Virus record (IMG/VR): IMGVR_UViG_3300009181_007169
Length of the DNA stretch: 22,976 nt
Strand: one strand, 5' to 3'
DNA from: an uncultured virus (IMG/VR IMGVR_UViG_3300009181_007169)
Lineage: Duplodnaviria; Heunggongvirae; Uroviricota; Caudoviricetes
This document shows, piece by piece, positions 1 to 22,976 of the stretch. How positions within the stretch are numbered: the stretch's first letter is position 1; every line of letters begins with the position of its first letter. A model generated the notes under the pieces. It saw only the letters and a program-made list of their open reading frames with translations, did not search any database and was not told where the DNA came from. A program made the position numbers and the translations under genes.

Positions 1-128
1 CTTCAGATTTTAATTATTTGAAAGAAATACCTAAAGAATATTGGGGATCATGTTGCTCGTGCATGGAACTCGAAAATTCAATCAAAAAACAAATGGAATA
101 TATTGAATACATTAAAACAATTGTATAA
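1..128 (+). CDS. partial hypothetical protein (3' end only)
   Basis: Open frame from the window start (SDFNYLKEIPKEYWGSCCSCMELENSIKKQMEYIEYIKTIV) ends at TAA 126-128. Confidence 0.5.
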   Translation, partial: SDFNYLKEIPKEYWGSCCSCMELENSIKKQMEYIEYIKTIV

Positions 129-137
129 TTCTACAAT

Positions 138-443
138 ATGTACATTACTAAAAATATTTCATTCAATGAAAGAGAAATCTATTCCTTTATAGAACTTACC
201 ACAGGTGTGAGATATTTGCCATCACAAATTAAAATTGTTCCATCATACAATGTGGCAGAAAAAACTACATTGAATTTTGTCTGCACACACTCAAATACAC
301 AAACTATCTTAACTCTTGAAGAACTTCTAGAATGCATAGGATACTCAAGATCCTATGCAAACGTTAAAATCACCTATAATAAACCCTGGTGGAAATTTTT
401 TGGTAGAAAAATTATTGGCTTCTCAGTAGATGTTAAGATTTAA
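138..443 (+). CDS. hypothetical protein
   Basis: 101-aa ORF preceded by TGTATAAT at 122-129; no recognisable family. Confidence 0.65.
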   Translation: MYITKNISFNEREIYSFIELTTGVRYLPSQIKIVPSYNVAEKTTLNFVCTHSNTQTILTLEELLECIGYSRSYANVKITYNKPWWKFFGRKIIGFSVDVKI

Positions 444-519
444 TTAATTTTTTAATTAAAGACCCAAGCACCATTATGATAAAATCCGCATTCTTGTTCG
501 TTGATTTTAGTGGTTAAAA

Positions 520-975
520 CTACTGCCAATCCGACAGCCCCATAAGTCTCAACTGTTTTTTCATCTTGTTTGATATATTTGGATTCATGTCAAGAGCATA
601 CCAATCTACATAATCTTCAAATTCATTAATAAATTTGTCAGAAAGTGGTTGTTTTCGTGAAATTTGTTCCCAATCCAGCCTGTCTGCGAATTCACGAATA
701 AAATCCTCAGAAAGTATTGGTTTAGATGAAATATAATTCCAACCTTTCTGGTCTATACTGTCTGCATTTTCTCTAATATACTCTTCAGATAATTTTTTGT
801 AGTAATCAAGATTTTTCCACTTACCAGGTAATTTTTCTCTATCACTCATTCCATTTTCTTCTTCAGCTAATTTCAAAAGGATGGAATCCATCGCTTTTGC
901 TTCTTTAGTAAGTCCTGCATAGTCAAGCTCTGTGGCAACAGAAGCAATCTTTCTCATCAGATTGTGTTTGTTCAT
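520..975 (-). CDS. tryptophan-repeat protein with N-terminal helical module
   Basis: ~22-aa repeats LSE(E/D)FIREF-x3-(L/V)DW-x2-IS, the same repeat as 14930-15418; distinct N-terminus KIASVATELDYAGLTKEAKAMDSILLKLA. Confidence 0.8.
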   Translation of the reverse strand: MNKHNLMRKIASVATELDYAGLTKEAKAMDSILLKLAEEENGMSDREKLPGKWKNLDYYKKLSEEYIRENADSIDQKGWNYISSKPILSEDFIREFADRLDWEQISRKQPLSDKFINEFEDYVDWYALDMNPNISNKMKKQLRLMGLSDWQ

Positions 976-1001
976 AATTTAATTTTAAAAATTAGATAAA
1001 A

Positions 1002-1547
1002 TTATCCCTTTTTTTTATAAAAAAAATTTAAGCAAACAACAAATTGAGAATTTATAACGCACATTCCAAATTCTTGTTCGTTTTTCCTGGTGGCTAAAAC
1101 TCCCAAAAATTGTGGCGGGGGAAGGAAAAAAGCTTTGTTTTCAGGGCAAAGTTCTGATTCGTGCACATCAAGATTAGGTATTTCTGTGGTGCGAGATGGA
1201 TGAACCACCACCTGAGCGCACAGAAGATTATTTTCTTCAAAAAATGAATCCACGTCTAACCAAGCAAAATGGTTGTCTAAACTTTCTGCACTTACATTTC
1301 TAATTGTGTCAGATTCATCTACACTTTCAATCAGTATTTTAATTAATGCATCATCCCAATTAACATCGTCAGTGGTCATCGGAATAAGTATATCTTCGTA
1401 GCCATTTTTTTTAACAATGTTATTTTCTCTTGAATGAAAAACAAGAGGCATAGCATCAGACACTTCATATCTAGCCGAGCCCCCAACTGGCACTTCGTCA
1501 AACCATAATACTTTGCGAGCTAAATCATACATAATTAATTTATACAA
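1002..1547 (-). CDS. hypothetical protein, possible shortened major-capsid-protein paralogue
   Basis: 181-aa ORF (start may be ATG 1532). ARKVLWFDEVPVGGSARYE and CPENKAFFLPPPQFLGVLATR...GMCVINSQFVV recall, from memory, N- and C-terminal motifs of large-phage HK97-fold capsid proteins. Not verified. Confidence 0.6.
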   Translation of the reverse strand: MYKLIMYDLARKVLWFDEVPVGGSARYEVSDAMPLVFHSRENNIVKKNGYEDILIPMTTDDVNWDDALIKILIESVDESDTIRNVSAESLDNHFAWLDVDSFFEENNLLCAQVVVHPSRTTEIPNLDVHESELCPENKAFFLPPPQFLGVLATRKNEQEFGMCVINSQFVVCLNFFYKKKG

Positions 1548-1562
1548 TTAGTTTTTAAAAAA

Positions 1563-1639
1563 TGGTACTCCGAACGGGATTTGAACCCGTGATCTTCGCC
1601 GTGAAAGAGCGATGTCCTGAACCGCTAGACGACCGGAGC
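1563..1639 (-). tRNA. tRNA-Glu(UUC)
   Basis: Cloverleaf with acceptor GCTCCGG/TCGGAGT, anticodon arm TCGCT-CTTTCAC-GGCGA, T-loop TTCAAAT, encoded CCA. Confidence 0.95.
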
Positions 1640-1640
1640 A

Positions 1641-1739
1641 TGGGAGCGGGGGTGGGATTTGAACCCACGACCTCCGAGTTATTAAAAGCCCCTTAAGGCA
1701 CTTAATGAGCCCGACAAGCTACCACTGCTCTACCCCGCA
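1641..1739 (-). tRNA. initiator-type tRNA-Met(CAU) with a 24-nt insertion in the anticodon loop
   Basis: Unpaired 1:72, GCGGGG/CCCCGC acceptor, TCGGG-CTCAT[24 nt, 1681-1704]AA-CTCGG, GTGGG-TTCAAAT-CCCAC, CCA end. Confidence 0.85.
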
Positions 1740-1790
1740 ATAATATTATACGATTTTTTTAAGATTTTGTTCAGAAAATTATTAAAAAAC

Positions 1791-2201
1791 CTAATTTAAT
1801 CTTTTAATAGTACGACCCGAATTAGTTCGCATGAAATCTTCTCTTTGAGCTATTACAGCAAGTCTTCGGTTTTTTTTTGCATTTACTTCTCGCATTTCCT
1901 TGCAATATAATAGATGACTTTCCTGAGATTCTAATTTAATTCTATCGCCACACTCACAAGTTCCACAACAAGGCTCACAGTGTATTACTGTCCTATCAGG
2001 TTCGTGACAAACGCATTTACAAATTTCTGAATTCTTGCAAGTTTCTTTGTGGTTTTCTAATTCTGAGAAGATAATGTTCAAATTACACAATCTGCACTCA
2101 GAGCAACAATAGTGAGGCATATCCCACATGATTTCATCTCCGCCAGGATCGTGACATCGACACTTACAAATTTCATTTGATTCCATATGTTTTTTATACA
2201 A
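1791..2201 (-). CDS. Cys/His-rich protein with a duplicated putative zinc-binding module
   Basis: Two copies of EICKCxCH(D/E)P...CC..C..C...H...CK, followed by a basic tail. Confidence 0.75.
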   Translation of the reverse strand: MYKKHMESNEICKCRCHDPGGDEIMWDMPHYCCSECRLCNLNIIFSELENHKETCKNSEICKCVCHEPDRTVIHCEPCCGTCECGDRIKLESQESHLLYCKEMREVNAKKNRRLAVIAQREDFMRTNSGRTIKRLN

Positions 2202-2207
2202 TTTATT

Positions 2208-2402
2208 TTATTTTTCTAATAAACCTGAGCCATATAGCAAGCAGATTGTGTATGTGACAGAATTGATGTAAGATAGAAATATAATATATTTAAAGTATAA
2301 ATTTTTAAAAACATGATTTTTAAATAAATTAAAAGCTAATAATGATTCTAGTAACAATAAATTGAAGGATACAGCAAAAAATATGAAGATTGTGTAAAAC
2401 AT
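2208..2402 (-). CDS. small membrane protein
   Basis: 64 aa with two hydrophobic stretches; TATACT lies 5 nt upstream of the ATG. Confidence 0.55.
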   Translation of the reverse strand: MFYTIFIFFAVSFNLLLLESLLAFNLFKNHVFKNLYFKYIIFLSYINSVTYTICLLYGSGLLEK

Positions 2403-2439
2403 AGTATAGTATACGATATAAAAAGGGTACTTGTTTTTT

Positions 2440-2670
2440 TACCACCCCCCCCCTAAATTTAACCACCCCCCCCTATTCCCCTAATGAAAAAAATCGGGCG
2501 AAATTTCAGATTGTGTAGTGGATGTAAACGAGGGGGTAAGAAAAAAAGACGGGGGGGTGTCAGATTGTGTAGAAAAACCTCCCCCCCCCCTTTGCTATAT
2601 AGGTAAACCCTAAAAACACAATCTTAAAAATAATGTGTTTTTTTCAAAAATAAAAACCCTCCCCCTATTT
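2440..2670. other. non-coding G/C-homopolymer locus at the boundary of the cassette array
   Basis: Tandem ACCAC(C)nTA runs, G5/G7 and long C tracts, CAGATTGTGT at 2507 and 2561, inverted ACACAATCT at 2616; no ORF in the track. Confidence 0.6.
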
Positions 2671-2725
2671 CTGTATATACATATTATAATCAGGATTTGT
2701 TATAAGTGGAAATTCCACAATTTAG

Positions 2726-2750
2726 TTGGATGGGCATTAAGCCCACCCAA
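2726..2750 (-). terminator. hairpin after the KTSC-like gene
   Basis: Minus strand TTGGGTGGGC-TTAAT-GCCCATCCAA (10 bp including one G-U), 5 nt after the stop; no clear U-tract. Confidence 0.5.
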
Positions 2751-2755
2751 TTCTG

Positions 2756-3025
2756 TTAGAAGGTTTCACCTTTTGTTATGTCGAGGTTTCTGAGCCTAGC
2801 ATTGTAAAAAGTACCGATGCTTCCGCCTTCTTTAGCTGTTGCCATAAGTTCGTTTACTACGGAGCTGTCAACTGTCGCGGAGTAAACTGGTTCTCCGCTA
2901 CGCATTTTGAACTTGATTACATTCCCTGTAATCACCATCTTTTCTACGAACGACTCTTCCGGCAGAATCGTGATGAACTTCTTTTTGGATTTGACTCCTA
3001 TTTGGATTGTATGGTTCTTTCCCAT
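2756..3025 (-). CDS. KTSC-domain-like protein
   Basis: ATG supplied by repeat 3023; KMRSGEPVY...V...LM.....SIGTFYNARLR resembles the KTSC pattern. Confidence 0.7.
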   Translation of the reverse strand: MGKNHTIQIGVKSKKKFITILPEESFVEKMVITGNVIKFKMRSGEPVYSATVDSSVVNELMATAKEGGSIGTFYNARLRNLDITKGETF

Positions 3026-3139
3026 ATCTATTATAATCAGGATTTGTTATAAGTGGAAAAAATTTGCCGCCATCCCCTTGGAGGGGGAATGAATTTGTTA
3101 TAACTAGAAAAAAAATAAATGCAATCCCCTTGGAGGGGA

Positions 3140-3427
3140 TTATTTGAGCATTTTTGAAGGACACAATATGATATTTCCAACAATGTCATTGGTTGTTTTC
3201 CAACTTTCCTGATAGATTTTAGTGGCTATCGGATTGATAACATAGTCATCTTTCAGTCTGCCCTCCTCATCACCTATCATAATATTGTCTGCATCATTGA
3301 GATAAATTACCTCAATCATCTCACAGTCAAGTGCTTTGCAAAGCTCGGCAAGAGTAAAGTGGGTTCCGTTGGTTGGCTTGATTGGCTCTAAGGTGCCTTC
3401 TTTATTAAGTAAGAGTGCTGTACTCAT
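3140..3427 (-). CDS. DUF3846-like phage protein
   Basis: Start corrected to the repeat-supplied ATG at 3427; PTNGTHFTLAEL...IEVIYL...DEEGRL...NPIAT...IVGNIILC. Confidence 0.8.
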   Translation of the reverse strand: MSTALLLNKEGTLEPIKPTNGTHFTLAELCKALDCEMIEVIYLNDADNIMIGDEEGRLKDDYVINPIATKIYQESWKTTNDIVGNIILCPSKMLK

Positions 3428-3549
3428 ATCTATTATAATCAGCATTTGTTATAAGTGGAAATTTTTATTTTTATTAAAAATTTTTCCCCCTATTATAATC
3501 AGGATTTGTTATAAGTGGAAATTTGCCGCCGTCGGTCCCCCGGAGGGGA

Positions 3550-3777
3550 TTAATAATCATCGTATGTTTCACCATAGGACTCGTACTCAGCCCTTGTTCC
3601 CATCGGACGACCATGACCGCACTGGTCGCTGTACTTGCTTCGTGCACAATCTGTGCACATGACACCAGCATAAATGCCGTATGAAAATTGAAAGTCAATA
3701 GTTTTTGACTTTTTGTGGCACTCAGGGCAAACGCCCTCATCTAATACTTCTTGGAGATATCTGTATGGCAGACTCAT
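3550..3777 (-). CDS. small putative zinc-binding protein with acidic tail
   Basis: ATG from repeat 3775, stop abuts repeat 3485; CPEC and CTDC motifs. Confidence 0.8.
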   Translation of the reverse strand: MSLPYRYLQEVLDEGVCPECHKKSKTIDFQFSYGIYAGVMCTDCARSKYSDQCGHGRPMGTRAEYESYGETYDDY

Positions 3778-3839
3778 ATCTATTATAATCTGGATTTGTT
3801 ATAACTGGAAAAAACGGGCTGACTTCCCTTTGGAGGGGT

Positions 3840-4100
3840 TAACGACCCAAATAACAATTAAATAGGCTCCAGCAAGCTGAAGCCTTGGAGGTCGTAACCA
3901 ATCAATGTACATCTTATTTGGGAGCAACCCCAAAGAATGAACATCCGTTTGTGGGTGAGAGCATTTTTTTTGGTGTACTGGACTAATCTTGAAATAAACT
4001 GTGTTTATAACAATTTTGCTGTAATTATTACCAATCCGCCCCCAAGGGAGCCGTGTGAGAATTGAACTCACTAAATCCCAGAACTTTAATGCTCTTCCCA
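3840..4100 (-). ncRNA. candidate structured ncRNA with a permuted tRNA-like module
   Basis: Fills a cassette whose repeat lacks the ATG. T-arm GTGAG-TTCAATT-CTCAC (4055-4071), closed acceptor-like stem (4037-4053), terminal stem 4088-4099/3953-3965, G(CUUG)C hairpin (3864-3885). Confidence 0.6.
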
Positions 4101-4205
4101 ATCTATTATAATTTAGATTTGTTATAAGTGGAAAAACTCGCTGGCATCCCCTTGGAGGGGACTCGATTTTCGAATTATTCGATTTTTTTGATTCTGCCAC
4201 CGCTT

Positions 4206-4397
4206 TTAAGCGAGGGCAATAACACGGAAACCAGCTATTCGATTTCCATTATCCAATAAAATAGTATGAACATTGTGAGGCTTTTCACAGTTCAACTCTT
4301 CGCCTAAATGGTTAAACATTGACACAATCTGAGCAGTTGCCCTGTCACCTGAGTATTTTTGGTATTTGATTGAATCTCCTGGTTTCAATGCTTTCAT
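4206..4397 (-). CDS. small SH3/KOW-like protein
   Basis: ATG from repeat 4395; N-terminus MKALKPGDSIKY resembles 9085-9318 and 12934-13107. Confidence 0.8.
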   Translation of the reverse strand: MKALKPGDSIKYQKYSGDRATAQIVSMFNHLGEELNCEKPHNVHTILLDNGNRIAGFRVIALA

Positions 4398-4478
4398 ATA
4401 TATTATAATCTGGATTTGTTATAAATGGAAAAAACGGGCGGCGATCCCCTTAGAGGGGGAATCCTCTAAGATTTACTT

Positions 4479-4745
4479 TTAGAAGGGCAAGTCCATAGCT
4501 ATACTATCTAAGTGCTTAGTATACCTAATGCGGTCTTCTTCGCACATGGTCTTGCTAATCAAGTCCAGGATTTTGGAGTTGGACATAGGTGGGTGGGTGC
4601 GAACCATCGAATTACCTGACGAAGAAAAATCTGCGATAAGTTCATCGCTCTCGTCGTATACGCACAGGAAGTATTCCTGCAATGGTCGGTCGTAGCCAAA
4701 AGCCATTTCAAGTCCGTCTGTGGTAGTTGCAGTATATCTACTCAT
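4479..4745 (-). CDS. hypothetical phage protein
   Basis: ATG from repeat 4743; GYDRPLQEYFL motif. Confidence 0.85.
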   Translation of the reverse strand: MSRYTATTTDGLEMAFGYDRPLQEYFLCVYDESDELIADFSSSGNSMVRTHPPMSNSKILDLISKTMCEEDRIRYTKHLDSIAMDLPF

Positions 4746-4807
4746 ATCTATTATAATCAGATTGTGTTATAAGTGGAAAAAACGGGCTGGCATCCCTCTG
4801 GAGGGGA

Positions 4808-5515
4808 TTATTTATGAAGTTGCACAAGAAGGGACTCTAAACAATCAATGTCTGGTTTTTTTTCCTTAATTGAGCTGGGTAAATCTTCAAACATAATTTT
4901 TAAGTCTTGAATACCTTTTTCAATACCTTCTTCATGTTCTCTAATAAATTCTAAAGTAATATCTTCAATAGGCATGAGCTTAATTGACATCAGCTTATCA
5001 TGTAAAGATTGTGAGTAGTCTTTAACTACTGGTTCAAAAGTTCCAGTATTTAGGAGCTGGTCAGCTTGTGCCAATACTCTGTAAGCGGCGACAATCGACT
5101 TAGGTATTCTTCTTAAAGTGTTATCTTCGAATGGTTGTTGAGCATTTCTTAAATATCTTTTTAGTTGTGCTTCGGCGTAACCAATATGAGCTAACAAAAT
5201 CTTTCTTCCATCAAAAGCATAGTTAGGAATCATTCTGAGCATTTCTGAAAAATTATTCTTTTCATAAATTGGGGATTTAATAACTTCATACATGGTAGGA
5301 TTTCCTGAGGTGAGATGCTTAACAAAGTTTCTCAGCTCCCATGATTCAGTGTCTTCACCATTAGCTGATGCTGTTTTGGTATTGCTGTTGTTGAATGGCG
5401 ATACCAACTCTCTTATTGATAATCTGTAGATAAATCTAGCATCTTCATCAGACTGTGGCGTAGACAGACCGTGCATTTTACTTCCTACAGTTGCTTTGTA
5501 AATGATTTCGCTCAT
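4808..5515 (-). CDS. RlaP/YcgL-type nucleotidyltransferase (Pol-beta superfamily)
   Basis: Start corrected to the ATG at 5515 in repeat 5513. VGSKMHGLSTPQSDEDARFIY carries the GS..G....SD.D motif; WELRNFVKHLTSGNPTMYE is typical of the family. Confidence 0.85.
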   Translation of the reverse strand: MSEIIYKATVGSKMHGLSTPQSDEDARFIYRLSIRELVSPFNNSNTKTASANGEDTESWELRNFVKHLTSGNPTMYEVIKSPIYEKNNFSEMLRMIPNYAFDGRKILLAHIGYAEAQLKRYLRNAQQPFEDNTLRRIPKSIVAAYRVLAQADQLLNTGTFEPVVKDYSQSLHDKLMSIKLMPIEDITLEFIREHEEGIEKGIQDLKIMFEDLPSSIKEKKPDIDCLESLLVQLHK

Positions 5516-5580
5516 ATATCTATTATAATCAGATTGTGTTATAAGTGGAAAACACGGGCTGGCATCCCCCTGGAGGGGGA

Positions 5581-5793
5581 TTATTCCTCCTCCGCTGGTG
5601 GTGTGGCTAGTTCTACCTTGATTGCGTCCCATTGCTTTTGCGTGAAAATCACAAGGTCTTCACGGTGCAATGAATCAACATCGTTCTCAAAAGTCTCATC
5701 AAACCAAAGGTGCAAAGTTGCGGTTGACGATTCCACGCTATCAACCCTGCAATGGGCAGGGATTGGCACAAAATTTGTTTCTCGTTCAGTCAT
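5581..5793 (-). CDS. hypothetical protein
   Basis: Exactly fills the space between repeats 5791 and 5513. Confidence 0.8.
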   Translation of the reverse strand: MTERETNFVPIPAHCRVDSVESSTATLHLWFDETFENDVDSLHREDLVIFTQKQWDAIKVELATPPAEEE

Positions 5794-5863
5794 ATCTATT
5801 ATAATCAGATTGTGTTATAAATGGAAAAAACGGGCTGGCATCCCCCTGGAGGGGGATTGTGCA

Positions 5864-6034
5864 TCAATAGTCTCCATAATCGTCGTTGTCATATTGCTCA
5901 TCCATAAAGCAACAATTCTCTTCGTGTGTGTTGTAGTCGCCAGTGGCACATTGCATAGCGTCCCAATCACCGTATTCGTCATAGCCATAGTCGTAGTCTG
6001 ATTCTGTGTAATCGAAATAATCTTCTGGGTCCAT
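5864..6034 (-). CDS. very acidic Tyr-rich small protein (56 aa, not in ORF track)
   Basis: ATG from repeat 6032: MDPEDYFDYTESDYDYGYDEYGDWDAMQCATGDYNTHEENCCFMDEQYDNDDYGDY. Confidence 0.8.
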   Translation of the reverse strand: MDPEDYFDYTESDYDYGYDEYGDWDAMQCATGDYNTHEENCCFMDEQYDNDDYGDY

Positions 6035-6114
6035 ATCTATTATAATCTGGATTTGTTATAAGTGGAAAAAACGGGCTGCCATCCCCTTGGAGGGGGAATT
6101 GGTAAAGTGCTGAG

Positions 6115-6187
6115 CCTCTCCAAGAGGACTCGAACCTCCGACCCATTGCTTAGAAGGCAATTGCTCTTTCCACTGAGCTATGGAGAG
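6115..6187 (-). tRNA. tRNA-Arg(UCU)
   Basis: CTCTCCA/TGGAGAG acceptor, ATTGC-CTTCTAA-GCAAT, GGAGG-TTCGAGT-CCTCT; no encoded CCA; TGTATAAT just upstream. Confidence 0.95.
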
Positions 6188-6210
6188 GCTCAATCTCTAT
6201 AAATTATACA

Positions 6211-6345
6211 CTAAACTTCACAATCTAAAGTGCCTAGTGCCCAATTGTCATCAGAAACATCACAACATTGGTCACTATATTCATAATCATCTTCAAAGAA
6301 ATTAAGGACTAACCGAGAGTAAACGAAGTCATCTTCTGGGTTCAT
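6211..6345 (-). CDS. acidic small protein (44 aa, not in ORF track)
   Basis: TAATG overlap with the upstream stop; MNPEDDFVYSRLVLNFFEDDYEYSDQCCDVSDDNWALGTLDCEV; N-terminus resembles 5864-6034. Confidence 0.6.
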   Translation of the reverse strand: MNPEDDFVYSRLVLNFFEDDYEYSDQCCDVSDDNWALGTLDCEV

Positions 6346-6539
6346 TACCAATCACCTCGTGTTACATTGCGAGCTTCTGCACGATTATTACGACGTTCAG
6401 CTTTGCGTGAACTTTTATTGTGTATGCCAAAGCCTGAGTAACTTTGGTGACCAGTAGGTTGAAACATAGCCACTTCAACAATAGCTGTTTTGCCATTCAT
6501 TGTGATTGTCTTTTTGATTGTAGCTTTCTTTTTGCTCAT
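6345..6539 (-). CDS. small basic protein
   Basis: ATG from repeat 6537; K/R-rich. Confidence 0.8.
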   Translation of the reverse strand: MSKKKATIKKTITMNGKTAIVEVAMFQPTGHQSYSGFGIHNKSSRKAERRNNRAEARNVTRGDW

Positions 6540-6601
6540 ATAAATTATAATCTGGATTTGTTATAACTGGAAAAAACGGGCTGCCAACCCCCTGGAGGGG
6601 G

Positions 6602-6814
6602 TTACATACCTACCTTTTCCCAATATGGGTCATAAGCAAAAGCGATGTCATACCATTGACCGCCTTCTACTTGATTGGTAAAAGTAGTGATGTACAGGTC
6701 TTTCTTATACTTATTAACGATTGGGGTAGTTATTTCGTTAATTGGGACATAAAGGTCACTTTGCCAATTTTTGATAGTTGTGCCAGTTTCTTTGATTTCT
6801 TGATAGATGCTCAT
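6602..6814 (-). CDS. hypothetical phage protein
   Basis: Likely start at ATG 6814 (ATGA overlap with the upstream stop); WQSDLYVP...WYDIAFAYDPYW; stop abuts repeat 6537. Confidence 0.8.
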   Translation of the reverse strand: MSIYQEIKETGTTIKNWQSDLYVPINEITTPIVNKYKKDLYITTFTNQVEGGQWYDIAFAYDPYWEKVGM

Positions 6815-7008
6815 TTTTGTATTTTTCTCCACACTTGGTCAATAATATATCCTACAATCGGAGCCACTATTGAAAAAGTCATAGCTGTTTTTAGCCAATA
6901 AAGGGCGGCTTCTGGATGCGATGGCATACAAGCCAAAGCACACGTGAGAGGAAGAAAACCCGCAAGTGCCGATATAACTATGAGTGATTCTTTTGCTGAT
7001 TTGGTCAT
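6811..7008 (-). CDS. small two-TM membrane protein
   Basis: ATG from repeat 7006; two hydrophobic segments. Confidence 0.8.
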   Translation of the reverse strand: MTKSAKESLIVISALAGFLPLTCALACMPSHPEAALYWLKTAMTFSIVAPIVGYIIDQVWRKIQK

Positions 7009-7070
7009 ATCTATTATAATCTAGATTTGTTATAACTGGAAAAAACGGGCTGAGATCCCTTTGGAGGGGG

Positions 7071-7403
7071 TTATCTTCTTTTTATAACGCTTAGAATTTT
7101 TGACACTTGTTCATCTGTAAGCCTTGGGTCACGGTAACCAGAGAATGAGGAATAAATCAGAGCACCTGAAAGACTAGCTTTAACCTCTCTATCATATTCA
7201 GTTAAAAATACTTGTATATCTTCATCTCTAATTCTTTCAGTGATTGCAGGATTTTCGAGCCAATTTTGGGCATCCTCAAACTTAATGATGTCTGAATATA
7301 ACTTTCTACCAGTGTAGATGTGGCGACGAAAGTGCCCATTATCTAAAATAAACCCATAAAAATGCATTCGTTTCATTAAATCTTCTCTATCTTTAACTCT
7401 CAT
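7071..7403 (-). CDS. hypothetical protein
   Basis: Exactly fills the space between repeats 7401 and 7006. Confidence 0.85.
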   Translation of the reverse strand: MRVKDREDLMKRMHFYGFILDNGHFRRHIYTGRKLYSDIIKFEDAQNWLENPAITERIRDEDIQVFLTEYDREVKASLSGALIYSSFSGYRDPRLTDEQVSKILSVIKRR

Positions 7404-7494
7404 ATCTATTATAATCTGGATTTGTTATAAATGGAAAAAACGGGCTGACATCCCCTTGGAGGGGATTGGGCGAATTTCGCCCGAATGATTTCAT

Positions 7495-7800
7495 TTACCA
7501 GAAACACCATTCAACAAGATATGAAGAACCATAGTCACAGGTTTCGCACCCATCGCTGCTATATCGGTGACATTCGTCGCCATTCTCACAGCCTAAAATC
7601 TTAGCAATCTCAAGCAAGCCACTAAGCATTGTGTATGGTTCATTGAATTCAATATATCTGTACATTTGCTCTACTTCGATGAAATATTTGCCATCATTAA
7701 AACTGAACTTGAAGCTAGGTGGTTCAATTTCGCATTGATAAAATAATTTTTTGATTTGCTCTTGTTGAGTTTCTGTCATTGGTAAAAGATTCTTGCTCAT
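7495..7800 (-). CDS. hypothetical phage protein
   Basis: Preceded only by TATAAT-AGAT-ATG; C-terminal GCETCDYGS motif. Confidence 0.85.
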   Translation of the reverse strand: MSKNLLPMTETQQEQIKKLFYQCEIEPPSFKFSFNDGKYFIEVEQMYRYIEFNEPYTMLSGLLEIAKILGCENGDECHRYSSDGCETCDYGSSYLVEWCFW

Positions 7801-7805
7801 ATCTA

Positions 7806-8009
7806 TTATACTCCAGCCCCTCTTGCTTCATCCCAATCATCAAAAATGTCATCTTCAATCAAAGAAACAAAGTCCATAATTTCCTTTAATGTACGGATAA
7901 AATCTTTTTCATCAAATACTCCATTGCTGTCTGACATTAAAACAATTTTAGAAGAAATGTATGATTTCAAAACATCAATATTTTTGATTTGCTTAAGTGG
8001 TCCTACCAT
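7806..8009 (-). CDS. hypothetical protein
   Basis: ATG from repeat 8007. Confidence 0.8.
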   Translation of the reverse strand: MVGPLKQIKNIDVLKSYISSKIVLMSDSNGVFDEKDFIRTLKEIMDFVSLIEDDIFDDWDEARGAGV

Positions 8010-8078
8010 ATCTATTATAATCAGATTGTGTTATAACTGGAAAAACGGGCTGGCATCCCCTTGGAGGGGGATTGTTCT

Positions 8079-8597
8079 TTACTCAATAATGAGCGAATCT
8101 TCTGTGAACCAGTAAGTTCCCGATGGAGTACAAATACCTATTTCGCCCCACTTTACAGCATCAAATTTCATTTCTAACCAATAATTCAGCTCTCGTTCTA
8201 AACTAAGCTTGAAAGCATTAACAATTTCATTTTCATCTTCTTGAAAATTTTCAAAATTAATTTTATGCTCAAGGTTAAATGGCACAACTACTTCGATTGC
8301 ATTATTGGGTTTTACAAAGGACGGTAAAATTATATCATTATCAAAAAAGCGAACAATCTCGCCATTATCATAGCGATAACAAAAATTTCCCACAGGGAGT
8401 ATGTACTCTCCACTATGAAAAAAATCAAAAAATTCTTCGACAATTTTTTCAGATTCATCAACAAAAAAACCCTGAAGATTTTCATAAAAATCTTTCAACT
8501 GATTCTCAGATAATCCTGCTTTGTCAATATGTTCCTGCACGTTTTCAAGGCTAACAAATGAATTGATTTCAAATTTTTTTTCGCTTTGTTCTGTCAT
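8079..8597 (-). CDS. acidic two-domain protein, paralogous to 13807-14079 and 16375-16638
   Basis: ATG from repeat 8595; shares MTEQS...EI.S.V....I...GLSE...GE..L....Y...G.I pattern. Confidence 0.85.
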   Translation of the reverse strand: MTEQSEKKFEINSFVSLENVQEHIDKAGLSENQLKDFYENLQGFFVDESEKIVEEFFDFFHSGEYILPVGNFCYRYDNGEIVRFFDNDIILPSFVKPNNAIEVVVPFNLEHKINFENFQEDENEIVNAFKLSLERELNYWLEMKFDAVKWGEIGICTPSGTYWFTEDSLIIE

Positions 8598-8659
8598 ATC
8601 TATTATAATTAGAATTTGTTATAACTGGAAAAAATGGGCTGGCATCCCCTTGGAGGGGC

Positions 8660-8884
8660 TTAAGTTTTGATTTTCTTAAGTGTGTATGTTGCATCTACTT
8701 TAAGAATATCCCTTAATTTTTCGCACATCATTTTCCAATGCTTGGCGTCTTCCTTGGATTCAAAAAAATAGCTTTTGCTTTGTCCTTGTTTATTGCTTAC
8801 TACTTTGTACTGTGATAATTTGCTAATTTTGCCAACTCTCCTTGCAAGTATTGTACCCTTCATTGTATACTCTTCTTTGCTCAT
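8660..8884 (-). CDS. basic hypothetical protein (start uncertain)
   Basis: Stop abuts repeat 8595; 5' part overlaps the upstream gene. Confidence 0.55.
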   Translation of the reverse strand: MSKEEYTMKGTILARRVGKISKLSQYKVVSNKQGQSKSYFFESKEDAKHWKMMCEKLRDILKVDATYTLKKIKT

Positions 8885-9014
8885 CTGTCCATCTTGGGTC
8901 TAGTTGTCTGCTCCAACCATAGGAAGCATGAGATTCGCCAAAATATCGGCAAACTTCAAGGGGTGTGTTTGATTGGTCTCCGTTGTAAAATCTTACTTCA
9001 AATGGGTTACTCAT
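8823..9014 (-). CDS. hypothetical protein, paralogue of the partial gene at the window end
   Basis: ATG from repeat 9012; GWSRQLDPRWTDEQRRVYNEGYN. Confidence 0.85.
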   Translation of the reverse strand: MSNPFEVRFYNGDQSNTPLEVCRYFGESHASYGWSRQLDPRWTDEQRRVYNEGYNTCKESWQN

Positions 9015-9084
9015 ATCTATTATAATCTGGATTTGTTATAAATGGAAAAAACGGGCTCGCTCCCCCTTGGAGGGGGAAGTGAAT

Positions 9085-9318
9085 CTAATCTATTGGACTA
9101 ACTTGATAAGCCCAACCCCAATGACCATTGTCAAGGTCAAAAATAAAACTATGACCATCTTCAAGTTTAGAAAAATTCATTTCTTCAACAGAAGTGCCAT
9201 TGTGTTTATTACCTTGAGAAACACCTGCAACAATACCAGTAACTTTAGCCACTACTGGAGCATTTTGACCCCAGCCTCCTTTGTAAATTACTTTGTCTCC
9301 TACTTTAATTGTTTTCAT
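9085..9318 (-). CDS. small SH3/KOW-like protein
   Basis: ATG from repeat 9316; MKTIKVGDKVIY...DLDNGHW. Confidence 0.85.
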   Translation of the reverse strand: MKTIKVGDKVIYKGGWGQNAPVVAKVTGIVAGVSQGNKHNGTSVEEMNFSKLEDGHSFIFDLDNGHWGWAYQVSPID

Positions 9319-9380
9319 ATCTATTATAATCAGATTGTGTTATAACTGGAAAAAACGGGCTGGCATCCCCCTAGAGGGGG

Positions 9381-9623
9381 TTATCCTTCATCCTCATTAT
9401 TTTCATCATCCTCCAAAACAATAGCCCAGAGTACCATATCTGCACCTTCATCGTCAATAGGTGGCATTGCATTAAATGAAGCCCAATCCATGTCTAAGAA
9501 TTTCCAATCATTTTTACTGTATGGTAAATCGGTTTCAGGGTTGATGTCTACATCTTCTTTGACAAAAATATATTTTGGAAGTTTTGAGTAAAATTCATTG
9601 TGCTTGATTGTTCTTAGTTTCAT
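9381..9623 (-). CDS. acidic hypothetical protein
   Basis: Exactly fills the space between repeats 9621 and 9316. Confidence 0.85.
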   Translation of the reverse strand: MKLRTIKHNEFYSKLPKYIFVKEDVDINPETDLPYSKNDWKFLDMDWASFNAMPPIDDEGADMVLWAIVLEDDENNEDEG

Positions 9624-9718
9624 ATTTATTATAATCAGATTGTGTTATAACTGGAAAAAACGGGCTGACATCCCCTTGGAGGGGGATTGGAGCTGGAAAC
9701 AGGACTCGAACCCGCGAC

Positions 9719-10120
9719 CTAGTTTCTCTGCGACCTTCCCTTCCCACGGTTTGAATTCTTATATGTTGGTGTCAAAGAATCACAACATCCACATAATAAT
9801 CTTAAATTTGATTCTGTATTGTTTTTCCAATCACCATCAATATGGTCAGCAACTAATGGAACCTTTCCAGTATATATATTGAGTTTAGACCAACCACATT
9901 GAATACACTTGTTGTCAAACTTTTCGCGTAAATAACGCTTTACATGTGAATTCACATTACCTAATGCGTTCAATCCATCAACATCGCCACATTTCCACTG
10001 TCTGATATAATCGGCATACTGCCAATCTAATTGACATTGTTGACAACAGTATTTATTAGGTTTTCGTGGCACAGGCTTACCACAATGCAGGCAAGGTTTT
10101 TGTTCTACTCTTCGACTCAT
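9719..10120 (-). CDS. HNH endonuclease (putative free-standing homing endonuclease)
   Basis: CIQCGW...VPLVADHIDGDWKNNTESNLRLLCGCCDSLTPTY plus N-terminal CLHC...YCCQQC; inserted inside a tRNA gene. Confidence 0.9.
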   Translation of the reverse strand: MSRRVEQKPCLHCGKPVPRKPNKYCCQQCQLDWQYADYIRQWKCGDVDGLNALGNVNSHVKRYLREKFDNKCIQCGWSKLNIYTGKVPLVADHIDGDWKNNTESNLRLLCGCCDSLTPTYKNSNRGKGRSQRN

Positions 10121-10173
10121 AATAGAGTCTTATGTAGTAGACCATCTTTCACCTGCATTATGGTCTACAAATC

Positions 10174-10255
10174 TGGAGCCGAGTAGGAGAATCGAACTCC
10201 TTCTGATTTCTCGGTAGTTTACAAAACTACTGCTATCCCAATTAGCGAACTCGGC
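10174..10255 (-). tRNA. tRNA-Thr(UGU) with extended variable region
   Basis: GCCGAGT/ACTCGGC acceptor, GTAGT-TTTGTAA-ACTAC, 12-nt variable region, AGGAG-TTCGATT-CTCCT, T-CCA. Confidence 0.85.
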
Positions 10256-10288
10256 TTACTTGCTCTATCGCTGAGCTAATCCAGCTTA

Positions 10289-10363
10289 TGGCTGACACCA
10301 TAGGATTCGAACCTATAACCCCTTCGTTAACAGCGAAAAGCTCTACCGTTGAGCTAGGTGTCA
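10289..10363 (-). tRNA. tRNA-Asn(GUU)
   Basis: TGACACC/GGTGTCA acceptor, TTTCG-CTGTTAA-CGAAG, ATAGG-TTCGAAT-CCTAT, G-CCA. Confidence 0.95.
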
Positions 10364-10369
10364 GTATGT

Positions 10370-10445
10370 TGGCGACCCATGAGGGGATTGAACCCTCCGT
10401 CTCCGCCGTGACAGGGCGGCAACTCCACCAGTTGTCCTATGAGCC
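10370..10445 (-). tRNA. tRNA-Asp(GUC)
   Basis: GGCTCAT/ATGGGTC acceptor, CCGCC-CTGTCAC-GGCGG, T-loop TTCAATC, G-CCA. Confidence 0.95.
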
Positions 10446-10454
10446 ATAACACTA

Positions 10455-10712
10455 TTATACATCAAAAATTACACCTTTACCTTCAGCAAGTTCTTTGCCA
10501 GTTTGCAAGCGATTGCCATTAGGAGTTAAGTTCTCTTGCTCTGGATAAGTAGCATGCTCGATAACTTTGACAAACTTGTAGTAAGTGCCATTTGGCTTGC
10601 ATGCACCTTCTACTAGAGGAGCTACTGCTTCAAAAAACGCTTTTAGCTCTTCAGGAGTAAAAATTACTTCTGTATTTGCAAGTTTGATTTTGATGTACTT
10701 GATAGTTTCCAT
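10455..10712 (-). CDS. hypothetical protein
   Basis: ATG from repeat 10710. Confidence 0.8.
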   Translation of the reverse strand: METIKYIKIKLANTEVIFTPEELKAFFEAVAPLVEGACKPNGTYYKFVKVIEHATYPEQENLTPNGNRLQTGKELAEGKGVIFDV

Positions 10713-10774
10713 ATCTGTTATAATCTGGATTTGTTATAACTGGAAAAAACGGGCTGGCATCCCCCTGGAGGGGA

Positions 10775-10978
10775 TTACACAATCTGATGGTTTTTAAGAT
10801 ATTTTTTCACATATTCATCAACTTCTTCACTTGTGGGCTTTTCATAGAATGGCTCACCTAAACTTATACAATCATTATCGAGGTACAATTCATAATAGCA
10901 AGTATCATCTTCTTCAATGAAGTCTATTTCAATGATATACCCTACAACATTTTGTATTCCTACAGAAGTTTGTCTCAA
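10775..10978 (-). CDS. acidic hypothetical protein
   Basis: TTG start 1 nt after the upstream stop, with GGAG before it; stop abuts repeat 10710. Confidence 0.7.
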   Translation of the reverse strand: MRQTSVGIQNVVGYIIEIDFIEEDDTCYYELYLDNDCISLGEPFYEKPTSEEVDEYVKKYLKNHQIV

Positions 10979-10979
10979 G

Positions 10980-11228
10980 TTACTCTCCTTGACCTACGCT
11001 CATGATGTCGTTAATCAAAGAAGGTTGTACTTTCTCATCATTGCTGGAAATTATTTCCGAAAAATCAATCATTGATAAAACTGATGAACAATCAGCAATT
11101 TGTTTCGCCGCCGCACTTCGAGCAGAGTCTGTTTTCAGATACGGAAAAACATTGATAAGCACATTGACAAGTGTTTGGTTCAATACTTTTGCGTCTTCAA
11201 TTAAAAGTTTGTCTGTGTTTTCGTTCAT
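10980..11228 (-). CDS. hypothetical protein
   Basis: ATG from repeat 11226. Confidence 0.8.
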   Translation of the reverse strand: MNENTDKLLIEDAKVLNQTLVNVLINVFPYLKTDSARSAAAKQIADCSSVLSMIDFSEIISSNDEKVQPSLINDIMSVGQGE

Positions 11229-11299
11229 ATTTATTATAATCAGTTTGTGTTATAACTGGAAAAAACGGGCTCTCATCCCCTTGGAGGGGATTTGGTGAC

Positions 11300-11650
11300 T
11301 TACGTCACCACCATTTCACACACTACAGAAGTGGAACAGATTCCTCTTTGAATTTGGGTGCCTGAGTTAACAAATGGGCTTTTAACCTTTACCTTTGCAG
11401 TACCTTCAGGTAGCAAATAAGTATTTGCTGAAACAAAATCTTTATGTGAAGTTTCAACTCGGCTCTTCCCAATGCTGGTGTTCCATTGAGAATTTTTCTG
11501 GCGAGACGAGATTAGCTTGTTTCTCTTATCATAGTAGAACACTTCGCTTTTAGCTTCACCAGTGGTGAGATAATTTTCGATTTCGTTAATTTGTTCTTTA
11601 AGGAACAGATGAGTTGTGATTGCTTTTTGATATAGTTTTGATGTTGGCAT
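11300..11650 (-). CDS. basic hypothetical protein (leadered)
   Basis: Repeat 11707 lacks an ATG at the usual position; AAGGA-AAAAACT-ATG at 11650 gives MPTSKLYQ... Confidence 0.7.
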   Translation of the reverse strand: MPTSKLYQKAITTHLFLKEQINEIENYLTTGEAKSEVFYYDKRNKLISSRQKNSQWNTSIGKSRVETSHKDFVSANTYLLPEGTAKVKVKSPFVNSGTQIQRGICSTSVVCEMVVT

Positions 11651-11786
11651 AGTTTTTTCCTTGTACCAATCTTTACCAGAATCTTTTGGCTGTCTGAAAG
11701 CGGGTACATTTATTATAATCTGCATTTGTTATAACTGGAAAAAATCTGCTGCCGCCCCCTTGGAGGGGGTATGATACACTAAAATT

Positions 11787-12503
11787 TTAGTGTATCATAA
11801 TTGTTACGTTAGAGTGTAAGTTAGACCGTGTACCTGAGCAAGCCATACACTTAAAGCAAGTAGTTACTTTACCCTTTTCTTTACTAGCGGGACACCAAGC
11901 TAATTTAATACCTTCAACCGAATTATCAGCTAATTCAAAGCTATCAATATTCTGTACATAGAACGTGCGGTAACCTTTAGCGGTAGACTGAATAACATCA
12001 ATAGGCGTATCGCAGGAAGCCATACAATATTCAGCGTATCTTTCGCTACAGTCTCGCCATTGGTGAGTATAGCCAGTAGACTTACAATACTTACATAATT
12101 CATCCCAAACCTCAATAGGAACTGAAGCTGGGTCACCGTAAGCACCTAAACGAATACGGGTTCCGTCTAATAGTTTAGCTAAATCAGATAGGTTGGGTTT
12201 TTCATAACCGTTATTGATAAACTTTTGCCATATTGCATTAAATGACATAACGTTTACATAGCAAGTTCTAGACCACTTTCTTAAAGCATCGACACCTAAA
12301 ACTTTAGGGCGGTGAATACAACCACCACAGATAGAAAAGTCAGCACCAGTACGCAAAGCGTCTTGTGGGTGCATATCAGACCTAAATATCCAAACTTGTG
12401 GCATCTCTCCAGTCTTGCTATTCTTGGACTTGGCATCAAGCCCAGTTAAAATTGCCACAATCGGCTGTCCATCTATTAAACTTTCTCCTTGGTAGATAAT
12501 CAT
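11787..12503 (-). CDS. conserved Cys-rich phage protein (gp88-like, putative Fe-S/radical-SAM-related)
   Basis: SKNSKTG...SICGGCIHR...TCYV, RLGAYGDP, GYTHQWR, CPAS...CFKCMAC; family assignment from memory. Confidence 0.7.
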   Translation of the reverse strand: MIIYQGESLIDGQPIVAILTGLDAKSKNSKTGEMPQVWIFRSDMHPQDALRTGADFSICGGCIHRPKVLGVDALRKWSRTCYVNVMSFNAIWQKFINNGYEKPNLSDLAKLLDGTRIRLGAYGDPASVPIEVWDELCKYCKSTGYTHQWRDCSERYAEYCMASCDTPIDVIQSTAKGYRTFYVQNIDSFELADNSVEGIKLAWCPASKEKGKVTTCFKCMACSGTRSNLHSNVTIMIH

Positions 12504-12564
12504 ATCTATTATAATCTGTATTTGTTATAAGTGGAAAAAATCGGCTGACATCCCCCTGGAGGGG

Positions 12565-12870
12565 TTATTTAGACCAAGCATTCCCACCTTTACGCCAGTC
12601 AAAAGTTTTACACATTAAACGTGATACTTCTGACTGATTTACATTAAAATGTTCACATAATCCATATAAGTTATCTTCAAGCTCATCAGCAGAGCCTAAA
12701 AAATTCCCATCAGCAATTAAATAGCCGTCAGAAGTAATACTTATACCGCCTATTGCTGGTTGTATTTTTCTATCCTTGTAAGGAATGTTTTCAAGACATT
12801 CATAAAAAGCTACCATTTTAGGTGATCCAAGAAGTGAAAAGTCATGATTGTATATATCTAACAGTGTCAT
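12565..12870 (-). CDS. hypothetical protein
   Basis: Exactly fills the space between repeats 12868 and 12501. Confidence 0.85.
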   Translation of the reverse strand: MTLLDIYNHDFSLLGSPKMVAFYECLENIPYKDRKIQPAIGGISITSDGYLIADGNFLGSADELEDNLYGLCEHFNVNQSEVSRLMCKTFDWRKGGNAWSK

Positions 12871-12933
12871 ATCTATTATAATCAGATTGTGTTATAAATG
12901 GAAAAAACGGGCTGACATCCCCTTGGAGGGGGT

Positions 12934-13107
12934 TTAGAAAAATACTAAATCTTTTCTCATAATATTTTCAAAATGTTTTTCGATTTTACAAACATAAATT
13001 TCGTATTTTCCAGACCACATATCTACTACAACCAGTTCTTTACCATGTAAATTTTTTCTAACAGAACCAATATACTTTACTTTATCTCCACGCTTAAATG
13101 TTTTCAT
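12934..13107 (-). CDS. small SH3/KOW-like protein (57 aa, not in ORF track)
   Basis: SD AAGGAG then MKTFKRGDKVKYIG...RKDLVFF; stop abuts repeat 12868. Confidence 0.75.
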   Translation of the reverse strand: MKTFKRGDKVKYIGSVRKNLHGKELVVVDMWSGKYEIYVCKIEKHFENIMRKDLVFF

Positions 13108-13687
13108 TTTTTTCTCCTTGAATTAGTGAATTATAACCCTTTAACACTTGAGTGCCTAGCCATACATCATAAGAAGCTGTATGAGCCAAATCATCATTCA
13201 CTTCTACGCCAAAATACTTTGCCATGTTACTAAGTGATAAAGATTGTTCTATTGGAATAATCCCAAGCATCTTAAAGTTATTGCCTAAAGTAGTAAGTTC
13301 AATTGGATTGCGTACAGTATTCATATCCCATGCTTTTTGTGAGATTGTGTATTTTGTAATCAATTCAATATCTCTTTTTATGCCGTTGCCAAATGGCAGA
13401 AGTTTACCATACTTTTCTTTTGATTCTGAGAGCCAATTAAAAATAATTCTTTTTGAATCCCTGTAAGGTATTGCTTCTAAATCATGCTTACCTAAATCAA
13501 TACCATTAACACGTAATGCTTCACCTTGAACAAAAAATTCTGTGCGAGAATCAACTGGGTCTGGTTTTACCTTCAAATCTAAAGTGCTAACGATTTCATA
13601 ATTCTCAACAATACTCAATGTTAGCGTGAGTAGGTCGTAATCTGTGGTAATCCCACCTGATTCTGTATCAATTCCTAAAAGTGTCAT
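13094..13687 (-). CDS. DEDDh (DnaQ-like) 3'-5' exonuclease
   Basis: Start corrected to ATG 13687; ExoI GIDTESGG, ExoII GNGIKRD, ExoIII AHTASYDV. Confidence 0.85.
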   Translation of the reverse strand: MTLLGIDTESGGITTDYDLLTLTLSIVENYEIVSTLDLKVKPDPVDSRTEFFVQGEALRVNGIDLGKHDLEAIPYRDSKRIIFNWLSESKEKYGKLLPFGNGIKRDIELITKYTISQKAWDMNTVRNPIELTTLGNNFKMLGIIPIEQSLSLSNMAKYFGVEVNDDLAHTASYDVWLGTQVLKGYNSLIQGEKNENI

Positions 13688-13806
13688 ATATATTATACGC
13701 TCAGATTGTGAAACCTGGAAAAACAATCTGAAGTTTGTGTAAGGGGTTTGTCAACCCCCTACACAAAATTTTTTGAAATATTTGGTTAGATTATAGCGTT
13801 GCCAAC

Positions 13807-14079
13807 CTAACACTCATATTTGTTGGCTACGATTCTCCCCTCGCTCATTAGGTAGCTACCCAATTCCCCGAAAAGTTCCTCTTCACCGTTCTTTATATTT
13901 TGCAATAATAGGTTGGTAGACTTATGAAGTTCCTCTTCAAGATAACCTCTCAAAGTATTCAAAATGTCTAAACTTTGTGGCTGGTTCAACCCCGTAAAAT
14001 TGATAGCTTGATTGATGTCATCGTAGCTAAGGTGGATAGTGACGGTTAAGAGTGTGTTGAAGTTAGTTGTTTGTTCCAT
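13807..14079 (-). CDS. hypothetical protein, paralogue of 16375-16638
   Basis: ATG from repeat 14077; YDDINQAINFTGL...SYLMSEGRIVANK. Confidence 0.85.
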   Translation of the reverse strand: MEQTTNFNTLLTVTIHLSYDDINQAINFTGLNQPQSLDILNTLRGYLEEELHKSTNLLLQNIKNGEEELFGELGSYLMSEGRIVANKYEC

Positions 14080-14146
14080 GTTTATTATAATTAGATTGTG
14101 TTATAAGTGGAAAAACAATCTGAAGACCCTGTGAGGGGTTTTTACA

Positions 14147-14332
14147 CTATTTTTGAACTTCTTGTTCAAGAATGTATAATTCATATTCATCGTAAAATTG
14201 TATATAATAGCCATTTCTCTCGTATTCGTTTTGAGCGTTAATCGCAGCCTCTTTTGTTGCGTAAACTCCAAGTAATATTTCTTTCTCTCCGTAAAGGCAA
14301 ATTATCAAAATGTAAACGTTGTTTTGTTCCAT
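14147..14332 (-). CDS. small phage protein
   Basis: ATG from repeat 14330; VYIL...LLGVYATKEAA motif. Confidence 0.8.
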   Translation of the reverse strand: MEQNNVYILIICLYGEKEILLGVYATKEAAINAQNEYERNGYYIQFYDEYELYILEQEVQK

Positions 14333-14416
14333 GTTTATTATAATCTGGATTTGTTATAACTGGAAAAAACGGGCTGACACCCCCCTGGAGGGGATTTGGG
14401 CAAAATTGCCCGAATC

Positions 14417-14815
14417 TTACCACCAACTTGAGTAGAGAACATCGTAGCCTTCTTTTATGGCTTTGCGTGATGCTTGTATGAAGTCTAGGTCATCTTTGAG
14501 ATAACCTTCTGTATTCCCTGAACCAAAGAAAAACCCTACTGTCTCAGGCAGTTTCTTATTTATCACTGCTTGTTCAAGGTTGTCCAAGTCCTTTTCATCA
14601 AGTTTGATGCAAACGCAGTTGAACTCTTCTTCTCCACCTCTTTCGTAATAAAGATTTTCCATGAAACCTTGGAGGTCGTGATGCTTTCTCCAGTAGAAAA
14701 AGTGTCTGTCGTATTCGTGCAAAGGTTCCCCTTTCTCTTCATTCCAGAGTTTAATGTCGATTGTGTCTTCAACAAGACCCTTTTTAATTTTGTAAGCGTA
14801 TTGGTCTAATCCCAT
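14417..14815 (-). CDS. conserved phage protein of unknown function
   Basis: ATG from repeat 14813; MGLDQY...YWRKH..LQGFM...FNC...GFFFG...YSSWW. Confidence 0.85.
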   Translation of the reverse strand: MGLDQYAYKIKKGLVEDTIDIKLWNEEKGEPLHEYDRHFFYWRKHHDLQGFMENLYYERGGEEEFNCVCIKLDEKDLDNLEQAVINKKLPETVGFFFGSGNTEGYLKDDLDFIQASRKAIKEGYDVLYSSWW

Positions 14816-14929
14816 ATCTATTATAATCAGATTGTGTTATAACTGGAAAAACGGGCTGGCATCCCCTTGGAGGGGATTAAAATTTATCCTTGAATTCGTT
14901 GATGAAATCTTCAGATTCTATTTTATTTC

Positions 14930-15418
14930 TCAAAATAGCCCCCCAATCCACGTTCCCTTATAATCTGCAAATTCTTTGTTGAACTCTTCAGAAAGTGTTT
15001 GTTTAGCTGAAATCTCATCCCAATCCACACGATTTTCAAATTCGCGAATGAACTCTTCAGACAGTTTTTGATATCCTGAAATTTTCTCCCAATTCACAAG
15101 GTCTTCGAACTCACGAATGAACTCTTCAGACAATGTTTGGTATTCTGAAATAAAATACCAATTCACACGACCTTTGAACTCACGAATAAAATCCTCAGAC
15201 AGTGTTTGGCAAGATGAAATCCAACGCCAATTTAACCTATCTTTGAATTCACGAATGAACTCTTCAGACAATGTTTGGTAGTATGAAATCTCATTCCAGT
15301 CCACACTGTCTGCATATTTACGAATGAAATCCTCAGACAGTTTTGGATGTTGTGAAATTTGTTTCCAGCCCACACGGGGTGTCACAGTATATTTATCGAT
15401 TAACTCTTGATCGGTCAT
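14930..15418 (-). CDS. tryptophan-repeat protein, last repeat frameshifted
   Basis: Six 22-aa (66-nt) units W..IS.YQ(T/K)LSEEFIREF...V(N/D); a further unit continues in another frame to TAA 14877-14879. Confidence 0.9.
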   Translation of the reverse strand: MTDQELIDKYTVTPRVGWKQISQHPKLSEDFIRKYADSVDWNEISYYQTLSEEFIREFKDRLNWRWISSCQTLSEDFIREFKGRVNWYFISEYQTLSEEFIREFEDLVNWEKISGYQKLSEEFIREFENRVDWDEISAKQTLSEEFNKEFADYKGTWIGGLF

Positions 15419-15479
15419 GTTTATTATAATCAGATTGTGTTATAAGTGGAAAAACGGGCTGACATCCCCTTGGAGGGGG

Positions 15480-15638
15480 TTATCTGGTGATAACAATTTT
15501 GGCATCTTCAATCTTGCTTTTTTTAATCCAAGATTTTAGAGCTTTTTCAGCTTGTTGAATACTAGGATATTCTAGTTTATAGTCATGCCCATTGCAAGTA
15601 AATCTTAACAAACAAGGTCTAGCATTAGGATGTGGCAT
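15480..15638 (-). CDS. small hypothetical protein (52 aa, not in ORF track)
   Basis: GAGGTGG-AAA-ATG; MPHPNARPCLLRFTCNG...KIVITR; stop abuts repeat 15416. Confidence 0.65.
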   Translation of the reverse strand: MPHPNARPCLLRFTCNGHDYKLEYPSIQQAEKALKSWIKKSKIEDAKIVITR

Positions 15639-15897
15639 TTTCCACCTCTAATCTTATTGCTTTTCCATTTTCCCATCGATAATTAACCTCATCACCTGAA
15701 ACACATGGAGCATAGAACTTTACCAAAGTCCATCGCCCTTTAAGATCTTTACAATATTCCTCGCATTCTTCTTGTGTGGAAAACCTTAAACCATTGGTGC
15801 TGTAATCATAGGAATCTGTCGTCACATAGGGAGCCCACGATTTTCTCTGACCTTGGGCGTTCAAATTTTCGATTTCTTTTAATGTTTTATATGTCAT
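15625..15897 (-). CDS. hypothetical phage protein
   Basis: ATG from repeat 15895; NGLRFST.EE...Y..DL..RW...VNYRW. Confidence 0.85.
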   Translation of the reverse strand: MTYKTLKEIENLNAQGQRKSWAPYVTTDSYDYSTNGLRFSTQEECEEYCKDLKGRWTLVKFYAPCVSGDEVNYRWENGKAIRLEVENATS

Positions 15898-15963
15898 ATC
15901 TATTATAATTAGTTTATGTTATAAGTGGAAATTTATCGCCGCCATTCTCCCGGAGGGGATTAT

Positions 15964-16293
15964 TTACATTTCCTCCAAGGGATAATAAGCAACAAGTTGG
16001 AGCGTTTCATTTGGTTCCGCACGTACCTCAATTTTATAAAATTTATCTCCTAAAGACACTATAACGTTTTGAATATACCATACCCAGCTTTCAAAATATT
16101 CATCATACAAATCTAAATCGTCATAAGGGTTTGTATTTTTCAAAAATGAATCAATTTTCAAGAAATACTCAGTGTCTGATTCATGTTCAGGAACTATATG
16201 TACTTTGTCACGAATTTTTTCGAAAAAAGTCAAAGCATTTTTTACGAAAGCTCCTTCTGCCGCGAGAGCTATTTGTATGCAAAACATTTCCAT
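15964..16293 (-). CDS. hypothetical protein
   Basis: Lies between repeats 16291 and 15895. Confidence 0.85.
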   Translation of the reverse strand: MEMFCIQIALAAEGAFVKNALTFFEKIRDKVHIVPEHESDTEYFLKIDSFLKNTNPYDDLDLYDEYFESWVWYIQNVIVSLGDKFYKIEVRAEPNETLQLVAYYPLEEM

Positions 16294-16374
16294 ATTTATT
16301 ATAATTAGATTGTGTTATAACTGGAAAAAAAGACTGTGATGCTCTTAGAGGGGGTATTTGCCCCTCTAATCTTT

Positions 16375-16638
16375 TTACCAGATTTTGTTTTTAATAAGTT
16401 TACCTTCTACCATCTGGTAACTATGGCTTCCTGTATACAACTCTACATCACCACTTGCAATATAACTCATGTAATAATCTATAGCATTATCAATTTCATG
16501 CTCTAAATTATCTTTTAGATGAATAAGAATTTCTTGTTTTTCTTCTTCAGATAATCCTTCAAAGTTAATACAGTCACTGATTGCGTCATAGTCAACTTTA
16601 GATAAGATTTCGATTGTGCAGTTACTTTGTTCAGTCAT
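16375..16638 (-). CDS. acidic hypothetical protein, paralogue of 13807-14079
   Basis: ATG from repeat 16636; YDAISDCINFEGL...SYQMVEGKLIKNK. Confidence 0.85.
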   Translation of the reverse strand: MTEQSNCTIEILSKVDYDAISDCINFEGLSEEEKQEILIHLKDNLEHEIDNAIDYYMSYIASGDVELYTGSHSYQMVEGKLIKNKIW

Positions 16639-16716
16639 GTCTATTATAATTAGATTGTGTTATAACTGGAAAAAATCTGCCGTCGCCCCCACAGAGGGGG
16701 AACAAGTGTTTCATGA

Positions 16717-16800
16717 CCCACATACTGGGGGCGGTGCAGGTTCTCCCTGCACACCATAGCTTGTTCTAGGTCTGGGACAGGCTCAACCCCGCACCTGCCC
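16717..16800. other. GC-rich structured intergenic element
   Basis: Stems 16734-16740/16746-16752 and 16758-16768/16773-16783, plus competing long stem 16729-16742/16785-16800. Confidence 0.45.
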
Positions 16801-16809
16801 ACTCGTGAC

Positions 16810-17121
16810 TTACGCTACTTGGACACTCCCAGAGATTTTGTCGCAAGTAACAATTAGGTTACTGGTTCTGAGACCAAACTTGTAAGCTGGAACCCGAATG
16901 GCTCCATCTTTTTCGATTGTGTAGGTATGGTCGTATTTAACGCCATTTTCTACTGGGACGATAGTCACAGACCCCGTTCCAAGCACAGCAACCTTTTGAC
17001 CTGGTTGAAAGCCAATATGTCGAGTGCCAGCTACTGGAATTCTCACACGGGTGCGTGAGCCAGTCTTGGAATTGAAGTCTACTGCGAATTTGTTAAGTGT
17101 GTGATTAAACATTTTTTTCAT
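16810..17121 (-). CDS. tandem AbrB/SpoVT-like putative DNA-binding protein
   Basis: RVRIPV....GFQPGQKVAV...SVTIVP and TIEKDGAIRVP..FGL; leadered with SD AAGGAG. Confidence 0.6.
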   Translation of the reverse strand: MKKMFNHTLNKFAVDFNSKTGSRTRVRIPVAGTRHIGFQPGQKVAVLGTGSVTIVPVENGVKYDHTYTIEKDGAIRVPAYKFGLRTSNLIVTCDKISGSVQVA

Positions 17122-17216
17122 TTCTCCTTGAGTTGTTTCTTACACCTATTATAATTGGGATTTGTTATAAGTGGAAAAAATTTGCCGCCACCCCCTTGGA
17201 GGGGGTTTTGACCATT

Positions 17217-17864
17217 TCACTCTAAAACATGTGACCAATAACGGGAATCAGATTGTTGTTGTTTTTTATCCCAAAAAATACAACGTGCAATATAGGGTGA
17301 TGATTTAAGCATTTTTGAACGTTCAATCCAATCTTGTTCGTACTTTTCATAAGCAACTTTTTCCTTCTTACTTGTAAATGATTTTTCAATCATACCATAT
17401 AACTTAATCATGTGAGTATCTAAACAAACAATTTCAGCTTCGCTTGGATAACACATTTCAAGAGTAAATGATACTTTAGCCATTCCAATACCTTTGCAAC
17501 GATTGACCAAACGATTTCGAAATTCTATCCAAGTCTCTTCTTTGCCTTGATAGAATTCTTTGGAGTTAGATATAAAATCTTGAGTGAAATTCCAAATAAA
17601 CTCTTGTCTCTTATTTTGCATACCACATCTTGAATCATGCAACTTTTGACCAAGTTTTTCCTTATCATCAATCCATTCGTCAAAATTCTTAATTGCGTTA
17701 TATCCGCGAACATTTCCAGCCCAAGTGGTATGTATTGAAGTGTATGCAAAAAGCCAGCGCCTCAGCACCTCAGAGTCTGTTTTGGGTGATATACACTTCC
17801 AGTATTTTGTGTAGTCATTGATTTCTTTCTTTGAAATATTCTTAAAAACAGTATCAATTGTCAT
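17217..17864 (-). CDS. HhH-GPD superfamily DNA glycosylase, Ogg2-like
   Basis: Start corrected to ATG 17864; RNRLVNRCKGIGMAKVSF...IVCLDTHM...YEKYE resembles the Ogg2 pattern R..LV...KGIG.KEAS...IIDRH...Y..IE. Confidence 0.75.
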   Translation of the reverse strand: MTIDTVFKNISKKEINDYTKYWKCISPKTDSEVLRRWLFAYTSIHTTWAGNVRGYNAIKNFDEWIDDKEKLGQKLHDSRCGMQNKRQEFIWNFTQDFISNSKEFYQGKEETWIEFRNRLVNRCKGIGMAKVSFTLEMCYPSEAEIVCLDTHMIKLYGMIEKSFTSKKEKVAYEKYEQDWIERSKMLKSSPYIARCIFWDKKQQQSDSRYWSHVLE

Positions 17865-17932
17865 ATCTATTATAATCACGATTTGTTATAAGTGGAAAAA
17901 ATCGAGCTGTTGCCCTTTCAGAGGGGGAATTG

Positions 17933-18004
17933 TGGGAACACTGGGATTCGAACCCAGAACTTACTGGTTAAAAGCCAGTTACTCTACCATTGAGTTATGT
18001 ACCC
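17933..18004 (-). tRNA. tRNA-Lys(UUU)
   Basis: GGGTACA/TGTTCCC acceptor, ACTGG-CTTTTAA-CCAGT, CTGGG-TTCGAAT-CCCAG; no encoded CCA; own TATAAT ~15 nt upstream. Confidence 0.95.
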
Positions 18005-18085
18005 ACAATTCTATCTTTAATTATACGCTAAAAATGTAAATTGAATTGTTATATTTTTGTAATGATGTTTAAATTCAGAAATTTT

Positions 18086-18460
18086 CTATTCGTCCTGCTT
18101 ACCTTGGAAGAAATCATATTCTTCATCTGAACGACATCCAATTAAGGACACATTCTTAATAATTGCATTGATTTCATCAACAGTCACTTTTTCATCTGAT
18201 GATGTTATTCCGAAGTCAGCCAAAACATCCTCAAGGCATCTATCGTTAAGGACACACTCTGCAAATTGTTTACGATTTTCAATCATATCCCAAACATCAT
18301 CGAAATAATGCGTGATAGTGCCTTCCACTTCAACCATAGTTGCAAGTTCGTTACCAGAAAATGAATAAATTCTACCTTCATCTGTTATTAGGTCAAAATC
18401 AGGGCAAGAATTTGAACCAATGTTTGTTGTTTCGTCAAATAGTTGAATTGCATATTTCAT
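18086..18460 (-). CDS. acidic hypothetical protein
   Basis: ATG from repeat 18458. Confidence 0.85.
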   Translation of the reverse strand: MKYAIQLFDETTNIGSNSCPDFDLITDEGRIYSFSGNELATMVEVEGTITHYFDDVWDMIENRKQFAECVLNDRCLEDVLADFGITSSDEKVTVDEINAIIKNVSLIGCRSDEEYDFFQGKQDE

Positions 18461-18522
18461 ATTTAATATAATTAAATTTTGTTATAATTGGAAAAAATCT
18501 GCCGCCGATCTCTTAGAGGGGG

Positions 18523-18550
18523 AATCACAACTATTTTTTTAGTTGTGATT
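18523..18550 (-). terminator. hairpin after ardC
   Basis: Perfect 11-bp inverted repeat AATCACAACTA/TAGTTGTGATT. Confidence 0.5.
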
Positions 18551-18558
18551 CTTATCAA

Positions 18559-19410
18559 TTAAGCTGTAGCCTCTTGAGTTTTAACACCAAGAATATAGTC
18601 TACGGCTTTTTGGGCTTTATTGGCACTACTCACAATCATTTCAGGATTATTCTTAAATGCTTTCATCCAGTTTTGTATGTAAGCTGAAGAATTTTCTAAA
18701 GTGTTATCAATTCCAGCGTGGTTACAAAGAAACGCAGAAGCAAACTCGGCAATCAATTCTTCTTCACTATACTGTATAGTACCGAAAGAATCAAAATTGG
18801 CTACACCTTTACGATTTAAGCGTTTTTCATGACCAGTGGAGTGAGCATATTCATGAAACAATGTAGAGTAAAATTCTTCTGTGCTAAGGAATTGTGCTTT
18901 AGGTGGCATTTTTACCTTATCTTCAACAGGAGAATAACAAGCAAAAGAATGACTGAATAATGTTACAGGTTTATCGTTATAGTTATTAACGATTTCTTCA
19001 GCTTCGATAATCTCAGCTTTTCTAAGTGCTTCTAATTTCTCAATATCTTCTTTTGAAAACTCAATACCGTCAGTTTGTTCAATGTTAAAAACATTAAAGT
19101 ATTTGAGTAGTGGGATATTTTTCTTCTTGCCATCTTGTTCTTTACTCAAGATATTCCAGAACACAATCTGCTTGGACTTTTCACCCTTCTTAACTTCACC
19201 TCCAAGTTCTTTGACTTGACGATAGGTGAGCCAACGTTCATCAACGTAGCCTGATGCTGATAGAATAAAAAAGTTGATGCCAGAATACTTGCGATTGGTC
19301 AAGCCATTTCTAGGCGTGGAGTTTTTCCAAGGTTTTCTCCAGGGAATAACACCTTTTTCCAAAGATTCCATAATTTGATTGAATACCGCTTCGTGTGCAA
19401 TTGATTTCAT
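18559..19410 (-). CDS. ardC: ArdC-family antirestriction protein (ssDNA-binding domain + zincin-like domain)
   Basis: IPWRKPW, N..T.RKYSGIN, WLTYRQ..ELGG.VKKGEK, FNVFN..Q, YSTLFHEYAHSTGH..RLNR, YSEEELIAE. Confidence 0.93.
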   Translation of the reverse strand: MKSIAHEAVFNQIMESLEKGVIPWRKPWKNSTPRNGLTNRKYSGINFFILSASGYVDERWLTYRQVKELGGEVKKGEKSKQIVFWNILSKEQDGKKKNIPLLKYFNVFNIEQTDGIEFSKEDIEKLEALRKAEIIEAEEIVNNYNDKPVTLFSHSFACYSPVEDKVKMPPKAQFLSTEEFYSTLFHEYAHSTGHEKRLNRKGVANFDSFGTIQYSEEELIAEFASAFLCNHAGIDNTLENSSAYIQNWMKAFKNNPEMIVSSANKAQKAVDYILGVKTQEATA

Positions 19411-19491
19411 ATCTATTATAATTAGAATTTGTTATAACTGGAAAAAATTTGCCGCCATTCCTTTGGAGGGGGAATTTATCCTCCAAAGGAA

Positions 19492-19965
19492 TTAGTCAGA
19501 ATTCATACTTTGAATTTGCTCAATGATTTCTTCATCAGATAGACCTTGGTTTTCAACCACCCAATACTTTTCATCTAGCCAATCAAGACCTTCAGGGTCT
19601 CCATCTTCAATCAATCCCTGTATCATTTCATCCAAATCTTTAGTGATAATTGTATAAGAATGAAGCTCTATTTCATCTTCTACTTTGATAGGAACCTCAA
19701 GGTATCTACAAGGATATTTGTACCCCATAAAATCAATTGTTTCGGGGAACAATGAGACATGAGATAGAGCTTCATTGTAAGCTCCAAAATCTTGAGACGA
19801 AACATAAAGGTGAAACCGATTTGTTTCTGAATTATACTCAAAAATCCCAGCTAGGATGCCATTGATACGAATATCTATTGCAGGATAAGGTGTGTCGCCA
19901 CCCAAGGTAGCGGTGATGGCTCCTGCTGGAGTTTGTTGGACGATTTCAGTAACTGTTTCATTCAT
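19492..19965 (-). CDS. acidic hypothetical protein
   Basis: ATG from repeat 19963. Confidence 0.85.
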   Translation of the reverse strand: MNETVTEIVQQTPAGAITATLGGDTPYPAIDIRINGILAGIFEYNSETNRFHLYVSSQDFGAYNEALSHVSLFPETIDFMGYKYPCRYLEVPIKVEDEIELHSYTIITKDLDEMIQGLIEDGDPEGLDWLDEKYWVVENQGLSDEEIIEQIQSMNSD

Positions 19966-20053
19966 GTATATTATAATAAGAATTTGTTATAACTGGAAAA
20001 ATAAAGGCGGCGGCGCCTTCGGAGGGGGTTTCCCCCCTCCTCACACAATCTGA

Positions 20054-20692
20054 TTAGGCAGAAAACACAATCTGAGCCTTTAATGGTCTCTTGTAGAAAC
20101 CAAAGGTGGTATCATTTGTAGAAGGGTGCACAGTGGCATTAAATTGCACTTTGTCGCCCACTTTGACATCATTAGCAATATTAGATGGTATTGAACCAAA
20201 CACAGCAAAATCACGCTCGTCTAGAACAATCATCTTAGTGGCGAAACCTATATTTTCATCACCATACACTTTAATTTTTTGAACAGTGCCTTTAATGATA
20301 TCTCTGCCTTCTACAGCGGTTCCAGTACGTGTACTTACAGGCATTGGCTCAGGTAGATTTACACGAGCTGGTAAGCCTTCAATACCATATTTCGAATTAT
20401 AGGCTTGTGCCTTCTTGTAAATTTCATCCTCGATTTGTACAAGTAATCTTTTGCCTGTAAACCACTTTGGGCTTTTTCTGAGCTGTTTGGTGATTGACCA
20501 ATGCTGTTCAATCTTTTCATCAAGAATGAATGCACCTTTTAGGCAAAAACGCATTGCACCTCGGATTTTGCCATCTGAACACATTACATAGGTAACATAT
20601 CTACCTCTAGCACCGCAATGTGGACAGTTGTCATCTCGTATTTCGGTTTTGTTGGTGATGTAAAGAGCAAAATGTGGTTTTTGTTTTTCCAT
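20054..20692 (-). CDS. Zn-ribbon + OB-fold-like protein
   Basis: CPHCG...C...C N-terminus; C-terminal EGR..IKGTVQKIK...KMIV...VFGSIP...KVGDKVQFNATV...FGFYKRP. Confidence 0.75.
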   Translation of the reverse strand: MEKQKPHFALYITNKTEIRDDNCPHCGARGRYVTYVMCSDGKIRGAMRFCLKGAFILDEKIEQHWSITKQLRKSPKWFTGKRLLVQIEDEIYKKAQAYNSKYGIEGLPARVNLPEPMPVSTRTGTAVEGRDIIKGTVQKIKVYGDENIGFATKMIVLDERDFAVFGSIPSNIANDVKVGDKVQFNATVHPSTNDTTFGFYKRPLKAQIVFSA

Positions 20693-20726
20693 GTCTAATA
20701 TAATCAGATTGTGTTATAACTGGAAA

Positions 20727-21272
20727 TTAGGATTCATGTTTCTCCCAACCTTCACCTGAACTCCAAATCCCATCGGGATACCAGCTCAAAAATTCATCTT
20801 TTGAACAGTTGATTTCATTTCTGTCGTAATCCCAACCTGTTACCAAATCATCATAACAAGCTATAAAAAACGATTGCTGAATATCTCCTTCCCAATTTGT
20901 GAGAACAACAGCTTGAGAATAGTCAATTCGATTAAGCATTTCCTCGGTAGTAAGTAGCTCACCAGATGCGGAATTTGTTGGCATTGGTAGTTCTACTACT
21001 ATTATATTATCGTTTACTACAATTTCTAAACCATAATCTACTTCATCAATCACCAAGAAATTTCTGTCCTCGATTTTGCCTAGCTCAAGCTCGAAAATGT
21101 CCTTTTCACTTGTGAATTCGATATTTGGGTGGTAAAGCTCATAGTACTCTTCAATGTCTTCCCATCCTGCAATAGCATCCCATCTCTTTTGGTTGATTGG
21201 TGTAATGCCATAGTATGCTACGAGGTGTCGTATGTCTTCAAATCTTCTTATGTTTATTGCTTCTGTTATCAT
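20727..21272 (-). CDS. acidic hypothetical protein
   Basis: ATG from repeat 21270 (5-nt gap); C-terminal module shared with 21929-22492. Confidence 0.85.
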   Translation of the reverse strand: MITEAINIRRFEDIRHLVAYYGITPINQKRWDAIAGWEDIEEYYELYHPNIEFTSEKDIFELELGKIEDRNFLVIDEVDYGLEIVVNDNIIVVELPMPTNSASGELLTTEEMLNRIDYSQAVVLTNWEGDIQQSFFIACYDDLVTGWDYDRNEINCSKDEFLSWYPDGIWSSGEGWEKHES

Positions 21273-21307
21273 TGTCTATTATAATCTGTATTTGTTATAA
21301 GTGGAAA

Positions 21308-21427
21308 TTAGTTTTCTCGATTATCAAAGAAACAATCTCCTAGAATTTCAAAGAAAAAAAACACCAACCACACAATCGCTATGGAAGTTGCAAGTGAGAG
21401 TAAAAGAAAAATGCTAAAATTAAGCAT
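21308..21427 (-). CDS. small single-TM protein (39 aa, not in ORF track)
   Basis: GAGGA upstream; MLNFSIFLLLSLATSIAIVWLVFFFFEILGDCFFDNREN; stop abuts repeat 21270. Confidence 0.55.
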   Translation of the reverse strand: MLNFSIFLLLSLATSIAIVWLVFFFFEILGDCFFDNREN

Positions 21428-21638
21428 TCATTTCCTCAATTCTAGTGTTTATAAATGTCACCTCACAGTTGAAATCAAGTGGATTTGTTAGCGTTCCAGC
21501 ATCATCAAAAGCAATAGCTGGATGTAGTTCCAGCGAACTCATAGTGAGATAGTAGGGAATTCCATTATGGTCTTCCCCAAGTTCAACGTGGTCAGGCACA
21601 TCTACAATAGTCTCAAGAGTGATTTTAATTTGTTTCAA
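21420..21638 (-). CDS. hypothetical protein
   Basis: TTG start with GGAG upstream; overlaps the upstream stop. Confidence 0.7.
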   Translation of the reverse strand: MKQIKITLETIVDVPDHVELGEDHNGIPYYLTMSSLELHPAIAFDDAGTLTNPLDFNCEVTFINTRIEEMNA

Positions 21639-21861
21639 GGTCTATGCTCCATGTACAAGAGGTGTTGCCAGTGTTAATAGCAAAGTAGGGGTGACCGTCA
21701 TCAAGAACATCGTTATCGTCCTCATCTGAAATTTCAAGTTCCATTTCTATGCCGTAGAATTCTTCAATGCTAACATCGTTGAAAGTAAGGTGGCATTTTA
21801 GTTGTTCTTTGGAAAGGTTATTAAGTGCTGTTTTTAGGTCTTCGAATGTTTTTAATCTCAT
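21625..21861 (-). CDS. acidic hypothetical protein
   Basis: ATG from repeat 21859. Confidence 0.85.
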   Translation of the reverse strand: MRLKTFEDLKTALNNLSKEQLKCHLTFNDVSIEEFYGIEMELEISDEDDNDVLDDGHPYFAINTGNTSCTWSIDLETN

Positions 21862-21928
21862 ATCTATTATAATTGTGTTTTGTTATAACTGGAAAAAATC
21901 GGGCGAAAATTGCTCGATTTTCATTCAG

Positions 21929-22492
21929 TTATTGTCTCCTTGAACTTGAAAACGGCTTGGGGGTGACTGGGCGGTCCTTGGGACCGAAGCTGTTCTGCTT
22001 AGGAGTTCCTTTGGGTTTTGACTTGTTTTCATCTACTTCCTCTACAATCTGTCCTATAATAATTGATAACTGCATGACTATGAATGATAGCACAGATAAT
22101 GATAATAATAGGAACCCAGCACAATTACCTATTTCAAATACAAACTTTGGTGTATTAAACAAGAGCGGATTAAGAAATACTAAAACAAACCCTATAAATA
22201 AAGAAAGTGCAAATGAGAAAGCCCAAACACAACCAGCCTTGTTGGTAATTTTTTGATAATCTGGCTTCCACTTTATTCGCCTTTCCCATTTTGCATCTGA
22301 ATACAATTCTAAAAATTCCTTTCTAGACATTACAAATTTATTTCCATCGGGATCTAAACCATACACCTCTTCTTCACGGCAACCAAGACTGTATAAACGT
22401 CTCAAAGTCCCACCTAAGAGAGTAACGTCTTGACAGTCTGGGCGATTTTGAATTCGATTAAGTATCTGCTCTGTAGTAAGTAATTCATTCAT
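21929..22492 (-). CDS. chimeric membrane protein
   Basis: ATG from repeat 22490; N-terminal module resembles the C-terminus of 20727-21272, two-TM module resembles 22559-22849. Confidence 0.85.
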   Translation of the reverse strand: MNELLTTEQILNRIQNRPDCQDVTLLGGTLRRLYSLGCREEEVYGLDPDGNKFVMSRKEFLELYSDAKWERRIKWKPDYQKITNKAGCVWAFSFALSLFIGFVLVFLNPLLFNTPKFVFEIGNCAGFLLLSLSVLSFIVMQLSIIIGQIVEEVDENKSKPKGTPKQNSFGPKDRPVTPKPFSSSRRQ

Positions 22493-22558
22493 GCTTATTA
22501 TAATTGTGTTTTGTTATAGCTGGAAAAAATCGGGCGAAAATTGCCCGATTTTCTTCAT

Positions 22559-22849
22559 TCAGTTATTGTCTCGCTTTTTGTTCGTAATTTTTTGAATGAG
22601 ATTGTAACATTTTCCTTTCTCTTCAATATTTCTCAGAATATCTGAATACAAAACTACTAAGCATGAGAGATTACATAATAATAGTAATATGTAAAAAACA
22701 TACCGAGCCTTTTCATCATACATCTCAGATATGCCAAATAATCGAAGAAATATTGAAGGTAACGTTATAACTACCATTTGTGCAAATAATAAACCCGCAG
22801 CACAAAGAGCTTTGTTGGAAATTTTTCGATAATCTGGCTTCCGCTTCAT
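22559..22849 (-). CDS. two-TM membrane protein
   Basis: SD AAGGAG and ATGA overlap; MKRKPDYRKISNKA followed by hydrophobic helices. Confidence 0.8.
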   Translation of the reverse strand: MKRKPDYRKISNKALCAAGLLFAQMVVITLPSIFLRLFGISEMYDEKARYVFYILLLLCNLSCLVVLYSDILRNIEEKGKCYNLIQKITNKKRDNN

Positions 22850-22976
22850 TTGGCACTCTCCTTGCCTTCATTGTAGCCTTCATTGTATGCTCTTGTTTGC
22901 TCATCTGTCCATCTTGGGTTTAGTTGTCTGCTCCATCCTTGGGAAGCATTCAATTTACCACAATATTTGCATATAT
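22846..22976 (-). CDS. partial gene, paralogue of 8823-9014
   Basis: ...ICKYCGKLNASQGWSRQLNPRWTDEQTRAYNEGYNEGKESAK*; DNA 22881-22949 closely matches 8861-8929. Confidence 0.8.
   Translation of the reverse strand, partial: ICKYCGKLNASQGWSRQLNPRWTDEQTRAYNEGYNEGKESAK

Follow-up and report, generated by a model that had tools for sequence, protein, structure and literature searches.

A 24-nucleotide anticodon-loop insert in an initiator-type tRNA gene of freshwater jumbo phages, a candidate protein-spliced mini-intron

A tRNA(CAU) gene of initiator type, carried by an uncultured group of freshwater jumbo phages, is interrupted within its anticodon loop by 24 bases whose exact removal restores a standard loop, and the kinds of sequence change seen among its alleles indicate that selection maintains both the interrupted gene and its insert in several diverged members of this one group. 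Our leading reading, which we hold tentatively, is that the insert is a protein-processed mini-intron of an unexplained phage kind in a live gene. In the textbook view, the only tRNA introns of bacteria and their viruses are self-splicing (group I) introns. The gene lies in what we call the window, the whole 22,976-nucleotide stretch of an uncultured virus record (IMG/VR IMGVR_UViG_3300009181_007169) that was analysed here.

Results

Removal of exactly 24 bases restores the anticodon loop

Read on the minus strand from 1739 to 1641, the window encodes a tRNA(CAU) with 24 extra bases in the anticodon loop (Table 1), the excision of which leaves the loop CUCAUAA; both the coordinates and the letters given for the insert in a preliminary description of this DNA proved correct. 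The gene passes the threshold of the Rfam tRNA family (RF00005; 46.5 bits against a gathering score of 29), with 28 nt aligned in place of four anticodon-loop positions, and is one of seven Rfam tRNA matches within the window. Default ARAGORN reports six tRNAs in the window and overlooks the interrupted gene; with introns allowed, it returns a tRNA-Met(cat) of 75 nt including CCA, with an intron of 24 nt. The insert is single-copy in the window (one match in a search allowing up to 3 mismatches).

Because AT stands before the insert and also at its end, the borders 34/35, 35/36 and 36/37 are equivalent and give the same product. Alignment with an insert-less orthologue leaves the same ambiguity of 2 nt, which had been recognised from the start. 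The canonical 37/38 border would leave U37 in place of A37. Group I introns occur in the anticodon loops of tRNA-Leu(UAA) and of cyanobacterial tRNA-fMet. Unlike those introns, a 24-nt insert cannot hold the ribozyme core (about 200 nt or more), and no Rfam intron or ribozyme match was obtained over 1500-1850 even at E <= 1; a group I intron was therefore rejected.

Table 1. Coordinates in the window of the interrupted tRNA gene and of associated features
Feature	Position	Strand	Contents or remarks	Basis
5' part of the tRNA(CAU) gene, nt 1-35 (35 nt)	1705..1739	-	Acceptor 5' strand, D arm, anticodon-stem 5' strand, C32 U33 C34 A35 U36	Rfam alignment, ARAGORN -i, pair counts
24-nt insert, mini-intron candidate	1681..1704	-	TAAGTGCCTTAAGGGGCTTTTAAT	Rfam alignment, folding, orthologue alignment, ARAGORN
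3' part of the tRNA(CAU) gene (37 nt, to nt 73)	1644..1680	-	A37 A38, anticodon-stem 3' strand, variable loop, T arm, acceptor 3' strand, U72, C73	Rfam alignment, ARAGORN, pair counts
Encoded CCA end	1641..1643	-	Present in lineages A and C, missing from B and D	
Sigma-70-like promoter of the tRNA pair	1745..1773	-	TGAACA-17-TATAAT; such promoter-like sites are common in this AT-rich DNA (7 observed, mean of 4.0 in shuffles)	10/12 matches
tRNA-Glu(UUC)	1563..1639	-	1 nt downstream of CCA	
RlaP-family nucleotidyltransferase (RNA-ligase-associated Pol-beta family)	4808..5632	-		Pfam PF10127, E 2e-21

The initiator label holds only in part

Bacterial initiator tRNAs are marked by the anticodon CAU, the lack of a Watson-Crick pair at 1:72, A11:U24, three consecutive G:C pairs at 29-31:39-41 and A73. 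The gene was initially described as an initiator tRNA, a label that holds only in part. In its favour, (i) CAU stands in a 7-nt loop, though only once the 24 nt are removed, (ii) position 1:72 is never a standard pair in the three insert-bearing alleles (UxU, AxA and UxU), and (iii) A11:U24 (columns 11:23) is present in all three. Against it, the run of three G:C pairs is broken, by G30.U40 in lineages A and C and by U29:A41 in lineage D (lineages are defined below), and C73 takes the place of A73 in all alleles. The C73 and the G-U pair of the anticodon stem had already been noted as atypical, and ARAGORN and pair counts confirm both (the pair as G30.U40) for the window allele. The tRNA body is close to the initiator tRNAs that a pattern scan (see below) found in cellular genomes.

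The relative G004, an IMG/VR contig of 347,392 bp that is rated 99% complete and has no insert, carries 24 tRNAs (Rfam) and three tRNA(CAT) genes (ARAGORN). Only one of these three, the insert-less orthologue, has A11:U24; the remaining two bear the elongator marks G1:C72 and C11:G24. Because the other two tRNA(CAT) genes of G004 are elongator-like, the interrupted gene is probably the only initiator-type tRNA of the phage.

The window is an early region of a jumbo-phage group

The DNA had been taken for part of a bacterial genome and is instead that of a phage. Since 29 of the 56 minus-strand ORFs of the window (at least 55 aa) have a relative at 38-75 kb of G004, mostly at 45-82% identity, we assign the window to the early, tRNA-rich part of the genome in an uncultured group of freshwater jumbo phages. 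All long ORFs of the window lie on one strand, and about 40 copies of one intergenic unit, made up of a hairpin, a T-run, a promoter and an ATG a few bases on, stand between small genes. The few proteins that could be recognised are an ArdC-like anti-restriction protein, an HNH endonuclease, an RlaP nucleotidyltransferase and members of PHROG families. Of RNA-repair-type genes, the window was found to contain RlaP alone; orthologues of it that are 82-83% identical are encoded by G004 and by G005, a second IMG/VR contig (62,388 bp, rated 17% complete) that carries the insert. The DNA runs containing the window are freshwater or lake metagenomes, and runs X1-X4 contain 94-98% of its words. By megablast, the whole window matched none of 50,697 phage records, and the closest cultured phages, identified by tblastn with two proteins, reach only 25-46% identity and are phages of unrelated hosts.

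The TATAAT seen earlier upstream of the gene is the -10 box of a sigma-70-like promoter (Table 1) and ends 5 nt upstream of tRNA nt 1. All relatives, with or without the insert, conserve the block CGTATAATAT, and the DNA further upstream is unalignable. On the other side, the tRNA-Glu gene accompanies the tRNA(CAU) gene in every relative and probably shares its promoter. The ORF adjoining the tRNAs (1002-1547) matched no Pfam or PHROG family, and inspection revealed no obvious 2H (HxT) motifs in it.

The insert occurs as three alleles in four genomic contexts

We found the interrupted gene in seven sequences, namely the window, 5 of 34 metagenome loci and one IMG/VR contig (L199), so that the insert is not unique to this genome, as the preliminary description had allowed that it might be. 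The seven represent three distinct alleles in four genomic contexts (A to D). The 34 loci come from a pattern scan of metagenome contigs with both halves of the gene and a free gap of 5-35 nt between them, and the five interrupted ones have an insert of exactly 24 nt. The same scan returned five loci in IMG/VR and 18 loci (19 matches) in a set of one genome per prokaryote species, at least half of the latter from MAGs of the order Bacteroidales, and none in either set has the insert. Within IMG/VR, searches for the exact insert with its flanks and for a strict tRNA-fMet-plus-insert pattern likewise gave 0 matches. The diverged copy of lineage D was missed by the pattern scan and was located in G005 (L199:5045-5143).

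Context A comprises the window and L018. Context B (L022, L035 and L040) has a tRNA(CAU) gene identical to that of A (0/109 differences between the two lineages), and its tRNA-Glu is D-like, for which reason lineage B is probably a recombinant; extreme constraint as an explanation of the A/B identity was rejected on this ground. In context C (L027), alignment with the window is confined to the 193-nt tRNA module and does not extend into the flanks. In context D (L199), the tRNA module is 86% identical to that of the window, and the tRNA has an Rfam score of 45.7 bits. The insert itself is identical in lineages A, B and C and retains 19 of 24 bases in D.

Insert-less orthologues with the exact junction and an uninterrupted CUCAUAA are present in G001 (L001/L026), where a neighbouring protein is 67% identical, and in G004 (L200:1506-1577). 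Both keep the module of promoter, tRNA(CAU) and tRNA-Glu. As judged by these alignments, the presence and absence of the insert across relatives form an intron-like pattern. The existence of insert-less relatives also shows that the insert can be dispensed with.

An assembly or sequencing artefact, to which we give practically no credence, was excluded on the ground that the same 24 nt are found in five metagenome contigs of other assemblies. The diverged copy in an IMG/VR contig also speaks against an artefact, and a DNA contig of run X2 (Logan) spans 1517-2711 with 0 differences to the window.

A broader scan of IMG/VR, this time for tRNA(CAT) genes that carry 9-39 additional bases following the anticodon, produced 64 loci, of which most are chance matches. 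One unrelated phage contig (L149) carries a 39-nt insert with two small hairpins at the same junction (GGCTC before and ATAAC after the insert), with AT..AT borders and with A1xA72, and another (L161) carries a 10-nt CC-GAAA-GG hairpin at 37/38. Two further matches are tRNAs with introns in giant-virus MAGs.

Compensatory changes in the tRNA body and slow change of the insert

Three pairs of the cloverleaf have changed on both sides among the three distinct alleles: 7:66 (G:C to A:U), 29:41 (G:C to U:A) and 50:64 (U:A to A:U, with G.U in D). Leaving aside 1:72, all 60 of 60 cells of the cloverleaf in the three alleles are standard pairs. At 1:72, the step from UxU to AxA requires two substitutions; the insert-bearing alleles are mismatched at this position and the insert-less orthologues pair U1:A72 (mismatch in 3/3 versus 0/2). 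With three sequences only, shuffle controls for cloverleaf covariation were not significant (95/500), and the compensation is an argument from the kind of change and not a statistic.

The exons differ at 4/72 sites between A and C, 11/72 between A and D, 8/72 between A and G004, and 15/72 between A and G001, and exon distance does not separate the insert-bearing alleles from the insert-less G004. These distances, taken over 72 sites, hint at one precise loss or lateral gain, which is typical of introns. The insert differs at 0/24 sites between A and C and at 5/24 between A and D (i2, i14, i16, i18 and i21), with a constant length and neither an indel nor a shift of site among the alleles. Positions i3-i13 of the insert (AGTGCCTTAAG) are invariant in all three alleles, and in each of them removal of exactly 24 nt yields a canonical 7-nt loop with U33, CAU and A37. 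By these counts, the insert appears to change about as slowly as the tRNA itself.

The insert is predicted to form a hairpin with the anticodon

The hairpin first drawn for the insert corresponds to its minimum-free-energy fold, which consists of 6 bp, a UxU mismatch, 4 bp and the loop UAAG. In this fold, A35, U36 and four insert bases pair with the last six bases of the insert, and a 3x2 internal loop is predicted to separate the hairpin from the anticodon stem below it. No bulge-helix-bulge is present in the predicted folds of either the window allele or D. The hairpin of the window allele has an energy of -7.3 kcal/mol, which is not beyond chance, 28 of 200 shuffles folding as well; for the whole anticodon arm, 13 of 200 shuffles do so. 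The hairpin of lineage D is weak (-3.2 kcal/mol), yet better than most shuffles (5/200 as good).

The register of the hairpin is retained across the three distinct alleles. Among its 11 pairs, none has a compensatory change, one has a one-sided change that keeps the pair, and three have unpaired cells, with i5:i18 gaining a pair in D and i2:i21 and i7:i16 losing their pairing there. The comparison of orthologues that had been proposed as a check thus bears out the conservation of the insert but not covariation within its hairpin.

Searches for splicing enzymes and for spliced RNA

A search for RtcB, RNA ligase or splicing endonuclease genes had also been proposed, and it found none in the window, G004 or G005. 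By Pfam, no RNA ligase or RNA nuclease was found in 53 scanned ORFs of the window, nor in 49 scanned ORFs of G005, out of the 51 there that reach 150 aa. The Rnl2, RtcB, Tpt1, tRNA-intron endonuclease and RNase III families had no match in G004 or G005, and the Rnl2, RtcB and RlaP families had none in the related phage records G001, G002 and G003. Rnl1 (PF09511) had no match in G004, G005 or G001, in a search whose control itself matched 0 of 14 control genomes. These enzyme searches covered a genome that is 99% complete but insert-less (G004) and one that is insert-bearing but 62 kb long (G005). No gene is common to the window and G005 yet absent from G004, as 4 of the 56 window ORFs match G005 and all four also match G004. 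G005 carries an HD-domain protein of the CCA-adding type. RlaP, a family that the accessible part of PMC7824862 presents as a partner of phage RNA ligases, was found without an accompanying RNA ligase in the window, G004 and G005.

One of the 24 runs listed is an RNA library (X24, share 0.08). A contig from this run (record 10, window 1593-1752) retains the insert with no net length change and may represent DNA carry-over. It continues through the promoter into a deletion variant in which 1752 is joined to 2195, and this variant is also present in two of the three DNA runs examined (X2 and X8). No spliced RNA was seen in the X24 contig, and contigs hide rare forms.

Discussion

Among the explanations raised in the preliminary description, a mini-intron fits the findings best. 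The exact restoration of the loop in all three alleles, the intron-like presence and absence, the other short structured inserts of L149 and L161 and the Lak introns discussed below speak in its favour. Against it count the spliced RNA not seen in the X24 contig, the splicing enzymes not found in the phage DNA examined, a fold lacking a bulge-helix-bulge, a hairpin with no compensatory change and, in the window allele, an ordinary energy, the departures from the initiator consensus, and the insert-less relatives. In the mechanism that we propose, the primary transcript would have its 5' end at tRNA nt 1, or no more than a few nt from it, and would probably continue into tRNA-Glu. As made, this transcript would be unable to decode, the insert folding back on the anticodon as an imperfect hairpin. 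Once an endonuclease had cleaved the hairpin at its two feet, an RNA ligase would reseal the halves into a tRNA with a body of 72 nt, followed by CCA, and with CUCAUAA as its loop. Because no known ligase or splicing nuclease is encoded in the phage DNA examined, the splicing enzymes would be either host enzymes or unrecognised phage proteins. We further speculate that cuts at 36/i1 and i24/37 would release the hairpin with a 2-nt 3' overhang, in the manner of a double-strand RNase, and that the 3'-OH and 5'-phosphate ends so formed could be sealed by an ATP-dependent RNA ligase. Such a 2-nt stagger fits the insert under one of its three equivalent borders; as a general rule, an RNase III-like stagger was rejected, since it does not fit L149 in the minimum-free-energy register. 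It is possible, if on balance doubtful, that the insert points to an unrecorded protein-based route of tRNA splicing in bacteria or phages, in which a hairpin built on the anticodon is recognised and cut at its feet and the halves are joined, and which keeps the only initiator-type tRNA locked until the hairpin is removed.

The RNA might instead never be spliced and persist as a stable tRNA-shaped molecule, with a hairpin for an anticodon loop and a non-decoding job such as regulation, or the binding or titration of a host protein with affinity for initiator tRNA (a nuclease, formyltransferase, MetRS or IF2). We regard this as somewhat unlikely; the nuclease decoy suggested earlier is possible. 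Within the insert, conservation is highest over a stretch of sequence (i3-i13) and not in the base pairs, which would suit a molecule of this kind, as would the retained insert in the RNA-library contig and the splicing enzymes not found in the window, G004 and G005. In the accessible part of Van den Berg et al. (2023; PMC10264068), phages avoid or alter tRNAs that are targeted by host anticodon nucleases, and those facing a nuclease that cuts the initiator anticodon (VapC) mostly avoid encoding tRNA-fMet. However, an anticodon loop that lies buried within a hairpin would hardly be recognised by a nuclease that reads such loops, and a non-decoding RNA has no need of an exact 24-nt length, of flanks kept intact or of a removal that yields a perfect CUCAUAA; the insert-less orthologues, moreover, resemble ordinary tRNAs.

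We also think it unlikely that a small hairpin-forming insertion at the DNA level (a footprint, a miniature element or a change that destroys the site cut by a free-standing homing nuclease) disabled a dispensable tRNA gene, with initiator tRNA supplied by the host. The exact presence and absence among relatives, the location of the tRNA module within mosaic, recombining DNA, and the HNH and GIY-YIG nuclease genes of these tRNA regions (window 9719-10120; G005) are all compatible with such an event, and the 2-nt AT..AT border repeat, which recurs at the unrelated 39-nt insert of L149, is like a target-site duplication. Yet the insert was present while the stems underwent their three compensatory changes and 1x72 stayed mismatched, the insert accumulated its 5/24 differences without an indel across 11/72 exon differences, and the promoter is conserved. 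The single copy in the window argues in the same direction, as do the borders of the insert (CTCATTAAG..CTTTTAATAA), which gave 60 loci in IMG/VR, 0 of them in a tRNA and none with an adjoining T-arm, all of which we take as chance or coding matches. The existence of three alleles with compensatory stem changes, the constant length and site, and the 19 of 24 bases kept weaken the related proposal that the insert is a scar or the gene a pseudogene. A miniature hairpin repeat of the REP or MITE type, which calls for many copies, was rejected on the one window match obtained at up to 3 mismatches.

The preferred mini-intron reading invites comparison with known systems in which tRNAs are cut and rejoined. 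Archaeal and eukaryal tRNA introns, processed by EndA or TSEN together with RtcB or Trl1, share with the insert a short length, a place in the anticodon loop, pairing with the anticodon and the need for an endonuclease and a ligase. That it is itself an archaeal-type intron, removed by EndA and RtcB in an archaeal virus or an archaeon, is nevertheless highly improbable. In place of a bulge-helix-bulge (a 3-nt bulge, 4 bp and a 3-nt bulge) there is a 3x2 internal loop followed by 6 bp, and the site is 36/37 or an equivalent, and not 37/38, if A37 is to be restored. The tRNA is of the bacterial initiator type (1x72 mismatch, A11:U24), the signals are sigma-70-type promoters and T-run terminators, and the neighbouring genes are phage genes (ArdC, HNH and RlaP); no EndA-family gene was found in the relatives (PF01974, 0/2 in G004 and G005) or among the window ORFs scanned.

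In T4 infection, host PrrC cuts a tRNA anticodon loop, and T4 Pnkp and Rnl1 repair it. As in T4, the anticodon loop of a tRNA would here be cut and resealed by proteins during infection, and the window has an RlaP gene. Unlike the process proposed here, the T4 repair mends one nick in a host tRNA without removing anything, and no RNA ligase was found beside RlaP in our case.

In the accessible part of Devoto et al. (2019; PMC6784885), Lak phages carry "enigmatic" tRNA introns, phage tRNA introns being described there as previously unreported, and the same intron is typically identical across cohorts. Table S6 of that work lists 15 predicted introns, of which 13, including all those of Lak, are 76-141 nt long; the introns among those printed combine a small hairpin with a tRNA-like piece, and predicted introns of 23 nt and 52 nt in another huge phage are given without comment. 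As far as that portion of the source describes them, the Lak introns resemble the insert in being non-group-I inserts in the anticodon loop of a phage tRNA, (near-)invariant where present and exactly absent in some relatives. Unlike them, the insert is a bare 24-nt hairpin with no tRNA-like piece, and it interrupts an initiator-type tRNA of a freshwater phage, whereas the Lak introns interrupt the tRNAs for Tyr, Phe, Thr and Gly in gut phages with a different genetic code. In the full-text literature searched, which leaves most subscription journals outside, we found no description of a bare hairpin insert in a phage initiator tRNA.

The case is small and clean, with an insert of 24 nt, an exact junction, three alleles with compensatory changes in the tRNA body, and an initiator-type tRNA that is easily assayed. 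Because it is small and well bounded, it offers a compact substrate for finding the nuclease and the ligase, if these exist; if there are no such enzymes, it would be a clear example of a phage tRNA look-alike with another purpose. By analogy with the avoidance of tRNA-fMet noted above, evasion of nucleases is a possible reason to mask the loop. If the proposed splicing route is real, locking the tRNA could evade host nucleases that cut initiator tRNA, or it could time the translation of the many promoter-proximal early genes. Under the same premise, the insert could also protect the gene that carries it against a homing nuclease active on copies without an insert.

Intergenic units and the tRNA insert

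Nearly every small gene in the window is preceded by one conserved intergenic unit of ~67 nt, which recurs at ~40 sites between 2666 and 22560. On the gene strand, the unit consists of a CCCCTCCAAGGGG hairpin followed by a second G/C segment, a T-run and TTATAAC..TATAAT, and the ATG of the small gene lies just 4 nt past the TATAAT. The unit looks like a terminator joined to a promoter with an almost nil leader. The GGGG of the unit could pair with either the upstream CCCC or the downstream CCC, which would give two mutually exclusive hairpins.

The window has 17 copies of the motif CCT(0-2 nt)AAGGGG, all of them on the gene strand. Sixteen of these copies are the intergenic hairpins and the remaining one is in the 24-nt insert (1681-1704) in the anticodon loop of the tRNA(CAU) gene. 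The insert of lineage D, an insert-bearing allele from a related contig, has lost the motif, with AAGAGA in its place. The overlap between the insert and the intergenic hairpins may be due to chance, or it may be a clue to the origin of the insert or to a common binding factor.

Features of the window and of G005, a related insert-bearing contig of 62,388 bp
Feature	Coordinates	Strand	Source
Intergenic unit, examples	9283-9380, 14813-14879		window
tRNAs scattered over the early region	1563-1639, 6114-6187, 10174-10445, 17932-18004		window
Paralogous pair, PHROG 3532	14930-15418, 520-975	(-)	window
355-aa ORF, CCA-adding / poly(A) polymerase family domains	L201:8403-9470	(-)	G005

Gene content

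In addition to the CAU gene, the window encodes tRNAs Glu(UUC), Arg(UCU), Thr(UGU), Asn(GUU), Asp(GUC) and Lys(UUU). These scattered tRNAs are largely targets of known anticodon nucleases. In G004, a 347,392-bp relative, the remaining 15-16 tRNAs form a single separate cluster at 171-173 kb.

Upstream of the tRNA(CAU) gene, a population variant lacks ORF 1791-2201, which encodes a Cys-rich product of 136 aa with a CKCxCH(D/E)P motif repeated twice. In this variant, position 1752 is joined to 2195 with TAAAAAA between them; it is present in the DNA runs X2 and X8, in X24 (an RNA-library run with possible DNA carry-over) and in lineage B contigs. The PHROG 3532 paralogues are made up of tandem repeats of 69-nt (23-aa) units and have relatives in both G004 and G005. 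In the G005 ORF, both the RNA-binding domain and the HD domain of the family are present, and the head domain is absent from the ORF as called; the product may be a CCA-adding enzyme that is split or called from a wrong start.

Other tRNA inserts and position 1:72

Two unrelated phage contigs in IMG/VR also carry short, structured anticodon-loop inserts in tRNA(CAT) genes. The gene at L149:273-386 has a 39-nt insert with two hairpins and AT..AT borders at the same junction as the 24-nt insert of the window, and the gene at L161:272-354 has a 10-nt insert with a GAAA tetraloop. A second small tRNA expansion in the phage of the window is found in tRNA-Thr(UGU) (10174-10255 (-)), whose variable region has 7 more bases than the 75-nt tRNA-Thr of G004; these extra bases form no hairpin.

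Position 1:72 is mismatched in all three insert-bearing alleles compared (window, L027 and L199) and is a U1:A72 pair in both insert-less orthologues (L001 and L200). Alleles with and without the insert may differ in whether they behave as initiator or as elongator tRNAs.

Follow-up and report, generated by a model that had tools for sequence, protein, structure and literature searches.

Promoter-early stem-loops (PeSLs) have been described in T4-type phages, where recombination between dispersed copies was proposed as the mechanism of gene shuffling (Arbiol et al. 2010, PMC2839356; Comeau et al. 2014, PMC4122927). The window analyzed here, the whole 22,976-nucleotide stretch of an uncultured virus (IMG/VR IMGVR_UViG_3300009181_007169), carries a comparable repeat. 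As far as the available parts of these reports describe them, PeSLs share with this repeat a composite stem-loop located just upstream of sigma-70-like -35/-10 elements and extending as far as the start codon of the following gene, clustering between small ORFans in an early region that is hyperplastic, slight sequence differences between phage lineages, "degraded half" copies, ties to insertions, deletions, replacements and displacements between related phages, and no known dedicated recombinase. PeSLs end in a Shine-Dalgarno (SD) motif and an ATG (PMC4122927, Fig. 3 legend), whereas here TATAAT lies 4 nt from the ATG, with no SD motif and no leader. In addition, the stem-loop here is not directly before the T-run, and the array is denser and more uniform than PeSLs are described to be in those parts, its copies, 48 of them within 28 kb and 77 in a relative, all lying on one strand. 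For PeSLs, promoter activity, terminator activity and minicircles have been demonstrated, whereas the element here was described from its sequence. The phage, with a DnaE-type replicase and a Mu-like portal, is not demonstrably T4-like; a search for Gp23 gave no match, and the control for that search was uninformative.

Integron cassette arrays, which rely on attC sites and IntI, likewise consist of short cassettes in one orientation, each bounded by a repeat. Here, in contrast, no integrase was detected in the window or in a near-complete relative, the repeat lacks an attC structure, and a separate promoter heads every cassette. The integron analogy drawn in an earlier, sequence-only reading of this DNA fails on every defining feature. 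Phages T7, T3 and SP6 have phage-specific promoter sets that co-vary with their polymerase; as in such sets, the promoter bases here are common within a genome and different from those of a related phage, whereas the conserved hexamers resemble those of sigma-70 promoters and searches found no phage polymerase. In the leaderless genes of Deinococcus-Thermus, according to the available parts of the report on them, the -10 element lies directly before the start codon, a ribosome-binding site is absent, and transcripts are predicted to begin at or beside the AUG (PMC12340547), as would be the case here. In validated Deinococcus leaderless genes the distance from the motif to the ORF downstream is typically about 6-7 bp (PMC12340547, Fig. 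S1 legend), as against 4 nt here, and the motif is a property of the host genome, whereas the present one belongs to a single repeated phage cassette with a -35 element and a stem-loop.

A search for the pattern TATTATAAT-N4-TTNTGTTATAANTGGAAA with three or fewer mismatches gave 40 matches of a 31-nt core at 2682..22526, all on the plus strand, against a mean of 0 in 100 dinucleotide shuffles. These cores head cassettes whose genes lie on the minus strand throughout the array, and repeat families found de novo corresponded to the same element families, extended to 65-98 nt. The sequence-only reading had reported about 40 co-oriented copies at 2683..22551; the number and the orientation were borne out, while the end was not. 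A 54-kb contig from a metagenome is nearly identical to the window, and on it the array continues for at least 5.4 kb beyond the window end, for a total of 48 copies in 28.4 kb. At its other end, ACACAATCT boxes clustered with homopolymer runs of G/C close the array (2243..2624, no strand assigned), and the G-run context of this end was found again in the larger relative described below. Assembled contigs of public runs break at the repeat.

In gene direction, a unit consists of a stop codon, a short C-run/G-run hairpin, 9-11 nt, a T-run, TTTCCA, 18 bp, TATAAT, AGAT and ATG. A representative full unit (9316..9384, minus strand), preceded by the stop of gene 9381-9623, comprises the hairpin CCCCCTCTAGGGGG, GATGCCAGCCCG, T6, TTTCCA (9352-9347), the 18-bp spacer, TATAAT (9328-9323), AGAT and ATG (9318-9316). 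The ATG, previously read as the end of each copy, follows the core by exactly 3 nt in 33 of the 40 copies and by 4, 5 and 1 nt in one copy each; four copies (17177-17147, 4134-4104, 3521-3491 and 2712-2682) have no ATG at the core. Stops had also been said to adjoin the next copy, and with a conservative gene set the C-run was 0-1 nt from the upstream stop in 9 of 34 hairpin-bearing copies, the cited examples at 3140, 8660 and 10775 matching listed ORFs. As for the two TATAA-type boxes reported earlier, one is the TATAAT -10 element, while the upstream box appears as TTTAACA or TTTCACA in relatives and is, on this comparison, a genome-specific spacer box and not a conserved promoter element. 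Such genome-specific boxes could reflect co-evolution with a trans-acting protein, not gene conversion. The ATG at the element end is, judged from the alignments, the true start codon, because conservation among orthologues begins at codon 2: alignments start at residues 1-3 in 15 of 18 cases, comparison of codons 2-9 gave 42 identical, 26 synonymous and 76 non-synonymous pairs, and MTLLGIDTESGG is kept despite 4 synonymous changes.

Compared with TTGACA/TATAAT at an 18-bp spacing, 38 copies match at 10 of 12 positions and one more at 9 of 12. TTTCCA, TATAAT(A) and GAT-ATG are kept in all three genomes compared, and the spacer differs. The 3' two-thirds of the repeat thus resemble a sigma-70-type promoter (TTTCCA, 18 bp, TATAAT), which would most likely be read by the host RNA polymerase directly after infection. 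Consistent with early-class expression, the 77 copies of the 347-kb relative are all forward, with none in reverse, and are concentrated at 1-68 kb and 320-336 kb. SD motifs (GGAG, GAGG or AGGA at -20..-4) precede none of the element-led genes (0/44 in the window phage, 0/50 in the 347-kb relative) and are present in internal genes (10/20 and 17/51, respectively), and for this reason element-led mRNAs should be leaderless or nearly so. With only 4 nt separating TATAAT from the ATG, transcription would yield for each small gene its own mRNA, with no SD motif and either no leader or one no longer than 4 nt. Copies of this promoter that do have a leader carry AAGGAG. In one of them (16810..17207, minus strand), the core 17147-17177 is followed by GGTGTAAGAAACAACTCAAGGAGAA and by the ATG at 17121 of gene 16810-17121, an arrangement conserved in the 347-kb relative. 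A second, probable leadered copy (11300..11741, minus strand) has its core at 11711-11741; the orthologue alignment of ORF 11300-11725 begins only at residue 22, and its start is probably an internal ATG near 11650 after AAGGA.

The 5' third of the repeat would be a short G/C hairpin formed right after the preceding stop codon. It was considered as a canonical terminator and rejected: the stem is small, the T-run lies 9-11 nt away and does not directly follow the stem-loop, and complete units are not more stably folded than shuffled sequences (z -0.1 to -0.8). Covariation of the flanks was not significant (15/23 against 12.6 expected; 236 of 2000 shuffles reached the observed value). The hairpin probably attenuates read-through or stabilizes the 3' end, an assignment that we make weakly.

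When relatives were scanned for the repeat, as the sequence-only reading had proposed, the same architecture was found in a 347-kb phage record (G001), with 77 copies, and in a 62-kb fragment (G002). The comparison therefore rests on three genomes, the fragment contributing just 3.5 kb of array. Gene order differs between them. The window phage and the 347-kb relative have 31 reciprocal best hits among 64 genes, in a collinear backbone with many indels and transpositions. Among 14 orthologue pairs tested for adjacency in both genomes, all three without an element between them remained adjacent, versus 2 of 11 with one (Fisher p = 0.027). The three are two-gene cassettes on the minus strand at 15480..15897 and further ones at 12934-13687 and 6602-7008. 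The two relatives (72-94% amino-acid identity) differ by permuted blocks, six of which were analyzed; all three block starts that reach an intergenic region fall within 9 nt of TTTCCA, at the -35 edge, blocks stop at the next ATG, and neighboring blocks overlap inside the promoter core. Breakpoint mapping between relatives, also proposed earlier, thus placed block junctions at the repeat. Furthermore, a 316-nt cassette is present as a tandem duplicate (94.6% identity) with the repeat at its ends, and the cassette 13094-13687 bears a promoter of the type used by the 62-kb fragment, namely the variant copy TTTCCAGGTTTCACAATCTGAGCGTATAATA (13692..13721, minus strand) heading an exonuclease-like gene.

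Promoter cores were no more alike across genomes before orthologous genes (79.2%) than for non-orthologous pairs (79.8%), while likeness within genomes was 85.2% and 90.6%. The spacer variant is fixed per genome, each relative having its own: a diagnostic 9-mer reads NTTATAACA in 46 of 48 window-phage copies and GNTTTAACA in 78 of 78 copies of the 347-kb relative. Such promoters without orthologous signal and with bases fixed per genome indicate exchange among copies or repeated re-pairing of genes and promoters, and suggest that the copies evolve in concert within each genome.

We consider it probable that an uncultured jumbo phage from freshwater uses this repeat, in its hyperplastic early region, as a PeSL-like composite regulatory cassette that combines a sigma-70-type leaderless promoter, a hairpin and dispersed recombination homology. 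With about 50-80 nearly identical copies in the same orientation, spaced at intervals of a few hundred bases, the phage's own recombination machinery would have dispersed homology to act on, and exchange between copies would lead to gain, loss, duplication and reordering of cassettes and to homogenized copies, with no need for a dedicated site-specific recombinase. The 347-kb relative encodes RecA-like, RecJ, SbcCD-like and PD-(D/E)XK proteins. The recombination role is suggested by the three-genome comparison: at these signals, related phages have acquired, dropped and rearranged genes in a manner much like that of T4-type shuffling cassettes. The earlier proposal that the repeat both expresses the cargo and serves as a crossover substrate is in part supported, fitting the promoter match, the real starts, the junctions and the concerted copies. 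A leaderless PeSL-like cassette outside the T4 group is the best reading and a reasonably likely one, in which we infer the transcription starts, termination and crossovers.

There is some limited chance that the repeat serves only as an early promoter used many times over, together with a stem-loop, and has no causal part in recombination, turnover being ordinary early-region plasticity under selection that keeps genes whole. Because the intergenic DNA is nothing but element, rearrangements of intact genes must break in it, and junction position alone is no proof that the element causes exchange; the statistics are thin (14 gene pairs, 6 blocks), and a population variant differs by a TnpB insertion within a gene, away from the repeat. 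Against this stand the promoter copies that lack orthologous signal and are more alike within than across genomes, the diagnostic bases fixed per genome, the overlap of neighboring blocks inside the core, and the tandem duplication bounded by repeats. An integron-like array, whose cassettes would enter and leave at the repeats through a site-specific recombinase, is very improbable: although the short, repeat-separated cassettes in one orientation and the empty and half cassettes resemble one, it is contradicted by the promoter in every cassette, by a repeat without an attC-like long imperfect palindrome, and by the recombinase search suggested earlier, which detected no tyrosine or serine recombinase in the near-complete 347-kb relative or in the window, where the absence of an integrase had already been noted.

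The mode of expression allows other readings. The TATAAT-to-ATG gap of 4 nt is unusually short for a leaderless promoter, and start-site selection of the E. coli type would here favor the G of the ATG, destroying the start codon. It is doubtful, with this canonical distance placing +1 on or after that G, that the genes are instead expressed from long read-through transcripts past leaky hairpins, the A/U-rich promoter serving as an SD-free translation initiation region. The hairpins are indeed not canonical terminators, and the 6-7 bp figure for Deinococcus (PMC12340547, in its available part) points the same way; the same phages, however, use strong SD motifs where the element is absent or a leader is present, and the -10-to-ATG spacing, exact in 33 of 40 copies and kept in all three genomes, is a constraint that read-through does not need. 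Nor does it seem likely that a protein specific to the phage, for example a phage sigma factor, an injected polymerase or a regulator of early genes, reads or controls the element by recognizing the spacer box (TTATAACA, TTTAACA or TTTCACA) or the ACACAATCT box. Such a protein could explain a start site merely 5 nt from TATAAT and a spacer box invariant per genome and different between genomes, which is not expected as a requirement of host sigma-70. The 347-kb relative has two sigma-70-family ORFs above the Pfam cut-off and a third below it, and several long ORFs (1,000-4,000 aa) are unannotated; ACACAATCT occurs 26 times (0.36 expected), 13 of them outside promoter spacers, and makes an inverted repeat around the -35 element in many copies of that relative. 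The parts kept across the three genomes, on the other hand, are exactly the sigma-70-like hexamers; searches detected no RNA polymerase beta subunit, T7-type RNA polymerase or other phage RNA polymerase; and one element-like promoter precedes a sigma-70-family gene, suggesting that the element acts first.

Several copies, all in minus-strand cassettes, depart from the full unit. Three partial copies had been reported; one half copy was found (3091..3145), with the hairpin (3122-3142), the adjoining T-run and TTATAACA (3103), no -10 element, and the next full unit directly after it, the variant at 13692-13721 being otherwise a full copy. The empty cassette at 3431..3521, with cores 3431-3461 and 3491-3521 placed 60 nt apart by A/T-rich filler with no ORF, agrees, like the half one, with the earlier description. 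In the copy at 21865..21925, and in its twin at 22496-22556, a canonical terminator (ATCGAGC...GCCCGAT and T6; z-score -5.9 for the former) replaces the C-run hairpin, and two copies (20696..20726 and 21277-21307) have no hairpin module, the stop TAA directly adjoining TTTCCA. After the promoter 4104-4134 come about 262 nt that lack the usual ATG and close in a canonical terminator (3839..4134; z -2.6); an Rfam search of this stretch gave no match, and a small RNA or an ORF starting with TTG may lie there.

As noted earlier, paralogous cargo recurs (repeat families D9, D10 and D13), and some cassettes hold two genes or RNA genes. One minus-strand cassette contains tRNA-Asp, tRNA-Asn and tRNA-Thr (10174..10445), and tRNA-Arg (6114-6187) and tRNA-Lys (17932-18004) were also located. 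The tRNA CCA reported at 9688 does adjoin a hairpin, but belongs to a tRNA-like 3' half (T-arm, acceptor strand and CCA; 9688..9733, minus strand) that neither ARAGORN nor Rfam called as a tRNA. Protein cargo includes an ArdC-like anti-restriction protein (18559..19410, minus strand), an RlaP-type nucleotidyltransferase (4808-5515), an HNH endonuclease (9719-10120), an Ogg-like protein (17217-17864) and a DUF3846 protein (3140-3427).

The 31-nt core of the repeated element, TATTATAAT-N4-TTNTGTTATAANTGGAAA as written on the + strand, was identified in 40 copies between positions 2682 and 22526, all on one strand, where 0 were expected by chance. The observation of a repeat array in one orientation, made earlier from the sequence alone, was thereby confirmed. 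A repeat-family search of the window extended the similarity to 65-98 nt. The array genes are located on the minus strand, and in the gene direction each unit consists of the stop codon of the upstream gene, a short hairpin CCCC(C)TCC-A(A)-GGGG, 9-11 nt (GATGYCAGCCCG or GRYGGCGGCAAA), a T-run, TTTCCA, an 18-bp spacer containing TTATAACA, TATAAT, AGAT, and the ATG of the downstream gene. The ATG was offset from the core by 3 nt in 33 of the 40 copies and by 4, 5 and 1 nt in one copy each, and was missing in four. By a conservative gene call, the C-run was within 0-1 nt of the upstream stop in 9 of the 34 hairpin-bearing copies. The array had been taken to end at 22551, but it goes on past the window end, with 48 copies in a contiguous 28.4 kb.

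The window was 99.94-100% identical to the 54-kb metagenome contig Ga0304730_1000199 (window position = contig position + 2592), and two other contigs were 100% identical to it over the examined overlaps. Seven more exact-pattern copies were found along Ga0304730_1000199, and one of these immediately precedes a gene for an ATP-dependent DNA ligase. The rest of this contig encodes RNA ligase 1, a denV-like glycosylase, a PRPP synthase homologue, LRR proteins, and repeat proteins.

A protein-guided scan identified a relative of the window phage, IMGVR_UViG_3300042879_006196 (G001), which is 347,392 bp long, 99% complete (CheckV) and 33.6% G+C. Its 77 element copies have the same architecture and are all forward, none being reverse; they are dense at 34-68 kb and sparser at 1-34 kb, with three at 320-336 kb, and their consensus is CCCCCTCCAAAGGGG-AGGCAG(CCCG/ATTG)-T-run-TTTCCAGGTTTAACA-N8-TTATAATAGATATG. 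A second relative, the 62-kb fragment G002, contains the end of its array within its first 3.5 kb, with eight copies of a third variant, TTTCCA-NN-TTTCACA-N7/8-GTATAATA-GAT-ATG, preceded by CCCC-N4-6-GGGG. TTTCCA, TATAAT(A), and the GAT-ATG spacing are invariant in the window phage, G001 and G002. G001 is classed as a 'provirus' by IMG/VR, yet no integrase or serine recombinase was found in it and CheckV reports it as 99% complete; its genes include two for Hsp70, those for DnaJ and GroEL, many sugar-nucleotide and glycosyltransferase genes, and three TnpB genes.

A window-specific motif had no match in IMG/VR, a looser 16-base motif gave one match per locus only, which was read as chance, and a generic motif detected arrays in G001 only, plus about a dozen single matches. 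In genome contigs the generic motif matched 15 times, each time singly and in unrelated taxa, which offered no clue to the host. When a phage collection was searched with the window by megablast, there was no match. Relatives of the ArdC and DnaE proteins were below 60% identity (the best among the matches listed being 44% and 37%) and pointed to no cultured relative and no host; the element is lacking at the locus that encodes a 44%-identity relative of one of the cargo proteins.

Several copies in the window depart from the common architecture. A canonical terminator replaces the C-run hairpin in copies 22526 and 21895, copies 21307 and 20726 have no hairpin, a half copy is located at about 3091-3145, and an empty cassette at 3431-3521. 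The copy at 17177 and probably that at 11741 are leadered, that is, a short leader and a Shine-Dalgarno sequence (SD) lie between promoter and ATG, and the downstream gene has an SD of the AAGGAG type. Leadered copies have (A/G)TG-TAA-GA after TATAAT, a start codon followed by an immediate stop, with the SD and the real ATG ~20-25 nt past it (window 17147-17121; G001 46754, 59989 and 62132; G002 2540). One copy (core 4104-4134) is followed, without the usual ATG, by about 262 nt. This stretch (within 3839-4134) had a fold z-score of -2.6 and terminates in a canonical terminator, and one of its frames, which has a TTG close to the 5' end, contains no stop. Rfam did not match it, and neither G001 nor G002 has a counterpart; it is a candidate small RNA or odd-start ORF.

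A sigma-70-type consensus scan scored TTTCCA-18-TATAAT at 10/12 in 38 copies. A sigma-70-like -35/-10 pair with a spacer of about 17 bp is a feature of the promoter-early stem-loops (PeSLs) of T4-type phages, and both hexamers are kept in G001 and G002. The second 'TATAA box' of the sequence-only reading does exist within the spacer, but it is genome-specific, being fixed within each genome and reading TTTAACA or TTTCACA in the relatives. These replacements rule out an archaeal TATA box and, together with the finding that nothing is conserved 17 bp upstream of the box, rule it out as the real -10.

Searches of G001 for a phage polymerase that might read this promoter found no RNA polymerase beta subunit (PF00562) and no T7-type RNA polymerase (PF00940), the latter being a weak negative because the positive control also matched nowhere. 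Pfam scans of the 166 G001 ORFs of at least 200 aa detected no polymerase domain, and comparison of three giant G001 ORFs with PDB sequences gave no polymerase match. G001 does have sigma-70-family ORFs: two scored above the Pfam cut-off, and a third scored below. One encodes 195 aa (320340-320987) and has an element-like promoter with 3 mismatches 28 nt upstream; the second is located at about 120.0 kb and the weak third at about 319.2 kb. That a sigma-70-family gene follows an element-like promoter is consistent with a cascade whose first step would be the reading of the element by the host polymerase. There may be a phage-specific reader or regulator of the element.

The 9-mer ACACAATCT was found at 26 sites on both strands of the window (for example within 2243-2624 and 20043-20073, and at 10777-10785), where 0.36 were expected. 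Thirteen of these sites represent the commonest promoter spacer; the remaining 13 are outside the spacers and cluster at the array end. Many G001 copies have the reverse complement of ACACAATCT just upstream of the -35, forming an inverted repeat around it. ACACAATCT may be a regulator-binding box. The points of real interest in this element are ACACAATCT, the spacer box that is specific to each genome, and the distance of only 4 nt from the -10 to the ATG.

Comparison of orthologues was used to examine the start codon. Alignments of element-led genes began at residues 1-3 in 15 of 18 cases, and codons 2-9 comprised 42 identical, 26 synonymous and 76 non-synonymous comparisons; this protein-level conservation with synonymous change, from the first residues onward, indicates that the ATG adjacent to the element is the true start. 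GGAG, GAGG or AGGA at -20..-4 was absent from all element-led genes (0/44 in the window phage and 0/50 in G001) and present in 10/20 and 17/51 internal genes, respectively, and leadered copies of the same promoter have AAGGAG. Thus, the host uses SD sequences, and the element-led genes do without them.

With just 4 nt separating TATAAT from the ATG, the leader of a transcript from the element would be no longer than about 4 nt. Geometry is where the leaderless reading is weakest: start sites selected as in E. coli would preferably fall on the G of the ATG. The arrangement of these genes suggests either that transcription initiates unusually near the -10 box or that the genes are translated from read-through RNAs, and the nucleotide-exact spacing in three genomes favors the former. 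Validated leaderless genes of Deinococcus have a -10 motif about 6-7 bp upstream of the ORF (PMC12340547, Fig. S1 legend); the genes described here have the AUG start and lack an SD, and differ in the distance, which is 4 nt instead of 6-7. No description of a leaderless PeSL variant was found in a limited search of the open-access literature.

The C-run module was present in 34 of 48 window-phage copies and 44 of 78 G001 copies, and a hairpin of at least 4 bp was formed in 71 of these 78 C-run copies. In G002 the C4/G4 stem is kept and the loops differ. Covariation of the hairpin flanks was not significant, so that the support is structural only, and the whole unit folded no better than its shuffles. 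The common hairpin was rejected as a canonical intrinsic terminator, which has a G+C-rich hairpin with its U-tract within 0-2 nt: the T-run is located 9-11 nt from the stem, with hairpin-to-T-run gaps that differ from copy to copy, and a gene-strand scan called almost none. The canonical form was detected only at 21896-21925, 22527-22556 and 3122-3142. A weak alternative hairpin (GGG...CCC), in which the G-run pairs with a downstream CCC, ends 1 nt before the T-run in 21/31 copies of the window phage, 16/41 of G001 and 4/6 of G002, and is mutually exclusive with the first hairpin. By analogy with PeSLs, the hairpin module was treated as an attenuator or a 3'-end element.

These features could be combined into one self-contained module for leaderless expression, ribosome-sensing attenuation and recombination, which would make the cassette more than a counterpart of PeSLs and which we consider improbable as a whole, the ribosome-sensing switch being only an idea. 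In such a module, transcription would begin 5 nt after TATAAT through non-canonical start-site selection, perhaps imposed by a phage factor reading the spacer box or ACACAATCT. The G-run would pair either with the stop-abutting C-run or with the CCC beside the T-run, the latter giving a weak terminator. While the upstream gene is being completed, the ribosome would occlude the C-run, and the RNA would switch to the terminator form, which would couple termination to translation. Such coupling would explain why stop codons lie 0-3 nt from the C-run. The copies would also recombine actively enough for homogenisation throughout the genome.

Gene order was compared between the phages. Reciprocal best hits in G001 (E < 1e-8) were obtained for 31 of the 64 genes in the window and the adjoining 5.4 kb. 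These 31 orthologues form a collinear backbone from 34.9 to 68.6 kb of G001, with many cassette indels and several transpositions; the RlaP gene, for example, is at 49 kb in G001 and near the array end in the window phage and G002. Adjacent orthologue pairs were still adjacent in 3 of 3 cases when no element lay between them and in 2 of 11 cases when one did (Fisher p = 0.027).

G002 and G001 are the closer pair, with 72-94% amino-acid identity, and 3.5 kb of G002 maps successively to 50.6, 49.2, 62.8, 60.8, 61.3 and 60.4 kb of G001 before the two become collinear from 70.5 kb. In three blocks the start extends into intergenic DNA, at distances of 1, 9 and 1 nt from TTTCCA; blocks end at the next ATG, and adjoining blocks overlap inside the promoter core. 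Related phages differ in cassette order and content, and the G002/G001 block junctions lie at the element. Just past the window end, a 316-nt cassette is tandemly duplicated at 94.6% identity, and the exonuclease cassette of the window has a promoter of the G002 type.

Part of the stretch was present in 24 public sequencing runs, four of which (one RNA and three DNA) were examined as Logan contigs. These contigs end at repeats, and most joints are ambiguous, having sides of 25-37 nt inside repeats. One joint connects 17071 with 13084, its two sides measuring 61 and 77 nt; it was present in contigs of the RNA run and of one DNA run, and neither end is at a repeat; in the joined contigs, sequence like 16810-17071 continues directly into 13084 onward, which suggests a strain with another downstream neighbour of the exonuclease gene. 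A 98.7%-identical population variant, contig Ga0209086_10051972, has a 1.35-kb insertion inside a cassette gene, opposite position about 22718 of Ga0304730_1000199 and past the window end, encoding a 392-aa TnpB-like protein (OrfB_IS605, Cas12f1-like TNB). Not all variation, therefore, is located at the repeats.

Element copies resemble each other more within a genome than between genomes. The 9-mer after TTTCCA was NTTATAACA in 46 of 48 window-phage copies and GNTTTAACA in 78 of 78 G001 copies. Between genomes, the cores of orthologous genes were 79.2% alike, no more than those of non-orthologous pairs (79.8%), whereas likeness within the genomes was 85.2% and 90.6%; in the variable spacer, too, orthology left no signal (permutation p = 0.91). 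One of three processes would account for this: sequence exchange among the copies, recurrent re-pairing of genes and promoters, or a changing trans-factor that all copies track.

The search for a recombinase acting on the array was negative: no tyrosine or serine recombinase was found in G001 (99% complete), and no tyrosine recombinase in the window. PF00589, which represents IntI-type tyrosine recombinases, had 0 matches in G001, while its positive control matched in 14 of 14 genomes. The recombination genes of G001 encode RecA-like, RecJ, SbcCD-like and PD-(D/E)XK proteins, and its three TnpB genes are located away from the array.

Published reports on PeSLs (PMC2839356; PMC4122927) describe composites of a stem-loop and a sigma-70-like promoter ending in an SD and ATG, which are clustered in hyperplastic regions of T4-type phages, have demonstrated promoter and terminator activity, and recombine into minicircles. 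Relative to that description, the element is alike in architecture, in genomic setting, the region being hyperplastic, and in its association with rearrangements, as the adjacency and block data connect it with indels, replacements and displacements between related phages. Its stem-loop likewise lies within or just upstream of the promoter, with structural support and without significant covariation. In contrast to PeSLs as described there, the element has a start codon and no SD or leader, its hairpin geometry differs, its array is denser and more uniform, and the core genes of the phage are not evidently T4-like. The core genes of G001 are a DnaE-type polymerase and a Mu-like portal; Gp23 had no match in G001, a weak negative because the control search also matched nowhere. 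T4-like accessory genes (RnlA, denV and DNA ligase) are present.

The array resembled integrons in none of the features compared: an IntI-type recombinase was found neither in G001 nor in the window, the repeat is a 4-9 bp hairpin and promoter instead of an attC site, and each cassette has its own promoter, where integron cassettes are promoterless and share a single one. The sequence-only reading was largely right in kind in proposing a PeSL-like cassette for expression and shuffling, and its likeness to integrons fails; as judged from sequence comparison, the element is probably such a PeSL-like cassette.

If this holds, the principle behind PeSLs, in which a portable promoter/stem-loop both insulates small genes and links modules for shuffling, is not peculiar to T4-type phages, and freshwater jumbo phages of an unrelated lineage have it in a stricter, leaderless form. 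The 50-80 near-identical units would provide a compact, testable system for three questions: by what means dozens of orphan early genes of a phage are expressed when ribosome-binding sites are lacking, how a start site can be selected 5 nt from a -10 box, and how regulatory repeats scattered through a genome promote gene turnover while evolving in concert. On the practical side, the element could be used to flag early genes and their true starts in jumbo-phage contigs that lack annotation.

The cargo of the cassettes is mostly orphan small proteins. Annotated cargo includes an ArdC-like anti-restriction protein, an RlaP-type nucleotidyltransferase, an HNH endonuclease, an exonuclease-like protein, an Ogg-like protein, DUF3846, 23-residue-repeat proteins, and five tRNA genes. 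A tRNA-like 3' half (T-arm, acceptor strand and CCA) adjoins a hairpin at 9688-9733, and a tRNA-like 5' half (acceptor and D-arm) is located ~530 nt upstream at about 10262-10290, with a complete tRNA-Thr gene and the HNH endonuclease gene between the two. ARAGORN, with introns allowed, found no split or intron-containing tRNA at 9688-10290, and there was no Rfam call.

The 23-residue-repeat proteins form a large paralogous family with a 69-nt period (phrog_3532), several members of which are element-led; members are encoded at 14930-15418 and 520-975 in the window, at further loci on the matching contig, and at 70-76 kb in G001. At the array end, window 2400-2660 contains runs of 7-12 G or C, such as TAGGGGGGGGTGG, and a similar G-run context precedes the orthologous small gene at about 68.1-68.6 kb in G001.

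Follow-up and report, generated by a model that had tools for sequence, protein, structure and literature searches.

We find that in an uncultured virus of the Caudoviricetes (IMG/VR record IMGVR_UViG_3300009181_007169) the anticodon arm of a resident tRNA-Thr(UGU) gene is replaced by an insert, 539 nt long between the two tRNA remnants (10259-9721), that contains a second and complete tRNA-Thr(UGU) gene of 82 nt, a 9-bp hairpin and an ORF of 133 aa for an HNH endonuclease (Table 1). The stretch of DNA analysed, which we refer to as the window, is 22,976 nt long and all of its genes lie on the minus strand; the HNH gene is the sole ORF of at least 60 aa on this, the coding strand of the insert. 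We consider it probable that the tRNA gene, the hairpin and the HNH gene together make up a free-standing homing-endonuclease cassette, which stands where the anticodon arm of the resident gene used to be. Cleavage of the intact gene by the HNH protein, the position of the cut, immunity of the inner tRNA gene and charging of its product are the parts of this reading that we infer.

Table 1. Features of the cassette locus in the window, and matches of contigs from other sequencing runs
Feature	Position	Strand	Basis or remark
Promoter-like copy of repeat module	about 10748-10710	minus	upstream of ORF85
ORF85, 85 aa	10712-10455	minus	
tRNA-Asp(GTC)	10445-10370	minus	ARAGORN and Rfam
tRNA-Asn(GTT)	10363-10289	minus	ARAGORN and Rfam
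Spacer TAA	between CCA of tRNA-Asn and 5' part of outer tRNA	minus	
5' remnant of resident tRNA-Thr(UGU), 26 nt	10285-10260	minus	26/26 identical to G001 gene
Left junction, 4 nt GTAA	10259-10256	minus	sequence reading against G001
Inner complete tRNA-Thr(UGU), 82 nt	10255-10174	minus	ARAGORN and Rfam
9-bp hairpin with 14-nt loop	10168-10137	minus	fold; between inner tRNA and HNH gene
5-bp hairpin at HNH start codon	10129-10114	minus	fold
HNH (His-Me finger) endonuclease ORF, 133 aa	10120-9719	minus	ORF; PHROG 1271
3' remnant of tRNA-Thr(UGU)-type gene, 33 nt	9720-9688	minus	24/33 identical to G001 gene
Terminator hairpin, T run and promoter-like module	9687-9621	minus	repeat family of up to 41 copies
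Contig match, run X6	9977-10296		99%; across left junction
Contig match, run X8	9728-10163		99%; inside cassette
Contig match, run X11	9699-10199		96%; across right junction

The halves of the outer tRNA had been placed by a preliminary description of the window at 10258-10285 and 9688-9723. Both are found there, the 5' half starting with GCTGGAT and the 3' half ending with TTCCAGC, followed by T and then CCA, and the separation between them, given earlier as about 535 nt, was measured as 534 nt (10257-9724). When 25 nt of the 5' half were searched for exactly in IMG/VR, one contig was found, L006, which belongs to a 347-kb genome (G001) with an estimated completeness of 99%. In this genome the same pair of tRNA-Asp and tRNA-Asn genes is followed directly by an intact 75-nt tRNA-Thr(TGT), and the matching stretch is the start of that gene (L006 1501-1526); since the sequence of the 5' half is the start of an intact tRNA-Thr at the same locus, the resemblance of the halves to a tRNA exceeds chance. 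The earlier assignment of the outer gene to tRNA-Thr is thereby borne out, the intact orthologue being a tRNA-Thr with the anticodon UGU. It is also the only tRNA-Thr in the 60 kb of G001 that were examined. A search of this genome for a relative of the HNH gene gave 0 matches at E <= 10, and neither the inner tRNA nor the hairpin has a copy in it. Thus G001, with its intact tRNA-Thr at the locus and with neither HNH gene nor inner tRNA, represents the empty site, and is the related phage with an uninterrupted tRNA that the preliminary description had proposed to look for.

The two tRNA genes to the left (10289..10445) form the conserved flank of the target site. The 160 nt that begin with tRNA-Asp and end with the spacer TAA differ at 3 positions between the window and G001, and BLASTN aligned the two at 98.4% over 10446-10260, whereas the protein genes of the window and G001 are 65-80% identical and their gene order is scrambled. 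The exact tRNA-Asn pattern again led to G001 alone in IMG/VR. With the exact patterns of the inner tRNA and of the 3' remnant there were 0 matches each elsewhere in IMG/VR, so that no donor with a free cassette is known, and when the region was compared with 50,697 phage records by BLASTN, just an 84% match to tRNA-Asn came up.

The two remnants differ in their likeness to the G001 gene. The 5' remnant comprises the acceptor 5' strand, the D arm and the first anticodon-stem base (tRNA positions 1-27), and the identity to the intact G001 gene ceases after A27. The 3' remnant comprises the variable loop AGGTC, the T arm, the acceptor 3' strand, the discriminator T and CCA; compared with G001 it has kept AGGTC, TCCAGC and TCCA, and most of the changes fall in the T arm. 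The acceptor pairing GCTGGA/TCCAGC, on which the earlier case for a single split gene had been built, does form at 6 of the 7 positions, but pair 7-66 is a T.T mismatch in the window and T-A in G001. Likewise, of the three anticodon-stem pairs (AGT/ACT) said to be intact, pair 27-43 is common to the G001 gene, but the stem of that gene reads ACCGC/GCGGT and the other two pairs cannot be demonstrated as remnants. The view that these are halves of one tRNA therefore needs a qualification: both are of tRNA-Thr(UGU) type, but the left part is unchanged (0/26), the right part differs from G001 at 9/33 positions, and T7 faces T66. If both parts had decayed equally, at the right-hand rate, an unchanged left stretch of 26-27 nt would arise about 2 times in 10,000. 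Because of this asymmetry and of the mismatch we read the halves as probably chimeric. Most likely they go back to different alleles within one tRNA-Thr(UGU) gene family, and the cassette would have brought the 3' part with it. Chimeric halves fit homing with co-conversion, in which the right flank would be donor-derived, and do not refute homing.

Among the tRNAs that we collected, the T arm and acceptor strand of the 3' remnant look closest, weakly and by eye, to those of an HNH-linked tRNA-Thr(TGT) from another IMG/VR locus (L115). At the left junction, the letters TAA are the same as those of the spacer between the CCA of tRNA-Asn and the outer tRNA, and may derive from the spacer of the donor. 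We also considered the 7-nt repeat AGGTCGC (9737-9731 and 9720-9714) as junction microhomology, which explains nothing as it stands.

Everything from position 27 to the variable loop AGGTC, i.e. the whole anticodon arm, has been replaced by the insert, and there is no anticodon loop on either side of it. Judged by what is left of it, the outer tRNA gene is dead, and exact excision of the insert could not restore the tRNA, because the anticodon loop is absent. This bears directly on the idea that the insert is an intron, or that it is removed by tRNA processing and ligation to give a functional outer tRNA. Two distant relatives of the HNH gene (L128 and L129, 32-33% identity) do lie in an intron-like position, inside a tRNA(TCA)-like gene and directly after its anticodon loop; there, however, that loop is intact. 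The preliminary description had seen no group I intron core, and in agreement with this a search of 9000-11000 against Rfam gave no intron or ribozyme match at E <= 10. Even when ARAGORN was permitted introns as long as 900 nt, it reported no outer tRNA, just the three ordinary ones. We regard splicing of the insert as scarcely credible and follow the preliminary description in treating it as a non-splicing element. A search of the cassette for signs of an integrase-driven element found no integrase ORF and no direct repeat of a tRNA end. Insertions of 180-208 nt in tRNA-Thr(GGT) genes of Patescibacteria had no Rfam match even at E <= 1, and we do not call them group I introns.

The target gene has lost 11-16 nt. 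The figure follows from the pairs AGT/ACT, which are absent from the intact gene except that pair 27-43 is common to both. Textbook homing would have inserted the cassette cleanly, so that this loss counts against our reading unless the founding event was imprecise.

The claim of an intact tRNA-Thr(UGU) inside the insert is well founded. ARAGORN calls it, Rfam scores it as a tRNA at 51.7 bits (gathering score 29; E 1.1e-9), and it has a cloverleaf with the anticodon UGU, the pairs G1-C72 and C2-G71 and an encoded CCA. From work on E. coli, G1-C72 and C2-G71 are known as identity elements of tRNA-Thr. Its variable region is 12 nt long, compared with the 4-5 nt usual for a class I tRNA-Thr. It is the sole intact tRNA-Thr that ARAGORN finds in the window, in keeping with the earlier proposal that it replaces the broken gene, and we presume that it works as such a replacement and is charged. 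Compared with the intact gene of G001, its anticodon arm differs at nearly every stem position. Because of this different anticodon stem and of the 12-nt variable region, the inner tRNA gene probably no longer carries the site of the nuclease and may be immune to it.

The 9-bp hairpin between the inner tRNA and the HNH gene folds as had been claimed. The fold of the 76-nt stretch around it has z = -3.27, and 0/200 shuffles were as good. In a variant of the cassette from run X11 (described below), the listed differences nearby are at 10159, in the loop of the hairpin, and at 10135, outside it. A related metagenome contig, L020, has a hairpin with the same AGACC core upstream of its HNH gene. 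The smaller, 5-bp hairpin holds the ATG of the HNH gene (10120-10118) in its loop and 3' arm, and could possibly act as a brake on HNH translation by which the nuclease is kept at a low level.

From the promoter-like module at about 10748-10710 to the terminator at 9687-9660, the genes ORF85, tRNA-Asp, tRNA-Asn, 5' remnant, inner tRNA, HNH and 3' remnant appear to form a single transcript. Between the tRNAs and the HNH ORF we found no consensus promoter on the minus strand. The absence of such a promoter inside the unit, together with the position of the start codon in the 5-bp hairpin, fits a low level of the HNH protein. The module at 9687-9621 closes the transcription unit of the cassette and opens the next gene (ATG 9623), with a promoter-like match TTTCCA-18-TATAAT at 9657-9628.

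The HNH protein belongs to PHROG 1271, HNH endonuclease (E 2.3e-13). Its match to Pfam HNH_3 (E 9e-4) reaches 19.2 bits, below the cut-off of 24.8, and the nearest solved chain by sequence is I-HmuI (PDB 1u3e), a marginal match at E 0.29. Nucleases of the HNH/His-Me finger class have a beta-beta-alpha metal finger motif (D/H-H ... N ... N/H), often framed by two CxxC pairs, and the protein of the window agrees with it: in a comparison of 17 sequences D92-H93, N100/N101/N105 and eight Cys, in two CxxC pairs at each end, are invariant. With an open reading frame and with catalytic and zinc-binding residues that do not vary, the nuclease looks alive. The stop codon of the ORF was said to come from the 3' half of the old tRNA, and this is the case, the TAG at 9721-9719 consisting of the T of ACT and the AG of AGGTC. 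A protein search found 731 relatives among 734 candidates. Four of them (P0001-P0004) are close, with 73-84% identity and 132-137 aa; P0001, P0003 and P0004 end at the same codon as the protein of the window and P0002 is 4 residues longer, which hints that they may share its layout. Hundreds of others, at about 60% identity, come from Patescibacteria and are 17-20 residues longer at the C-terminus. There is no second HNH gene of the same family in the window, where tblastn gave just the ORF itself below E = 1.

New here is that the HNH family of the window is tied to tRNA-Thr genes, in 76/80 loci of Patescibacteria, 16/33 of IMG/VR and 5 of the 6 cultured phages examined. A scan of GTDB yielded 292 relatives, the best 80 loci of which were analysed; nearly all are from Patescibacteria. 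At 76 of these best 80 the ORF is accompanied by a same-strand tRNA-Thr(CGT), the start of which lies -38 to +47 nt from the stop of the ORF, while two of the other four lie at a contig edge, one has a tRNA-Tyr and one differs. At 33 of the GTDB loci the last 10 nt of the ORF already belong to the tRNA, so that the stop codon falls at tRNA positions 8-10: these Patescibacteria-type ORFs are without a stop of their own and run into the tRNA, as the ORF of the window runs into the old 3' part.

In IMG/VR, a tRNA-Thr(TGT) lies directly beside the ORF at 16 of 33 related loci, downstream at 8 and upstream at 8; all 16 are within the 20 loci of at least 39% identity, and the remaining ORFs lie beside other tRNAs or none. 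A metagenome scan returned the window's own contig (L019, identical) and L020, nothing else; L020 has an ORF of 53% identity, the stop codon of which overlaps with the first base of an 86-nt tRNA-Thr(TGT). Among cultured phages, 51 records matched the HNH gene and six were examined. The ORF directly adjoins tRNA-Thr in five, namely Enterococcus phage iF6, Streptomyces phage Jada, Xanthomonas phage XbC2, the T5-like coliphage HdH2 and Klebsiella phage Kpn_B01, and lies between tRNA-Asn and tRNA-Val in the sixth, Synechococcus phage RN05-S. In the deposited genomes of iF6 and RN05-S the members of the HNH family are unannotated.

The unit of tRNA-Thr and HNH gene, which the preliminary description had suggested should be sought elsewhere, does recur: the order tRNA-Thr then HNH is seen in 8/33 IMG/VR loci (L105-L108, L117-L119 and L121) and in XbC2, Kpn_B01 and Jada. 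Long tRNA-Thr(UGU) genes are also found next to other members of the family: compared with 82 nt in the window, the gene measures 83 nt at L117/L119, 86 nt at L020 and 89 nt at L115/L116. Around the upstream-type cassettes L105-L108, L117, L118, L121, L135, L137 and L139 we found no further nested scars, and among the loci fetched the nested layout is confined to the lineage of the window. In a limited literature search we met no description of the nested layout or of the pairing of HNH gene and tRNA-Thr in Patescibacteria.

Presence and absence of the cassette can be seen at the same locus. Parts of the stretch are held by 24 public runs, and five freshwater runs hold 93-97% of it and may include its source. 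We compared the contigs of four runs from other studies with the window, three of which cover the cassette or its junctions (Table 1). In X10 and X11, contigs that match tRNA-Asp, tRNA-Asn and the outer 5' part cease to match exactly at 10260. The one from X11 goes on with an intact anticodon arm of the G001 type, at a depth of 113 compared with 9.7 for the cassette contig. The site is empty in G001, and the contigs of X11 show both states: broken and unbroken alleles are present in the same lake sample, and two alleles that coexist in one lake are the setting in which homing would act. The variant ORF of X11 has 8 listed differences, 4 silent and 4 conservative replacements, a split that is weak as evidence of selection. 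A joint of 9720 to 10326 in X10, the shorter side of which is 21 letters, we take as T-arm likeness between tRNAs, and loose ends at 9720 in X6 and X8 as other tRNAs that share the common T arm.

We suggest that the HNH protein would be made in small amounts from the transcript that also yields the tRNAs. In a mixed infection it would cut or nick the anticodon arm, or a site near it, in the intact tRNA-Thr gene of a phage that lacks the cassette, and repair would then copy the nuclease gene and the linked tRNA gene from the cassette-bearing genome. In the lineage of the window, both ends of the resident gene would have survived the repair or the founding event, so that the outer gene would be a dead scar, the job of which would be taken over by the inner tRNA. 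The scar suggests that the break was in the anticodon arm.

Alternatively, illegitimate or homeologous recombination between two tRNA-Thr genes could have carried a segment with tRNA-Thr and HNH gene into the resident one, without a cut by the HNH protein, which would then be a passenger and perhaps inactive. Non-targeted recombination is common in this region, as the widely different gene order of the window and G001 indicates in genes that are 65-80% identical, and both the 11-16 nt lost from the target and the lack of a known donor agree with an accident of this kind. Against it, the breakpoints lie inside the tRNA, although reshuffling would rather be expected at the repeat modules, of which there are up to 41 copies; the reading frame is unbroken and its catalytic residues are invariant; and the family-wide link to tRNA-Thr, which is far above chance, would be left unexplained. 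We therefore hold this explanation to be unlikely.

It is also conceivable that the HNH protein has been domesticated and is of benefit in working together with tRNA-Thr genes, for instance through breaks that drive recombination and amplification of tRNA clusters against tRNA-targeting defences of the host, the scar being a by-product. The members in Patescibacteria, with about 60% identity and a fixed position beside tRNA-Thr(CGT), could be seen in this light, and SegB is reported to promote the amplification of anti-defence tRNA loci (PMC13096335, 2026). Its distribution argues otherwise, since the gene is patchy, present in 21/151 sampled genomes of one order of Patescibacteria (E <= 1e-20, with the incompleteness of MAGs as a caveat), and the sister phage G001 is without it. 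Such a role would moreover rest on the same site-specific cutting, and so would be an added benefit and not a different mechanism; we think it quite improbable as the explanation of the locus. Relatives of the HNH gene in phages of unrelated hosts complete the patchy distribution that is characteristic of homing genes, and a homing cassette is the explanation that we favor.

Among the closest known parallels is SegB of phage T4, a free-standing homing endonuclease of the GIY-YIG type in the T4 tRNA gene cluster, as far as the accessible part of its description goes (PMC2330249). According to the same text, SegB too is encoded among phage tRNA genes and recognizes tRNA-gene sequence, it spreads with neighbouring tRNA genes in mixed infection while markers in the tRNA region of the recipient are lost, and it is presumably expressed at a low level, as part of the precursor transcript of the tRNAs (PMC2330249). 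Unlike the HNH protein of the window, it is a GIY-YIG enzyme with a motif of the T-psi-C stem-loop as its site, and its gene lies between genes (PMC2330249). A broken target gene that encloses the cassette is not described in that part of the report (PMC2330249), whereas the cassette of the window is placed within its own presumed target, has no intron and provides a complete gene as a substitute. The F-Tfl enzymes are likewise encoded by HNH-type ORFs inside a phage tRNA cluster, and the available portion of the source reports no nested or split tRNA for them. The T5-like phages HdH2 and Kpn_B01 carry relatives of the window's HNH gene (32-37% identity) directly beside tRNA-Thr. With I-HmuI (PDB 1u3e) the cassette shares the position of the HNH gene inside its presumed target, where the insertion splits the target site; unlike I-HmuI, the window has no ribozyme, and the host gene is not restored, its function being supplied by a second complete gene.

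Homing endonucleases that sit in a needed gene are thought to survive by means of a self-splicing intron or intein. The element described here seemingly manages without splicing, in that it breaks the gene and brings a spare. In synthetic 'cleave and rescue' drives, and in natural intronless homing where a resistant allele is linked to the nuclease gene, the nuclease knocks out the resident copy of a needed gene while a recoded version, which escapes cutting, travels with it. The window follows the same logic, but it is natural and found in a phage, a tRNA gene is both target and rescue, and cutting and resistance would have to be as we propose. There are integrating elements that use a tRNA gene as their insertion site and bring along a second copy of the tRNA end that they displace. 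The cassette resembles these elements in having a tRNA gene as target and in that a working tRNA is kept by its own sequence, but it has no integrase ORF, it brings a whole different tRNA gene and not a matching 3' end, and the old gene has not been rebuilt.

If the nuclease does cut the intact allele, the locus would be a natural counterpart of the engineered cleave-and-rescue drives, it would offer an explanation for the swapping of tRNA genes between phages, and the scar would reveal the cut site. A more far-reaching reading, which we put forward tentatively as one that may well prove too broad, is that the whole HNH lineage lives as a parasite specialized on the tRNA-Thr genes of phages and of ultra-small bacteria (Patescibacteria). 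It would be a natural 'cleave and rescue' drive, which would cut the region of the anticodon arm and would spread because of its firm linkage to a recoded tRNA-Thr that is beyond its reach; the expanded variable regions would then be the change that confers immunity, and the nested scar would mark the site of the cut. The linkage to tRNA-Thr at 76/80 loci of Patescibacteria is in any case a large pattern. At the level of annotation, dead tRNA halves can mislead the annotation of tRNAs. In the window our script recovered the 3' remnant as an orphan T arm, with its 5' acceptor partner 570 nt upstream.

Four distinct tRNA-Thr(TGT) genes linked to the HNH endonuclease, among them the inner tRNA-Thr of the window, measure 82–89 nt because their variable regions extend to 12–16 nt, which is atypical for the tRNA-Thr class; the remaining HNH-linked tRNA-Thr genes are of normal length. 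The expanded variable region may be the change that abolishes the putative site of the nuclease, or it may serve as a defence against host tRNA nucleases.

Some HNH loci of Patescibacteria hold, about 60–100 nt upstream of the HNH gene, a tRNA whose acceptor and anticodon stems are those of tRNA-Thr(GGT) and whose anticodon loop carries an insertion of 180–208 nt. This interrupted gene is seen in L025, L028, L058, L060, L068, L089 and L095, as well as in roughly ten further loci of this group, and in 12 others the same position is occupied by a tRNA-Thr(GGT) without interruption. The placement of the insertion by ARAGORN was inconsistent, and the insertions gave no match to Rfam, even at E ≤ 1.

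A more distant member of the HNH family (32–33% identity) lies within tRNA(TCA)-like genes of two loci, L128 and L129. Here the anticodon loop is intact and is directly followed by the insert with the HNH gene and then by the return strand of the stem, so that exact excision would restore the tRNA. This layout is intron-like, and it differs from that of the window, where the cassette is nested within the broken outer tRNA. In four further loci (L123–L126) a tRNA(tca) call extends 4 nt into the start of the HNH ORF. The deposited records of Enterococcus phage iF6 (L134) and Synechococcus phage RN05-S (L136) leave an open ORF of the same HNH family unannotated. By our by-eye reading, the end of the HNH ORF in the cultured phage Kpn_B01 (L139) is overlapped by an unannotated tRNA-Gly(TCC)-like sequence.

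Coordinates of HNH-associated features and of repeats
Feature	Source	Position
Open HNH ORF, unannotated in deposited record	Enterococcus phage iF6 (L134)	701-1099
Open HNH ORF, unannotated in deposited record	Synechococcus phage RN05-S (L136)	701-1057
Long HNH-linked tRNA-Thr(TGT)	window	10174-10255
Long HNH-linked tRNA-Thr(TGT)	L020 (metagenome contig)	1546-1631
Long HNH-linked tRNA-Thr(TGT)	L115 and L116	2372-2460
Long HNH-linked tRNA-Thr(TGT)	L117 and L119 (IMG/VR)	1917-1999
Interrupted tRNA-Thr(GGT)-type gene (example)	L058	1141-1407
Distant HNH inside tRNA(TCA)-like gene	L129	1640-2480
Distant HNH inside tRNA(TCA)-like gene	L128	1690-2500
~65-nt module (example copies)	window	9621-9687; 10710-10776
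69-nt tandem repeats	window	14913-15376
Stretch related to 69-nt repeats, near window start	window	563-750

Almost every small gene of the window is preceded by one copy of a ~65-nt module, present in up to 41 copies between 2672 and 20029. The module combines a G+C hairpin and a T run with a highly conserved promoter-like stretch of 40 nt that has a terminal TATAAT and is followed by ATG. As the ATG lies just 4–5 nt past the TATAAT, mRNAs started from these modules look leaderless. The 40 conserved bases exceed what a host sigma-70 promoter requires, and a signal for a phage-specific polymerase is therefore possible. The 347-kb relative G001 carries the same module, and the majority of the 79 matches found there lie on it, mainly at 27–68 kb.

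Within a 162-aa ORF of the window, a 69-nt unit (23 codons) occurs in five to six tandem copies, and similar repeats are found in G001 at about 70, 74 and 76 kb. Finally, a contig from the public sequencing run X6 carries the cassette at 99% identity, with 71 different letters in place of tRNA-Asn (window 10289–10363), between tRNA-Asp and the 5′ part of the outer tRNA. This replacement suggests that individual tRNA genes in the tRNA cluster of the window have been exchanged on further occasions.
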